Shown here: positions 1-64,000 of the stretch, piece after piece
Numbering within the stretch: the stretch's first letter is position 1
How the letters are laid out: each line of letters begins with the position of its first letter
Assembly: GCA_964449265.1 (NCBI GenBank)
Contig: CAYVAG010000001.1
Span: forward strand, 19,717-83,716
DNA from: an uncultured Candidatus Peribacteria bacterium
Lineage (GTDB): Bacteria; Patescibacteriota; Gracilibacteria; BD1-5; UBA2023
Direction: 5' to 3'
DNA: 64,000 nucleotides
Position numbers and translations under genes: made by a program
The notes under the pieces: model-generated
What the model saw: only the letters and a program-made list of their open reading frames with translations
What the model was told of the DNA's origin: nothing
Database searches by the model: none

Positions 1-1114
1 CGGTCTCGCCAGGGAATCCGACGATGATATCGGTCGAGATCGAGAAGAGTGGATCTTTTGATCTGAGATAGTCGACCTGTGCTTTGAAGTCGGCATAGGT
101 ATGCTTACGATTCATCCGCTTAAGCATGCTATCGCTTCCTGACTGGAGTGCGAAGTGCAGATACGGACACATCGCAGGAAGGTCGAAGTGCGCATCGAGG
201 ATATCGCGAGTCATGTCATGAGGATTGGAGCTCGTGAATCGGATCCGATCGAGATTTGGGATTTCGCTGATCTCTTCGAGAAGCTCACGAAATGGTGTCT
301 TCACATCTCTACTCGCCCAAGTGAGCTCTTCACTATTCCAGAGCTTTGCGCGAGTTTCTTTGCCATAGCTATTCACATTTTGCCCAAGAAGCGTGATTTC
401 TTGCGTTCCGCTTGCTACGACTTCTCTGATTTCTCTCGTGATCTCATCTTGAGTACGCGAGACTTCTCGACCGCGAGTGTGAGGGACAATACAGAACGTA
501 CAGAAATTATCACACCCCGTCTGGATAATGATATTGGCACTCGATGGATTTTCCTGGAGTTGTTTTACTGCCAGATACTCATTGAATTTTGCATCATTCC
601 CGATATCTTCACCCGATATGAGAGAGAGGATCTTCGTGAGAAATGAGACTTCCTCGATACGGAAGACGAAGTCGATCGACTGTGATCGGAGAAAGAGCTC
701 ATCATCGTAGTTCATGAGCGAGTCTACAGATTCGAGAAGGGTGATTTTTTCCGCCTGATGACGCTTGAATTGGTCATTTTGTTCGCCAGTTTTTAGCTTT
801 CCATTCTCTACTCTGAGTCTCGCATACCGAGCAGCGAGTCCAGATTTCCGAACCATACAGCCTGTGATGCCAAATAGCGCACTCTTCCCTGTCTCATGAG
901 TCTTATGATATCGTTCGATCTCATGCATAAATCCGAATACTCGATCTTCTCATTTCTGGCGGACCGAACACGTATTCATGACGATGATATCAGCCTGTAC
1001 AGGATCGACGACCTTGCGCAGTCCAGCTGAGCGGAGTATCATATCGATCTTCTCGCTATCAGCATAGTTCATCTGACAACCGAAGGTTTTTATGTGGTAA
1101 GTTTTTATTTGCAT
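1..1114 (-). CDS. miaB: tRNA methylthiotransferase MiaB (radical SAM); C-terminus beyond window edge
   Basis: Minus frame from ATG 1114..1112 gives MQIKTYHIKTFGCQMNYADSEK..., radical-SAM box GCDNFCTFCIVPHTRG, and LLGQNVNSYG. One in-frame TGA (952..950) is read as Gly. Plus-strand track ORFs 155..710 are its antisense. Confidence 0.85.
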
Positions 1115-1142
1115 TTGACAATGTTATTATTTTGAATATATA
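1115..1142 (+). promoter_or_regulatory. putative sigma70-type promoter (TTGACA, 16 nt, TATATA)
   Basis: TTGACA at 1115..1120 and TATATA at 1137..1142 in the AT-rich divergent region next to the miaB start. Confidence 0.3.
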
Positions 1143-1166
1143 TTATATCAATTAATTTAATTTACT

Positions 1167-1370
1167 ATGTTTAGATCAACTCTACCCAATAATGAGGGTC
1201 CTCGTTTGAGTGATAAAACTTATGTTTTCAATGTCTCTACAGGAAAATCATGGGAGGGTACTTTAGCAGAAAGTATTCCATTCATGCCAAGAGATAAAAG
1301 GATGGCATTAATAAACAAAGTAGCTGCGACAGCTCGTATGGAGGCTTTGCTTGGAAAAATAATGCATTAA
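1167..1370 (+). CDS. hypothetical small protein (67 aa)
   Basis: ATG-to-TAA ORF with no in-frame TGA, more AT-rich than its neighbours, preceded by the promoter-like element. No family recognised. Confidence 0.3.
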   Translation: MFRSTLPNNEGPRLSDKTYVFNVSTGKSWEGTLAESIPFMPRDKRMALINKVAATARMEALLGKIMH

Positions 1371-1492
1371 ACAACGAATTTATATACTTTCTGACTTTTG
1401 CACATCACTTTCTCGTCTACTATACGCGCCAAAGTGATTTTTTCAACTCGAAGTGAGAACAAAAAGTGTGAACACCTCGTGAAGAAAGACCA

Positions 1493-1520
1493 TTGTAAAA
1501 TGGCATAGAGATCATATAAT
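1493..1520 (+). promoter_or_regulatory. putative promoter of ftsA-ftsZ (TTGTAA, 16 nt, TATAAT)
   Basis: TTGTAA at 1493..1498 and TATAAT at 1515..1520, about 100 nt upstream of the ftsA ATG. Confidence 0.35.
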
Positions 1521-1616
1521 GTGTCTAACAAATTTTCAGACAAATATACATATTCACTCTAGGAAACGATTTCTTCGGAGTACAATTTTTATACATCTCT
1601 CTAATCTACACAACAT

Positions 1617-2819
1617 ATGGTATCCGGAGAACAACTCGTCGCCATAGATATAGGCAGCTCGAAGATCAAAGCAGTGATCGGAGAGTGGGACGATCAGAAA
1701 AAACTTCACATTCTCGGCGTAGGAGTATCAGAATCTCGAGGAATCCGCAAGGGAAATATCCTCGATATGGATGAGTTCAAAAACAATCTCGATACGGCTC
1801 TCGGTGATGCTGAGCGCATGACAGGAGACCAAGTCTCTCATATCTGTCTCGGTCTTTCTGGTATACATATCGATATCACTCGCAAGTCTGGTATCGTAGC
1901 AGTTGCTGGTATGGACGTCACAGAAGACGATGTGAATAGAGCGCTCGATATGAGCCAAAGTGGTGTGGATCTCATGAATCGTACGATACTGAAGGTCATA
2001 CCAGAGAGTTTCGCTCTCGATCTGGAAAACGGGATCAAGAACCCCGTCGGGATGAGTGGAAAAAAACTCGAAGTACGAAGCCATATCATCTCTATCGGAG
2101 CTAACACGCTCTCGAATGTGAAAAAATGAGTGAACGATATCGGTGTCGAGATCATGGATACATACCCGAACATCATCGCCTGCGGCGAGGCTATGCTTTC
2201 TCGTCGTCAGAAAGAGCTCGGTGTCGTCGCCGTAGATATCGGATCAAGTGCGACCAATATGGCCGTCTATGAGGAAGGTGCTCTCATCTATGCTGCTGTC
2301 ATCCCTATCGGTGGTGAACACGTCACATCGGATCTTGCTCTCGGACTCCGCATTTCTATAGATACTGCTGAGAGACTGAAGCTCGAATATGGTGATCTGA
2401 ACTTCGGTGAAGGTATGAAAAGTGACTACGATGAAGAGATCGATCTCTCGAAGATATCGAATGTCGATACGATCACAGTATCTCGTAAGTTCATGAATGA
2501 TATCATCCGCGCTCGTTATGAAGAGATATTCCACCATATCACTATGGAACTCAAGAATGTCAATCGTGATGGCATGCTTCCTGAAGGAGCAGTGCTCACA
2601 GGAGGTGCTGCCAAGATGCGAGGGCTCGCAGATCTTGCTCGTAGCTACCTCAGACTTCCTGCATCGATCGGAGTACCAGATGAGGTCGAGGGTGTCAGTG
2701 GTACATCTATCGCGGATCCTATCTATACTTCTGTTGTCGGAACACTCCTTCTCGCACAGAAATACGGTACAGCGAAAAAACCTTTTAAGATCAATCTCTC
2801 CGTCGGAAACATGTTCTGA
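1617..2819 (+). CDS. ftsA: cell division protein FtsA
   Basis: Track ORFs 1617..2129 and 2130..2819 are one frame joined by TGA 2127..2129. Actin-fold phosphate motifs AIDIGSSKIKAV and VVAVDIGSSATN, and GGAAKMRGL. Confidence 0.92.
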
Positions 2820-2901
2820 TCGCTGAAAAATCTCTTTAAGAAAATCATCCCTTCGTAATCCCGTATAACTATCAACTATATCTATATCTAACCCTTACCC
2901 T

Positions 2902-4143
2902 ATGTCTACTGTTAACCCGAACGAAGATCGACTCAAAAAACTTCTGCGTACCAATATGGTAGCAACGCCCCCTACACCAACACCCCAAAATCACGTCGAA
3001 GTGAATGTAAATGGGTATATTTCTCCTATTGCCAATATCAAGGTGGTATGAGTCGGTGGTGGTGGAAACAACGCCGTCAATCGTATGATCGAATCTGGAA
3101 TCGAGGGTATCGAATTCATCGCGATCAATACTGATGCTCAAGCTCTCTTCACGAGCAAGGCTCAAACTCGTATCAATATCGGACGTGCTACTACTCGTGG
3201 TCTCGGCGCTGGAGCCAATCCTGAAACTGGGAAAAAAGCAGCAGAAGAGTCGAGCGAAGAAATCAAGCAAGTGCTCACTGGAGCTGATATGGTCTTTATT
3301 ACGTGTGGACTCGGTGGTGGTACTGGTACTGGTGCCGCTCCAGTGATCGCAGAAATCGCAAAATCACTCGGTGCACTCGTCGTCGGTGTTGTCACGAAGC
3401 CATTTGCATTCGAAGGACAGCGTAGAAGTAGTCAGGCATTCGAAGGATTCGAGAAACTGAAAGAAAAAGTCGATACACTCATCACTATCCCTAACGATAA
3501 GATCCTATCGATCATCGACAAGAAGACTCCTCTTCTCGAAGCGTTCCATGTCGCAGATGAGATCCTGAAACAAGGTGTACAAGGCGTATCTGACCTCATC
3601 ACTCACCCAGGACTGATCAATGTGGACTTCGCTGATGTACGATCGGTTATGGAAAACGCTGGATCTGCTCTCATGGGTATCGGATACGGAAGTGGGGAAA
3701 ACCGTGCCATCGAGGCAGCTCGTGGTGCGATCGAGTCTCCCCTTCTCGAACTCTCGATCAATGGAGCAAAAGGACTCCTCCTCTCGATCACAGGTGGTAC
3801 AGACCTCTCGATGTTCGAGATCGACGAGGCAGCTCGTATGATCACAGAGTCTTGCGATCCAAATGCCAACATCATCTTCGGTACTTCTATAGATGAGCGC
3901 TATACTGGTGAGATCAAGGTGACAGTTATCGCGACAGGATTCTCAGAAGAAACGAACGCTCAGCTCGGAAGCATGTCTCGAGGTGGATTTGGACAGAGTA
4001 CTATATTCGGGAAAGGAAGTCAGGGATGAGGCTTTTCTCCAAATAGAAACATACCACAAACAAATATGCCACAAGCTCCTGCGACCCCAGAGAATGACTA
4101 CGATGTTCCTGCATTTCTCCGAAATAAGATGCCGAAAAACTAA
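2902..4143 (+). CDS. ftsZ: cell division GTPase FtsZ
   Basis: ATG 2902. IKVV-[TGA][12 protein letters not shown], [12 protein letters not shown] (tubulin signature). Read-through of TGA 4027..4029 reaches the conserved C-terminal peptide DYDVPAFLR before TAA 4141..4143. Confidence 0.95.
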
Positions 4144-4164
4144 TCTGATAAAAATATATGAAAA

Positions 4165-4188
4165 ATCCTCGACTTTTCGGGGATTTTT
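4165..4188 (+). terminator. intrinsic terminator after ftsZ
   Basis: Stem ATCCTCGA / TCGGGGAT (one G-U pair), 4-nt loop, then TTTT. Confidence 0.6.
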
Positions 4189-4202
4189 CATAGAGTGAAG
4201 AT

Positions 4203-6512
4203 ATGCATCTGAAGGACTATACATTCGTGGCTCTGGATCTCGAGACGACAGGGCTTTCTCCCATACGAGATACTATTATAGAGGTAGCAGCCGTCAGATT
4301 TCACCTGGAAAAAGTGGGAGAGAAATATATCGCCATTACCGATGATGAACGCTCGATGCTCATAGATCCAGAGCGGAAACTCGAAGAGAATATCTCTATG
4401 ATCACGGGTATCACTGACTCTATGCTCAAAGGGAAGGTAAAATGGGGGGAAGTGAAAGAAAAGGTGAGAGAATTTATCGGAGATTCTATCATCGTCGGAC
4501 ACAATGTCCTCTTCGATACCGCTATGCTCGAATCACATGGAATCGATCTTAGTCGTTCTGTGGCTCTCGATACTTTTGAGCTTTCAGAGATATTCTCCCA
4601 AGAATCTGAAAGTCTCAATCTCGGGTTCCTCGCAGAAAAATATGGATTCAAGTGAGAAAGTGAACATAGAGCTCTCGATGATGTGAAACTTTCGATATGA
4701 CTTTTTTGTCATTACCTTTCGGAGATTTGTCACATGGACGATACGCATAGGCGATACTGGAAATATGCTCGAAGTCATGACAGTTCTCACATTCTCTGAG
4801 CTTTGCTTGATATCGTAGAAATCACATGAGAAGAAAATCTCGTATTCAGTGATATAGGAAGAGTATGAGTGCCTATTATAGAAAATAATAGTAAGTATGA
4901 AAAGTATGACAACAAATATAGTAGTACTTATTTCTCCTGAGGGAAGAGACAGTACAAGGAAATAGTAGAGTCGTCTCTTGAGTGATCAGAAAAGGTGCTC
5001 ATCCTCGCAGAATGATCGAAAGATATCATGTTTTTAAAACAGTTGCTCGAGGAAGAAGGACTTGCACCGACGGTATTTGCATCTCATGCAAGATATCTCT
5101 CTCGGATCGTACTACGGGAACAACTCGAGAAAAAATCATGGAAACGAAAAGAGACGATATTTCTCCTTAAGCTTCTGTCTTGGTCTCTGAGAACAGAAAC
5201 AGGACTTCTCGATGAGCTCAAATTCTATGGCGAAGAGCGTGAGTATCTATATCTCTTCAGGATGGCTAAAAATGAAGAGAATATCTATACAGAAAAGAGA
5301 GATCGGGCAATGGGAGAAGGCTCCATCATCATCTGTGATATCTACAATATTCCTGATATTTCGAAATACCGTACGAGTCTGATCGTATCCGATACTATCA
5401 ACATCGCAGAATCGCTTCGAAAAAAAGAAACCAAAAAAATAGATCTCACGAAAACTCTCCAGATAGTGGAAGCTCTCGATGGGGACAACGGAATAAAAAA
5501 TGATATCATAACTTCCCTTTCTCTCTTTCAGGGTATACTGGAGAAGATTCCTGAGAGGCCGACATGACCTGAGAAAAATACTCCTGGAGAATATGGAGAG
5601 ACCTATTTTATAAAACAAAAGGATATTTGGCATTACGGTTTTTGGGTGCTCATATGGATATGAGATACGCTCGAGAGTGCTCTCGAAACAGATATATTCT
5701 CAGGAAAATCCCCAAGTCTCTACGAAGAAAGAATCTGGGAAAGTATCCGAAAAGATATCCGAGCAATAACGACTCTCATATCACAAGAGTCTCTGGAGAC
5801 GAGTATCATACTGAACATAAATGGAGAAGATATGAGCATATCTCTCGTGCCTCGCAATATCAGAACAGAGCTCAGCTGACTCTTCGAAAAAGTCGAAGAA
5901 GATAAAAGAACACTTCTCGTCTATGGTAAGAAATCTGGTATTCTCGATAGATTTCTCCTCAGTGAATACACCATAGAGACACTCCCTGAGACAAACGAAG
6001 ATACTCGATGAATCCAAATAGTCGAGAATCTCAGTATAAAGAAGAGGAAGACGGTAATCCTTACGACGAGTACTCGACATATTCGAGAAATTTGCACTCA
6101 GATAAAAGGAAATTTTGATATAGAGCATGTTTTCGGGCAGTGAATATCCTGAGGAAAGGCAAAAATGGCGACACTTTTTGCTCGTAGAGAAGAGAAAAGT
6201 GTCCTCGTATGACTCATCGATACATGGCAAAATGAGTATACTCTCTGGGAAAATACCGATGAGGTCATACTTATCAAGATACCATTCGACCCTCCGACAG
6301 ATCCATACTACCTCGCACGCACTGTCGGTATGAAAAACAACTTCGAGGAATACAGTATGCCGATGGCACTTTCTGGGATAGAGAGTCTTATCATAAAGAT
6401 ATTATTAGCAAATGAGAATATTGATATCAGTATCTCTGATGATCGCTTATCTAAGACAAACTGGGGGCAAGTATTTCGAGAAAATATGAATCCATTTATT
6501 ATTATGAAATAG
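4203..6512 (+). CDS. dinG: DinG-family protein: DnaQ-like 3'-5' exonuclease fused to a helicase-like body with no recognisable Walker A
   Basis: One 769-aa frame with more than ten in-frame TGA. DEDD motifs ALDLETTGL, GHNVLFD, HRALDD. C-terminal DinG-like block GQGISGGKAKM...ILIKIPFDPPTDPYYLARTV...MPMALSGIESLI. Confidence 0.7.
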
Positions 6513-6598
6513 AAAGTTTCGTGCTCAAGAAGAAAAGTGGTCTCATATTTGTGAAAGGAGAGAAAATACTATATGCTAAATGAGTATAACTTTATCCT

Positions 6599-7471
6599 AT
6601 GGCACAAGAAACTAGCCTCGACGAGGCAAAAACTCCAGAGTGAACATCGTTCATTTCTGCATGACAGGAAGCAGCTCCTGAATCATCCACATATAGTGAT
6701 TTTTTCCAGGAAACGAGTGATGGAAATATCAGTATATGACCCAAGGCCCAGAAATCTGGACTCGAAATCATCACGACAATACTCGGGTATGTGCTTCCTG
6801 TGGTCATTGTAGTAACACTCTTTGGATTATTTCATGTATTTATTCGTGGTGGTGGCTGAGCAAAGGAAATCAAAGATAAGTATACTTTTCTCTGTCCTTA
6901 TCTCACCTATGGAGTCTCAGGAATAGAAGAATCTGAGAACTGCGAACCTATGAAAAATATAGAAGAAATCTATACAAAAAGAAGTAATGATCTTCAGACA
7001 TCTATTATCAACAAACTTGCTGAATATATCCCTATCAAGATTACTAAAAATCTCCTTATCACTTCTCCAGAACGAACTTTCGTTATCGATACATATAAAA
7101 ACAAGATCCGAATGGATCGTATCATGGAGCAATTTCAAGATGTACAAAGAAGCGCACGATCAAGTATTGGCGATAACATTGTCTGCAATGGTATAAGTAT
7201 AACAGGAAATGGGGACCTTACGACACAATGTAGCGTCTACGGAGGACCTTCAGGAAGTGATGATTCCAATGGTCGTCTTGGATCAGCACGAATAGAGGCA
7301 TTAAAATTTACTGAGATTCTCTCTGATACCAGCAAGAGTAAATTTATCCTTCTCAATCCCCCGATATCTCTCTCGATGGAAGAAGTACAAAGTGAAATTT
7401 CACCGATATTTCAGACGAGAACATCTCTTTCTCTCCAGCTTCAGTATGTACCATTTAACGAAAAACCCTAA
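6599..7471 (+). CDS. hypothetical bitopic membrane protein (first gene of the pilB-pilC cluster)
   Basis: ATG 6599 after TAA 6587. Four in-frame TGA. Acidic N-terminus, one TM helix LEIITTILGYVLPVVIVVTLFGLFHVFI, about 190-aa external domain. No family recognised. Confidence 0.55.
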
Positions 7472-7482
7472 TATATACATAT

Positions 7483-8592
7483 ATGCTCTCAAATTCTCAA
7501 AAGGAACATCTCACCTATACTGCCATATGACAGGTTTTTACGCTCGTTATCATCGGCATACTCGCTTTCAATTACATCATCCCACAGATTACCGCTATCA
7601 ACTCTCAGCTTTCGAGAGCAAATACTTCTATAGAAACTTATAAGAAAACTCTCGAAGATGGACTGGACTATGCAACTCTGGGGAATATGCTCTCTGGAAA
7701 GCCAGAAAGATCAGAACTCGTAAAGATTATACAAACAGATCCCCGCGGTACAGAAACAGTGATAAAAAAAACAGGGACAAAGAACTACCTTGATTGGCTC
7801 ACGCAATCAATAGGAGATAGTGATGAAGATAAAAAAATTCTCGTGCGAGAAAAGGGGAAGCTCAATAGTATTATACCAACCATGAGTCCCATAAGTAGTA
7901 ATATAGAAGAAGAAAACATCAGTTTGAAAGATTACGTAAAATTTATAGAAGGCACTATTCTTAAAAAATTTAACTTCGACAGCAACGTAGTTATCACGAT
8001 GCAGGGGATCACATTTTGACAAAAATGAGGAAATATACCAGAAAACGTAGGGGTCTTGGATTTTCGTTTTGATTTCAAATGAACCAATAGTGATATTTCT
8101 CGATTCATCGAATATGTGAACACTGCTGGAAAGCCTGATATTCTAACAAGTTCATGAGTACAAAGCGAGAGCATAGAAATTCCAGGACCGATGAGTAATC
8201 CGCTCATCACTATGTCGAGCTTTTCTCTACAAAATATACTTGATGGAGATGACCCAAGTGGCGAAAATAGTGGACGAGCCAATCTTCGTTTCTATATCCG
8301 CTGAGTTTCGAAAGATGATCTCCTCTACTTACGGGAAAATCTCAAATCTAAAAAAGAAGAAATCGGAAACAAACTCGCAGAGAGTATGAAGTGATGTGAG
8401 AAAGATGGCGTTATCTGCGCAGGATACAAATCTAAACTGACCCAATTTGATATAAAATTTCGAGAATTTAAACGCTCGATCGAAGCAGCCAAGACGCCTG
8501 CAGAAGACATATATACTATGACACAACTCGCGAATACGCTAAAGTCGCTCGAAAAAGAACTCGATACCATACTTCCAAAAGATAAAAAATAA
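7483..8592 (+). CDS. hypothetical membrane-anchored protein with PilO-like architecture
   Basis: 369-aa frame (track ORF 7687..8019 is an internal piece). N-terminal TM VFTLVIIGILAFNYIIP followed by coiled coil ITAINSQLSRANTSIETYKKTLEDG. Ends TAA 8590..8592, 6 nt before pilB. Confidence 0.5.
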
Positions 8593-8598
8593 AATCCT

Positions 8599-9861
8599 AT
8601 GCCCAATACTTCCATAGAACTTCTCAAAGATCAGATCTATAAATGAGAAAACATCTGACAAATCTGTGATCTTATGATCATCGGGGCAGTAGAGATGGGG
8701 TCATCAGATATCCATATCGAACCCCTGACCAATATTGTCAGACTCAGGTATCGTATAGATGGAGAGCTTCGAGAGGTTCTCGAATACCAGACATTTCTCC
8801 ATCAGCAGGTCGTCGCGAGATTCAAGATCATGTCGAATCTCAAGATCGATGAATCTCGCATACCACAAGACGGTCGTCTCTCTACAGTTATCAATAATAA
8901 AGCTCTCGACCTTCGTGTCTCAACACTTCCTACAGTTCACGGTGAAAAGATAGTGATGCGTATCGTAGATAAATCAAAAAAAATTCCCGATCTCATGGAC
9001 CTCGGTATCGAATGACACAATAAAGTGCTCCTCGAAAAAGCCCTAGCCCTACCAAATGGAATCATCCTCACTTCATGACCAACAGGTTCGGGTAAGTCGA
9101 CCACACTCTACTCATGCTTATCGAATCTCAATAAGCCTGATGTGAATATCATGACTCTCGAGGATCCAGTGGAAAGCCAAATCGATGGACTTAATCAGTC
9201 TCAGATGTTTCCAGATATTGGATATAACTTTGCCTACGGACTCCGTACAGCTCTTCGTCAAGATCCAGATATCATTATGGTATGAGAAATTCGTGATCAC
9301 GAGACGATCAACGTCGCGATCGAAGCAGCTCTGACAGGTCACCTCGTAGTATCGACGATACATACGAACTCAGCAGCCGAAACGCTCACTCGTATATTGA
9401 ATATGGGAATTCCCGCATTTCTTCTCCCTGCTTCGATCAATGCCATCATCGCACAACGACTCATCAGAAAACTCTGTCAACACTGCAAAAAACCAGTTCC
9501 CATGAATATGCTCGATGCTCATCTAAAGGGTCGAGTAGAAAAGGCACTCAAACGTACAGCAAAAGAAGAGCTTCTCTCTCGTATCTCTCCTGACATTTTA
9601 AAAAATCCCATATTTTATGAACCAGTAGGATGCCCAGAATGCGAAAATATCGGGTACAAAGGACGAGTTGGTATTTATGAAATTCTAGAAATTACTAACA
9701 GTGTGAAAAAGCTTATCATCGATGGTGCCAGTGCTGTGATCATCAATGAGGCTGCTATCGATGATGGGATGACTTCACTCGAGCAAGATGGTATCATAAA
9801 AGCGCTTAATGGGCGAACATCTCTAGAAGAAGTCTACGCCGCAGCAAAGGAAAACGCATAA
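8599..9861 (+). CDS. pilB: type IV pilus / T2SS assembly ATPase (PilB/GspE family), short form
   Basis: Walker A LTS-[TGA]-PTGSGKST, Asp box/Walker B DPDIIMV-[TGA]-EIRD, His box [12 protein letters not shown]. Tetracysteine CQHC...CPEC is typical of assembly ATPases. Confidence 0.9.
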
Positions 9862-9899
9862 ACAATTATCCATAAGAGGTACCTCTTAAATTTATACAT

Positions 9900-11045
9900 A
9901 TGGCCAATCAAGCATCAGACATCGTCATTCTCGATATACAGGAATGACAGGAAGTGAAAACACAGGAATCCTACTTCATGTATCTCAAGAATTTTCTCTT
10001 TAAGGCAGGGAGTGTAAATTTGAGACAGAAGGTGATATTTTTCCGTATCATGGCAACGATGGTAAATGCCAGCCTGACGGTACTCAAGAGTCTGAATGCT
10101 CTCAAAAAACAGGAAAAAGATAAAGGAATGATCAAGTTCTATACATTTATGATAGAACGCGTACAATGAGGAAGAACCATGCATGAAGCGCTTGCTGAGT
10201 ACTACGGATCTTTCTGAGATGCAGAAATCTCTATCATCGAAGCTGGGGAACGTACTGGTAAGCTTAACCAGGCACTTCTCCAGATCGCAGATCAAACAGA
10301 AAAAGTAGATTCTATCACGAGAAAAATCAAAGGAGCCATGACCTACCCTCTTCTTTTGATTGTTGGTATGGCAGCCTGTGTGACAGTACTTATGGTGAAG
10401 GTAATCCCTGTGCTTACAGGATTCTTCGGAGACAAAGATAAGCTTCCATCAGCAACAAAACTCATTCTCAACACCAGTGAAGCGTTCCAGAACAACTGGT
10501 TCTATATAACGGTAATTTTGGGTATAGCCTATGTGCTTGTATCTGTATGGAAAAAAACAAAATCAGGAAAGTACCGTTGGGATTCCTTAGTCCTGAAGAT
10601 GCCCATTTTCGGACCGCTTCTTCGAAAAGTTATCCTTTCACGATTTGCTCGTGTATTCTCGAATCTTATCGGAAGTGGTGTGTCAGTTATCGAAGCAATC
10701 CGTATTGTGGCGAGTGCTGTATGAAACGAAGTATATCACCAGCGCCTTCTCCTCTTACGAAACGATGTAAAAAATGGTATGAAAATGGCGGAATCTCTCG
10801 AAGATGATATCCTGTTTCCTGATCTTCTCGTTTCACTTCTGAGAGTAGGAGAAGAGACAGCCCAAATCGGTGAAACTATCCTGAAAATTGCCGATTTCTA
10901 CGATGAAGAAGTAGATATAGCCATAGGTGGTATCCAGAAAATGATCGAACCGATCATCCTTGCGGTGATGGCGGTGGTGATCTGATTCATCGCCGTTGGT
11001 ATATTCCAGCCGATCATGAACCTCGCAGGAACGTTGTCGGGCTAA
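9900..11045 (+). CDS. pilC: type IV pilus / T2SS platform protein (PilC/GspF family)
   Basis: Track ORFs 9954.., 10338.. and 10779.. share one frame joined by TGA. Duplicated GspF-type repeats (EAGERTGKLNQAL... / RVGEETAQIGETIL) and three TM segments. Confidence 0.88.
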
Positions 11046-11061
11046 TCAAATATTTTTTTAG

Positions 11062-11096
11062 AAAAATGCAGATGATTTTCATTTGCATTTTTTTGT
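11062..11096 (+). terminator. intrinsic terminator after pilC
   Basis: AAAAATGCAGATGA / TCATTTGCATTTTT hairpin (one mismatch) followed by a T-run. Confidence 0.55.
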
Positions 11097-11177
11097 ATTT
11101 CTTCTATACTCCGTTCGATTTTTATAATCTCGTTTTCAAGATTAGGGAAAAATCATTATCTATTTATCTATTTTTTT

Positions 11178-11801
11178 ATGCATTCTCTCGAAGCAAAGAT
11201 CCGTACAGAGACAGCTCGTGATACTCGCGAAAGCGGTGCTATCCCAGCAGTCGTATACGGCAAGGATGTCCCTTCGACCAGTGTGGTTATCAGTACTTCC
11301 GATTTTACTCGTCTCTACCGAGAAGTGGGAAAAAATCATGTATTTACCCTGAAAGTTGAGAAAAAAGAGTATCCCGTACTGATCCAAGAACTCCAGAAAC
11401 ACCCTGTGACAGGAAAGGCTCTCCATATAGATTTTCTCACAGTGGATATGAAGGCAGTCATCCATGTACAGATCCCTATTCTTCTCATCGGTACTTCTCC
11501 TGCTGTTGTGGCAGGTGGACAGGTACACCAGAGTCTTCACTCTCTCGATGTGAAGTGTCTCCCAGCGGATGTCATCGATGGATTCGAACTCGATATCTCA
11601 TCGATCGATCATATCGGTAAGACTCTCCACGTAAGCGACCTCGTCGTCGATACGAAGAAGTATCAGGTACTCTCTCATGCAGAGGTAGCGATCGTCGGAG
11701 TCCATGCTGTGAAGGAAGTAAAAGAAGAAACAGTAGTAGTATCTGTCGCTGACGTTGGTGTCGCTACAGAGAAGAAAAAAGATGAAGAAGCTGCAGAATA
11801 A
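11178..11801 (+). CDS. rplY: 50S ribosomal protein L25 / general stress protein Ctc
   Basis: RESGAIPAVVYGK...VLIQELQKHPVTGKALHIDF, with an acidic/lysine C-terminal tail. No TGA. Confidence 0.88.
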   Translation: MHSLEAKIRTETARDTRESGAIPAVVYGKDVPSTSVVISTSDFTRLYREVGKNHVFTLKVEKKEYPVLIQELQKHPVTGKALHIDFLTVDMKAVIHVQIPILLIGTSPAVVAGGQVHQSLHSLDVKCLPADVIDGFELDISSIDHIGKTLHVSDLVVDTKKYQVLSHAEVAIVGVHAVKEVKEETVVVSVADVGVATEKKKDEEAAE

Positions 11802-11807
11802 TCCAAA

Positions 11808-11831
11808 AATCCGCCTTCTGGCGGATTTTTC
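11808..11831 (+). terminator. intrinsic terminator after rplY
   Basis: AATCCGCC-TTCT-GGCGGATT followed by TTTT. Confidence 0.75.
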
Positions 11832-11895
11832 TTGGCCCTTCTTGAAAAAAACAAGATATTTTATATAATCATACCCCTATCACACATTTTTCATT

Positions 11896-12273
11896 ATGAT
11901 AATCAAACTTGTCGGAACGTGAGAATCTCTCGAAGCAGTGAAAAATCTCGTCAACCAAGCACTCACAGAACTCGCACTCGCTGATGCCGTGAAACTTCAG
12001 GAAACTGATGATCCAGCATACAAGATGGAGCTCGGCATCACCGAAAATCCTGCTCTCTGTATCGAAGAAGAGTCGATCGACTTTCGTGATATGATATTCC
12101 AGGGTGAAGTTCCCGCTTACGATGAGATCAAGAGTATGTTCATCTCTATCCTCGGCGATGATGATGCTCATAGTGAAGGTGGATGTGGAAGCTGTAGTAC
12201 ATGAGGATGTGGAACATGTGGTGACAGCGAAGAAGAGGGTGATGGCTGTGGAACTGGATGCAGTACCCACTAA
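11896..12273 (+). CDS. thioredoxin-fold (Thioredoxin_3-like) protein lacking CXXC, with Cys/Gly-rich C-terminal tail
   Basis: MIIKLVGT-[TGA]-ESLEAVKNLVNQALTELALADAVKLQETDD...PALCIEEE...GEVPAYDEIKSMF matches the small redox-active-disulfide-protein-2 layout, but the CXXC position reads GESL. Tail is GGCGSCSTGGCGTCGDSEEEGDGCGTGCSTH. Confidence 0.6.
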
Positions 12274-12364
12274 AGAAGAACTCTCTTTCTCGTCAAGAGA
12301 AAATCCTTGCGAGGAATAAAAAGAAGTGCTACTCTGTATGAGTAGTATTTTTATTTATACAAAT

Positions 12365-12806
12365 ATGAAAACAAAAATTAATGTTTTTCTCAAAGAGGTA
12401 AGTGAGTATGGATCAGCCCCTTATTATGCTCTAGCAAATCAAGAGACTCACCATAATACTCAAAATACTGTAGAAAACTCTGTAACAGAAGTTTTAGATA
12501 GGCAGAGTAGTCCTACAGAAATTTTAGATACAATATTTACTGATGCTGAGAAATTTCAGAAAATTTTCAATTTGGCAACCAAAAGACACGAAGAAAAACT
12601 GGTAGGACTAACTGGATACGTAAGAATTGAAGAAATCGAAAGATTCACAAAACTCCTTATGACGCTTATGTCAAAACTACCAAATGACGTCCCAGGAAGA
12701 CTAAATTTAGCAGCAGAATCAGCTCGGGCACACTTAGAATACTTGATAGCTCGACTCAAATTAAGTACAGCCACGAGAATGGCATCACTTCATAATGGCA
12801 TCACCC

Positions 12807-12820
<14 letters not shown>
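12365..12820 (+). CDS. hypothetical protein
   Basis: ORF without in-frame TGA. Start uncertain (GTG 12326, ATG 12338 or ATG 12365). By eye it uses TTA/AGA more than neighbours. Its 3' end overlaps the ligA 3' end by 14 nt. Confidence 0.4.
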
Positions 12821-14909
<2,089 letters not shown>

Positions 14910-15406
14910 AGGAGCAATATATCGAAAAAATACAGAAAAGAAATATTGACTTATACATTTATCATAATAATATTCATTTAAATTTATAATATAATCATAT
15001 GCAACTCGAACTTTCTCATCAGTCAGAGATAATATGACCTGGGAGTGATCCCTATCTATACAAGATACGTCCAAGTTCATGAAGGTACACTCCCATATGG
15101 CAGTGATATAGAATGCCTCTCAGAGTCAATGAAACAAGTGCCATAATAAAAGCAAAGATACAGGCCTGATTAGATAATCAATCTTGAATACAAACCTGTC
15201 TCCAAAAAATTTATGGACACTAATAAGCCAAAATTTGAAGAATCGAAAAGGTTCGAAATGCTTATGTGAATACCATGACTGAATATTCTTATAGCAACTA
15301 TTTTTGGTACATATAAGTTAGTAGAATATATTAGAAAGAGAGTGATAGAGAAACTCTCTGGAAAATAAAACATTTTTTTGCCTTTTCCCCATTTTTTCAT
15401 ATAATT

Positions 15407-15430
15407 TTCCCGTTTTCTCGGGGATTTTTT
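15407..15430 (+). terminator. terminator-like hairpin in the ligA-tig intergenic gap
   Basis: TTCCCG-TTTTCT-CGGGGA followed by T6. No convincing upstream ORF. Confidence 0.3.
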
Positions 15431-15467
15431 CTACAAATCCAACCTGCTAACCCACTAACCCTCCATT

Positions 15468-16796
15468 ATGCAATCTACCGTCACTCGCAAAAATAGCTAT
15501 ACCCTCTCGATCAATATCAAGGAATCAGGAGTCGAGCTCGAAAAAGCAAAGAAACACGTCATCGAAGAGATCCGTGCGAAAGGAAAAGTAAAGGGATTTA
15601 AGCAGGGATCTGCTATACCCGATCATGTCATTATCCGTGAGTACGGTGAGGCAGGTATCGAGCAACAGGCTCTCGATGAGCTCATCGGAAAGATCTATCC
15701 GAAAATCCTGAAGAAGGAAAATATCCTCCCCGTCGCTCCAGGAAACATCACAGAGATGAAGAGCAAAGATCCACTCGAGCTCACCCTCGAAGTCGAGGTC
15801 TTCCCTGAGATCGAGATCGACGAGAAAAAAATGAATAAAATCCGAGTCAAGAAAACTGCTGTAAGTGTCGAAGAGTCTGAGGTAGATCTCGAGATCAACG
15901 CGATCAAGGCACGATTTACACACTTTCATGAAGCAGGTCACCATACAGATGACGGAGCAGATACATCTGTTCTTACTATCGAGAAAGGTGATCGCGCGAC
16001 GATCTCTGCACAAGGATACGATAAGAAATGAGGTGAGCCAATCCTCGAGACAAAAGTCCCGAACTATCCTCTCGTGATCTGATCTGGATCATTTATCCCT
16101 GGATTCGAAGAGCATCTTATCGGTGCGAAAGTCGGAGATGAGGTCGCATTCGACATCACTTTCCCGAAGGATTACCACTCAGACGACTTCAAGGGTCGCA
16201 AAGTCCACTTCACCGCCTCTATCGAGAAGATTGAAAAACCACACACTCCAGCATTCGATGAGGAATTTATCGAAAAACTTCGCGGAAAGAAGACGGACAT
16301 GGCAGGATTCCGTGAGATCATCCGTGGTGAGATCGGATCCAAGAAAGAGTACGATGCTCGTACGAAGGATGAGGATGTCCTCATGAAGCAGATGCTCGAG
16401 ATCGCATCATTCGAAGTCGGACCATCACTTCTCGAGAACGAAGTGAACCAAGTCTACAGCGAACATACACAAAATCTCGAACAGCAAGGATACAATATCA
16501 AGCAATATCTCGACCACCTCAAGAAGAGTGAAGATATGTATAAAGATGAGATCGTGAAGCCAGAGGCAGAACGCCGACTCAAGGCTGAGCTCCTCCTTCG
16601 CAAGATCCGCGAGATGAAGGGTACTGAGCCCACAGAAATAGAGATCAAGGAAGAGATCGAGAAAGTCATCTCTCAGTATGGATCAGATGAAGTAGTCACT
16701 CGTCTCCGCGCGAAGCTCGTCCCTGGTGATAGTTACTACGAGGATATCCGGAATCGACTTGCCTATAGAAAAGTCGTCGATGAGTTCTTCGAATAA
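15468..16796 (+). CDS. tig: trigger factor
   Basis: Track ORFs 15468..16031 and 16299..16796 are in one frame with two TGA between them. FKBP-type PPIase core GSFIPGFEEHLIGAKVGDEVAFDITFP. Confidence 0.9.
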
Positions 16797-16802
16797 TAAT
16801 AA

Positions 16803-16829
16803 ATCCCTCCAACTGGAGGGATTATTTTT
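16803..16829 (+). terminator. intrinsic terminator after tig
   Basis: ATCCCTCC-AACT-GGAGGGAT followed by TATTTTT. Confidence 0.7.
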
Positions 16830-16858
16830 GAGTATATTATATAAAATATAATATACTC
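16830..16858. repeat. perfect 13-bp inverted repeat with 3-nt spacer
   Basis: GAGTATATTATAT-AAA-ATATAATATACTC immediately after the tig terminator and about 95 nt upstream of secA. Confidence 0.8.
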
Positions 16859-16952
16859 AATTGTCAACTCCTTCACCTCATTTTCACTCTATGAGATTTG
16901 AAAAGGGAGGACTTTTTCGTATAATACCGCGGATTTTTCTCTACTTATACAC

Positions 16953-19694
16953 ATGAATCTCCTTTCCCTCATATTCTGAGACCCGAGCGCTAAGAAGCTC
17001 AAATCCTATCACAAAGAACTCGATATTATCAAAGGTATCGAATGAAAATTCCGTGAAGAAATAACGAATGTAGAACAGGTTCAAGCGAAAACGCACCAGT
17101 TCCAGTCACTCTTCGAGTGACTCAGTATCGATGATACAGATGAGCGCGTGAAGATTCGCCAGATTCTCGAGTCGATCAAATACGAAGCATTCGCTCTCCA
17201 TAGACGCGCATGTGAGATCATATATGGACAGACATTTGATCTCGGGAATGGACATAGTACAGAGTGGAATATGATCCCTTATGATGTCCAACTCATCGGT
17301 GCTCTCGCACTTCATGAAGGATCGATTGCTGAGATGCGTACAGGTGAAGGAAAAACCCTCGTAGCGACCATAGCAGCATATCTCAATGCTCTCGTTCCAG
17401 CAAGTGTGCATATCGTCACCGTGAACGACTATCTCGCAAGGCGTGATGCAGCCGAAATGGGAATTATCTATAATACTCTCGGGCTCTCTGTGGGAGTGAT
17501 AACACACGGTCAGTCATTCGAAGAAAAAACAAGAGCATATACATCAGACGTTGTCTACGCGACCAATAACGAACTCGGTTTCGACTATCTCCGGGATAAT
17601 ATGGCAATCAGAGAGGATCGCAAGGCTATGGGGAAAAAATGGCTCGCGATCGTCGATGAAGTCGACTCTATCCTCATAGATGAGGCTCGTACTCCCCTGA
17701 TCATATCAGCCCCTGACAGCGAACCCACGAGCAAATATGCACGATTTGCAGCGTTTGCACGATCGCTCAAAGATGAGACTGACTACAAAATCGACGAGAA
17801 GCAAAAAACAGCCACCCTGACAGAAGATGGTATCACGAAGCTCGAACAATACCTCGGAGTAGATAATATCTATGTAAGTCAACACTTCAATGATCTCCAC
17901 CATGTCGAAAATGCCCTGAAAGCATGAGCAGTATACAAGCGAGATATAGATTACCTTGTGCGCAATGACGAAGTCATGATCATCGACGAACACACAGGAC
18001 GTGTACTTCCGGGACGTCGATACTCAGATGGACTTCATCAGGCAATCGAGGCAAAGGAGGCAGTCACTATCCAGCAAGAGTCTCGTACACTTGCATCTAT
18101 CACTTTCCAGAACTATTTCCGCCTCTATCCGAAACTCGCTGGTATGACAGGAACAGCAAAGACAGAGGAAGAAGAATTCTACAAAATCTACCACCTGGAA
18201 GTCATCACCATACCTACCAATAAGCCAATCCGACGTATCGATCGTGGGGATCTTCTTTTCAGGAGTGAAAAATGAAAATATGCCTATCTTGTCCGACTTA
18301 TCAGCGAGCTCTATAAACATGGTCAACCCATACTCGTAGGAACGATATCAGTAGCAAAAAGTGAATACCTCTCGAATCTTCTGGAGAAAGAGAAAATACC
18401 ACACAAAGTACTCAATGCGAAACAAGATGCGTATGAAGCAGATATCATAGCGTGAGCTGGGCAGTATGGTGCTATCACTATCGCGACCAACATGGCGGGA
18501 CGAGGAACAGACATCAAGATCGATGAACGGGTCCGTACACTCACTGGCATAGTAAAGCTCGAGTGAGCTGCTGGACTTCAGGAGTATCCTCTCGGAGGAC
18601 TCTACGTCATCGGTACAGAAAAACATGAAACAAGACGTATAGACAATCAGCTTCGCGGGCGCTCTGGTCGTCAGGGTGATCCTGGACTTTCTCAGTTCAT
18701 GCTCTCTCCACAAGATGACATCATGCGGATTTTTGGAGGCAATAAACTCTTCGGCATACTGGCAAGTTTCGAGAGTCATCCTGAGTATGATCCTCTCATC
18801 GAGTCTAAGATGCTGACGAAAAATATCACCACCATACAGAAGCAAGTAGAAGGACGCAATTTCGATATACGAAAACATATCCTCGAGTATGATGATGTAC
18901 TCAATCACCATCGTCTCGCTATCTACTCACGCCGAGCAAAGATCCTCTCTGGAGCAGATATACATACGGAAGTTCTCGAGATGCTTCGAACTGAGGTAGA
19001 TCGTCTTGTCGAGATAGCGAAGTGAGAGGAAACAGAAATTTCTATAGATAGTATCGGACATATTATAGAGGAGGTGAATCTCTTTGCAGAGACATCTCTC
19101 ATCACCGCTCGTGATCTTGCAAATGCAGATGACTATGACGAGGTAAAGGATCGAGTTTTTTCTCTCCTTTCTGGAAAAATAGAGTGACTTCGAAATACAG
19201 GAACAGAAGAAGAGTTCGCAGAGTTCGAGCGTAGACTTTCACTCGCAGCTATCGATGAGCTTTGGATGAACCATATCGATAGTATGGCACACCTTCGAGA
19301 GGAGGTGGCATTCGAGTGATATGCACAGAAAAATCCACTCATCATATATAAAGAAAAGGCATACGATAAATTCGTCATTCTCGTCAATACTATAGGACTT
19401 CGTGTGACAAAAGGACTTCTCACAGCACGAGCAAAAGAAGGTATAGAAGAGGTCAATATGGAGGAAACCCTCCTCTCAAAATATGCAGAACAAGCTGCTG
19501 CAAGTCTCGATACATCTGCTATATTACAGGCAAGTCATCTCGGACATACTGAGTACCAAGATCCTGAGAGAGAAACTTCTCCTATACATGTAGGAAAGGC
19601 TCTAGAGAAGAATCCTGAATACACTGGCGTAGGCCGGAATGATCCTTGTCCATGTGGAAGTGGCAAGAAATATAAACAATGTCACGGAAAATAG
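16953..19694 (+). CDS. secA: preprotein translocase ATPase SecA
   Basis: 913-aa frame joining five track ORFs through TGA. Walker [31 protein letters not shown]-terminal zinc motif [14 protein letters not shown]. Confidence 0.95.
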
Positions 19695-19727
19695 AATTTC
19701 GAAACTTTTATTCATCATTTACTACTC

Positions 19728-20543
19728 ATGGAGAATCCAAACACAGAAAATAACTTCGAAACAGAAAACTTAAACGAAGGCAATAAGACGATGAGAGAGT
19801 TTATCTCATTCTTTCGAGATTTGATCATTATACTTCTTATTGTCCTTTTCATACGTTCATTTTTTGTCACTCCTTTTCGGATCAATGGAAGTTCTATGGA
19901 AGCAAGTTACCATGATAAAGAATATATCATTGTCGATAAACTCTCTTACCTAAATCTTCCTATAACACATGAGGCGAGTAGTGGAAGTACATGGAACAAT
20001 ATAACCTCCCTTCTTCTGAGAAACATTCCAATTCATATAGGAGATCCTGCACGAGGAGATGTTGTAGTTATTACGCCTCATGTGGATAAGCAGAGAGAAT
20101 ACTATATAAAACGTGTTATCGGACTTCCTGGCGACACTATACGATTCGAAGATGGAAATGTATTTATCAAAAAATGGGATTCTGCCACATTTATAAGGAT
20201 AAATGAATCCTATCTTTCACTTGCGAACTCTGGACAGACACGACTTCCAGAGCATGTTGAGTCAAACGAATTCACTATCCCAGAATGATACTACTGGGTC
20301 ATGGGAGACAATAGAAACAACTCTGCGGATTCCAGGTCGTGCTTTCGTAACTGTATCGGAACTATGACAGTTGCTCACTTTATCAAAAGGAAGGATATAG
20401 TAGGAAAGGTTCTTATCAATCTTGGTTACTACAACATTATCAGTGAATGAGGGCTCCTCTCAGGATGAAAATGGTCGTGGACGTATCCTCCTCGTTTTCT
20501 CTCCCATCCAAGACAATCGAGCTATCCAGAGCTCGGAGAATAG
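19728..20543 (+). CDS. lepB: signal peptidase I
   Basis: N-terminal TM, catalytic Ser box NGSSMEAS, RGDVVV, IKRVIGLPGD, box E YYWVMGDNRNNSADSR. Read through three TGA to TAG 20541..20543. Confidence 0.85.
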
Positions 20544-20544
20544 T

Positions 20545-21405
20545 ATGTTTTTTCTTATAGATAAACCTCTCGGTATGACGAGTTTCGACGTCATACGAAA
20601 ACTCAGGAAAAATCTCCAAATCAAAAAAATGGGGCATACAGGAACACTCGACCCTCTGGCAAGTGGACTCCTGCTTATCGCTACAGGAAATAGTACCAAG
20701 CTTATTCCCCTTCTCGAAAGCGCAAGAAAAGAATACATAGCAACTATAGAACTCAGTGGGTCGTCAGCATCACTCGATAGGGGAACAGATATATTTCCAG
20801 TATCCCTAGAGTCGATGAAAAATCCTACTGATACCGAAATAGAGGAGTTCCTCCTCGGACTCATTTCTCAGATCCCCCCTCAGTATAGCGCACTGCATAT
20901 AGATGGCAGGAGAGCCTATGAGCTAGCCCGAGAGGGTATCGAGTTCGAAATAGAGGAGAGAGCTATACAAGTAGAGAGAGTGAAGGTTCTCTCTCGAAGT
21001 GAAACATCTCTGACGATCGAAATACTCGTATCATCGGGTTGTTATATACGCTCACTTGCTCCAGTAATTTGAGAGTTTTTTGGAGTTAGGGGCTGATATC
21101 TCTCATCCCTCGAGAGAACTCGGATATATACAGAATATGGTGAACTCTCATCTGAAGATGTTTCAGAAATAGAGAATCCAAAGGAAATATCTTATAGTAA
21201 GTTATTTCCTACTTTTCATACTTTAAATATACTACCAAAAACCTATAAAGATATCCTGGAGTGACGGGAGGTTCCAGTCAAAGAATTCTCTAACAACTCT
21301 ATAATAGAGTGACAAAAACTTTTTCTGTCATACAAAGAGACTGACTTTCTCTCTCTCGGAGAGATCCAAGATCAGAAATACAAAATCATAAGAAATAATG
21401 TCTAG
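20545..21405 (+). CDS. truB: tRNA pseudouridine-55 synthase TruB
   Basis: ATG 1 nt after the lepB stop. FLIDKPLGMTSFDV, catalytic-Asp box GHTGTLDPLASGLL, YSALHIDGRRAYELAREG. Four in-frame TGA; stop TAG 21403..21405. Confidence 0.9.
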
Positions 21406-21504
21406 AAAGGATTTCTCTGTATTTTATAGATACCGTATCCACTCCTTCACAGAATCTTTACATATGAGATTTGCAATCGTTCCAGTATTGTATATTCTCT
21501 ATTC

Positions 21505-22002
21505 GTGATTCTTTCTTTTCGCATCTTATTTTCGATCTTTCTTACAGGGATATTTTTTGGTATTCCTCATTTTTCATATGCCAGTACGGGAAAGATTTCT
21601 CCTCTGGTGAGTCTATCTGGAACAGAGCGGAGCATCTCTGGTAGTCTAGAAATACTCGTAGAGAAAAAAACATCCTCATGATCAATCCAAAAAGAAGTAA
21701 GTGAAGAGATAGACAGTGAGGAAGAAGAAAAAATAAAACAAGATATCAATAGTTATATCATAGAGTCCTATAAAGCTCAAGGAACAAAAATTATCAAAGA
21801 CCTCAGCACAAAACTCACAAAAACACTCCCAGATACCAACGAGAGACAGGAAGCCTATAGAAAAATACAAGACTCTCTCGAACTACGGAAAAATCGAATG
21901 GAAAAAGTAAAAATGAGTGAAACGAAGAGACTTATACTCGAAGAATTTCTCAATCATATGATAGATCTTCTTGGGAAGAAGATCGAAGAACTCGAAAAAT
22001 AA
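21505..22002 (+). CDS. hypothetical secreted coiled-coil protein
   Basis: The frame has no ATG. GTG 21505 gives a signal-peptide-like (V)ILSFRILFSIFLTGIFFGIPHFSYAS, then a charged helical region. One in-frame TGA. Confidence 0.4.
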
Positions 22003-22059
22003 AATCTTTCATTGCAAAATGGGAGATTTTTTTATAATAGATAGTATAATCTTCTTTTT

Positions 22060-23241
22060 ATGAATCAAGAACTCTCTCTTTGGACCAAAAAAATCCTCAT
22101 ATTTCTCGGAGTATGTCTTCTCAGTTACCTTCTCTACGCTCTCAGAGATATCATATTTATCGTTGTCATTGCTCTCTTCCTTACGATCATGGTAAATCCA
22201 CTCGTAAATCTCTGAGAAAAATACCGTATACCGGCTTGGCTCACTCTCACAATTGTACTTCTTATCGTATTCCTCCTCGGAAGTATCGTGGTCGGCACAC
22301 TCGTACCGATCATAGTAAACTACATCAGTGATGTGGTCAATGCCGTAAGTAACTGGACGCTCAAAGCAAAAGAAATCTACACGAACGAATGAATACATGG
22401 GTTTCACTTCCATCCCTATATAGAACGGGGCATACTCTTTCTCTTCGGGGAAGCCAATATCGACCATACTCTTGATGTGATCAAGCAAAATGCAGGGAAT
22501 ATCCAAACATTTCTCACCAGTCAGATAAGTACGCTAACAACAGGAGGACTTTCTATAGTGGGGCAGGTGGGTGGTGTTATAGGACTCTGGCTGATCGTGA
22601 TTGTAGCGACATTTCTCATGGTACTTGAGAGACATACGATCGGAAAATATACGCTCTCGCTACTCTGAGAAAAACACGGGAACTACCTGAGAAATCACTA
22701 CTCTGAAACCCAGCATGTTTTCACTGCCTGGCTTAAGGCGACACTTATACTTTCAGCAAGTATATTCACCATGACCTATGTTTGACTCATGGCGATACAT
22801 TATTTCTTTGGTATCGATACTGAGCGTGCATTTACACTCGCTATCATAGGTGGCATCATGGAATTCATCCCCTATGTCTGACCACTTATAGCACTTATCC
22901 CCGCTGCGATCATATGACTAGGACTCGGATGGAAATCTGCAGCTATCATAGTTGCTCTCTACCTCATCATACAGCGAATCGAGAATGATTTCCTCGTCCC
23001 TCAGGTGATGAGTAAAGCACTCGACCTCTCTCCTTTTCTCGTATTCATAGTCATGCTCGCAGGAGCATCGCTCGGAGGAGTTCTCGGTATCATCCTCGCT
23101 ATACCACTTACAGGAATGCTGAGAGTGATAGTGGAAGAATACCGAAAAAAACAATCTCCACAAGCATCCATCGAGAGAGCCGTCACAAAAAAATTGACAA
23201 CCTCTCGAAAAACTATATCATCCAAAACAGTTTCCAAATAA
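22060..23241 (+). CDS. AI-2E family transporter (PerM/UPF0118)
   Basis: 393-aa polytopic frame with eight in-frame TGA. Family-typical C-terminal half ...GGIMEFIPYV-[TGA]-PLIALIPAAII...IENDFLVPQVMSK...GGVLGIILAIPL. Confidence 0.8.
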
Positions 23242-23346
23242 ATTATGCGCACTCTCCAATCTACATATTTCTATTTCTGTTTTTTCTTTCAGTCAGGACT
23301 GAAGGGCAGATTTGTGTAGTCGAGTGATATCGAATATAGAAACCCC

Positions 23347-23375
23347 TCCTTCAGTCACAAGCTGAAGGATTTTTA
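23347..23375 (+). terminator. intrinsic terminator after the AI-2E transporter gene
   Basis: TCCTTCAG-TCACAAG-CTGAAGGA followed by TTTTT. A related hairpin (TTCAGT-CAGG-ACTGAA) lies about 50 nt upstream. Confidence 0.55.
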
Positions 23376-23396
23376 CTTTATTACTCGTTTCTAATT

Positions 23397-23810
23397 ATGC
23401 TCTCGTCTACACCCGGTAATCCATGGAAAAGCCTACAGCAGTGAACTCGTTCTCAAGTACCAGCAATCGTCCATCCCCTTATTCAGTTTAATCCATCTGA
23501 AAGTCTCTATGAGCTGAGGAAAGCACAAAGTCATAGCGATAGAAGGAAATATTTAGGACTCTTAAGTCATAAATATCTCTATATGCTCTGGATGTCTCTC
23601 TATAGCGAACTAAGTGAGAAAATAGAAGACTGACTCAGTGAGAATGATCGTGATATGTTATTAGCATTCGATCAAGAAAGAATAGCAAAGGACATTCCCC
23701 TTCTCGATCATCGTTTGACTATACGTCATGCAAGCTCACGAGATGGAACCTACTATAGCAATATATCGCCTTGGTGAACTATACCATCACCTGCGCCTCT
23801 ATCTCCATAA
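23397..23810 (+). CDS. hypothetical protein (weak call)
   Basis: 137-codon frame with three TGA. No family recognised. Its 3' end overlaps the murE 3' end by 32 nt. Confidence 0.25.
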
Positions 23811-25095
23811 GGATTTTTTCAATCATCTTGCGGTCGTTCCATGGTATCGATCATTTTTGTGTAACTTGAGCCGTCTCTGCACCCTTTCCAGCGGCAATGA
23901 GAATATCTCCAGGGCGAAGCATCAGGAGAGCTGTGCGCAGAGCATCCTCACGATCTGGAATGATCCAAAAACTCTCACCCTCTCTCCGGTCAATACCCAC
24001 TGATACATCACGGATGATAGCAAGAGAATCCTCAGTGTACGTATCGTCGTCAGTGAGGATGATGACATCGGAAAGCAGATGAGCGATACGCCCCATCTTC
24101 GGTCGCTTTGTCTTATCTCGGTCGCCAGTAGCTCAGAAAAGTGTGATGATACGCTTAGTGCCTTCGATCTTTCGCAGAGTTTCGAGGACACTCTTAAGTG
24201 AATCTTCTGTGTGAGCATAGTCGACGAATATCTTCGCAGAGCGATGATTCGGAACTTCTTCGAGTCGTCCAGGCACTCACGCGACACTCGCCATCGTCTT
24301 CACGATCGTCTCGATATCGACTTTTTGGGAGATGAGCACAGACGTTGCTGCAAGGATATTCATGATATTGAACTCTCCTTGGAGTGGAGAATTTATGTGG
24401 AAGGTATTCGATGGCATGCGCACATCGAAGCTCACTCCGTGAGAAGTGTTCTTCGTATTTTCAGCACGCAGAGACGCATTCATAGAGAAACCAAAGGTAT
24501 GCATCGCATCCACGACGATATCTTTCGAGAGAAATCGGGAAGCGTATTCGTTGTCGATATTTACCACTCCGACCTTTCTGACCTCTTTTCTGATCCCGTA
24601 TTTATAGAGATTTTTGAAAAGGAGAAGCTTGGTATCGACATAGTTGTCCATCGTCTTATGGAGGTCGAGGTGATCCTGAGAGATATTGGTCATGACCGCG
24701 ACATCGTAGCGAAGTCCATGGACACGGTGATAGTAGAGAGCATGGCTCGAAGTCTCCATGACGAGATATTCACAGCCTGCCTTTCTCGCACGAGCGATGA
24801 AGTCCCAGACGGCGAAGGGCGATGGAGTGGTCATTTTCAGGGTATTTTCCTGTTCTTCGTCACCGATGATCATATTCACCGTAGTGAACATAGCGACTCG
24901 CTTCCCACTCGCGATGAGTCCGCGAGCCACGAGGTTCGATGTGGTGGTCTTTCCTTTCGTTCCTGTGATACCGATGACGATCATATCCCGAGCAGGATTA
25001 CCAGAAAGCCAAAATGCCAACACACCACGAACATAGTGGTATGTGAGTCGGAGAGGTGAATCGAGGGTGATGAGTTTTCGAAGAAATTGAAGCAT
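23779..25095 (-). CDS. murE: UDP-MurNAc-L-Ala-D-Glu:diamino-acid ligase MurE, short N-terminus
   Basis: P-loop GITGTKGKTTT, MTTPSPF, METSSHAL, NISQDHLDLH, LQGEFNIMNILAA, LFGATGDRDKTKRP, TDDDTYTEDS. Three in-frame TGA. Only about 40 aa precede the P-loop. Confidence 0.88.
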
Positions 25096-25159
25096 GGCTT
25101 GAATTTTATGAGAAAAAGGCTATTATTCAAGGGTATTTTCTTTTTCTCGCTCGACAATC

Positions 25160-25648
25160 ATGCCAAAACTCAAAATCCAAACCTGAGACGACAACGAGAT
25201 CCTCAGATCCGTATCGACTCCCATATCGCCCCAAGAAATCAAAAAGTATCGCTCCCTCGCAGAAGATATGGTAAAACATATAAAAAATCCCGACAATGGC
25301 GGAGTATGACTCGCAGCGCCTCAGGTAGGAGTGAATAAGCGACTCATCGTCGTCTCACTCATGAAAACATATGACGATGAAACATTTCGCACCATCGCGA
25401 TGCTCAATCCTGAGATTCTCGAACATTCAGAAGAAAAGTGTTCTGATAAGGAGGGCTGTCTCTCCGTTCCAGGAGAGTCGTGAGATGTCGAACGTTATAG
25501 TTGGGTAAAGCTCGCATTTCTCGATATCGACGGTCGGAAGTACGCGATGAAGCTCGAAAACCTCGCCGCTCGTATAGTCCAGCATGAAATCGACCACCTC
25601 GATGGAATACTCTTTACCGATAAGGCAGAGAATATCACATTCGCGTAA
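25160..25648 (+). CDS. def: peptide deformylase
   Basis: Motifs GV-[TGA]-LAAPQ, EGCLSVPG, QHEIDHLDG. Three in-frame TGA; TAA stop. Confidence 0.92.
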
Positions 25649-25689
25649 AATTTATAATCCAAGATAATACCGTTCTCTATACTTAGTCC

Positions 25690-26148
25690 TTATTTCCCTG
25701 CTACATTCTGCAGAAGGGTCCTTTTGTCTCATGGATAGCGGACATTCTCGAGATAGCGGACGATACTAGCAAAGATTTGGTACATATTCGGTTGTTCGAA
25801 GAGAAAAGCATTTCCTTCGAATTTCATAGGATTGAATTCCGTAAGGCCATATTTTTCCGCTCATACTCATGGTACGATAGGAACGATGCCATTTTTCATA
25901 AGTGCCGCCCTCGGAACTTTCTCTGTGAGAATATCGGTAACGAAACCATCGGCACCTTCTCGAGCGAGATCATCGATATGAGTAATCAGCTTTACTCAGA
26001 TGGCGTCAGTAGCGAGAGAGAGGAATTCGAGAATATCTGCATCTTCTACGTAAGAAAGGATGACTGCTCGGGTAGACTTCGGGAGAGCAAGAGTACGCAT
26101 GAGAAGAGCATGTTTTTCTTCTTTTTGATTTTTGAGATTCGTAGGCAT
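25690..26148 (-). CDS. stand-alone protein resembling the C-terminal part of a GT5/GT-B glycogen-synthase-type glycosyltransferase
   Basis: 152 aa: ...EGADGFVTDILTEKVPRAALMKNGIVPIVPGVGAEKYGLTEFNPMKFEGNAFLFEQPNMYQIFASIVRYLE..., like the GlgA tail (RYGtvPiV..tGGL.dtV......GtGF.F....). Three in-frame TGA. Plus-strand ORF 25777..26169 is its antisense. Confidence 0.45.
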
Positions 26149-26294
26149 AGGGTATGTATATGGGTATAGGATTAGATCTATAGTAGCATATGGGATGAGA
26201 AAAAGCGAAAAAACACACTTGACTCTTATAATTATATAGTTTTTTATATAGAAAAAAGATTGGATTTTTCGATTTTTCTGGATATAAACTCGTC

Positions 26295-27419
26295 ATGAAT
26301 AAGGATTTCTGGAAACAACTTGCCGAAAAATGACCGATCGTCGCACTCGCTCCGATGGATGGTTACTGTGATAGTCCATACCGCCAGATCGTGAAAAGGA
26401 TAGCGCCCGAAGTGGTGGTTTTTAGTGAATTTTACTCAGCAGATGGACTCGTCCACTCGAAAGACCTCCAGAAGAAGGCGCTCACACACGATCCAAGTGA
26501 ATATCCTCTCATCATCCAGATCTTCGGAAAAGACCCAGAAATGTTCCGTGAAGCCGCGAAAATCATCGAAGGATACGGAATCACAGGGATAGACATAAAC
26601 ATGGGGTGTCCCGCAAAGAAAGTCGTAAAAAGTGGACATGGATCGAGCCTCATGATCAATCGTGATACCGCATTTCGTATCGTAGAAGAGATGTCGAAAG
26701 CTGTAAAGATACCCGTATCGGTGAAGACACGCCTCGGATGGGAAAATCCAGAACTGCTCGTGGATTTCGTGAAAGGACTCGAAAATGCATGAGCCAATCT
26801 CATCACGGTGCACGGTCGCACTTATAAACAGGCATTTACTGGTAAGGCTGATTTTACGGGAATATATGACCTCAAGCAACATGTGAATATTCCCGTGATC
26901 TGTAATGGTGATGTCATGAGTTATGAGGATGGGGTACTGAAAATCGTGCACCCGGAGAATCGTTCCCGTCATCGCGAGGAACGAAGCAATCCAGGAACCT
27001 GGATTGCTTCGTCATCCACCACAGAAACAGGTGGACTCCTCGCAATGACGGAACCAAAAAACCTCGACGGATTCATGATTGGTCGAGCATCATTCGGTAA
27101 TCCTTGGTGTTTTCTCCCTGGTGGATATGAGCCAACATTCGAAGAAATCCTCACTACCATGAGTGAACATGGGAAGCTTCTCTGGCAATGGAAAGAAAGA
27201 AAAGGCATGATGGAAGCTCGCAAACACCTCGTACAGTATCTCCATGGATTCCCTGGGGTGAAAGAATACCGAAGTGAGCTCGTCCACGTAGAGGGTGTCG
27301 AAGATATAGAAAAGGTCATAGCAAAAATCAGGCTCGAACATCCGACGCTCCTCGGAGAAAAAATTTCCTCATATAATCCAGAGAGCGCTATGACCGTCTG
27401 GGGTTGTGGAACTGACTAA
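26295..27419 (+). CDS. dus: tRNA-dihydrouridine synthase (Dus family) carrying an in-frame insertion
   Basis: LAPMDGYCDSPYR, IDINMGCPAKKV, VKTRLGW, ITVHGRT, ICNGDV, MIGRASFGNPWCF. Two in-frame TGA. About 32 extra residues lie between NGD and MIGR. Confidence 0.88.
26966..27051. repeat. structured palindromic element inserted in frame in dus
   Basis: Outer arms CCGTCATCGCGAGGA / TCCTCGCAATGACGG (one mismatch) enclose a perfect 15-bp hairpin ACGAAGCAATCCAGG-AA-CCTGGATTGCTTCGT and a small hairpin CCACC-N9-GGTGG. Confidence 0.8.
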
Positions 27420-28549
27420 GGATGGAATATATTCTCATCATAACTATGGGGGAAGACTCGTACTTTCGCCTCAGGAAAGTGAGCTCGTATGTGTGATGCA
27501 AGAAATGGGGAAAATACTATATGCTCTGTACCACGAGGAAGAAGGTAGCGAATCAGACATATGTACCACCACTTGAACCATGCAACACTCGCCTTGGTAA
27601 AACTCAATCCTCTAAGAAAACTCCAGAGACAAGGATTCCCAGGAATTTCTCTTTCGAGAGTGATATCCTGAGGAAATGGTGCAATCAGCCCGACATCATG
27701 ATGAGAGAGATAGACATGAGTACTTGGATTTTTTTTTACATACTTCGCTACCGCAGAAACTCCCCATGGTCAGACATAGCGGAGAATAGAGTGCATCCAT
27801 ATGGCATCAGGATGAGTTTTTTCTAGCACGTGAGAAAGTCTAGTGCCTCTCCAAAAAGCAAAAACCGAGAAGATAAACATAATACGCCTCTTCCATGGGG
27901 TCGTCTTACCAGGATAAGAGAAGCATGCTACTTCCCTTCCTAGGGATATAAGTGCATGACTTACTGACTCTACATAGTATTCGGCTCATCCGATACGATC
28001 ACGGTAATCGTGAACGAGCAAAATCTTACGCTCACTCGCGAACAGAGTATCGAGAGATGCTCTCCAGGAATTATAGTTATAGAGTGAGACATCTATAAGA
28101 GGTAGATCTTGAGTACTATATTTCTCCAGCATGCTTAGGAGAGATATTACGGGATTTTTCGCATCGAGAGCGAGTTCATCTGGAATGAGTGAAGCAAGTC
28201 ATCCTTTCTGAAAGCCAATCACAGGAACACCGCAAGCAAGTGACTCGAGCGCTGTGAGTCCAAATGTCTCGAGAAATCTCGATGGCATGAAGAGAAAATC
28301 ACTCTCACGATAGAGTGAAGCGAGTTCCTGAGGAGAGATCTTTCCGAGGTACTGTACAGATGGATATATACGAGTCAATTCTCGGATCTCTTCCTCATAG
28401 AGTCCATCAGAGGTGATGGTCCATGAAACTTGGTCTCGAAGAGTATCATGAAGTGCTATTTTTTCTATAGCCTCTATGAGAATATCCACTCATTTCTCGA
28501 GGACAAGCCGGGAAGCAAAAAGGATATGTATCTCTTTAGGGTTTGGCAT
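27416..28549 (-). CDS. circularly permuted GT4/GT-B glycosyltransferase (C-terminal-type half first, N-terminal-type half second)
   Basis: One 377-aa frame, checked codon by codon, with four TGA. Residues 1 to about 125: HILFASRLVLEK-G-VDILIEAI...FMPSRFLETFGLTALESLACGVPVIGF. Residues about 170 to 377: RKILLVHDYRDRIGGAEYYVESVSHALISLGREV...VRVFPHSYDENIFHP-stop. Confidence 0.75.
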
Positions 28550-29867
28550 GAGGTTTTTCTATAGGTGCGAGAAAGAGTCCAAGTATGAGAAATAGCGTAA
28601 GTGCAACATGAGATGATTCAAAAGTATGTAAGAAAAGATTCATGGTTAATATAGCAGTAAACATTCCAAGAATGATGATATGTCGAGGCCAGAGACCATA
28701 GAGTATGAGTCCCATAAGTGAACTAAAGGCTAGAAATCACAATATTCCTCATTCGATGAGCTGTTGGATATACCAACTTTCTGGAATATATTTTTTATCG
28801 AGTTCTTCGATCTCACTCCGAGGTTTGAGTGCAAGATTTTCCAAGTATCGGTATGCTGGACCGGCACTTCAGAGTCAGTGTCAGAAAGGATTTTCGAGAA
28901 AACGCTCCATTCCTATTTTCATACGTTCCGCATGTCAGTTTGTCGATCATCCTCGAGTGATAAGGGCAGCCATGTTTCCAGAATACTGGAAAAATATACC
29001 ACCAATCACAAACACTGTAAGAAAAGTAAGAGCAAGGAATTGTTTCTTGTATTTCTTATAAATTTTTGGAAGTAGGAAAAGTATGATAATACTAAGTCCA
29101 AGGATTAGTCAGATAATAGCACTTCGAGAATAGGTATAAAAAAGGAATACTGCTAATCCGAGGAGTCATCCTCAAATCACAAAATACCAATCTTTATAAT
29201 TCCGGAAGTAGTATGCCAAGACTCCCATATATATCAGAATATAAGCTCCCATCGTATTTGGACCGTCGAGTATTCACTGAAATCTCCGTACATTTGCTCC
29301 ATCGACACCATGAAATATAGTGGGAGGTCATCCAAATTGCCAATTAGAAGGATTCCCAGAGTATCCTACATACCGGAGAAGATCTTCTGAGAATGGCCAT
29401 TTGAGGAGCATACTGATAATGAGCATGATACCTCCTGAGATGAGAAATAACTTGAGATAGTATGCGATCGGTTCACTCAGAAAAGAGCGACCATGATAGA
29501 GAATAAAAAAAATGATAAGAAAAGAAAAATCATACTTCCCCCCATACACCATTCATACAAGTCCTGTGGTGAAGATTGTTATGAGAATCATGATGCCTAT
29601 GTAGAAAAAGAGAGTTATATCATATCGAGACCATAGTATTTTTTTATATCCAGAAATATGAGCCAATACGAGAGTAGCGAGCATGATAAATATAAGAATC
29701 TCTTTGAGAAATGAAATACCTGGTATTCCCACTTTTTGACTAAAAAAAACAGAAAGAATAGTATAAAATGGAAGAAATGCTATAAGAAGTCGCAAGCTCC
29801 AATCAAAATATTTTTCGATACGATACATAGAAGGAAAGATAAAAATGTTCTTGCGAATAATACGCAT
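28536..29867 (-). CDS. O-antigen ligase / polymerase-like (Wzy_C-type) polytopic membrane protein
   Basis: Continuous frame with many TGA. About 10 hydrophobic segments and an external loop GHAERMKIGMERFLENPFGHGLGSAGPAY. Start at ATG 29867 is preferred; ATG 29921 would overlap the divergent ferredoxin gene. The stop overlaps the next gene by 14 nt. Confidence 0.65.
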
Positions 29868-29909
29868 TTCTCTATAATGCACAAGCAAAAATACAGTAAT
29901 ACCTCTCTT

Positions 29910-30185
29910 ATGAACGAACAAGCCCTAGAAAAACTCAAAAATTGACTCAAAAAACCTCATGTAAATAGTACATGTATCGGGTGTAGTGCGTGTACTGCCA
30001 TATCGGGAAATGTCTTTGAACTCGATGACAATGGACTCTCTCGCGTAAGAAAGTGTGATACCTACGAAGGACAAGACGTGGATGACTCTATCGCTGCTTG
30101 CCCGGTCAATGCAATCAGTTGGCAAGAAATGGATGAAAATGGAGAATATACAAATGGCGTCACTGAGCACATGGATGTAGCCTAG
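29910..30185 (+). CDS. small ferredoxin (single Fe-S cluster type)
   Basis: 91 aa with CIGCSACTAI...AACPVNAI (CxxCxxC...CP). One in-frame TGA; TAG stop. Confidence 0.7.
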
Positions 30186-31408
30186 ACAGTCACTCTTCTT
30201 TTTTTAGAAAACTCATATCCCATTCATGGATTCTTCTCCATATAACGCGATATATTGAGGAGTATACCCACAGCTATCATCAGTGAGATTAGCGAGGATC
30301 ATCCATAACTGACGAAAGGAAGAGTAACTCCAGTAAGGGGAATGACATTAAGATTCACTCAAATATTGATAAACACTTGGACTAAGATCAGACTGCCTAT
30401 GCCGATGGCAAGATTTTTGGCAAATGGGTCTTTCACAAAACGAGCAATCGTGAAAGCCCTATATACAATAGAAAAATAAGCAGTAAGTAGAAGAATAGCT
30501 CAGAGAAATCACAGCTCTTCTACAATCACTGAGAATACAAAATCGCCCTGAACCTCAGGAAGGTAGCCAAATTTTTGTATCGACTTTCCGAATCCCAGAC
30601 CGAAAAAGCCCCCACTTCCAAGCGCTATCAGTCACTGTTTTATCTGATAATCCTTATCATCTGTTTCTTTTTTGGAAAAAAGAGTTTCGTTTTTCTGAAA
30701 AAAGTTATCGATACGCGTAGAGATATAATTGAGCTTGCTCTTATTTTCTCATCATGATCCTATCTTTCCGATCCCATATATCGAAGATGCTCAGACAAGA
30801 CATGTGATAAAGAGAATACTCAGGTAGCGGACGTTCCCTCATCCCATAAAGTAGAGAGCGATAACTACAGGAGCAATGATGAGTATAGATCCGAAATCTG
30901 GTTGGAGAGCAAGGAGAAAAAATATCGCACCAACGATAAAGAAATAAGGAAGAAAGCCTTCCTGAAAATCAGCTAAAAGAGATCGTTTCTTTTTTATAAA
31001 AAAGGCAAGGTATACGAGAAGTCCAAGTTTTGCAAACTCAACGGGTTGTACAGAGGGCAGTCCAGGAATATCGAGCCATCACTTAGAACCATTGTACTCA
31101 ACTCCAAAAATCAATACACCCAATAACGTAGAGAGGGCAAGAACGAGGATCATCTTACTGTACTTCTCGAAAACAGTATAGGAAATCTTCGAGAAAATAA
31201 TAAGGAGTACCACTCCGATAATTACGTGAGCTATATTTCTTGCGAGGAAATAGTAGTTATTGGGTTCAGAAATAATACCTCTACTCACCATCTGAGAGGT
31301 AATCTTAAATGATGGATATACACTCACAGAGCTGATCATGATCATCCCGAATATGACGAGAGCGATCACGATGAATACCAGAGTCGTATCGATAGATTTT
31401 TTATACAT
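30182..31408 (-). CDS. ftsW: SEDS-family peptidoglycan polymerase FtsW/RodA
   Basis: 408-aa polytopic frame. [48 protein letters not shown]-[TGA]-SSL. Confidence 0.88.
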
Positions 31409-31411
31409 ACA

Positions 31412-32047
31412 CTATACCCTTCTTCGCAGAAGAAAGTAAGAAACTGGGATAGCAAGGAGCAGGAGGAAAATAGGATTCATACCAGTGAGAGGAAGCTCTT
31501 CAGTGGGTGTCGGTATTGTTTCTTTTATTGGCTCTTCTTTTACTGGAGCAGGATCTTTTGTTTCAGTTTTCGTCTCTTTTACGATGACGGCAGCAGGATT
31601 TGGGGCAGCGCTCAGAGAAGTACTAAATTTTTTGAGCGGAACAGGAGCACTGAAGTCTTTGAGGGCTTCTGCACCGTCAGTGATAGTAGATCCACTAATT
31701 CCGACAGCAGCGATAGCAGTGATACTATAAGAACCACCTTCTATGAGATCATCTCCGAGTGTGAGATCGACTGCTTCAGGAGCATCAGTGACACCAGTGA
31801 GGATATTGATACGGATAGTACTATTATCAGATTGTTTATTGACCTTCAGGGTAACAGTATCGACCTCCACAGCTTCTGTGAAGACGACTCGGATATGCTG
31901 GTTATCTATAACTTTCACAGTAGCGAGAGATAGGCTTGCTCCTGTAGAAAGGGCTCACGAGCCATCAGTATCTGCTCCAAAAGACATTCCTGAAGAAATC
32001 ATGAGAAACGAAACAAGAGAAATGAGAAGGAGGAAAATATGTTTCAT
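31412..32047 (-). CDS. LPXTG-anchored surface protein
   Basis: Signal peptide MKHIFLLLISLVSFLMISSGMSFG. Ig-like beta-rich middle, Pro/Thr/Lys linker, then LPLTG plus hydrophobic helix plus RRRV-stop. Confidence 0.7.
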
Positions 32048-32100
32048 AACTTGATAATTAGAAAAAATGGATACACTAAAGAAGATAATAAAAAAATGTT

Positions 32101-32664
32101 ATGAAAAGGCAATCATTCCCTTCACAATCTGGCTTTACATTATTCGAATTAATGATTGTAATAACAGTTTTTTCGATTTTTGTCTTGATAACCAGTAGTT
32201 TCGACTGGAGACCTCAGACAGATATAGAAAAAGCAGATCGTATGATGATCGTAGTATCGAGCACTCTGCGCACTGAGATGCAGAACATATCTATCGGAAA
32301 GATGCCAAGAAGAGATGGAAAAACTGCAACCACTACATCTATCATTGTTTCTACAGGCGGACTTACTACCACATACAACAGTACTATCCACGGGGTGATA
32401 GGAAGTGGTACATTTCTCTCGCCGTTTTTTGATGGTGATACGAAGTACCTCATACGGAGTGTAACCTGGACGGGAAGTACGACTACTAGTGGGACGACAG
32501 GAACGGGAGATCTCATAATCACACCACAGGGCGTCAGTTTCAGTGGTGCTGGGATCTACGGTTCTGGATATACTCTTCTCGAAGTACGTGTGGGATACAA
32601 TAACGCCACACGTAAGGTAACACTCGATCGAAGAACAGGAAAAATCACTGAGAGTAAGCAATAA
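32101..32664 (+). CDS. type IV prepilin / pseudopilin
   Basis: Class III signal MKRQSFPSQSG|FTLFELMIVITVFSIFVLI (Gly -1, Glu +5), followed by a Thr/Gly-rich globular domain. Confidence 0.85.
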   Translation: MKRQSFPSQSGFTLFELMIVITVFSIFVLITSSFDWRPQTDIEKADRMMIVVSSTLRTEMQNISIGKMPRRDGKTATTTSIIVSTGGLTTTYNSTIHGVIGSGTFLSPFFDGDTKYLIRSVTWTGSTTTSGTTGTGDLIITPQGVSFSGAGIYGSGYTLLEVRVGYNNATRKVTLDRRTGKITESKQ

Positions 32665-33183
32665 TTAGAGACCGATCCAGTAAAGTTTCAGATTTTTCTG
32701 ATCTCTCTCTCGCCATACCATCCGATCAAAAACTCCACCACAGCGCTCTATGGTCTTCCATGAGGCAGGATTATCTTCATCCGCAGATATGAGTACTTTC
32801 TCGAGTCAGAGCTTTCGAGCTTCCTCGAGACCCAGAAAAAGCATCTCTTTAGCGAGTCACTTCCCTCTTGCACTGGGACAGAGTCAGTAGCCAATATGTC
32901 CTCATCCATCGCCATCAGGAGCGAGTCTCGGATGGTCGATATGATGACGGATCTGGATAGCTCAGAGTATCTCGTCGTCATCCATGAAGAAAAAGAGCGT
33001 ACTATTCACTCACCAGGCGTTAGCAGTCATATCTTCAGAGATGATCTGGAGAAATTCTTCATAACTTTCTCATACAAAAAGCCTCCTCGGACTCACTGGA
33101 GTTTCTTCTGTACTTTTCCACGCTGCCATCATATCGAGATAACGGGATTTATGTGAGATGTTGGGAAACTCGAGGTGGAGCAT
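32665..33183 (-). CDS. GNAT family N-acetyltransferase
   Basis: 172 aa with eight TGA. Acetyl-CoA loop HIGY-G-LCPSARGKGLAKEML..., ...NPASWKTIERCGGVF. Confidence 0.7.
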
Positions 33184-33184
33184 A

Positions 33185-33652
33185 CTATTTCATCAGTTTC
33201 ATAAATGGAACATCCTCGATCCAGTTAGCGCCAAGTTTTTGGTAGAATTGTATTGTTGGTATATTTTTCTTCCAGACTCAGAAATAAAGGCCGATAGAAT
33301 CAGGGTGACTTTGGAGTTTTGCTATTAGTGACTTTGCGGCTCACATTCATCGAAATTTTTCGGTTACAAATAATTCGATCATGTATATCACTTTACCCTG
33401 CATATCATCAGGATCAAATCAATAATGGTAGAGAGTAAAACCTATAATTTCTCAATCAATTTTTGCTAGATACCCTGAAAATACTTTATCTTTTCAAAAT
33501 GCATATGTGAGGAATTGCCTCTTTTTTGCTTCTTTATCGAACGGTTCACGCTCAATAGTAGAAAGCGATGTAATATAATCATCGAATTCTCATGCAAGTT
33601 CTACTACCCTGTCGAGATGTTCCATTCTCAGTGGAATAATTTCGAGTTTCAT
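33185..33652 (-). CDS. GNAT family N-acetyltransferase
   Basis: 155 aa. IIGFTLYHYGFDP...IELFVTEKFRGMGAAKSLIAKL...FYQKLGA. Stop lies 1 nt before the next GNAT start. Confidence 0.7.
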
Positions 33653-33670
33653 AATCGTAATTCATTATTA

Positions 33671-34810
33671 CTAATTCACTCCCACCACTTCCCTCACCAC
33701 CTTCATCTTCTCTTCGAGTCGAGCGTTCATGATCCTTGCACCTTCGGCGAGTTTCGCTTCGACGAATGGGATATCCTGAAGGAGTTTCTCTCGAGTCGCA
33801 CGATACGGTGCGAGATAGCGAGTGAGGACTTCGAGAAGTGCGCTCTTCGCGTGACCGTATCCGAATCCGATATTCTCTGACTCATATTTCTTTCTGAGTT
33901 CTTTTGTTTCTTCTGGTGTCGCGAATACTTTATAGAGATTGTAGACATTGCACTCGTCAGGATTTTTCTTGCGTTCGTCGACTCACTCAGAACCTGTCAC
34001 GATCGACATGACGCGCTTCTTCATAGTCTTCTCATCGTCGAATATCCCGATGAAGTTATCGTAGCTCTTGCTCATCTTGCGACCATCGATACCAGGAAGC
34101 GTCGCGACGGACTCTTCTATGATCGCCTCAGGCTCGGTGAATACTTCCCTTCCATATGTTTTATTGAACGCTCTTGCGATATCTCTCGTCATCTCGAGGT
34201 GCTGGATCTGGTCTTTCCCGACTGGCACAGCATCACAGTCATATCCGATGATATCTGCTGCCATAAGGATCGGATAATTGAAGACTCACATGTTGATACT
34301 TTCAAGAGTCATAGCATCATCAAAGGCTTGAGGAAGTATATCTACTTTTATTTCATCGACCAATTTATCAATGAAACCATAAATATCATTATTGCCATTA
34401 AAATGCTCATTTTGAGAGATCTGCTTTCTTAATCAGAGAATTTTATTACCAATACTTTCAATTGATTTATTAATATTATCCTTTGAACTATGCGCCCGAA
34501 GCATCAACGAATATGGTGTCACATTCGCGATGATCCACATGAGACGGGTGATATCAGTGATATCCGACTGGCGGAATATCGTGATCGGTGTATCGACTCC
34601 GTAGATCGAAAGATACTCTATAGCAAGCTCGATCGACTGATCACGGAGCGTCTGGCCATCCTTCACACTCGTGAGTGCATGGAGATCCGCGATGAATATG
34701 GCAGCATCGTTCCCCTTCGCTATCTTCGCGAATGGTAGGACCGCACCCATGAGGTTCCCGAGATGCATAGAGGAGCCTGTCGGCTTCACACCGGTGATGA
34801 TTTTTTTCAT
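33671..34810 (-). CDS. trpS: tryptophanyl-tRNA synthetase with an insertion of about 48 aa
   Basis: HIGH-type [47 protein letters not shown]. Three in-frame TGA. The insertion lies between AHSSKD and GVFNYP. Confidence 0.9.
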
Positions 34811-34987
34811 AGAGAATAGAATTTATAGGGTAAATATAAGGAAAAAAGAGGAAATCGCAAACTGAGGTCTCTATCATCATACAGAGATAGAGAGTGGCAC
34901 TACCAAAAGACGAACTTATTGCGTATTGATCAGGAATAGATAAGATAGGGTTTATAAGTCGTCTGTTTACTCTTTATTTTCTTCTCT

Positions 34988-35353
34988 ATGGATACCCTCT
35001 CACCTGCCGCGCTCCGCGAAAAACGCATCTTCCGTATGACTCAGATTGTCTGGTACTTTCTCTATATCATAGAGACATTTCTCGTGCTACGATTTGTCCT
35101 GAAGCTTCTCCAGGCAAATCCAAGTGCAGGCTTCACAAAACTTATCTATCAGTTTAGTAGTATCTTCACAGAGCCATTTCGATATGTCTTCCCGACACCT
35201 GTAGTCGAAGGGAGCGTTTTCGAGTGGACGACACTTCTGGCTCTCGGTGTCTACTGGCTCCTAGCACTCGGTATCATACGCCTCATCTGTATGGGGCGCC
35301 CTGTGACACGCGAGGAAGCGAAGGTCAAACTCGATCAGGAAGAGGTAGAGTAA
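34988..35353 (+). CDS. YggT family membrane protein
   Basis: 121 aa with YGGT-type helices (IVWYFLYIIETFLVLRFVLKLL...). Confidence 0.7.
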   Translation: MDTLSPAALREKRIFRMTQIVWYFLYIIETFLVLRFVLKLLQANPSAGFTKLIYQFSSIFTEPFRYVFPTPVVEGSVFEWTTLLALGVYWLLALGIIRLICMGRPVTREEAKVKLDQEEVE

Positions 35354-35394
35354 GCTGAGGGAAGTTTATGAAACTCTAGAGACTGCTATTAAAG

Positions 35395-35426
35395 ATAATA
35401 CTATCAGAGGATAGTATTATTATTTC
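35395..35426 (+). terminator. intrinsic terminator after yggT-like gene
   Basis: Perfect 11-bp stem ATAATACTATC-AGAG-GATAGTATTAT, then TATTTCT. Confidence 0.55.
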
Positions 35427-35437
35427 TCATAGAAAAT

Positions 35438-35466
35438 AGATACGAGTAAGTGACTTACTCGTATCT
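35438..35466 (-). terminator. hairpin/terminator after the minus-strand GNAT gene
   Basis: Perfect 14-bp stem AGATACGAGTAAGT-G-ACTTACTCGTATCT. T-rich on the minus strand after the stem. Confidence 0.45.
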
Positions 35467-35510
35467 AAAGAAATAAAAAGAGGAATCGCAAATACGATTT
35501 TCTCTGATTG

Positions 35511-36068
35511 TTAGTCAAATCATTGAAAACATCAGGAAGGCGTAATATGTGATAGACTACTACTTTTTAGATAACATCGAGCCTTTTTGTGGAATTCCTC
35601 AATGCCTCATATCATCTTTGGCGCGAGATGCTTCTCTCATTCAGCAAGATACTCAGCTGGGAATTTTATCTGCCTAAATCAATTTTTCTCAAAAATTGGG
35701 TACATCCTTGGATTTACTGTGGCGCTGATAATCTTTTTACAGTAGTCTTGTGAGAGAGATAATCTTTTTACAAGTGAATTTCCTATGCTCATATTTCAGT
35801 GTCGGAAGTCTACTACTACGGAACCAATCTCTTCATCTGTAGTGTATCATGGAATACGGCTACCGTATTTACTCGCTTGTCATACAATAGTATTATCGAG
35901 TACTGCGACGACACTTCACTCGTATCGTTCTCGCATCTCTTCAAATGTATGTGGTATGACGGTCGGATCTTGTTGGTATGCTTTTCTGAGGAGTCAGGAC
36001 GTAGAGTCAGCATATGTCTCGCTGTCGCAGAATTCGCGAGCAGTGAGAATAGTATAGTTTGATTTCAT
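35511..36068 (-). CDS. GNAT-like acetyltransferase
   Basis: 185-aa frame with nine TGA. VVAVLDNTIV-G-QAS...EIGSVVVDFRH-G-NMSIGNSLVKRL...VNPRMYPIFEKN-G-FRQI. Confidence 0.5.
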
Positions 36069-36210
36069 ATATTTAAAATTTAAGGAAAAATAAAAATTCT
36101 GCCACGAGTTTCCTCATGACAGATTCTAGAAAAAAGTTTCACTAAAATATTCGCCAATGAGGAAAAGGTAAGTTCCACCAAGATGTGAGGAATACTATAG
36201 GGCTCATGAC

Positions 36211-37032
36211 TTAATATGTTACAATAGTTACGAATCCTTCGACTCCAATCTGATCTCTATCTCGAGCGAAGAGTACCTTGCCGTCGAATTCGGAATATAT
36301 CGCCTCGTCCCCGTCATATCATATGAGTTGTCAGAGGATGATATTTTCGAAGTCGGAGAACTTTTTTGTGACTTTGAATTTTGTCGTTTTTGTCTTGTAT
36401 GCTGATGTTGCCATGTATATGTATTTTTGATTTTCCGTATTTTCGCCTACATCTATCATACGAAAATATTCCAGAAATTTCTGTATGCTTGAGAGGGCAT
36501 TTTCTGTTGCATCAGGAGCGTTGTGATTACCACACTCGACACATATACCGATCTTTCCTCGCGAATTCATATATCCATCTGTTCCGCCTGGTTCCATCTC
36601 AGTAAAACCATAACATACAGTTTCGAATGGGAATTTATCGATTACATCTCTACAGTTCTCTTCACAGATAATAAAAGCAGGACTCCCAATAGATGGACTC
36701 GAGTGGAGGTCGAGGAGAGCATTGGACTCATCCAGATAGGGGATTATCTCGCGTGAGCGCTTGTATTCGATTGTATTTTTCTCACTCTCGGTAAAAGTTG
36801 AATCATCTCGGTACATACGATTGAGATTGAGATCTATCTGACGAGTATTTTTTTCTATCGCTTCGATATTTCCGTAGATGAGATAGAGCTTTCATTTTTT
36901 TATCTTGATGGTATCCATGATCTCGTCGAGTGCTTGTACTCAGCATATCTCATCGCCGTGAGTACCACCGACTATGGTGACTATTGGACCCGGTATTCCA
37001 GAGTCGAGGATGATTGGTTGTGTTGGTTTCAT
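36211..37032 (-). CDS. succinylglutamate desuccinylase / aspartoacylase (AstE-AspA, M14-like) family deacylase
   Basis: IVGGTHGDEIC-G-VQAL (Zn ligands H..E), NLNRMY, ...ICVECGNHNAPDA.... Four in-frame TGA. Confidence 0.7.
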
Positions 37033-37057
37033 ATAGAGTAAAGTTAGGATAAGTAAG

Positions 37058-37852
37058 TTATTTTCTGCGCGAGACGATTTCTTTTTCTATTTCACTCCAT
37101 GGTATTCAAGCCCTTACTAATAATATCTGGAGGCGGTACATGAGATCTGACACTTCTCAGATAAGAAGTTCTCGGTTCGTTTGTCGCTCTATAACAAATG
37201 GATCAGTAAGTTCTAATTCCAATTTATCAGGAATGATATTTTGTGTGCTACGAATAGTTTTGGTAATTTTTCCCACATTATCAGCCAGACGATCCGATTC
37301 TAGTAGACTCATAAAGGCGAGTCAAACCTCAACTCATTCTTCTGCAACTTTTTGTGAGATTCGACTCACTTTTCATTGTAGGGCTTTGGCTGTAGAGGAA
37401 TTAATGGGGTCAGCATTTTGTTTACCGATTATCATCTGTTCTTCATCCCGTAAGACACGTGACCAGTTCGGAAGATCAGAGGGGGTCGTATCTATAAGTC
37501 CTGTGATTGTATCGATACGTTTACGGAAACATGTCCGCCATCCATCGATGTGACAGGCTCATTTTCCATTCATTTTCACGAGATAGATGAGTGTATCATT
37601 ATCGCAGTCAGTGTATATTTGTTCGACTTCAAGGGTATCTCAGGAAGTGAGTCCCTTGGTCCAGATTTCATTTCGACTGCGTGACCAGAACGTCGCAAAT
37701 CATGTTCTACGGGTTTCATCTAGTGCTTCGGGATTCGCGAATCCGACCATGAGTATCTCTCCCGTGTCTCTATCTTGAGCGATAGTAGGCATGAGATTGT
37801 CTGGGTATTTCGCGAAATCAAGCGAGAGCGAAACAGTATTTTGGGAGTTCAT
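37058..37852 (-). CDS. hisIE: bifunctional phosphoribosyl-AMP cyclohydrolase / phosphoribosyl-ATP pyrophosphatase HisIE
   Basis: HisI block LMPTIAQDRDTGEILMVGFAN...FWSRSRNEIWTKGLTS-G-D...DCDNDTLIYLVKMNGK-G-ACHIDGWRTCF. HisE/MazG-like block KVAEE-G-VEV...EVSDLMYRLQILLV. Confidence 0.8.
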
Positions 37853-37876
37853 AAAAAGAAAAGATAAGTAAATAAA

Positions 37877-37905
37877 ATCCGCCTATTTCTGGCGGATAGT
37901 TTTTG
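37877..37905. terminator. bidirectional terminator-like hairpin
   Basis: ATCCGCC-TATTTCT-GGCGGAT flanked by an A-run and a T-run. Lies between the hisIE start and the end of the phosphatase gene. Confidence 0.5.
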
Positions 37906-38021
37906 GAGTGATCCTGAAATATATTCAGGATGACACGCGAAAAATCTTACCGCCGATGCGAGAGAAAATGGTGCCAGATATTTTGCCAAGATTGTTTTTG
38001 CTTGAGGTAGAGATACATACT

Positions 38022-38468
38022 TTATAAATATAGGTTAATGTAATTTTCTATTTCTAAGTAAGGTATGTGATAATCTTTCTTTGCCAGATTATAAGGGTCA
38101 GGTATTGGGAAAATTTTGATTTCTATATCTTTTTTGGAAAAATATTCATAAGGACTCAGTCCATTCTTCTTGCATTCGTGATCACATTGGCAGTCTTCTA
38201 TTGGGTTATAGAAAAAAATAACTTTTTCTATGGAGCTAATTTGCCTTTTACTCAGATCCGAAAGATACTTTATTCTCTTTTTTGAAATATCTAATCCGAT
38301 TTTTTGTTTTATAAAGTGGGTTATATTTTCATCTGGTACTCACCTATATTTTTCTTTTCTATCCTCACTACCAGCTATACTTAATGAGCTTTTTCAGCTT
38401 ACCTTAGAGTAGATAGCTTCAGCCATTTGAGACCTTCACATATTTGCTTTACAGATAAATAGAATCAT
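38022..38468 (-). CDS. low-molecular-weight phosphotyrosine phosphatase / ArsC-type family protein
   Basis: N-terminal P-loop ILFICKANM-[TGA]-RSQMAEAIY (C-X5-R-S). 148 aa. Confidence 0.7.
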
Positions 38469-38484
38469 AGAAAAAAAGTTAATA

Positions 38485-38521
38485 AAATCCCCCGAAAAGT
38501 TTTTACACTCACGGGGGATTT
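38485..38521 (-). terminator. intrinsic terminator (minus strand)
   Basis: AAATCCCCCG / CGGGGGATTT 10-bp stem with a 17-nt loop. T-rich tract follows on the minus strand. Confidence 0.5.
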
Positions 38522-38644
38522 CTGAAATATTTATCGAAAATATCTATGCAAAAATACCACACCGTGAGGTGAGAGTATGATGCCAAGATGCTTTCACGAG
38601 AGAGAACATACCTCACTTATATGGAAAATGATGAGAAATGCAAA

Positions 38645-39208
38645 TTATTTTTCTCTATTTCGATAGCTAAACATATCCATAGGTGAGTCTGCTTGTGCGA
38701 GGTAACTACGAAAATGTCCATTCCAGTTACGGATAAATGATCCTCCGACATCGTGCATTTGCTCATTCTCATAGTCATCCATGACGCTCGATGTGACATG
38801 TCCTCTGAGGTCCGCTCGAGCCTGTTCGAACGAGAGTGACGTACGACCATCGACTCGATCGAGATGGAGACTCTTCCATCCTCACTTTCCAGATTTTTCA
38901 CTCTCGAGCTCATAGACGTCAGCAGCGATAGTATGACGCGCTCATGGTGATGATACACGGAGGATAGATCCTTTCGTCGGATGACTGATACGACTGAACC
39001 GTGCACGAGTCGCCTTCTGGAGATAGAGGCTCTTCGGGAGGACGATACGAGTGATCCCTTTATAAGAAATCGGCATCGCGAGTGCTGCATGGATTTTTTG
39101 TTCGATCTCCTGTGCGAGTTCCCAGATTTTGTACTGGTCCTGGTCTGTGAGATAGTGTGGGAGGTATGGTTCGATATCTCTGCCTGCGATGAGAAGTGAT
39201 GATGTCAT
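38645..39208 (-). CDS. hypothetical protein (187 aa)
   Basis: Frame checked codon by codon: ORF 38942..39208 extended through two TGA to TAA 38647..38645. No family recognised. Confidence 0.5.
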
Positions 39209-39380
39209 AAAACAATAGAATAAGAAATATGTATCTGCATGATATAAGTATTTTTTATAGTCATTTTATTTATCATAAAAACTGTACATTATAAGAACCG
39301 TATATGATTATTTTCTTTACTAGAATGAGAAAATAGATACAATAAAAATGTACTAAAAATAATACACTATACGTATCTCT

Positions 39381-40139
39381 ATGAAAAAATACGATCACCT
39401 TCTCGAACGACTCGGCATGTCTGAGCAAGACCGAACTATCTATCTCACACTTCTCGAATCCCCCTATCTCAGCATCACCGCTATTGCGCGAAAGACGAAG
39501 TACCATCGTCCAGCTATATACAGGTCTCTAGCGAGTCTCGAAAGTGACGGATACGTAGAAAAATCTCTTCTCGAAGGAAAAAGGTATTTCTATCATGCGA
39601 CTTCCCCGAGTAAGCTCCGGGAAAAAGTAACGAGCCTACAGACGATGACAGAACAGATACTGCCTGAGATGGAAGAACTCCACAGAAAACACCACGATGC
39701 CCCGATCCTCTCGCTTCACGAGTGAATAGACGGTATACAAGATATCCATACCGATATCCTGAGATCTGTAAAAAGTGGATGAGAGTATTTCATCTATACT
39801 TCTCTCGCGAAAGCTTCGCCGAAACGATCACTCTCACTGCCTGTGAACTATGCGAAAATACAGAAAGAAAAAGAACTTTCCAGACACATCATCACCAGTG
39901 ATAGAGAGGAGTGAGTAGAAAATAAAAACCCATATGAGAATATCGTCACTCTTCCAGGATGATACGACTCACTCGATGAAGGTATCACTAAGATCATCTA
40001 CGCGAATAAGGTTGCCATACTCGACCATGAGAGTCATATGGGCTGGATCGTAGAAAATGCACGATTTGCAAGCTACGAAGAAAAAATCTTCCGACTTCTC
40101 ATGAAACTTCTCCAGAAAAATAAAAATCCTCACGAATAG
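39381..40139 (+). CDS. TrmB-family (winged HTH) transcriptional regulator
   Basis: LGMSEQDRTIYLTLLESPYLSITAIARKTKYHRPAIYRSLASLESDGYVEK. Five in-frame TGA; TAG stop inside the terminator stem. Confidence 0.7.
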
Positions 40140-40153
40140 TCGTGAGGATTTTT
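40123..40153. terminator. bidirectional intrinsic terminator between convergent genes
   Basis: Perfect 13-bp stem AAAATCCTCACGA-ATAG-TCGTGAGGATTTT. Confidence 0.75.
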
Positions 40154-40163
40154 GGAAGGTATA

Positions 40164-40763
40164 TTACTTCTTGCTTGGTGGAGCAACGAATTTTTTTGCT
40201 GGAGTTTTTGCTTTTGCTGGAGCAGCTTTGGCAACAACTGGAGCAGGAGCTTTTACTACAGGAGTAGGCTTTTTCGCTGGAGCTTTTTTTGGAGCAACTT
40301 TTTTTGCAACTGGTTTGCGTGCAACAGTTTTTTTCGCGACTGGTTTTTTTACAGCAACAGCTACTGCAGGAGAGGCGACTTTTACTGGAGCTTTTTTTGC
40401 AACTGGTTTTTTTGCAGGAGACTTCTTCGCAGGCGCTTTTTTTGATGCTACTTTTTTTGCAGGAGCTTTTCTCGCTACCACTTTCTTTGCTGGTGTTTTT
40501 TTAGTTGCAGTTACTGCTGGCTTTTTTGCTGCCAGAGCTTTTTTCGCAACTGTCTTTGGAGCTGATTTTTTCGCTCCAGATTTCTTCGCGTTTTTCTTTG
40601 CTTTTTTTGCAGCCTTCTCAGCTTCCTTCTTCGCTTTCTTTGCGAGCTTCTCTGCCTCCTTCTCACGTTTTTTTTGTGCCTTCTCTGCTTCCTTCTTCGC
40701 CTTTTTAGCGAGTTTTACTGGATCGAGATCATCCTTGGAACCGTGTTTTTTGTGGTGTGTCAT
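40164..40763 (-). CDS. Lys/Ala/Pro-rich histone H1-like (Hc1/AlgP-like) basic protein
   Basis: [12 protein letters not shown]..., KEAEK repeats, then tandem KKAPAKK / KKPVAKK units. Plus-strand ORFs 40152..40785 are mirror artefacts. ATG 40763 is preferred over 40799. Confidence 0.7.
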
Positions 40764-40862
40764 ATATAAGAAAATTAATATATGAAGCATACTATGCAAA
40801 AGATTCGCAATGTCAAAAATACGGCAAGGGGTATAGCGATTTCCTCTTGAACAAAAAAATAT

Positions 40863-41855
40863 TTATATTCCACTTATGTCTTCACCTGAAACTATAAGCA
40901 TACGATAATCGAGCAATCACCACTTCCTCATCCACTCAGAAGTACGATAGATATGCTTACCCGTATCAGTATCCCAGACGATTATATGAGAAGGTTTTTC
41001 TATAGGTCAGAGATATCCGAGGAGGAGAAACGCATGTTCTCCAGAAAGTCATGTGATAGATTTACCAAGAGGGGTCGTCCATGAAATAGTCCGCTCTTCT
41101 ACTGGTCGATCACACTTGTTTCTTCCAGGAAGGGGGAGAAATCGGAGAATATAATTATCTACTTTTTCTACGAGTCCATCCTCATCAATTGGTGTAGTAC
41201 ACCAGTCTCACCAGAGAATGATGTGACTACCTGCACTCAGAGATTCGAGAGCAGATTTCATACGATCGCGGGGAAGGAGATCTCATGAAGTCATGCTATT
41301 GGAAACCTCAGATGCGATACCTCTATCCTGGAGAAAAAGAGCAAGAGGTGCCTCGTAGATACCATATCCTGTGACAAGTCTCTGGGCTCAGTGATATGAT
41401 CCGACGAATTCTTTTTCTGGATCTCACCAGATGCCATCACTTGAGAGTTTTCCAGGAAAGACAGGAAGTGAAGCGATAATAGTATCTTCCGAAATAGGCT
41501 TCCTCGTGACTGCTTCTATGATCATTCGAAGTGCTGCGATCTCACAGGAAAGCTTATATTTCTGGAGAGTGAGCCTATATCGAGTAGAGACATCGAGGGT
41601 CGGCTTTCGCAGAGCACGTAACCCAAAGCTCGTATAGAGATGCACTGTATCTCGCATGAAAGCTTGTCTCTTTTGGAAGAGTTTTTCTATGATGAGAGTA
41701 TTTTTTTGCCCCTGAACCATCTTCCCAAGTGATACTATAGTAGCGATATTTTTCTCGAATATCTCTGCATCTTTCTCTGGAATATACACTCAAGCAGAAA
41801 GGGAAAAAGGAATACAAAAGAGAATAGTGAGGATGAAGAGTTTTTTGATATACAT
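40863..41855 (-). CDS. secreted C39-like (papain-fold) cysteine peptidase, stand-alone
   Basis: Signal peptide MYIKKLFILTILFCIPFSLSA. Cys context YKLSCEIAALRMIIEAV and His context GEHAFLLLGYLG. Seven in-frame TGA. Starts 3 nt after the ABC gene stop. Confidence 0.55.
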
Positions 41856-41858
41856 AGT

Positions 41859-43610
41859 TTAGAACCCGCTTTGGAGTTCGAGCATCTTATAGTATATTCC
41901 TCACTTTGCAACTAACTCGTCATGATCCCCGCGTTCGACGACTTCTCATCACTCGATCACGATGATATCATCAGACTTCTTCACGGTCTGGAGTCTGTGT
42001 GCTACGATGATCACAGTACGTCCTATGAAGAGCTCATCAAGCGCCTTGGTGATCTGCTCTTCACTGAACGAGTCAAGTGCAGAAGTCGGCTCATCGAGGA
42101 GGATGATCTCGGGATCTTTCAGAAATATCTTTGCGATCGCGAGTCGCTGTTTCTGTCATCATGAGAGTCGCACACCACGTTCTCCGATCTCTGTATCGAG
42201 TCATTTTTCGAGATCGAATACGAAGTCACAGTGAGCAAGACAAAGTGCTTCATGGAGTTTTTCATCTATGTTTATAGGACTCGTCATACCAGATTGTTGT
42301 GCGATAGCACTCACCAGATTTTCTCTTATCGTCGCATCGAACACACTCGGATCCTGCGTGAGGTATCCGATATGCGGATAGTAGGTCTTCAGTGCTGTCT
42401 CACCCAAATTATTTCCCATGACAGATATACTTCATGACTTAGGATGGAGATATCCTGCGATGAGTTTTATGAGAGTCGTCTTGCCTCCGCCACTCGCACC
42501 GACAAAAGCCGTCTTCCTGCCATGAGCAATAGTAAGGGAGAATTTTTCGAATACATTTTTCTCGTCGTATCCATAAGAAATACCATCTATCTGTATATCT
42601 TGTTTCTTCGAGGCAAATACTTTTCCAGAATCGTATCATTTAATAGGAGTGAGGGAATCAAAAGTAGACCAGAGTTGTTCTATATAATCAAATTCTCGGG
42701 TAAATTTACGAAATGTGTCGTAACTTGTACGCATTGTTGTCTCAAGCATAGTAACTATTAGAATATACGTAGAGAAATTCCAGAAGTTAGCCGTATGAGA
42801 AAATATAGCGTTTCAAACAAAGATGTATACCACTATTCTTATTAGAAAGCTAATTCCACGTACACCTATATACATTCATCAGACAGAGTTATCGATAAGA
42901 TAATTCTGTTGTCTCATATCTTCAAGAAAAGCATATATTTGATGTTGCTCTCGCTTTAGTTCATTATTCTGCATATATTCCATCTTAGACATAAAAATCC
43001 TTGCCTGGACACGTGAGTATTCTGTCTCAATTTCTCGACGCTTCTTTCGGGCAGGAATAGTAAAATATCGATCAATATAATATGTTAAAGAGAGTAATAT
43101 ACTCAGTATTAATACTATTAAAATACTATAAATTGGATTATAAAATCAAATTCGAATAATACCATAAGTACTTGCAACTAAGAGAGCTAAGTCTGTACTC
43201 AAAAAATCATGAAAAATATGCATCCATGTATCTTTTCACTTTTTATATATTCCCAAAAATCTTCACGTACCTATTCTCTCGGTTATATTTGGATCAGATT
43301 TTATGAATGCTGGTAAGTATTTATTAGCACAGTAGGTATCGATAGCTACATAAATATTTACCCATCACCAATGTATTGCAATAATTTTAAAGGAAATATA
43401 AATGAGCATGAAAATTCCATACATAATTAAATATTCATGAAATAACGTTGTATTATTTCATTGAATACTCTCGCCTATCTTCTCAAAAAAGTATAAAGAA
43501 CTTATTAAGTAAATACCATCTATAAATCCTTCCGTAAAACTACGAATAAAGGTTGCTTTATCATAAAATACTGGATATAGAAACTGTTTTGTTTTTTCGA
43601 GAAATGTCAT
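41859..43610 (-). CDS. ABC exporter, fused permease plus ATPase (MsbA/type I exporter-like)
   Basis: 583 aa. AT-rich TMD half, Walker [10 protein letters not shown], signature LS-[TGA][TGA]-QKQR, Walker [14 protein letters not shown]-loop AHRL. Confidence 0.88.
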
Positions 43611-43643
43611 AGAAGTGAGTATAAAGATTTCTTATAAAATATC

Positions 43644-43667
43644 AAAAACTCCCTCATAACGAGGGAG
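43644..43667 (-). terminator. intrinsic terminator after topA
   Basis: On the minus strand: CTCCCTC-GTTAT-GAGGGAG followed by TTTTT. Confidence 0.65.
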
Positions 43668-43671
43668 AGTA

Positions 43672-46230
43672 TTATTTTGTTTTCTTTTTTGCTACAGTTT
43701 TTTTCTTAGCTGCAGGTTTCTTTTTAGAAGCAGTCTTCTTTTCCTTAAATGCTCATGGAACCTGATCGACGATCATTTCCTTTACCTCTTCGAGGGTGAG
43801 GGCTTGGATATCTGCGAGTTCTGTGATCTTCTTCCCATCACGCTTGAGGTATACATTCTCTTTACCGAACTTGATATACGGACCATAGCGACCATTCTCG
43901 ACCGAGATTTTTTCTTCAGGCCAGTTATGGATATAGCGATTAGCTTCTTTCTCGACTTTCGCGGCGATGAGACGCTCTGCTTCCTCTGGAGTGATGTTCT
44001 CGAAGTCGATAACTTTCGGTACGTTCACATAGAGAGACTTCCACTTGAGAAATGGACCAAAACGTCATTTCCCTTTTGTATACGGCTCTCCATCATACAT
44101 GCCTACTGGAGCATTCTCTATTTTTTTGGCTTCGAGGAGCTCGATGGCACGAGCCATATCGACAGCAAGTGGGTCTTCTGATCGAGGGATCGATACGAAG
44201 GCTTCATCGTACTTCACATACGGACCAAATCTTCCTTGTCCGATGATCACCTCTTTCCCCTCGTGGAGTCCGAGATTTTTCGGAAGCGAGAAGAGTCCGA
44301 GTGCTTCTTCGAGGGTGATATCATCGATCGACTGTCCAGGTGAGAGATTCGCGTAGCGAGGTTTCTCTTCTTCGGCAAGCTCGTCGGGAGTACCGATCTG
44401 CGCGACCGGACCAAACCGACTCATACGCACGAGGACACTTCGCCCTGTCTTCTCGTCTTTCCCGAGGATTCGCTCACTTGCAAATCGTCACTCTGTACCG
44501 AGAGCAGAGTCGATATTGGCGTGAAACGGCGTATAGAAATCGCCGAGCATCTTCTTCCAGTCGAGTTCTCCATCGGCTATCTTATCGAATTGGCTTTCTA
44601 CTTCTGCGGTGAAGCTATACTGCATGAAGGTTCCGAACTCTTTCTCGAGATAGTCGACGACGACAAACGCGATATCGGTCGGAAGGAGTTTCTTCGCCTC
44701 GATGACGACATATCCACGATCCTGTATCGTCTGTATGGTAGGCGCATAGGTAGAGGGTCGACCGATACCTTCACTCTCGAGCTTCTTCACGAGAGCCGCT
44801 TCACTATAGCGTGGCGGTGGGAGTGAGAATTTCTGGAGTCCAGAGAAATTTTCGGAAGTCACTGCATCTCACTTCTTCAGTGCGGGAAGTTTTTTCGACT
44901 CTTCATCTTCTTCGTCGTCTGTTCCTTCGATATAGAGCTTCATAAATCCTGGAAACTGTATGACTTCTCCTTTCGCGATCCACTCTTCGGTCGACTTCAT
45001 CTTCGGGATGAATCGATAAGTCGTCGTCTCGACGATCGCCTCTGCCATCTGAGATGCGACGGTACGTTCCCAGATGAGACGGTAGATACGAGCTTCCTGA
45101 CCGTCGAGCCCGAGAGACTCAGGAGTATGACTGATATCCGTAGGACGTATCGCCTCATGTGCCTCTTGTGCTGAGGCTTGTTTCGTTTTATATTTTCGGC
45201 CATTCGGGAGAGCGTACCCTTTTCCGAAGTGCTTCTCGATAAATGCTCGAGCCGAGTTCAGGGCGAGATCAGAGAGATTCACACTATCAGTACGCATATA
45301 GGTAATATGCCCATTCTGGTAGAGTCGCTGGGCGATATCCATCGTCTGCTTGACTCCATACCCGAGCTTGCGCGCCGCTTCTTGCTGAAGTGTCGATGTC
45401 GTGAATGGGGCCCCTGGAGTACGGCGAGATTCTTTTTTCTCGACATCATCAAGGGAAAAGCTCTCAGTATGAGGAAAGTGATAGACGAGACTTCCCTTCT
45501 TATCTTTGGTGGGTTTACTCAGGGAGGGATTGATCCCGTGTGAAGTGAAGAATGCCAATGCATCCGCTTCATTTTTGAATTTTTTTGCTTTTCCTCCGTC
45601 TTTCACGAACTCGATAGAGAAATCTATACCAGAAGCCGAAACAAGTGCTTCGATCTTCCATGACTCTTCGGGGACAAATGCCCGTATTTCACGTTCTCGT
45701 TCGACGAGAAGTTTCACAGCAACCGACTGCACACGTCCGGCAGAGAGTCCTGATCGTACCTTGCGCCAGAGCACAGGAGAGACCTCATATCCCACGATAC
45801 GGTCGAGGATTCGACGAGACTGCTGAGCATTCACGAGATCGATATAGATCTTGCGTGGATGCGCGATAGCATGTTCTATCGCTGTCTTCGTGATCTCATG
45901 GAATACGATACGGTCGACTTTCGCTGCATCGACACCGAGGGCTTCACAGAGGTGCCATCCTATCGCCTCTCATTCGCGATCCTCATCGGTCGCTATCCAT
46001 ATTTTATCTGCATCTTTAGCGTATTTTTTGAGTTCTGCGACTCGCTTCTTCTTCTCTGGAGATATCTCATACTCAGGAACGAATCAACCAGGAATATCTA
46101 TACCGAGGTTTTTGGCTGGGAGGTCGCGTATATGACCAAATGATGCTTCCACTTGATAGTCTTTTCCGAGAAATTTTTCGATAGTTTTTCCCTTCGCTGG
46201 AGACTCGACGATTACAAGATTTTTAGACAT
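43672..46230 (-). CDS. topA: DNA topoisomerase I
   Basis: 852-aa frame. Toprim [18 protein letters not shown], active-site region ITYMRTDS. C-terminal repeats [10 protein letters not shown] / [10 protein letters not shown] and a Lys-rich tail. Confidence 0.93.
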
Positions 46231-46495
46231 ATTTGAGTATTTACTTGTCTAGAAGGTATAGAGTGTCAAGGGAAAGTCAAGAAAAAATGAAAAATGAAAA
46301 ATCAGAAATAAATAAAAAAAAGTGTCACTTATTTATGAAACCTTCTATAGATGATAGAAAAAATACCTTATCTGTAAGGACTATAGTTGTATGTCGTGAG
46401 TATCCTCTGACCAAAGAGAAAAACTCGATATATCTACTTGAGGTTTGCTTTAACGGGGTCGAGTATATGCAAGAGATGAGTGAAATGCAAATTTT

Positions 46496-47092
46496 TTACC
46501 GCTTTTTACAAATATATATGAAAGCGGGTGGGAAGTTCATGGCTTCCCAGTCAACTTTCTCGATGGTAAAAAATTCCTCGACATCTTTTTTATTGGTCGC
46601 GAAGTACTGATATTGGATGTAAAGTCCATTTGGCATCAGAGCATCTCGTGTAGCTTTGAGAATTTTTTGCGCTGAGTCTTTCGGCATACTTCCAAGCGGA
46701 AGGGTTGATACAATGAGATCTACGGAAGATGGAGAAAATGTTCTGAGGCATGATTCTGCATCAAGATGGACGACTTGTATATGGGTATCTTGCAGATACT
46801 TGAGTCCGTCGTAGCGATCTCGTTCGATCTCACATACGGTAAAATCGGTATCTCATAGTTTCCGAGCGATAATAGCTCGCGTCATAGGTCCTGATCCTCA
46901 TCAAAGCTCCACGATAGTGTGAAGAGAAGATTGCCAATCAACATAGGTGAGCATCCTCTCTATGAGAAACGGTGATGACGAGAGTCAGTAGCCAATATTT
47001 TTCCAAAAAAGAAGCCACCTTGTACTCAGAGACTTGGGAAGAAATCTTCCAACTCATCTCCAGAAAGTAAGCCAAATATGGGAAAGTTTCAT
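46496..47092 (-). CDS. class I SAM-dependent methyltransferase
   Basis: Motif I VEL-[TGA][TGA]-GSGPMT, ...DLIVSTLPL..., LMPNGLYIQYQY. 198 aa. Confidence 0.7.
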
Positions 47093-47096
47093 AAAA

Positions 47097-47363
47097 TTAT
47101 CGAGCCACCTTCATCAGGTCTCTGATTTCGTCATAGTCTTTTTGTTCAAGGGAAGTTTTTTTATCGTTCATTTTCTCGAGTGCACAGACGATTTCTTCAT
47201 TGAGAGCCTGCCCCATAGCGCTTCTGACAGCAGAGAGTTGCTGGACGATGTTACTGACATTTGCCTCATCCTCGATCATCTGTATGACTCCGCGAATCTG
47301 TCATTCAATACGACGAAGTCTATCTCCAACACGTTTTTTTTGTGCTATATCTTTTATTTTCAT
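47097..47363 (-). CDS. CsoR/RcnR/FrmR-family (DUF156) repressor-like protein with non-canonical ligand positions
   Basis: RLRRIE-[TGA]-QIRGVIQMIEDEANVSNIVQQLSAVRSAMGQAL...IVCAL. The first Cys of the C-H-C set is absent. Confidence 0.65.
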
Positions 47364-47617
47364 GAGAAAAACAGTGAAAAATGTAAGAGTTTTTCTTTTG
47401 TATAAAGGAAAAACTAATATTTGTACTGAAGGGAGTATACAGAAAAATGTCCTGATTGCAAGGGAGAAGCGTGAATTTTATGAAAAAATGATTGAAGATA
47501 AGAGATTTACCCCTCTCATGTGTCGCACCGATTTCATCGGATGCTCGCATTCGGGAGTATGACTCACACTCTGTGCTTGCACACATTCTCATCTCTATCC
47601 AGTAATGTTATTTAAGG

Positions 47618-47707
47618 TGGCGGAGGATAAGAGATTCGAACTCTTGAGGCGATTGCTCGCCTGCACCCTTTCCAAGGGTGTGCACTCGACCACTATGCGA
47701 ATCCTCC
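47618..47707 (-). tRNA. tRNA-Ser (anticodon GGA), CCA encoded
   Basis: GGAGGAT...anticodon stem-loop CACCC-TTGGAAA-GGGTG, long variable arm CAGGCGAGCAATCGCCTC, T arm AAGAG-TTCGAAT-CTCTT, ATCCTCC-G-CCA. Confidence 0.9.
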
Positions 47708-47821
47708 TGAGCGTCAGTTTGGCGATTCTATAGAGAAAGAGTCTTTTTGCAAATTATTGAAAAAAATTTCACTTTATCTACTTTTTGCTTATACTTCATA
47801 TCATACTAACTGTTCAGAATT

Positions 47822-48340
47822 ATGTACAGCTTTATCAAAACATTTTTCGTGAATCTCGGGGTCGCTATAGAATCAGTATCATTACGCGATGAATGAGAAG
47901 ATCTCTATGTAGAAGTAAAAACTTCGGATTCCAATCTCTTGATCGGTATGCATGGAAAGAATCTCGAAGCTATTCAGCATCTTCTCGGGCGTATGGCAGA
48001 AAAAGTTCGAGGAAAATTCGTCCATACACATCTTGAAGTCAATGACTATATGAAGGCAAAAGATGCCAGACTCTTCGCATTTCTCGATTCGAAGATTGCT
48101 TTCGCCATAAGCACAGGAAATCCATTATCAATACCCAATCTTTCATCTTTCGAACGAAAAAAGGCACATGGCTATATCGCAGATAAAAAAATAGAGGATC
48201 TCACCACAAAAAGTGAATGAGAAGGTGATAATCGAGTACTCGTACTCACATATACATGAGTTATTGCAAATAAACTCATCCTAAAAAAAGAGAGTATTAC
48301 TCCACTTGATAGTCTTTCCGAGGATGGTGTCGGTATCTAG
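47822..48340 (+). CDS. KH plus R3H domain RNA-binding protein (Jag/KhpB-like)
   Basis: KH GxxG IGMHGKNLEAIQHLL. R3H region ERKKAHGYIA...TKSE-G-EGDNRVLVL. Three in-frame TGA. Confidence 0.7.
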
Positions 48341-48355
48341 AAATCACTACTTGCT

Positions 48356-49438
48356 ATGCGTCGCCTTTTTTTATATATATTCTTTTTCTCTTCACTTTTT
48401 GGGATATTTTTTTCTATAGGAAGGTATATGAGTGGGAAACCCTATGCTCTCTATGCTGAACTATTCTACTACAGGCGTCTCCATCCCGAAACCCTCCCTG
48501 ATACGAGGACTGCAAAACTCTGGGCAAGTGGTCACGATACCACATATGGAAGTGCTCTCTGGATCAATCTTATACAATACATAGGAGATAATACTCACAA
48601 CAATATATTTCTCGATTTTCTCTACCCTGTGGTCGAAAAGATCACAGAACTTCATCCTCATTTCCCGACGCCGTACATCATAGCAACTCTTCTCGCTCCA
48701 AGCATAGATAAGGACTCTCCAGAATATGAAAGCCATCTCTACCTCGCCAGAGAAGCCCTGAAGGTAGGAGAAAAGTGAATCTCAGAGAGCTGTGATATTG
48801 AAAAAGTAGAGGCTATAAAAAATGCTGATGTGACGAGTGCTCTTTGGAATGATGAAACCCTAAAAAACCCCTGCAAAGACGGTATGCTTCCGTATTATAC
48901 TGCTGATGTAGCAGAGAGAACCTGAGAGAAAGACAAGGCAGAAATCTACTACAAGATCGCTAGCATGAATGATGATGCCCCAGAGTCCTCACGTTTTCTG
49001 ATGATACTGACGAAAGCAAGTGAATGAGATCATCTCTCTGCGGCCAAGAGATTTCTCTTAGTAGCTCTATGAGGATACGATGAACCTCCTTATGCCTGCC
49101 AGGAAAATATCGCGCTCGTAACAAAAAAAGTGACAAACAGAGAAATAGTAGAAGAAGATCTCCCATTCCTAAAAGAAAAAGAGAAAGCTCTCAAGGCACC
49201 AGTCGATACCAAGAATCCTCTCTCATCGAGTGTCACGGGATGCTATGCATCATGAACACGTGGAATCAAACAACTGTATCTCGCCTATATAGATAATAAA
49301 ACAAAAAACTATCCCAATATCACCACAGGAAGTGGACTGATTGCATCTGGGGTACTCACTTCTATACCGACACTTGAAAACCAAAAATGATGGAATATTC
49401 GCAAAAAAGACGGTATCTGGAAATATACAAACTATTAA
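48356..49438 (+). CDS. hypothetical membrane-anchored protein
   Basis: 360-aa frame with six TGA. N-terminal TM LFLYIFFFSSLFGIFFSI. No family recognised. Confidence 0.5.
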
Positions 49439-49439
49439 T

Positions 49440-49802
49440 ATGAAATTCGATAAAAAAACTCTCACATCCTGGAAAGAAAATGGTATATCGAGCATCACCT
49501 CTCGTCTCGTAGAGAAGTGATGTGCTGGAGAGAAGATAGTCATATCTTTCACTCAAGAGGAGAACACTCTTCTTCTTGAAGAACAAGATGGTATTTCTTA
49601 TTTCGTGGAAAAAGACGAGCTCGATTTTTTTCGAGATATCACCATCACAGGAGTATGAAATAAATGGGTCGTAAAAAGCACACAGATCGCAAACCACTGT
49701 GGATGTGGCTCAAGTTTCTCGAGAAAAACAGGGAATCCACTCATCGATCGAGCCCGCGCACTGAAGCTGGAGATGAAACAAAAAAAAGAAGGCATTCATT
49801 AG
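49440..49802 (+). CDS. HesB/IscA-family Fe-S cluster insertion protein-like
   Basis: ...ITITGV-G-NKWVVKSTQIANHCGCGSSF (C-terminal CGCGxSF signature), plus a short basic tail. Confidence 0.6.
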
Positions 49803-49813
49803 CCTTCTTTTTT
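49787..49813 (+). terminator. intrinsic terminator
   Basis: AGAAGGC-ATTCATTA-GCCTTCT followed by TTTTT. The stem overlaps the stop codon. Confidence 0.6.
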
Positions 49814-49825
49814 ACTAGGGTCCTC

Positions 49826-50890
49826 CTATTGTTTACAGATTTTTGTATACTTATCCACCAGTGCCTGGTTTTTTGAGTAGGTGGCGATTACCTGAGCATT
49901 ACATGCTGTCTGACGGTCGAGAGAAGAAAGAGTTTCCATCTTTGCTATCTCAGTGAGCGATTCACTATACTTCCCTATGATGAAGTAGGTACGATAGCGT
50001 ATAGAGAGAAGCTCTATAGTAGCCTTATTGGTAGTGAGGTAGCTGTTAGAGAGAGATATAGTGGTAAGGTAGCGTTTCTCATTATATGCTTGGTTGATCT
50101 GCGCGAGTGTCACTGATCCAGTTGCGATAGGAGCTACAGGAGATATGGTCGGATCGGCAGGAGTACTCGTACTACCACTCGATGAGCTCGATACGGTAGC
50201 GGGTGGGGTGACGATTCCTGCAAAATATGGATCACGGATAAATATACGACTCACTCAACCAAATGGATTTGATCATGTTCTGGTTTTATAACGAGCAAGA
50301 GTCGAGTCATAGTCAAATATACCGATGAGTTTGCGCTTATATTCTGTTTTTTCGAATTGGTAGAGGATTTTTATATCGTATATTCATGTCGTTCCTGTTC
50401 CAACGATGATATCAGCAAATACATGATCAAATCCTCCTGACTGAACAAATTCATATCCAGCAAGACGAGCACCCGAAGGGAGTCAATATGCAGATTTTAT
50501 CGCTACCCAGTCTTTATTGGCGCGAGAGATAAATCCAGCAACATCTTTTCCATATTTTGTCGTGATTTCAGAAAGTGTAGTATCAGGAATACTCGCTTCT
50601 CATGATGACGAAGATGAAGGAAGAATACTAGCAGTAGAAGTTTTCGGTGCCTCTCCAGGAAGTGGGGTTGCGATAGCGCCAGAGTATTCCACAAGAGGAA
50701 TCTTGATACCAGCTTTCGCCATCTCATAGCGGAGTACAGAGTTCTCTGCTTCGAGCTGTTTGATGCGCGCCTCATACTGAGAGATCAGGAGATTCACCTG
50801 AGATAGTGTCGACTGTGGATCTATAGTGACTGCTCCGATAGAAATCGGTACAAGAGCAAGAAGGACGAGATATATACGAGAAAATCGCAT
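49826..50890 (-). CDS. hypothetical secreted protein
   Basis: 354-aa frame (checked) fusing ORFs 50600..50890 and 49826..50254 through five TGA. Signal peptide MRFSRIYLVLLALVPISIGAV, coiled coil, Ser/Thr/Pro linker. Confidence 0.55.
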
Positions 50891-50919
50891 AAAAATAAGT
50901 TAGGATAGATAAAGTGTAA

Positions 50920-51681
50920 CTATGAATCGCTCGAAATCAAGGCTTTCACTGGAGCATAGCTCTTGCGATGAATAGGAGTTATGCCATAATTAATCATCAT
51001 TTCGCTATGTGTTCTTGTCCCATAGCCCTTATGGAGGTGAAATCCATATTCCGGAAAATCCTCACTATATTCACACATTATGCGATCTCGGAGAACTTTC
51101 GCGATGATAGAAGCAGCAGAAATCTGAGGAAAGAGGATATCTCATTGAATGTAGTAGGAGATAATTATCTTGTTCTCTACTGACTGATTGTCTCTGTCAT
51201 TTCGAGAGAGCACTGTTTCTATGGGTAATGGGAAATCCTGCTCTTTTCAGGACTTCTTATTCACTTTCGTAGATTTTCGGGCGAAGATATACTCTGCTTC
51301 CAGGGTATCAAAGATATAGTTATCACATCCATCGATAAAAATCTCGATCGTATCGCCATCCCCCGTAAACTGGAGAAGGGAAAGAATGACATCTTGCATA
51401 CATTGCTTATTCGCTTCGCGGATGCCGATCTCATCTATCGTATGAGCATCTCGGTAAGCGAAGCTATACTGACATCTATTCTCATCCTGCATTTTCTCGA
51501 TCGCATGAAAGAGTTGTTCTCGTATTTCTGGTTTTACTTTTTTCGAATCAGTGAGTCCTCGTAGAGACTCGAAAAGTGGGAGAGCATGAGAACTCTCAGC
51601 CAGCCACCCTCACGCAACAACTGGTCACGCCCATGGACCCCGACCCGCTTCGTCGATACCGATGATATAGTGTTTCTTCAT
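50920..51681 (-). CDS. rnhB: ribonuclease HII
   Basis: IGIDEAGRGPWA-[TGA]-PVVA, ...DSKK..., IDGCDN, ISAASIIAKVLRD, HKGYGT. Five in-frame TGA. Confidence 0.85.
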
Positions 51682-51745
51682 AGAAGGCATCGTAGTGAAA
51701 AGTTGCTTTTTTCCAAGTTTTCTCTATCATGAGCCCGCTCTCACA

Positions 51746-52163
51746 TACCCGAGAGAGGTACACGCGCCCGAGTAATCGGGTGAGGAAAGTCTGGACATCA
51801 TCCGAAAGGAGAAGAGCTAACGGCTCTGGCTCTACCATATATATAAAAGGTGGACTACGGACAGTGCCACAGAGACAATACTAATCCTTCGAAGCCTCGT
51901 GCGAAGAAGGAAAAAAGGTGAAAAGTCATCTGGTGTTGTCATCTTGATCATATGACTCGCTCATACAGAAAGAGAAATAGCTACAGATGAATCTCGCGAA
52001 AGCGGGAGTGGTAAACCCTCTCTGATGCAAAAGGAATGGTACTCGACTGTGATAATTGCTTTCGGACAAGCCACAGTGGGTATACCTTGCTGGAGCTATG
52101 GGGTGACTCATAGCCTAGATAGATGTGTACAGTGATACAGAATCCGGCTTATTATCTCGGGTA
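51746..52163 (+). ncRNA. rnpB: RNase P RNA (bacterial type), ends approximate
   Basis: P4 halves GAGGAAAGTCTGG (51782..51794) and ACAGAATCCGGCTTA (52137..52151). GTGCCACAGAGAC element. P1 pairing TACCCGAGA (51746..51754) with TCTCGGGTA (52155..52163). P3 hairpin CCCGA-GTAA-TCGGG. Confidence 0.8.
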
Positions 52164-52245
52164 GACTGAGAGTACTTATATCCGTCATTCCTGCTTAGGT
52201 AGGGATCTCGATTTTCCCAACTATAAAACTCTTACTTAAAAAAAT

Positions 52246-52872
52246 ATGAACAATATCATGCTCGTCGGTATCCAAGGTTCTGGAAAAGGAACACAAGCTC
52301 GAAAAATCCTCGAAAAATATCCCAACTTTGTCCTTTTGGAAATGGGTGGAGAACTCAGAAGATTCATCCAGACAGACAACCCGCTTGCACAAGAAGCAAA
52401 GAAACTCATGGATGTAGGACTCAAAGCTCCCACTACAGCGATCATCGCTATGGCAGAAGCCTTTCTCATGAAAAATACAGGAAAAAATATCCTTATGGAT
52501 GGTGTTATCAGATCCAAAGATCAGGATGAAGCGATCGGGCATCTTTTCGGGAAGTTCGATGTACTCTATCTCAACCTAGACGAAGAAACTGCCGTAAAGC
52601 GTCTCTGTGGACGCCGTATCGATCCTGTCACGCAGGAGACATTCCCCGCTTCGTTTACTGGTGAAGTGAATCCTAAAACTGGAAATACTCTCGTAACCCG
52701 TACTGACGATACTGAAGAAGCTATCCGCAAACGTATCGCCTGGTCTATCGGAGATACTCTTCCTCTCATCGAAGTCTGGAAAAAACACGGACATGCTGTC
52801 TACAATATCGATGCAAGTCAGAGCGAGGAAGAGATATTTCGAGAAATAGAAAAAGTAGTTTTGGAGAAATAA
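52246..52872 (+). CDS. adk: adenylate kinase
   Basis: P-loop GIQGSGKGTQA, LMDGVIRS, lid region RRIDPVTQETF...TRTDD. No TGA. Confidence 0.9.
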   Translation: MNNIMLVGIQGSGKGTQARKILEKYPNFVLLEMGGELRRFIQTDNPLAQEAKKLMDVGLKAPTTAIIAMAEAFLMKNTGKNILMDGVIRSKDQDEAIGHLFGKFDVLYLNLDEETAVKRLCGRRIDPVTQETFPASFTGEVNPKTGNTLVTRTDDTEEAIRKRIAWSIGDTLPLIEVWKKHGHAVYNIDASQSEEEIFREIEKVVLEK

Positions 52873-52892
52873 AGAATCTCCTATGGAAATAG

Positions 52893-54020
52893 ATGAGAGT
52901 AAACTTCATGCACTACTATATACACATCCCATTTTGTCGACAGAGATGTCCCTACTGTAAGTTTGCACTGACACCCATTTTCGATGAGGCGAAGAAGCGG
53001 CGATATATAGCATACTTGAAAGAAGAGATACGTTCTTACTTTTTGTCATTCTCCGAAGGAGAATCCCTCTCTGAAAAAAACAGATCCTCGCTACGCAAGG
53101 ATGACAAAACAGAAATAAGTACCATCTACTTCGGCTGAGGAACACCTTCAGTACTCTCTCATAGTGAGCTAAGAGATATTCTCGAGTGTTTTCCTAACTA
53201 TAGAAGTGCAAGTGAGATCACCCTCGAATCCAATCCTGAAGATATCACAGAAGACTACGTACGAGGACTTTTCGAACTCGGAGTCACTCGCCTCTCGATG
53301 TGAGTACAGACGCTGAACGATGCAAGTCTGAAGGAAATCCATAGGTCGAATAAAAAGAGAATATATGAAGCACTCGAAAGTATCGAAGTTGCCCGAGAAA
53401 ATAAACAGTGAATCTATATCAACGTAGACTTCATCCTCGGACTTCCCTACACACTTCCAGGAGAAACACTGGACTGAATACAAGAACTCCATACGAAATT
53501 CCCCTTCATCTCTCATACGAGTATCTATATGCTCGAAGATGAGAAATATCCGAAACACTGGAAAGCGAACTCGATCACAGAAACAGAGATGCAAAAGGAA
53601 TTTCTCGATATTATGGAGTATTTCGAGTCGATCGGATGGCATCACTATGAACTATCCAATTTCGCAAAGCCCTGATATGAGAGCCAGCATAATCAGTCCT
53701 ACTGGGATCACTCACCATATCGAGGATTCGGGCTCTCAGCATCGAGCTTCGAGTGAGAAAAGAGATGGACCAATTCGAGTTCATTCGCAGGGTACTATAG
53801 ATGAGAAAAGGAAGGGGAAGAAATCCTGACAAAGGAAGCAATAAAAATAGAAGAAATCATGTTCGGCATGAGAAGAGATGGTGTCGAAAAATCTCTTATC
53901 GAAGAGAACAAATACAGACAACTTATCACCGAGTGACTTCTCGAAATACGATGAGAAAAACTTTTTCCCACAAAAACTTGAATTTTTCTTCTCGATCATA
54001 TAATAGGCGAGCTTATCTAA
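52893..54020 (+). CDS. hemW: radical SAM heme chaperone HemW / oxygen-independent coproporphyrinogen oxidase-like
   Basis: YIHIPFCRQRCPYCKF, IYFG-G-GTPS, ESNPEDIT, ...NVDFILGLP.... About ten in-frame TGA. The start may be ATG 52908. Confidence 0.82.
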
Positions 54021-54167
54021 GTAGTAGATTAATAAAGTCAGCTCAAAAATACTCAAAAACGAGTATATCGAGGATGCAAGAAATTTTTCGACAGGAGTTT
54101 ATCTAAATATAAATGACTGAGAAAAATTTCTGAAGACGAAGAGAGGCGATGTTTTTCAGTGTTTTTT

Positions 54168-54242
54168 GCCGATGTGGCTCAGTGGTAGAGCACGCCCATG
54201 GTAAGGGCGAGGTCACGGGTTCAATCCCCGTCATCGGCTCCA
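54168..54242 (+). tRNA. tRNA-Thr (anticodon GGT), CCA encoded
   Basis: GCCGATG-TG-GCTC AGTGGTA GAGC-A-CGCCC ATGGTAA GGGCG-AGGTC-ACGGG TTCAATC CCCGT-CATCGGC-T-CCA. Confidence 0.92.
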
Positions 54243-54288
54243 TAAAAATTTGACTTCCATAGTATTTCTATATACTTCATCCATTGAC

Positions 54289-54308
54289 ATCCCCGAGAGG
54301 GGATTTTA
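54289..54308 (+). terminator. short hairpin after tRNA-Thr
   Basis: ATCCCC-GAGA-GGGGAT followed by TTTTA. Confidence 0.4.
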
Positions 54309-54317
54309 ATATGGGAA

Positions 54318-54345
54318 TTGACGTGGGATGTATTTTCCATATAAT
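54318..54345 (+). promoter_or_regulatory. putative promoter of secE-nusG (TTGACG, 16 nt, TATAAT)
   Basis: TTGACG at 54318..54323 and TATAAT at 54340..54345, 30 nt upstream of the secE ATG. Confidence 0.45.
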
Positions 54346-54374
54346 TCTCGCGTTTTCATTATCACTCATTTTTT

Positions 54375-54701
54375 ATGTCTAACTTTATAAAAGATTCTGC
54401 CGAAGAGCTCGATCATGTTGTCTGGCCGACTAATGTGGAAAGCAAAAAATATATGGTCTATACTGTTGGAACGATCATCGTACTCTCTATTTTTCTCTCT
54501 ATTATTGGCTACGTTCTCCAATCAGGATTAAAATGAGTCAGGGATCAATTCGATCATACACCTCTCGTAGTAGCATCAGGAAGCGAGCTCGCCACTCAGG
54601 CAGACCTCCAGGCACTCGAAACAGCGCTCGAAAAAGAAAAAGCAAGCCAATCAGGAATGCTTCTCGATATAGCGACAGGAAGCACAGGTAGTGGTAAATA
54701 G
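54375..54701 (+). CDS. secE: preprotein translocase subunit SecE
   Basis: SAEELDHVVWPTNVESKKYMVYTVGTIIVLSIFLSIIGYVL (SecE core plus TM), followed directly by nusG. One in-frame TGA. Confidence 0.8.
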
Positions 54702-54723
54702 TATTTCTTACTCTCAACAAATT

Positions 54724-55275
54724 ATGTTCGATTTCTCTCCGAAGCCCCTCTCAGAATGGTATGTGATCCGTGTGATATCAGGAACAGAGGAAAATGTGCG
54801 CCAATCCCTCATGCAGCGTCGTGAAGCATTTGGACTCGAAAACTCTATCATCGATGTCTTCGTTCCTACTCATGATGCCATCACAGTACGTGCCGGTGGT
54901 AAAAAAGTATCTCGCAAAAAAAATATCTTCCCTGGATATATACTCGTAAATATGATCGTGACCAATGAATCATGGTATATCGTCCGTAATACTCCAAATG
55001 TAACTGGATTTCTCGGAGCTGGTACTGTTCCAGTTCCCGTAAGCGGAAAAGAGCTCGATCAGCTCAAATGAATCCTCACAGAAAAGAGTGAAGAGTACAA
55101 AACTGATATGCAGGTGGGTGACTTCGTCACAGTAAAAAGTGGGCCATTCGAAGGAAGCGAAGGAAAAATCATAGAAGTAAATACTGCAAAGGGTGCTATC
55201 AAAATCATGATCAATCTTCTCGGTCGAGATACTCCTGTAGAAATCGAGTTCGGAAGCGTCAAATCTAAGAAATAA
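54724..55275 (+). CDS. nusG: transcription termination/antitermination factor NusG
   Basis: NGN domain WYVIRVISGTEENV...FPGYILVNM...TPNVTGFLG. KOW GDFVTVKSGPFEGSEGKIIEV. One in-frame TGA. Confidence 0.92.
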
Positions 55276-55297
55276 TCTTCGATTCACCCACTCTCTC

Positions 55298-56038
55298 ATG
55301 CGCATAGCTCTCATTCTCCTCTCCATCCTTGCTTTTGTCTTCATAGGAAGCATATCTTGGTCACTCATAAGCCAGAGTGGAGGATGGAATCTGGGCACTG
55401 CTACTACAAAAAAAACAACAGATACAAGCGTAGAATCATACTGGAGAAATCAGATAAAGACAGAGGAAAAACTCGAAAAACTAACATCACTCGTAGAGGC
55501 AATCGCAGAAAAAAATGGCACCTCTACAGTAGTAAGTAATAAAGGGAGTGGAAGTGAGACTATAATCAAACTTTCTGGCAAGTTCCTCGAACGTATCATG
55601 CCGGCTGTCACTCCTGCACTCGTAGAAAATAGGTGAATCTTCGATTTGCATATATTCGATATAAGTACTCCTTATTCGAGTTATGAAGATGCAAAACTCG
55701 GTATCAGGATGACTGCGACGACTCTCCCCTATGATACGATGATCAAAAATATGCGTGCCGTCGGTCCAACTGTATACTCTGTGAACGAGACGAAATCTTT
55801 CCCGTTTCGAAGCTTCTATCTCAATCCTCCAACATCTGATACGATAGTGCGACTCGTGATAGAAATGGAAGGGCAATCTATCGCTCTCGAAATACAGAAA
55901 ACAAAATTCAATACTGTAAAAGATCTCCTGCTCTGAAAGACTAGTACCATTAAAACAACGGCCCAAATAGCCAAACCACAAACCCAAACTCCTCCTTCCA
56001 CCTGAAGTACGAACTCAACTGGATCTATACGAAGATAA
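55298..56038 (+). CDS. hypothetical membrane-anchored protein
   Basis: 246-aa frame joining ORFs 55298.. and 55646.. through TGA. N-terminal TM IALILLSILAFVFIGSISWSLI. Confidence 0.5.
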
Positions 56039-56077
56039 TCTATATTCCTTATTTATAATTCATTATTCATCTCCCCT

Positions 56078-56560
56078 ATGACTAGCAAAAAAATACTCTT
56101 CACTACTGAATGACTCAAAGAACTCCAAGAAGAGCTCAGATATCTTCGGGAAGAAAAACGCGTAGATATCGCAGAAAAGCTCAAAGAGGCTATCTCATAC
56201 GGTGATCTCTCAGAAAATGCAGAGTACCAAGAAGCTCGTGACGAACAAGCACAGGTAGAGCTCCGTATCGCAGAGCTCGAAGAGATGCTCAAACCAGGCA
56301 ACTATGACCTCATCGATGATGAAAAAACAGGGAAAAAGAAAAAATCTTGAATCAACGTAGGAAACACAGTTATTCTGATATTCGAAAAAGAAAAGATCAC
56401 CTATACAATCGTCGGATCTCAAGAAGCAAATATCTTCGAAAATAAAATATCAAACGAGTCTCCTCTTGGAAGAGCGCTTATCGGAAAAAATAAAGACGAT
56501 GTCATAGAAGTATCTTCACCTTCAGGGAAAAAAGAATATACCATTTTTGATGTAAAATAA
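56078..56560 (+). CDS. greA: transcription elongation factor GreA
   Basis: [46 protein letters not shown]...[14 protein letters not shown]. Two in-frame TGA. Confidence 0.9.
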
Positions 56561-56563
56561 TTC

Positions 56564-56998
56564 ATGTTGAACTCTTACGCTATCCATACATTTTTTTCTG
56601 ATTTTACTATTGCAGTACCATTTGCAGCACTTCTTTTTGCGATCATTATGAAGGGATGTATCCATGCACTAAAGGGAAGGTTCACTATAGGGAAAATGCT
56701 CGGAAGTGGTGGCATGCCATCAGCACATTCGACTTTCGTCGTATCACTCGCGACAGCCATGGGAATAGAGTATGGTCCTTATAGCGACTTCTTTCTCGTG
56801 ACTCTCGTCTTCTCTATCATCATCATATATGATGCTATGAATGTGCGTTACCAGGCAGGGCTCCACGCAAAAGCGATCAATGAACTCACTCCAAATGATG
56901 GAAAAGAGCTCAACGAGATGCTTGGTCATACTCCATTTGAGGCAATTATTGGTGGCGCGATAGGATTTCTCACCGCCGTAGTACTCCTGGGTATCTAG
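56564..56998 (+). CDS. divergent PAP2 / DUF212 family membrane protein
   Basis: ...GSGGMPSAHSTFVVSLATAMG...IIIYDAMNVRYQAG...LGHTPFEAIIGGAIG. Confidence 0.75.
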   Translation: MLNSYAIHTFFSDFTIAVPFAALLFAIIMKGCIHALKGRFTIGKMLGSGGMPSAHSTFVVSLATAMGIEYGPYSDFFLVTLVFSIIIIYDAMNVRYQAGLHAKAINELTPNDGKELNEMLGHTPFEAIIGGAIGFLTAVVLLGI

Positions 56999-57051
56999 TT
57001 GGTATTGTATCAGTATGCTTCAGTGTTGTCTCCTAGCCTTAGACTTTTTCT

Positions 57052-58164
57052 ATGTTCTCTATCCACGACGAAGCAAAAATCATCGACCTCCTCGAATCCA
57101 ATGGGCAGAAGAAATTTCGTTATACACAGCTGGAAAACGCTCTTTATAAGAATTTTATTTCTGATTTCAGTACGATAGAGACTCTCCCAAAAGAAGTACG
57201 TGAACTTATGGTGGAGAATTGTTTTTATAACAGTCTCTCTATACATTCAGAAATCACAAGTGAAGATGGACAGACGACAAAATTTCTCTTCAAGACACAC
57301 GATGATAAGATGATAGAAGCCGTGATCATGCGTCACAAGTCTGGACGCAACACCCTCTGTGTGAGCTGTCAGGCAGGATGCCCGATGGCATGTAGTTTTT
57401 GTGCTACTGGGAAACTTGGACTCATACGAAACCTCGAATCCTATGAAATCATCGACCAAATCATGATAGCTGCATCGAAGCTTCACACTGAGGATCGTAA
57501 GCTCCGGAATATCGTCTATATGGGTATGGGGGAGCCGATGCTCAACTATGATAACGTGGCAGAGTCGATCCATGTAGCGAGCGCTCAGAAAAAGCTTGAT
57601 CTCTCGAATCGTCGTATCACCATATCTACCTGCGGCATAGTACCAGGTATTCTTCGCTTGGCAGAGGATTTTCCTCAGGTATCACTCGCAGTATCACTCC
57701 ATGCGCCCAATGACGAAGCACGTAAGCGTATCATGCCTGTGGAGAACACGTATCCGATCGACAAGCTTATGGAAGCACTCGACACCTATACAGAGAAGAC
57801 CAATAAGCGCGTATTCTATGAATACATCATGATCGCGTGAGTGACCGATCGACCTGAGTTCGCACACGAGCTCGCGAAACTCATGACAGGAAGACTTGCT
57901 CATGTGAACTTCATCCCCTATAATCCCGGGGAAGGTATCATGGGAACAGGATTCCAACCGACGAGCAAAATCATGATCAAAAAATTCCAAGACACTCTCG
58001 ATCAGGCAGGCGTACCATCGACGGTGCGGCATACTATGGGGGATGATATCGACGCTGCCTGTGGTCAACTCGCGCTCAAAGAAGAAGGAAAAAGTCTCGC
58101 AGAAGAAGAAGGAAAAGGACTCAAGAAACTCGTAGAGGGGTATTGGAAAAATGGAGAGGAGTAG
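57052..58164 (+). CDS. rlmN: 23S rRNA/tRNA A2503/A37 C2-methyltransferase RlmN (radical SAM)
   Basis: LCVSCQAGCPMACSFCATG, VYMGMGEPMLNY, ITISTCG, SLHAPNDE, ...DIDAACGQL. One in-frame TGA (57838..57840). Confidence 0.92.
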
Positions 58165-58231
58165 TTTATTATAGTTTTTTGTCAATTCTCTTTTTTCTTG
58201 ATTTCATGAGCAAAAAATATATACTTTCAGT

Positions 58232-58771
58232 ATGTCTATAGAAGCTATCATCTCTCGTATCGAAGAAGAAAAATCAGCAAATAACTATGCATGAGCAAAG
58301 GTTATTGCGCTGGAGTGACTGAAATCTCACACTGACGACTACCGTCTCTATGAAGAGCTCGCAGATATCTATCTCTTTGAGTGAGATCTCGATAGAGCAA
58401 AAGAAGTACTCACAGTAGCACGAGAAATCCATCCTGAAAGTGGTACTGGTATGTATCTCGACGGATATATAGCCACGGCTCGTGGCGAGTTCGATCGCGC
58501 TATAGAGATACTCACCGTAGCCAATAAAAATCTCCCAAACAATCCTGAAATTCTCAGAAATCTCGGATGGGCACACGTCATGAAAGGCGAAGTCATGCGA
58601 GGTCTCTCCCTTTTGCGCCGAGCTCATGCACTCGCACCAGACGAGCCAATGATTATAAATGATCTTTCTGTCGCACTTATCGCACTTGGTGAAGAAGAAG
58701 AGGCACGATCTATTCTCGCACGTCTAGGTCAGTGAGACCTGGTAGATGTTATTAAATCCACTACACTCTAG
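58232..58771 (+). CDS. TPR-repeat protein
   Basis: 179-aa frame with four TGA. Repeated helical pairs (...YEELADIYLFE-G-DLDRAKEVL..., ...LRNLGWAHVMKGEVMRGLSLLRRA...). Confidence 0.6.
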
Positions 58772-58774
58772 TAT

Positions 58775-59131
58775 ATGTTCCAAATAGCTGTATCTGATCT
58801 TCTTGCGAGTTATTCATGAGACTCGAAGTCTTTTTCGTTTTCTGGAGAAATATATGATGGGTATATGGAAGATCTGAAATTCCTTGCCCCTCTCGAATTT
58901 AGTGTACAGATAATAGCCCTCGAGGATGGTGTGGATGTGATATTTGATACGCTAAAAACTACTGTTCTCTACGAATGACACCGACATACTGTTGTTCTTA
59001 CAAAATTCGAACGCACCTACAAGACTCATATTGATCCTCTCGATCCTGATGATATATGTCCGATAGAGAGCGGGACGATCGATCTCACAAGAGTAATCAG
59101 AGAAGAGATTATCATGGCGACACACCTCTAG
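58775..59131 (+). CDS. YceD/DUF177 family protein
   Basis: 118 aa ending ...DPDDICPIESGTIDLTRVIREEIIMATHL, the typical DUF177 C-terminus. Two in-frame TGA. Confidence 0.6.
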
Positions 59132-60060
59132 AAGAATTTTTTTAGTCTTCGCACACTATTCCATAGAGGGTACTTCCATGAAAGTGGAAAGAGATACTTT
59201 GAACCAAGGTTTACGATTTCCCCACCGAACTTCTCCTTAAACTCTGTCACCCCTCGGAGAGATGAATTTTTATTGTCCGGTCATGCGATACCAAGAAAGT
59301 CATATCTCTCACATCATCGTCTCTTCCCTTCTCGTATAGCTTCCCACTGGAGAAGATATGGTGCCATATGTTTGCGAACTTCTCGATCTGACGATGATGC
59401 TCCATAGTAGTAGATGGCCGTATCTCACGAGTAGACGAATATACCACCAGCGATTACCCGAGACTCGAAATAAGCAAAAAGAAGTCCCCCACTTTCATTT
59501 TTTTCGAGTACTGAGAGAAAACATTCATAATATTTTCGACTATTTTGAGCAAATCCATCACGGGATGTCGTATCCGAGAGAAGACTCATCCAGATATCGA
59601 TATTTTCCTTTGTGGGAGTAGCCCACTCAGTAGCGACTCATCGTTTTTCTGCCAGGCGGATATTGTATCGTCATTTCTCATGCATTTCAGAAAGAAGTAT
59701 TTCTTCGGTTTTCGTGAGATCGAGGATACGCGTCCAGGGTTCGAGAAAATGTTTGTATGGTTTTGCTCGTTTCTGTAGCGAGAGTGACGTACTGAGTGTC
59801 TCGATCTGGTAGAGTATAGCTCTATTCGCTCTGGCAAAATGACAGGCTGCATCTATAAAATCCTCATCATAGAGACTCCCGTCGATTCCGAGAGAGAAGG
59901 CTCATATCATACCCATTCCAAGAGAACGAAACTCGATAAGGATATTTTTTTCTCCTCTTTGGAAGTTTTCTATTCGACTTGCCTGTCATGAGGTGATGAG
60001 TATACGAGACCAGAGAGAGCTTTGCCAGAAAGAAGATGAGGAAGATTTCAGATTTTTCAC
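59128..60060 (-). CDS. FemAB-family aminoacyl-tRNA-dependent peptidoglycan bridge transferase (FemX-like)
   Basis: The only stop-free frame across 59128..60141, found by mapping all TTA/CTA. SFWQSSLW, RYNIRLAEKRGV, LFAYFESRVIAGGIFVY, YYYGASSS, APYLLQWEAIREGKRRGCERYDFLGI, GVTEFKEKFGG. No in-frame ATG. GTG 60060 is assumed (TTG 60093 is possible). Confidence 0.75.
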
Positions 60061-60212
60061 ACCTCAAGTGTACCAAAAACCACCGAAATGCAAGGAAAAC
60101 TCGAAAGAATATTTGCATGAAAGAAGAAAACATGGTATACTCTACGGAGAAATAGAGGAACTCGTGGCTCTGTCAACAATGTCCTCTCTCCTAATTCCTA
60201 TCCCTCTTTCTT

Positions 60213-60569
60213 ATGCTTACGCAACTCGAAGTCAAAAAATCCGTGACCAATACTGGTGTGAAGGTGTTCTCATTCCATGGAGAACTCGATGAGACCAATG
60301 TCGATTCTACTTTCCCAAATATCATCACTGATATCGGGGATTTCGATAAATCTCGTACTCTCTTCAACTTCGGAGAACTCCACTATCTCAATAGTAAATC
60401 TATCGGATATATCGCTGATACGGCTCAGCGGAGTGAAGATGGCGGAGGGAAATTCGCTCTCTGCTGCCTCACAAGTGAGGTACAAGATACACTCGACCTC
60501 GTCGGTATCACCAATATCATCCCCGTCTACGAAACCGAGGACACTGCCCTCGTCGAACTGAGCAAGTAA
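60213..60569 (+). CDS. STAS-domain protein (anti-sigma-factor antagonist-like)
   Basis: 118 aa. ...FNFGELHYLNSKSIGYIAD...LCCLTSEVQDTLDLVGITNIIPVYETEDTAL. Confidence 0.7.
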   Translation: MLTQLEVKKSVTNTGVKVFSFHGELDETNVDSTFPNIITDIGDFDKSRTLFNFGELHYLNSKSIGYIADTAQRSEDGGGKFALCCLTSEVQDTLDLVGITNIIPVYETEDTALVELSK

Positions 60570-60607
60570 TTTACTTGCTTTTTTTATAAATAGTGTAAAA
60601 TACATAT

Positions 60608-61879
60608 ATGAATATTCGTGTTTTTTATAAAATCGCTGAAAACCTCTCTGGACCAAGAATCTCGACTGAGACACTCCGGGATACAAAATCCGAACTTCTG
60701 GCACTCAAAGAAGAACTCGGAAAGCTTCTCGTCTCAAAAGACGAACCAAAAAAAGAAAAACTAGAAAATATAAAGAGGCGTATTGCTCGACTCGAGCGTT
60801 TTGATGCACTCGAAAATAATGCCAGAAAGGACCAAAAAGATATCACGGAAATACTCAAGTGAAAAACTGCTGATACTATCAAAAACTCAGATATCCTTAC
60901 CCTGCGTAAGAAATGAGTCGATATCGCAAATCTCACCCTCGTCGATAATGCTAATCCTGAGAGAGAAATCCGCTCATCTGAGATAAAAGAAAAAGATACG
61001 TTTACAGTAAATTTCGGGAATAATACTTCTCTCAGAGATAGGACCGGGGCTGGAGATATCCTTCCGCCAAATATACGAAAGATTTCGATAAATGGGGTAG
61101 ACTGTGAGCGTAAAAACACTCCACGTCCTGGATACTACAATCACAAATGAAAATATGAACCCATCTATGATGGTTACAAAATAGAGATAGTTGCTCTATG
61201 AGAAACCACAGAAGCTGATACAGCTGGAAATGAGAGGCAGTGGAAGAGGGAGAGACTAGAGGATACTATAGAGAACGGGGGGAAATCTCTCACAGCCTTA
61301 GAAGAAGATATAGAGCTGCAAAAAATAGCAACAGATGAATTTCAGTCAAGATCAAAATATCGATCAACAAATTTTGATATAAATGATATTAATTCTTGAG
61401 ATAAGGGCCTCCTTGATTTTATAGCAATTGCTGAGGGAACATGAGACAATTACAATGCTATTTACGCAAATGGTAGTCAATCAAAAGAAAAATTTACTGA
61501 AATGACGCTTACTCAGATACTTGAGTATCAGAAGGAATACAAGAAGTGACGCTGATCTGCAGCTATAGGAAGATATCAATTCATGGATTATACACTAAAA
61601 GACATGATAAAGAAATACTCCATTGATCAAAATACCATATTTTCTGCAGAATTTCAGGATAAACTCGCATTTCTTAAACTGAATGAAAGAGGTCTTTCCA
61701 GTTTTAAATCATGAAGAATGCCTCAAGATGATTTTCAACTCAATCTAGCAAGAGAATGGGCATCTATAGCTAAAGATGATTCATGACTGAGCTATTATCA
61801 TGGAGACAGCATGAATAACAAAGCGTCTCGGGTAGGAACCCAAGTAACTCAAGTACTAGAAAAGCTCTATCAAGCCTAA
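60608..61879 (+). CDS. coiled-coil protein with C-terminal lambda-lysozyme-like (GH104-type lytic transglycosylase) domain
   Basis: 423-aa frame with nine TGA. C-terminal LLDFIAIAEGT-G-DNYNAIY...SAAIGRYQFMDYTLKDMIKKY...FSAEFQDKLAFLKLNERG...LAREWASIA parallels phage lambda R (AYSEGT...AAGRYQ...FSPKSQD...IKERGAL...WASLP). No signal peptide. Confidence 0.7.
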
Positions 61880-63096
61880 AACAACCTCCTCTGCCCCTCT
61901 GCCCCTCACTCGAGGGGATTTTTTATAGCGAGAAGTCGCTTATAGTCCTCCTTGAGATCATATCCCATGATTTCCAGATTTTCGAGAGAGAGAAGTATGT
62001 CGATAAATTCGCCAAGATCGATTTGTTTTGGATCGATGGTATATATATCACTTCATATTCCTATACTTATAAGAGTATCATTCGATGTCGCGAGATATAT
62101 TTTCTTCTCTGTTCTTATTCGATCCATGAGCATTTCGAGACTCGAAAGAGAAGTGATATGCTTCACCTCTTTCTTCTCGAGAGATTTCTTTTCTTCTCAT
62201 TTATAATCCTTCGGAAGAAGTGATCGAAATTCATATTTCTGGAGGATCGCGACATACTCTCCCTCTGCGAGTCCAGGAGCAAAAGGGGCCTCTGGAAGTC
62301 AGACTATCTCGAGATCGGTGATGATCGTCGCGAGCTTCTGTGAGAGAAATGCATTATCGATCTGATCGACGAGTCACTGTTTTATCTTATAGGAGAGGTC
62401 ACATGCATTATATTTTTCCTTATCGATTTCTATTATTTTTCACTCTTCATTCTTCACTCACAACTCTGTATATATACCCTCCAGGGTATCATATCGAGTG
62501 AGAAGATCTTGCGCTTTTTTTGGACCAAATCCGCTAATACCAGGAATATTATCTGAAGCATCTCCGACGATCGCGAGGTAGTCTCTCACTTGCTTCACTG
62601 GAACAGAGAATTTTTCGAGTACGTCTTGCTCTTTCATGAATTTTTGCTTCATCGCATCGAATATATGCACCCGTCCATCCCGAACAAACTGACAGAGATC
62701 TTTATCAGAAGAAATAATAACTACCTGATATTCTCGGTCATGCTGATGTGCTATAGAACCGATGACATCATCTGCCTCATACCCATCACGAAAAAGTATA
62801 GGGATATGCGCAGCACTAAATAGCTCGAACACTCCTTCGATCTGAGAACGCAGATTATCGGGCATGCTTTCACGCTGTCATTTATATTCAGCAAAGAGGT
62901 CTTCCCGAAAACTCTTCCCGACATCACTCGCGACTACGAGAGATGCACTCGGATCTTGATCAGAGAGAGACTTGAGGAATTTTGCTACTCCAAATATCGC
63001 ATTCACCGGCTTCCCTTCGCGAGTATTCATCTCGGGGATAGCATAGAACATGCGGTAGATGAGGTTATAGGCATCTATGATATAGAGGGTTTTCAT
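61876..63096 (-). CDS. 5'-3' exonuclease (Pol I N-terminal FEN domain) with vestigial 3'-5' exo-like tail, no polymerase domain
   Basis: LYIIDAYNLIYRMFY, DGYEADDVIGS, IISSDKDLCQ, GDASDNIPGISGFGPKKA. The tail ...IYLATSNDTL...MGYDLKEDYKRLL resembles the start of a Pol I proofreading domain. 406 aa, eight in-frame TGA. Confidence 0.8.
61902..61925 (+). terminator. intrinsic terminator after the lysozyme-like gene (inside the 3' coding end of the convergent gene)
   Basis: CCCCTC-ACTC-GAGGGG followed by ATTTTTT. Confidence 0.5.
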
Positions 63097-63097
63097 G

Positions 63098-63643
63098 TTA
63101 GAGTGTTTTTATTTTCTGTATTCTATTCACCATCCATTTTTCTCAAAGAGTATTTTCTATGCCTTCGATATCGAACCACCTGATATCATCGACTTCTGCT
63201 TCTTGTCGTGAAAATTCCACCGTATCTGGTATTTCTCCGAGATACATGATGTCATAGTGTTTATGCTTCGCTGTAGTCTTATATTCAGGAATATTGTGGA
63301 CATCGACATGGAATATCCCTCAGATGAGCTTAGGCTCGACCGATATTCCAGACTCTTCATGGAATTCTCTGATCGCGACATCGAGCGTATCGAGCTCGCC
63401 ATCACAGTGACCTCAGAATTGTACCCACATCTGGAGTTTTTTATGAAACATGAGGAGGACTCGAGTATGTTCAGGATTGGCAATCATCATAGATGCAGTG
63501 ATATGTCCATCGAGATTGTTCTTTACGAAGGCGAATTCCCTATATTTCTCGATCCATGCTATGATTTCATCACAAAAACCTCTTTCCGAAGAATCAGTCT
63601 GACCATGAACTCTGAGAGATGAAATGAGTGAAGAGAGGAGCAT
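63098..63643 (-). CDS. NUDIX hydrolase
   Basis: Nudix box [TGA]-GHCDGELDTLDVAIREFHEESGI. The stop lies 1 nt before the exonuclease start. Confidence 0.8.
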
Positions 63644-63646
63644 ATA

Positions 63647-64000
63647 CTATATTTTTATATGGGAAATAATACTATTAAAAACCTCATCTTCACTTCCATT
63701 CGCATCGATACGTATAAATTTTCACTCAAGTTTTTTCCACTTCGCACATTTCTCATATCATCGCACGATTTTTTTATAGAAATCTCTCCCCTCTTTCTCG
63801 AATTTATCTCAAGCATCATCGAAAGTACGAGAAAGAGCGAGGTCGACATCGATATCGAGATAAAAAATTATATCAGGAAGAAGTTTTCCTACAGCTTCTT
63901 TATTGATCCACAGTACCTTATTTATCCCGAGTCACTGAGCTTCTCACTGGATAGCGCACGATGAGAGGAATGATCGATCCGATACTACGATATCTCCACT
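63647..64000 (-). CDS. tmk: thymidylate kinase, C-terminal part (N-terminus beyond window edge)
   Basis: ...VVSDRSFLSSCAIQ-G-EAQ-G-LGINKVLWIN...PDIIFYLDIDVDLALSR...F-EKEGRDFYKKIVR-G-Y...IDANGSEDEVF. TAG stop at 63649..63647. Confidence 0.75.

Follow-up and report, generated by a model that had tools for sequence, protein, structure and literature searches.

Genes of the window and TGA as a sense codon

The window, the whole stretch of 64,000 nucleotides (64 kb) that was analysed, has a GC content of 42% and a gene content typical of small, CPR-like genomes, with genes for a type IV pilus and for cell division and few biosynthetic genes. With TAA and TAG as the sole stops, the gene model comprises 60 genes that cover 84% of the window. 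The features discussed here are as follows.

1..64000, no strand: whole window, coding, read with TGA as sense (Gly) and TAA/TAG as the only stops
2902..4143, + strand: ftsZ (Pfam Tubulin and FtsZ_C)
4203..6512, + strand: exonuclease (RNase_T) with a helicase C-terminal-like region, 15 TGAs
8599..9861, + strand: pilB/T2SSE ATPase, 5 TGAs (Pfam T2SSE, residues 17-412)
11178..11801, + strand: ribosomal protein L25/TL5, one of seven genes with no TGA
12807..14909, - strand: ligA (NAD-dependent DNA ligase), 9 TGAs
15468..16796, + strand: tig (trigger factor), 2 TGAs
16953..19694, + strand: secA, 10 TGAs, most of them at variable columns
25160..25648, + strand: def (peptide deformylase), 3 TGAs
30182..31408, - strand: ftsW (SEDS), 11 TGAs, including those in the motifs SYG-G-SS and EEL-G-F
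38022..38468, - strand: LMW-PTP/ArsC-like gene (Pfam LMWPc, 28 bits)
41859..43610, - strand: ABC exporter (permease and ATPase), 16 TGAs (Pfam ABC_tran)
43672..46230, - strand: topA (DNA topoisomerase I), 6 TGAs
46496..47269, - strand: possible SAM-methyltransferase-like ORF (weak Methyltransf_25 match)
47618..47707, - strand: tRNA-Ser(GGA), not a UGA decoder
54168..54242, + strand: tRNA-Thr(GGU; anticodon GGT), upstream of secE-nusG, not a UGA decoder

The number of open frames of at least 300 amino acids rises from 3, with all three stops, to 47 when TGA is read as sense. Reading TAG as sense gives 5 and reading TAA as sense gives 6, and the jump is specific to TGA, without a counterpart for either of the other codons. 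The original prediction held that the genes are broken at in-frame TGA and fused once TGA is sense, and that the coding sequences end in TAA or TAG with no use of TGA. Both statements agree with the gene model, which has 36 TAA and 23 TAG stops and in which none of the window's 60 genes truly needs TGA as a terminator. In-frame TGA occurs 254 times among 17,854 codons (1.42%), accounts for 19.7% of the glycine codons and is present in 53 of the 60 genes.

Single Pfam domains span several of these codons: T2SSE extends over the five in pilB, and FTSW_RODA_SPOVE (residues 10-390) over 10 of the 11 in ftsW. With TGA read through, the termini of homologues are reached in LigA (700/700) and SecA (913/913), which is then full length and includes the zinc-binding motif [12 protein letters not shown] at its C-terminus. 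FtsZ is likewise covered up to its C-terminal peptide, [10 protein letters not shown], which, as originally predicted, is reached only by reading through the TGA at 4027-4029, in the variable linker; it matches the C-terminal end of B. subtilis FtsZ (2vam), LDIPTFLRN. Glycine makes up 7.2% of the residues of the window's proteins when TGA is counted and 5.8% when it is not.

The amino acid inserted at TGA

Three column tests were applied. For the in-clade test, window codons were compared with orthologous codons in 15 related loci, retrieved with trigger factor (tig) as the query. Opposite the window's TGAs (693 cells), the relatives have TGA in 223 (32%), GGN in 318 (46%), Ser in 38 and Ala in 20, and neither Trp nor Cys in any of the 693. 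In the reverse direction, the relatives' 816 TGAs align to Gly in the window in 48% of cases and to TGA in 27%. The log-likelihoods are -703 for Gly, -1573 for Ser, -2072 for Cys and -2816 for Trp, placing Gly ahead of the next amino acid by about 870 units, and at 55 of 77 sites Gly is the majority residue once TGA is set aside. The out-of-clade test compared the FtsW protein with 142 diverse FtsW/RodA representatives (33-58% identity) at nine TGA columns, where the mean Gly fraction is 0.48, versus 0.62 at the protein's own GGN columns; Gly alone has positive log-odds (G +7.8, S -7.7, C -22.5, W -27.3). The third test masked TGA as X and aligned the proteins to solved structures: Gly occupies 23 of 43 aligned TGA positions (binomial P 3e-15 against a 7.5% background), Cys one and Trp none. 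About half of the TGA positions are non-Gly in distant homologues, as expected for a codon that is also used at variable columns. The three independent tests agree and, at the level of sequence comparison, support the glycine assignment (table 25) of the original prediction. That prediction had suggested such a tabulation of residue columns and had named a preponderance of Trp or Cys/Sec as contrary evidence; no such preponderance was seen.

Individual sites had also been assigned to conserved glycines, and all eight cited codons or codon pairs match the sequence in coordinates, strand, frame and quoted peptide. In ftsZ, TGA 3049-3051 lies in IKV(I/V)-G-VGGGGNNA, where B. subtilis FtsZ (2vam) has Gly and one relative (L014) has GGA. 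In pilB, TGA 9076-9078 encodes the Walker A Gly and 9283-9285 the Gly of IM(V/I)-G-EIRD; both are G in M. xanthus PilB (3jc8), and the relatives have GGA, GGT or TGA at the former and TGA in 11 of 11 at the latter. The def codon at 25307-25309 falls on G(V/I)-G-(L/I)AAPQ and that at 25481-25483 is also Gly; the two alignable sites are G in PDB 6jes, and the relatives have TGA or GGC/GGT. In the ABC exporter, the pair at 42156-42161 forms the GG of the LSGGQ signature, and the TGA positions align to G, G, GG, Q+G and S in ABCB19 NBD1. For these sites in FtsZ, PilB, Def and the exporter, the predicted glycine is also found in the solved structures.

Two further sites fared less well. The TGA TGA pair at 46898-46903 falls, as predicted, in a putative methyltransferase motif I (VEL-GG-GSG) judged from sequence, while the family match itself is weak (E 1.5e-4; 22.8 bits, under the Pfam cut-off of 27). 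The TGA at 38436-38438 lies in the C-X5-R loop of the LMW-PTP-like protein, and the claim that it marks an invariant Gly fails: the column is Cys in three solved LMW-PTPs (CxGNxCRS) and Ser in a Synechocystis arsenate reductase (CKRNSSRS), in alignments with weak E-values of 0.04-1. In ligA, the nine TGA columns read G,G,G,D,G,G,E,K,G in T. filiformis and G,G,G,G,G,E,E,A,G in E. coli, and the secA TGAs exchange with GGN within the clade.

Alternative readings of TGA

That TGA is still a stop, in a window that is a pseudogene graveyard or is full of sequencing errors, would fit the fragmentation of nearly every gene under table 11, and PilC is called as a 68-aa fragment in the Logan assembly of the same locus. 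We nonetheless give this practically no credence: the 254 in-frame TGAs have no in-frame TAA or TAG counterparts, the 60 genes are full length and compactly spaced, the sites are kept as TGA or GGN over 15 independent metagenome-assembled genomes (MAGs), and Pfam domains and PDB alignments run unbroken across them. Table 4, the code of Mycoplasmatales and several endosymbionts, translates TGA as Trp. ORF structure alone cannot distinguish it from table 25, and the public collection's entry for the window's FtsW (P0001) carries W at 11 of 11 TGAs. The residue columns, however, make translation as Trp exceedingly improbable. Trp is absent from both the in-clade cells and the 43 PDB positions, and is disfavoured by the in-clade likelihoods and the FtsW log-odds given above; Trp columns are easily recognised, as 91% of TGG cells align to Trp. 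Trp content would moreover reach an implausible 2.2%, compared with 0.77% from TGG alone.

It may also be that TGA is mostly Gly but at certain sites, the LMW-PTP P-loop among them, is used as a stop or for Sec/Cys. The TGA on a Cys column there favours such dual use, as does a slightly lower Gly conservation at TGA-coded than at GGN-coded positions. Against it, TGA shows no 3' pile-up (10 in the last 15 codons of genes versus 12.4 expected), orthologous C-termini coincide with TAA/TAG in the relatives, the only apparent TGA terminator is a 100-N scaffold gap, Cys is found at just one of the 43 PDB positions, and prfB is absent from BD1-5 genomes (PMC6851277). As the Synechocystis homologue has Ser at the LMW-PTP site, that column is not strictly Cys, and dual use appears very unlikely. 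Selenocysteine recoding in particular was rejected, given UGA in 53 of 60 genes and the single aligned Cys. Finally, the genome could be an absconditabacterial (SR1) one with an extended code, in which UGA is Gly and CGA/CGG are Trp; CGG has been predicted by Codetta to encode Trp in some Gracilibacteria as well (PMC8629427). In a leave-one-codon-out test of 62 codons, made by in-clade comparison only, TGA alone departs from its standard meaning and the other 61 sense codons are standard. CGA (117 per 10,000 codons) is opposite Arg in 551 of 761 cells and CGG (29 per 10,000) in 97 of 174, with Arg the best fit by 1121 and 138 log units, respectively; both codons also align to Lys, and Trp never occurs opposite either codon in the genes compared. 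Because both codons are Arg, the code is plain table 25 rather than the extended one, and since the relatives are also labelled Gracilibacteria, the SR1 reading is highly improbable.

The code in its clade, its decoding and its annotation

Labels of the 15 related loci comprise 12 Candidatus Gracilibacteria, one Patescibacteria group and two 'Peribacteria'. Trigger-factor identity to the Gracilibacteria- and Patescibacteria-labelled relatives is 56-83%; the two 'Peribacteria' loci, including a 97% match, are equally recoded, and the TGA-sense signature is found in all. These labels support placing the window, probably, within Gracilibacteria of the BD1-5 type (NCBI Candidatus Gracilibacteria, now Candidatus Altimarinota). 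Of the original attribution to Gracilibacteria or Absconditabacteria, the first part stands and the second falls with the Arg assignment of CGA and CGG. TGA is in frame in nearly all genes, exchanges freely with GGN and lies on Gly columns of standard-code homologues. This is almost certainly a BD1-5-type Gracilibacteria genome that uses table 25, with UGA as an ordinary Gly codon, UAA and UAG as the sole stops and the remaining codons standard.

Table 25 in Gracilibacteria/BD1-5 is reportedly described in Rinke 2013, and the Absconditabacteria (SR1) code in Campbell 2013. The window shares with known Gracilibacteria/BD1-5 (Hanke 2014, PMC4032931; Sieber 2019, PMC6851277) UGA as Gly, UAA/UAG stops and otherwise standard codons, with no difference in kind; its GC content falls in the upper portion of the 0.21-0.53 range known from reports. 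This group corresponds to GTDB class JAEDAM01 (gTranslate preprint). Absconditabacteria share UGA as Gly and a presumed tRNA-Gly(UCA) mechanism, but are predicted to read CGA/CGG as Trp, rarely used (Shulgina & Eddy 2021, PMC8629427), whereas the window uses both for Arg, CGA commonly. Table 4, in Mycoplasmatales and insect endosymbionts, captures the same stop, with RF2 loss as the proposed enabling step, and produces identical ORF symptoms under table 11, so gene callers confuse the two codes; it inserts Trp, however, which is found at no TGA column of the window.

By analogy with the clade literature, a dedicated tRNA-Gly carrying the anticodon UCA would decode UGA; prfB, the gene for release factor 2, would have been lost, so that RF1 would recognise both UAA and UAG. 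In BD1-5 genomes prfA is present and prfB absent in all (PMC6851277), and the same paper refers to proteomic validation of UGA as Gly in the clade, citing Hanke 2014. No tRNA(UCA) occurs in the 64-kb window or in the 15 related loci; the window's only tRNAs are the tRNA-Ser(GGA) and tRNA-Thr(GGT) listed above, and it has no release-factor gene. A metagenome scan recovered 38 canonical 74-nt tRNAs with anticodon UCA (G1:C72, C2:G71, G3:C70, U73). The contigs that carry them show the TGA-sense ORF signature but have no gene in common with the window and thus provide no tie to its genome.

The code was already known, and the window adds one more Gracilibacteria genome and nothing new in kind. As originally stated, it is nevertheless the key to the window, whose relatives are Gracilibacteria with the same signature, and a table-11 annotation, which fragments nearly every gene, is invalid. 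The public collection used table 4 for this contig, giving full-length proteins with Trp in place of Gly, and 109 of the 120 closest public FtsW proteins of the lineage have Trp at conserved Gly columns. With table 4 about 1.4% of residues are wrong, precisely in motifs like Walker A, LSGGQ and SYGGSS, and such mistranslations contaminate the family alignments, the HMMs and the predicted structures of the whole clade. Most public protein predictions for the lineage are still wrong on the code, and further reading of the window requires table 25.

It is possible, though doubtful, that UGA has yet to become a fully equal Gly codon in this clade, being mildly disfavoured and still spreading. Its share of the Gly codons varies between 4.8% (L014) and 33% (L015) in relatives whose GC content is similar, and within the window it falls with codon bias (rho -0.36) and protein conservation (rho -0.67); its columns are also slightly less Gly-conserved than GGN columns. 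Should such spreading hold for the whole genome, the MAGs would offer a natural series in which the advance of a captured stop codon across a proteome could be followed.

Reading frames and the gene model

The G+C content of the window is 42%, and TGA occurs as a trinucleotide roughly twice as often as TAA or TAG. When all three stops are enforced, only three stop-free frames of at least 300 amino acids are present, versus 47 when TGA is read as sense. Treating TAG as sense yields five such frames and treating TAA as sense yields six; the effect on open reading frames is specific to TGA.

Genes were called by codon-model dynamic programming with stops limited to TAA and TAG; a greedy longest-ORF approach, which selected several antisense ORFs, was dropped. 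The resulting model contains 60 genes, which occupy 84% of the window; of their 17,854 codons, 254 are in-frame TGAs. Pfam searches, in which TGA was masked as X, show that most are ordinary single-copy bacterial genes, and single domain matches span several TGAs. Annotated in this way are MiaB-like, FtsA, FtsZ, PilB, PilC, L25, trigger factor, TruB, AI-2E transporter, Mur ligase, Dus, glycosyltransferase, Wzy-like, FtsW, GNAT, TrpRS-type, HisIE, TopA, ABC exporter, RNase HII, adenylate kinase, SecE, NusG, GreA, RlmN-like, FemAB, 5'-3' exonuclease, NUDIX and thymidylate kinase genes. LigA, SecA and Def are identified from matches to solved structures, not from Pfam.

The dus gene (26295-27419) carries an in-frame insert of about 90 nt, present only once in the window, whose nested hairpins comprise outer arms of 15 nt, a perfect inner hairpin of 15 nt and one further small stem. 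The insert has a predicted fold of -57 kcal/mol (z = -10.8) and divides the Dus Pfam match into two parts. It matches nothing in Rfam and may represent a palindromic mobile or REP-like element that the coding sequence tolerates. Rfam detects only RNase P RNA and one tRNA in the window.

Other features of the window
26966-27051, plus strand: hairpin insert within dus
51746-52167, plus strand: RNase P RNA, bacterial class A (Rfam, 168 bits), filling the otherwise gene-free interval that separates RNase HII from adenylate kinase
27416-28549, minus strand: glycosyltransferase ORF with Glycos_transf_1 N-terminal and a weak Glyco_transf_4 match C-terminal, the reverse of the usual order
40164-40763, minus strand: 199-aa Lys/Ala-rich protein with no TGA, only 1% Gly and a weak histone H1-like HC2 match below Pfam's cut-off
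12261-12839: 579-bp spacer between the convergent genes c10 and ligA; its ORF at 12338-12820 (161 aa) has no Pfam match and no coding signal, and its counterpart in the closest relative (97% trigger-factor identity) is a 100-N gap

The amino acid at TGA

A trigger factor scan with one genome per GTDB species recovered 15 related loci, each with about 20 kb of synteny and 56-97% identity, labelled as Candidatus Gracilibacteria (12), Patescibacteria group (one) and 'Candidatus Peribacteria' (two). The TGA-only ORF signature is present in all 15. Orthologues were aligned with TGA masked, and the codons were then compared. Opposite the window's TGAs (693 alignment cells), relatives have TGA in 223, GGN in 318, Ser in 38 and Ala in 20, and neither Trp nor Cys occurs in any of the 693. 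In the reverse direction, 816 TGAs in the relatives lie opposite Gly (48%) or TGA (27%) in the window. Gly is the commonest non-TGA residue at 55 of 77 sites. For comparison, the window's GGA lies opposite TGA in 12.5% of cells, and its TGG opposite Trp in 91%. When the residue profile opposite TGA was scored against the substitution profiles that these alignments yielded empirically for each of the 20 amino acids, the log-likelihoods were -703 for Gly, -1573 for Ser, -1762 for Ala, -2072 for Cys and -2816 for Trp. Judged by codon exchange and likelihood, TGA behaves as a synonymous Gly codon within this clade.

One related locus (L014; JAQTON010000002.1, isolate STA_89) has long ORFs under table 11 and was considered as a standard-code outgroup. 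However, its in-frame TGAs in FtsA and Tig lie opposite the window's GGG and GGT codons, and TAA or TAG terminates its genes; it is simply a rare user of TGA. Its trigger-factor identity is 56% and its G+C content is 42%, as in the window. TGA makes up only 4.8% of its Gly codons and is missing from its 919-aa SecA; under table 11 the locus looks almost standard.

Outside the clade, FtsW, which contains 11 TGAs in the window, was compared with FtsW/RodA proteins found by searching 1.84 billion cluster representatives exhaustively and without a profile. The query was P0001, the public collection's entry for the window's FtsW, and TGA positions were masked afterwards. The search returned 150 proteins at 33-58% identity, eight of which had Trp at strongly conserved Gly columns, presumably as table-4 (TGA as Trp) translations of recoded genomes, and were removed. 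Among the 142 kept, the mean Gly fraction is 0.48 at the nine usable TGA columns versus 0.62 at 27 GGN-coded Gly columns, and the protein's one TGG column, a control, is 0.96 Trp. Gly alone has a positive summed log-odds score at the TGA columns (+7.8), followed by Ser (-7.7), Arg (-10.3), Ala (-11.0), Cys (-22.5) and Trp (-27.3).

Solved structures give a third comparison. X-masked queries were aligned to PDB chains of standard-code organisms, counting the first alignment per protein. Gly occupies 23 of the 43 positions opposite TGA (binomial P = 3e-15 against a 7.5% background), Cys one and Trp none.

Residues opposite TGA in solved homologues
LigA: G,G,G,D,G,G,E,K,G (T. filiformis); G,G,G,G,G,E,E,A,G (E. 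coli)
SecA: H,G,E,P,E,A
ABC exporter: G,G,GG,Q+G,S
FtsW: R,G,I,Q,A,G,G,G,G,H
Def: G,G
FtsZ: G, then K in the linker
PilB: V,A,G,G
LMW-PTP: C,K,G

The original prediction, that TGA is read as Gly under translation table 25, cited eight TGA codons or codon pairs as examples; all have the correct coordinates and strands and are in frame with the peptides quoted for them. Those in FtsZ (3049), PilB (9076 and 9283) and Def (25307) and the pair in the ABC exporter's LSGGQ motif correspond to Gly in homologues of solved structure. The FtsZ C-terminal peptide is, as proposed, reached only by reading through the TGA at 4027, beyond which YDVPAFLRN corresponds to LDIPTFLRN in B. subtilis. The methyltransferase motif-I pair is consistent in sequence only, its domain match falling below Pfam's cut-off. 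The LMW-PTP example does not hold as an invariant Gly. In the P-loop of this LMW-PTP/ArsC-like protein, C-K-A-N-M-(TGA)-R-S (TGA at 38436-38438, minus strand), the position before Arg holds Cys in three LMW-PTP structures and Ser in an arsenate reductase from Synechocystis; the E-values of these alignments are weak. The gene itself has a weak coding score and a Pfam match of only 28 bits.

This column is where an unlikely dual use of TGA, mostly as Gly but as a stop or as Sec/Cys at particular sites, might be sought. With table 25, a Gly simply stands at this Cys/Ser position of the protein. As for termination, the terminators of the gene model are 36 TAA and 23 TAG, in keeping with the earlier claim that coding sequences end in these codons and that none needs TGA as a stop. 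TGA is distributed along genes like GGN, with 10 in the last 15 codons versus 12.4 expected; orthologous C-termini in the relatives coincide with TAA or TAG, and the SecA, LigA, PilB and FtsZ alignments extend to the ends of their homologues. Gene ends, relatives' C-termini and homologue ends thus give no sign of TGA as a stop. Two convergent genes in the closest relative seemed to have TGA terminators; these were an artefact of a 100-N scaffold gap masked to X. The related loci, FtsW/RodA proteins and solved structures together support Gly, and the observation behind the original prediction is confirmed.

Code variant, lineage and decoding

CGA and CGG are predicted to encode Trp in Absconditabacteria (SR1), as is CGG in some Gracilibacteria (PMC8629427), and the likelihood test on the related loci was therefore extended to every codon. 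The best-fitting amino acid departs from the standard code for TGA only. CGA and CGG (117 and 29 per 10,000 codons) fit Arg best, by 1121 and 138 log units, and neither lies opposite Trp in any comparison of the window with the related loci. The code is thus plain table 25 and the lineage of the Gracilibacteria/BD1-5 type; the original attribution to Gracilibacteria or Absconditabacteria stands in its first part and not for SR1.

The GTDB class of this table-25 group is JAEDAM01 (gTranslate preprint), and at NCBI the name 'Candidatus Gracilibacteria bacterium' is now placed under Candidatus Altimarinota. The closest relative (L002, CAYSEP010000003.1) and a second locus with 78% trigger-factor identity (L005, CAZQUZ010000001.1) are both labelled 'uncultured Candidatus Peribacteria bacterium' (NCBI phylum Peregrinibacteriota). 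They have the full TGA-sense signature, with TGA as 18% and 20% of Gly codons, and the label looks like a taxonomy-mapping error.

In the standard account, UGA would be decoded by a tRNA-Gly with anticodon UCA, and RF2 would have been lost. The 64-kb window encodes only tRNA-Ser(GGA) and tRNA-Thr(GGU), with no release factor or GlyRS gene, and no tRNAs were found in the 15 related loci. All BD1-5 genomes are reported to lack prfB and to have prfA (PMC6851277), and the same paper, citing Hanke 2014 (PMC4032931), describes UGA as Gly as validated by proteomics. A pattern combining a UCA anticodon loop with a standard T-loop and an acceptor end of C70-G71-C72-U73 was used to scan metagenome contigs. 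The resulting 120 loci include 38 canonical 74-nt tRNAs with anticodon UCA, G1:C72, C2:G71, G3:C70 and U73. These represent 16 distinct sequences of one tight, very conserved family, with the clade consensus GCGGATATGATGTAGTTGGTGTAGCATAGCAGACTTCAGCTCTGTTTGTACGGGTTCGAGTCCCGTTATCCGCT.

Examples of tRNA(UCA) on metagenome contigs
L027, 13691-13764
L053, 6358-6431

These genes are usually clustered with tRNA-Ala(UGC), Tyr(GUA), Arg(UCU), Glu(CUC) and Leu(UAA), the first two being the usual neighbours, on contigs of 25-41% G+C whose ORFs are long only with TGA as sense. The anticodon loop is C/A-U-U-C-A-G-C, placing G at position 37; ARAGORN labels the tRNAs 'SeC' from the anticodon alone. A shared-gene search found no genes common to these contigs and the window. 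The family supports the mechanism for this kind of organism, not for the window's own genome.

Codon preference and public translations

The TGA share of Gly codons ranges from 4.8% to 33% among the relatives. Within the window it is zero in seven genes (including those for L25, adenylate kinase, a STAS protein and the histone-like protein) and reaches 58% (7/12) in one for a GNAT protein. The share declines with codon bias (rho -0.36, P 0.007, n = 54 genes) and with protein identity within the clade (rho -0.67, P 0.011, n = 13), a hint that among the Gly codons TGA is the least favoured. Of the 254 in-frame TGAs in the window, 122 (48%) are followed by G.

UGA as Gly is a known signature and, as the original prediction acknowledged, not new in itself; beyond confirmation, the analysis adds that the table-25 code here lacks the arginine-codon changes of SR1, and that one cited example, LMW-PTP, was wrong. 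The public collection translates the window's contig with table 4, and in P0001 every one of the 11 TGAs of FtsW (30182-31408, minus strand) appears as W. Of the 120 closest FtsW proteins, 109 have at least one Trp at 29 conserved Gly columns, with up to 19 per protein; five of the 11 clean ones are named Gracilibacteria proteins by NCBI. An independent assembly of the locus, a 1582-bp Logan contig (L001, SRR12404947) corresponding to about 10.7-12.3 kb of the window, was the sole match, found via the TGA-free L25. There PilC is called as a 68-aa fragment, which is the table-11 failure mode. Public protein sets thus mishandle this lineage in two ways, by truncation under table 11 and by placing Trp at TGA under table 4.

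What the first reader, a model, noticed from the sequence alone, without database searches (positions are those of the whole stretch)
27416..28549. Circularly permuted GT-B (GT4-type) glycosyltransferase
This is a single uninterrupted 377-codon frame, verified codon by codon, with four TGA-Gly and no TAA/TAG. It begins with the C-terminal Rossmann half of a GT4 enzyme (MPNPKEIHILFASRLVLEKGVDILIEAI…FMPSRFLETFGLTALESLACGVPVIGF). It ends with the N-terminal half (RKILLVHDYRDRIGGAEYYVESVSHALISLGREV…HIVFSPFLASHIRAHFPEAKVRVFPHSYDENIFHP-stop). In canonical GT4 proteins the …V.NGVD…F.P segment runs directly into …ILFVGRL..KG. Here that junction is exactly where the polypeptide ends and begins, so the permutation is clean and sits at the interdomain linker. 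The start overlaps the upstream O-antigen-ligase-like gene by 14 nt, and the stop interlocks with dus. This argues against a trivial mis-join of two genes. I am not aware of described permuted GT-B enzymes. Split versions (Alg13/Alg14-like) are known.
Basis: partly seen in the sequence, partly recalled or inferred. Interest (0 to 1): 0.7.

Follow-up and report, generated by a model that had tools for sequence, protein, structure and literature searches.

The report
Naturally circularly permuted GT-B glycosyltransferase
This is a real, widely conserved sugar-transferring enzyme gene of candidate-phylum bacteria (Gracilibacteria/SR1) whose two halves are encoded in the reverse of the usual order, an arrangement I could not find described for this enzyme fold.

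Summary
On the minus strand, 27416-28549 is one 377-codon frame with four in-frame TGA codons that read as Gly (genetic code 25).

- **Order of the halves.** Pfam and profile-profile comparison place the GT4 C-terminal (donor-binding) half at aa 4-125 and the N-terminal half at aa 175-377. Swapping the halves in silico restores a single colinear alignment to ordinary GT4 enzymes (E 6e-44). The natural termini fall in the canonical interdomain linker.
- **Not an assembly artefact.** 273 fetched relatives have the same C-then-N order, in about 50 GTDB species genomes of Gracilibacteria and Absconditabacteria/SR1. In 35 distinct loci a Wzy_C gene lies directly upstream.
- **Structure.** AlphaFold gives pLDDT 95 and pTM 0.90. 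No PDB chain matches more than one half in sequence order.
- **Catalytic motifs.** R14/K19 and E94-x7-E102 are conserved, so the protein is most likely an active retaining glycosyltransferase. I infer that it works with the translationally coupled Wzy_C membrane protein.
- **Unexpected extra.** A normal-order subfamily in very AT-rich SR1 genomes nests inside the permuted family, which suggests a secondary re-permutation.
- **Precedent.** Nine literature searches found no natural permuted GT-B.

Verdict: a new variant of a known kind, of moderate to high interest.

The parts
27416..28549 (-). Whole gene: 377-aa circularly permuted GT4-type (GT-B) glycosyltransferase, genetic code 25, stop TAG
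28034..28549 (-). aa 1-172. This is the half that is C-terminal in ordinary GT4: the NDP-sugar-binding Rossmann domain plus the helix (aa 159-169) that I infer, from canonical GT-B, packs back onto the other domain.
   Evidence: Pfam Glycos_transf_1 aa 4-124. hhalign q5-179 to GT4 214-392. Foldseek matches to the C-domains of 2bfw, 3c48, 4nc9 and 3oka, about 150 columns, rmsd 2.2-3. Secondary structure.
27419..28033 (-). aa 173-377. This is the half that is N-terminal in ordinary GT4 (acceptor side). It starts at strand 1 (KILLVHDY) and the Gly loop (IGGAE), and ends after the last strand (VRVFPHSYDENIFHP).
   Evidence: Pfam Glyco_transf_4 aa 186-371, profile 1-167/170. hhalign q179-380 to GT4 7-206, probability 97.7%. 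Own GT4 HMM 2-199 to aa 175-377.
28244..28270 (-). E94-x7-E102 (ETFGLTALE), the EX7E signature of retaining GT4/GT5 enzymes. Both Glu residues are invariant in 87 family members.
   Evidence: invariant columns; sequence read
28490..28492 (-). TGA codon 20, read as Gly in the R14..K19-G20 motif (SRLVLEKG). The other in-frame TGAs are at 28199-28201 (codon 117), 27986-27988 (codon 188, in the GGAE loop) and 27770-27772 (codon 260).
28536..28549 (-). 14-nt overlap between the end of the Wzy_C gene and the start of the glycosyltransferase gene; I infer translational coupling
   Evidence: The same adjacency is seen in 35 distinct related loci.
28536..29867 (-). 443-aa polytopic membrane protein with a Wzy_C domain (O-antigen ligase/polymerase family), directly upstream on the same strand
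   Evidence: Pfam Wzy_C, 55.7 bits; conserved neighbour
30182..31408 (-). FtsW/RodA (SEDS) gene, upstream on the same strand and part of the conserved array
   Evidence: Pfam FTSW_RODA_SPOVE, E 5.6e-85; synteny
26295..27419 (+). Convergent tRNA-dihydrouridine synthase (dus) gene whose stop codon interlocks with the glycosyltransferase stop
   Evidence: Pfam Dus, E 3.9e-73. The same convergent pairing is seen in the window's clade and next to the normal-order relative in L083.

Best explanation
The gene encodes a genuine single-chain GT-B glycosyltransferase of the GT4 type (Glycos_transf_1 superfamily) that is naturally circularly permuted.

**Layout.** The chain starts at the first strand of the nucleotide-sugar-binding domain, which is the C-terminal domain in all described GT4 enzymes. 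It runs through that domain and the final helix, which I infer crosses over as in canonical GT-B. It then continues without a break into strand 1 of the acceptor-side domain, normally the N-terminal one. It ends just after that domain's last strand, at the relic of the NGVD..F.P motif. The old termini are therefore fused and the new termini lie in what used to be the interdomain linker.

**What is shown.**
- The reversed order and the exact breakpoints.
- Conservation of this order across the TGA-recoded candidate-phylum lineages (Gracilibacteria/BD1-5 and Absconditabacteria/SR1).
- Conservation of the donor-binding and catalytic motifs (R14, K19, E94-x7-E102, Gly-rich IGGAE loop, H253).
- A confident two-domain structure prediction.

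**What is inferred.**
- The two domains still form the usual cleft. They are now joined by one covalent crossing instead of two, so the hinge is half-cut.
- The enzyme is an active retaining transferase. It uses an NDP-sugar and a membrane-associated, probably polyprenyl-phosphate-linked, acceptor. The conserved basic/hydrophobic helices at aa 215-245 and 317-336 would serve as an interfacial membrane patch.
- Its product is handed to the translationally coupled Wzy_C-family membrane protein for polymerisation or ligation onto a cell-envelope acceptor. This fits the conserved cell-wall neighbourhood (surface protein, FtsW, Wzy_C, glycosyltransferase; MurE-type ligase nearby).

**Tentative history.** The permutation arose once near the base of the code-25 clade. 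It was reversed once in a very AT-rich Absconditabacterales subclade, which now has the normal N-then-C order.
For: **Order and breakpoints**
- Pfam, my own GT4 HMM and hhalign of native versus de-permuted profiles all agree.

**Real gene, not an artefact**
- About 94 clusters at 90% identity show 35-70% identity over 96-100% of the length. Some lie on contigs up to 1.1 Mb.
- 182 representatives of 50% clusters score E<=1e-30, nearly all colinear over their full length.
- 273 C-N architectures were found among 337 fetched proteins.
- 25 of the 28 labelled loci examined carry one complete continuous code-25 ORF with C then N. Two (L043, L020) have incomplete 5' ends and one (L052) has a frame change.

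**Code 25**
- Shown. TGA read-through also occurs in L002.

**Catalytic residues**
- S90, F92, E94, F96, L98 and E102 are invariant. R14, K19 and H253 are at least 90% conserved.

**Structure**
- AF2 gives pLDDT 95.2 and pTM 0.90, with alternating strand/helix elements in both halves.
- Foldseek aligns only the donor half (about 150 columns, TMq about 0.35) to GT4/GT5 structures.
- The AF2 model of the normal-order relative P0243 aligns at full length to MshA, PimA, BshA, PglH and HepE (TMq 0.54-0.59).

**Context**
- The array FtsW, Wzy_C, glycosyltransferase, then convergent Dus, with Pdf and a Mur ligase beyond, recurs in the window's clade. Wzy_C lies directly upstream in 35 distinct loci, down to 27% GT identity.

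**Reversal**
- The normal-order clade is monophyletic in 100/100 NJ bootstraps.
- It nests with a subset of permuted proteins, excluding the window clade and the outgroup, in 93/100 bootstraps. With Dayhoff-6 recoding the figure is 98/100.
- The host of L083 is assigned to Absconditabacteria by its MiaB.
- L083 keeps the convergent Dus neighbour.
Against: - No enzymatic data exist, and neither donor nor acceptor can be named.
- The N-half match to Pfam Glyco_transf_4 is only just above the gathering score (28.9 vs 28.5). It falls below when TGA is rendered as W (21.7).
- By my reading of the ORF translations, which were not scanned against Pfam, the 64-kb window holds no initiating phosphoglycosyl transferase or flippase. 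An HMM scan found no second GT4-like gene. The pathway assignment therefore rests on the Wzy_C neighbour alone.
- In SR1-type loci no Wzy_C was detected within 6 kb.
- The reversal scenario rests on neighbour-joining trees with a very distant outgroup and strong compositional differences (FYMINK fraction 0.48 vs 0.32).
Confidence: 0.85

Rival explanations
1. Assembly artefact: a mis-join or a collapsed tandem duplication of an ordinary GT4 gene produced an apparent C-then-N frame.
For: None found. The idea was reasonable a priori for a single metagenomic contig.
Against: - The same order, length (about 375-390 aa) and breakpoints occur in hundreds of independent assemblies from NCBI, ENA, JGI and Logan.
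- They also occur in about 50 species-representative genomes.
- Synteny is conserved on both sides.
- The frame cannot extend upstream, and both gene ends overlap neighbouring genes.
Confidence: 0.01
2. Same product, different origin. The order arose by fission of an ancestral GT4 gene into two half-genes (as in Alg14/Alg13 or EpsE/EpsF), rearrangement, and re-fusion in the order C-half then N-half. The alternative is tandem duplication followed by trimming of both ends.
For: Split GT-B enzymes exist, with the break at the same interdomain position (PMC4973528). No duplication intermediates (N-C-N-C, C-N-C) were seen among 337 proteins, and no tandem copies in the loci.
Against: - No lineage with separate half-genes was found either. 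The C-only and N-only database entries are most simply explained as fragments of TGA-truncated gene calls or contig ends, for example the 290-aa JGI calls that begin at an internal Met. I did not check each one.
- The apparent second switch back to N-C in SR1 is more simply explained by duplication and trimming, which can toggle the order in either direction.
Confidence: 0.25
3. The protein is a catalytically dead or repurposed GT-B, for example a scaffold or regulator of the Wzy_C protein or of FtsW, rather than an active transferase.
For: The N-half is very divergent from generic GT4 (Pfam E about 1e-6). No NCBIfam model comes near its cut-off. The hinge is cut.
Against: The residues that bind the nucleotide-sugar and define retaining GT4 chemistry are invariant or nearly so across the family, down to 28% identity: R14, K19, E94, E102, the Gly loop and H253. 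A dead enzyme would be expected to lose them.
Confidence: 0.08
4. The functional unit is a domain-swapped dimer. With the interdomain linker cut, the donor half of one chain pairs with the acceptor half of another chain, instead of forming an intramolecular cleft.
For: Only one covalent crossing remains between the halves (inferred). Split GT-Bs show that the halves can assemble in trans (PMC4973528).
Against: The AF2 monomer model has pTM 0.90, which indicates a confidently placed intramolecular domain pair. The helix preceding the acceptor half is joined to strand 1 by only about 5 residues (aa 170-174), which favours packing in cis.
Confidence: 0.07

Closest known systems
Ordinary retaining GT4/GT5 GT-B glycosyltransferases (MshA 3c48/3c4q, PimA 2gej/4nc9, PimB' 3oka, BshA 3mbo, PglH/WlaC 6eji, P. 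abyssi GlgA 2bfw/2bis)
   Same: - Both Rossmann-type halves are homologous (hhalign probabilities 99.9% and 97.7%).
- The R..K-G and EX7E motifs, the Gly-rich loop and a His after strand 4 are all present.
- The donor half superposes at rmsd 2.2-3 A over about 150 residues.
   Different: - The order of the halves along the chain is reversed.
- The interdomain linker is replaced by free termini.
- The old C-terminal helix runs directly into the old N-terminal strand.
- No PDB chain aligns over more than one half in sequence order (best TMq 0.36).
Normal-order sister subfamily in very AT-rich Absconditabacterales (P0243, P0253, P0264-P0285; loci L083-L085)
   Same: - It carries the family-specific acceptor half (106-126 bits to the family N-half HMM for the two members listed, P0243 and P0253; >60 bits was required for all 24) and the same motifs: HHD/YHDLG, QIP, (L)VPS.F.ETFGLSA.E.
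- It is also TGA-recoded.
- L083 keeps the convergent Dus neighbour.
   Different: - The order is N then C, in 407-425 aa.
- Its AF2 model aligns at full length to GT4 structures.
- No Wzy_C gene lies next to it.
Split GT-B enzymes: Alg14/Alg13 and bacterial EpsE/EpsF (MurG-like, GT28/GT1 type)
   Same: The chain is interrupted at the boundary between the two Rossmann halves. This shows that a continuous interdomain linker is not required for GT-B function (PMC4973528).
   Different: - Those are two polypeptides, or, in excavates and some amoebozoa, a fusion named Alg14-Alg13, which is the normal order.
- They belong to a different GT-B family.
- Here there is one polypeptide in reversed order, and Pfam reports no Alg14 or Glyco_tran_28_C match.
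GH70 glucansucrases (streptococcal/lactobacillal 'glucosyltransferases')
   Same: A textbook natural circular permutation in a carbohydrate-active enzyme, relative to GH13 (PMC11046441).
   Different: A (beta/alpha)8 barrel of a glycoside-hydrolase clan, not a Leloir GT-B enzyme. The permutation lies within one barrel rather than exchanging two domains.

Membership tests
GT4-type GT-B glycosyltransferase (Pfam Glycos_transf_1 + Glyco_transf_4; CAZy GT4-like) | Nucleotide-sugar-binding Rossmann domain matching Glycos_transf_1 above the gathering score | tested here: met
   74.2 bits vs cut-off 26.4, aa 4-124; 87/87 family members match
GT4-type GT-B glycosyltransferase (Pfam Glycos_transf_1 + Glyco_transf_4; CAZy GT4-like) | Second Rossmann domain of the Glyco_transf_4 type | tested here: met
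   The Pfam match is marginal: 28.9 bits vs cut-off 28.5, covering profile 1-167/170. Only 28/87 members match at E<=0.01. Profile-profile comparison is clear: probability 97.7%, E 1.9e-12.
GT4-type GT-B glycosyltransferase (Pfam Glycos_transf_1 + Glyco_transf_4; CAZy GT4-like) | Donor-binding and catalytic motifs of retaining GT4 (Arg/Lys pair before helix 1 of the donor domain; Glu-x7-Glu) | tested here: met
   R14 and K19 are at least 90% conserved. E94 and E102 are invariant in 87 sequences. They align to the GT4 consensus in hhalign.
GT4-type GT-B glycosyltransferase (Pfam Glycos_transf_1 + Glyco_transf_4; CAZy GT4-like) | Domain order along the chain: acceptor (N) domain, linker, donor (C) domain, C-terminal cross-over helix | tested here: not met
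   The order is reversed. This is the point of the finding.
GT4-type GT-B glycosyltransferase (Pfam Glycos_transf_1 + Glyco_transf_4; CAZy GT4-like) | Three-dimensional GT-B fold: two facing Rossmann domains with the active site in the cleft | tested here: inconclusive
   AF2 gives pLDDT 95 and pTM 0.90, with two alpha/beta halves. Foldseek respects sequence order and can align only one half. An order-independent superposition was not possible with these tools.
GT4-type GT-B glycosyltransferase (Pfam Glycos_transf_1 + Glyco_transf_4; CAZy GT4-like) | Retaining glycosyl transfer from an NDP-sugar | not testable with these tools
   Needs an enzyme assay
Circular permutant of a known fold | Both segments homologous to the parent family but in swapped order, and a single colinear alignment restored after in-silico de-permutation | tested here: met
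   The native profile gives two hits in swapped order. The de-permuted profile gives one hit, q3-351 to t7-354, E 6.4e-44.
Circular permutant of a known fold | Old termini joined without interruption; new termini map to a surface loop or linker of the parent | tested here: met
   The alignment is continuous across aa 160-185, with no stop codon there. The new termini align to the GT4 interdomain linker (NGVD..F.P | ..vGRL..KG).
Circular permutant of a known fold | The arrangement is inherited and under selection, not a one-off | tested here: met
   273 C-N proteins; about 50 species genomes
Split GT-B (Alg13/Alg14, EpsE/EpsF) | Two separate polypeptides, MurG-like (Glyco_tran_28_C / Alg14) halves | tested here: not met
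   A single ORF with no stop at the junction. Pfam reports no Alg14 or Glyco_tran_28_C match.
Wzy-dependent glycan assembly/ligation locus | Wzy_C-family polymerase or ligase encoded with the glycosyltransferase | tested here: met
   A Wzy_C gene overlaps the GT start by 14 nt. The adjacency is conserved in 35 distinct loci.
Wzy-dependent glycan assembly/ligation locus | Initiating phosphoglycosyl transferase and Wzx-type flippase in the same locus | tested here: inconclusive
   None is recognisable among the window's ORFs by my reading of their translations. An HMM scan found no second GT4-like gene. Not all ORFs were scanned against Pfam.

The most novel reading that the evidence does not exclude
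This would be the first recognised natural circular permutation of the GT-B glycosyltransferase fold.

- It was fixed near the base of the TGA=Gly candidate-phylum clade (Gracilibacteria plus Absconditabacteria).
- It was later switched back to the normal order in one AT-rich SR1 subclade.
- Together these form a natural two-way experiment. It would show that the interdomain hinge/linker of GT-B enzymes is dispensable and that the fold can toggle its chain topology while keeping its catalytic machinery.
Probability: 0.5. Interest if true: 0.72.

Novelty: new variant of a known kind. Interest (0 to 1): 0.62.

Why it matters
**Fold rules.** GT-B is one of the two main folds of Leloir glycosyltransferases. 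Every described family is written as acceptor domain, linker, donor domain, with catalysis coupled to hinge closure about the linker and the C-terminal helix. A large natural family in which the linker is replaced by free termini would show that one covalent crossing is enough. It would also give ready-made templates for engineering permuted, split or sensor-inserted glycosyltransferases.

**Annotation.** The family is currently hidden in databases. It is named only 'glycosyltransferase' or 'hypothetical'. It is often mistranslated with TGA as Trp, or truncated at TGA.

**Evolution.** The apparent switch back to the normal order, if confirmed, is a rare documented case of reversible circular permutation.

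**Biology.** The tight link to a Wzy_C membrane protein and FtsW points to an unstudied envelope glycan in Gracilibacteria.

Tried and rejected
- **Table-11 translation.** Reading the plus strand or the minus strand with table 11 gives a broken frame. This was resolved by code 25.
- **PDB sequence search.** The permuted family profile finds only the donor half. The normal-order subfamily profile finds nothing.
- **NCBIfam.** Only partial matches to the donor half, far below every cut-off. For the Wzy_C protein there was only a meaningless IctB hit.
- **AF2 with the Gly version.** The database version with W at the four TGA sites was used instead.
- **Duplication intermediates.** None found. 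The 'C-N-N' cases are single N-halves split by insertions, and 'C-C-C' is an unrelated triple GT4.
- **Promoter/terminator scan, 27-32.3 kb.** Counts matched the shuffled expectation.
- **The 314-nt gap between FtsW and Wzy_C.** It holds no counterpart of the small ferredoxin gene seen in L001.
- **Cluster look-up.** It gave no names or taxa for the normal-order proteins. Taxonomy was obtained instead from the neighbouring MiaB.
- **Literature.** Nine searches on permutation, GT-B/GT4, Alg13/14 fusions and Gracilibacteria glycosyltransferases returned nothing on a natural permuted GT-B. The hits concerned GH70, software options, or unrelated proteins.
- **Model coordinates.** They are not exposed to scripts, so no order-independent superposition was possible.
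Full report
**1. What is in the sequence**

The feature lies on the minus strand. With the standard bacterial code, 27416-28549 (-) is broken by four stops. All four are TGA, at codons 20, 117, 188 and 260. The only TAA/TAG is the terminal TAG.

At those four positions the 87-member family alignment contains only G or W. W is how public databases render TGA under code 4.

The frame cannot be extended upstream, because a TAA/TAG lies four codons above the ATG. The ATG overlaps the end of the upstream gene (28536-29867, -) by 14 nt. The TAG stop (27418-27416) interlocks with the TAA stop of the convergent dus gene (27417-27419).

**2. Is the order of the halves really reversed?**

Yes, by three independent profile tests.

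- **Pfam.** Glycos_transf_1, the donor-binding domain that is C-terminal in all ordinary GT4 proteins, covers aa 4-124 (74 bits, cut-off 26.4). Glyco_transf_4, the ordinary N-terminal domain, covers aa 186-371 and matches profile positions 1-167 of 170 (28.9 bits, cut-off 28.5).
- **Own GT4 model.** An HMM I built from 25 ordinary GT4 proteins hits the window protein twice: model 212-328 to aa 5-125 and model 2-199 to aa 175-377.
- **Profile-profile comparison.** hhalign of the family profile against the ordinary GT4 profile gives two separate hits in swapped order: q5-179 to t214-392 (E 2.5e-31) and q179-380 to t7-206 (E 1.9e-12). When I cut every family member after residue 172 and swapped the pieces, I got a single colinear alignment, q3-351 to t7-354 (E 6.4e-44).

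In that last alignment the joined natural termini (...VRVFPHSYDENIFHP | MPN..KEIHILFASRLVLEKG) align without disturbance to the canonical stretch 'i..gVD...F.p ... l.vgrL...KG'. The new termini therefore sit exactly in the canonical interdomain linker. The old termini are fused at aa about 170-175, where the last helix (aa 159-169) runs into strand 1 (KILLVHDY). This is a clean circular permutation in the strict sense.

**3. Artefact or inherited?**

Inherited.

- A word-indexed search found about 94 clusters (at 90% identity) with 35-70% identity over 96-100% of the length, mostly 357-399 aa. Several lie on contigs of 0.1-1.1 Mb.
- An exhaustive HMMER search of 1.84 billion cluster representatives found 182 with E<=1e-30, almost all matched end to end.
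- With separate HMMs for the two halves, 273 of 337 fetched proteins are C-then-N.
- A scan of one genome per GTDB species returned about 50 genomes labelled Gracilibacteria, Absconditabacterales or SR1. These include SR1 human oral taxon HOT-345. Some are labelled 'Peribacteria' or 'Patescibacteria'. In all of them the donor half is followed directly by the acceptor half on the same strand.
- Of the 28 labelled loci I examined under code 25, 25 carry one complete continuous C-then-N ORF. Two (L043, L020) have incomplete 5' ends and one (L052) has a frame change.
- Every lineage I checked reads through TGA.

Many public entries for the family are distorted. TGA is rendered as W, or the protein is truncated at TGA, as in the 290-aa JGI calls that begin at MPSRFLETFGL.

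**4. Structure**

AlphaFold2 with the 87-sequence alignment gives mean pLDDT 95.2 and pTM 0.90. The model has two alpha/beta halves whose strand/helix succession matches the two GT-B Rossmann domains.

Foldseek respects sequence order. Against the PDB it aligns only the donor half: about 150 columns at rmsd 2.2-3 A. The hits are the C-domains of P. abyssi glycogen synthase, MshA, PimA and PimB'. The query-normalised TM-score never exceeds 0.36.

As a control I modelled the normal-order relative P0243 (pLDDT 82, pTM 0.81). It aligns at full length (425-490 columns, TMq 0.54-0.59) to MshA, PglH/WlaC, PimA, BshA and HepE. This contrast is what a circular permutation predicts. It also indicates that no solved structure has this chain topology.

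The statement that a normal cleft forms therefore rests on pTM 0.90 and on homology of both halves, not on a direct test.

**5. Is it likely to be active, and what does it do?**

The residues that define retaining GT4 chemistry are kept. E94 and E102 (the Glu-x7-Glu motif within PSRFLETFGLTALES) are invariant. R14 and K19 (in SRLVLEKG) and H253 are at least 90% conserved. The Gly-rich loop IGGAE follows strand 1 of the acceptor half. That these residues bind the NDP-sugar and line the cleft is established knowledge for PimA, MshA and related GT4 enzymes. It is not something I tested here.

The acceptor half carries strongly conserved basic/hydrophobic helices (TTPWKRRxMFIxSxFAFWRG at aa 215-236, and aa 317-336). 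I interpret these, by analogy with PimA and WaaG, as an interfacial membrane patch. This is inference.

The genomic context is consistent with that reading. On the same strand lie four genes:
- a surface protein with an LPXTG-type sorting signal (31412-32047);
- FtsW/RodA (30182-31408);
- a 443-aa Wzy_C-family membrane protein (28536-29867);
- the glycosyltransferase.

A MurE-type ligase and peptide deformylase lie just beyond dus. The array FtsW, Wzy_C, glycosyltransferase, then convergent Dus recurs in the window's clade. Wzy_C is directly upstream in 35 distinct loci, down to 27% GT identity.

My best reading has three parts:
- the protein is a retaining transferase that adds a sugar to a membrane-bound, probably polyprenyl-phosphate-linked, intermediate;
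- the translationally coupled Wzy_C protein then polymerises that product or ligates it to an envelope acceptor;
- the donor, the acceptor and the final polymer are unknown.

The window holds no second GT4-like gene. By my reading of its ORF translations, which were not scanned against Pfam, it has no recognisable initiating transferase or flippase either. SR1-type loci lack a detectable Wzy_C neighbour.

**6. A consequence of the topology (inference)**

In ordinary GT-B enzymes the two domains are joined twice: by the linker, and by the segment leading to the C-terminal helix that packs back on the N-domain. Here the first joint is replaced by free termini. The second joint is prolonged into the chain, because the helix at aa 159-169 is followed after about 5 residues by strand 1. 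The hinge is thus half-cut. The protein resembles a split GT-B of the Alg14/Alg13 kind that remains tethered through the other crossing.

**7. An unexpected relative**

The exhaustive search also returned two proteins (P0243, P0253) in which the family-specific acceptor half comes first. Searching with P0243 revealed a subfamily of about 25 clusters. They are 407-425 aa long, in normal N-then-C order, and also TGA-recoded. Their next-best relatives are permuted family members, not generic GT4 proteins.

- Their loci have 22-25% GC.
- In L083 the gene is followed by a convergent Dus, the same pairing as in the window.
- The MiaB gene of L083 is closest to those of Candidatus Vampirococcus lugosii and other Absconditabacteria/SR1.

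I built neighbour-joining trees of de-permuted sequences, with W masked and 23 generic GT4 proteins as outgroup.
- The normal-order clade is monophyletic (100/100).
- The permuted plus normal-order set separates from generic GT4 (89/100).
- The permuted proteins are never monophyletic (0/100).
- The normal-order clade groups with a subset of permuted proteins, excluding the window's clade and the outgroup, in 93/100 replicates (61 for the acceptor half alone, 97 for the donor half alone).
- With Dayhoff-6 recoding that figure is 98/100.

With labelled genomes added, the order of branching agrees with taxonomy. Moving outward from the normal-order clade, the tree shows:
- AT-rich permuted proteins;
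- SR1 and Absconditabacterales permuted proteins;
- other Gracilibacteria groups;
- the window's clade near the base.

The most economical reading is one permutation near the base of the code-25 clade and one switch back within Absconditabacterales. I hold this tentatively, for three reasons: the trees are distance trees, the outgroup is remote, and composition differs strongly between clades. No duplication or fission intermediates were found, so the mechanism of either switch is open.

**8. Comparison with what is known**

- **Function-like.** It works like a GT4 retaining transferase.
- **Family membership.** As a family member it meets the domain and motif criteria, but it fails the implicit criterion of domain order.
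- **Not a split GT-B.** It is one polypeptide, not MurG-like, and known Alg14-Alg13 fusions are named in the normal order (PMC4973528).
- **Nearest precedent.** The closest conceptual precedent among carbohydrate-active enzymes is the permuted barrel of GH70 glucansucrases (PMC11046441), which is a different fold.
- **Literature.** Nine full-text searches found no description of a natural permuted GT-B. They covered 8 million open-access papers and 0.35 million preprints. Subscription-only literature is not covered.
- **Curated models.** No NCBIfam model fits the full protein, and public names are only 'glycosyltransferase' or 'hypothetical protein'.

**9. Verdict**

This is a real, ancient and widespread circularly permuted GT-B glycosyltransferase: a new variant of a known kind. 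Interest is moderate to high for glycosyltransferase structure and mechanism and for protein-topology evolution. The possible natural reversal adds to that interest.

Noticed in passing
loci L083 (7001-8233), L084 (7001-8224), L085 (4317-5540); proteins P0243, P0253, P0264-P0285: A normal-order (N-then-C) subfamily in 22-25% GC, TGA-recoded Absconditabacterales-like genomes nests inside the permuted family in NJ trees. This suggests a secondary re-permutation back to the canonical order. In L083 the gene keeps the convergent Dus neighbour.
   Followed up: partly
window, whole (e.g. codons 20, 117, 188, 260 of 27416-28549): The window uses TGA as a sense codon for Gly (code 25). Under code 11, long ORFs (at least 150 aa) cover only about 54% of the window. 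Many public translations of this protein family render TGA as Trp or are truncated at TGA, which hides the architecture.
   Followed up: yes
window 31412-32047 (-): A secreted 211-aa protein with a weak Big_5 Ig-like match. It has a C-terminal LPLTG motif, then a hydrophobic stretch, then RRRV, which reads as a sortase (LPXTG) cell-wall sorting signal. It lies 3 nt upstream of FtsW. A Big_5 protein holds the same position in L001.
   Followed up: partly
window 32101-32664 (+): A type IV pilin-like protein with an N-terminal methylation motif (Pfam N_methyl; ...SGFTLFELMIV...). PilB-like and PilC-like genes appear at about 8599-11045; I recognised those by eye only.
   Followed up: partly
window 26295-27419 (+): The Dus protein is 374 aa, and Pfam matches it in two stretches (the best covers aa 18-212). 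The Dus of L083 is only 310 aa. This suggests an insertion of some tens of residues in the window's clade. Its position was not mapped.
   Followed up: no
window 40863-43610 (-): An ABC transporter with a fused membrane domain (583 aa) lies next to a secreted protein with a weak Peptidase_C39-like match. This may be a peptide-export/processing pair.
   Followed up: no
locus L002 (3520-4530 and 4689-5393): In this 53% GC contig, the Peptidase_M48 and TP_methylase genes are each called as two fragments but are continuous across an in-frame TGA. GC-rich relatives that carry the permuted gene are therefore also TGA-recoded.
   Followed up: yes
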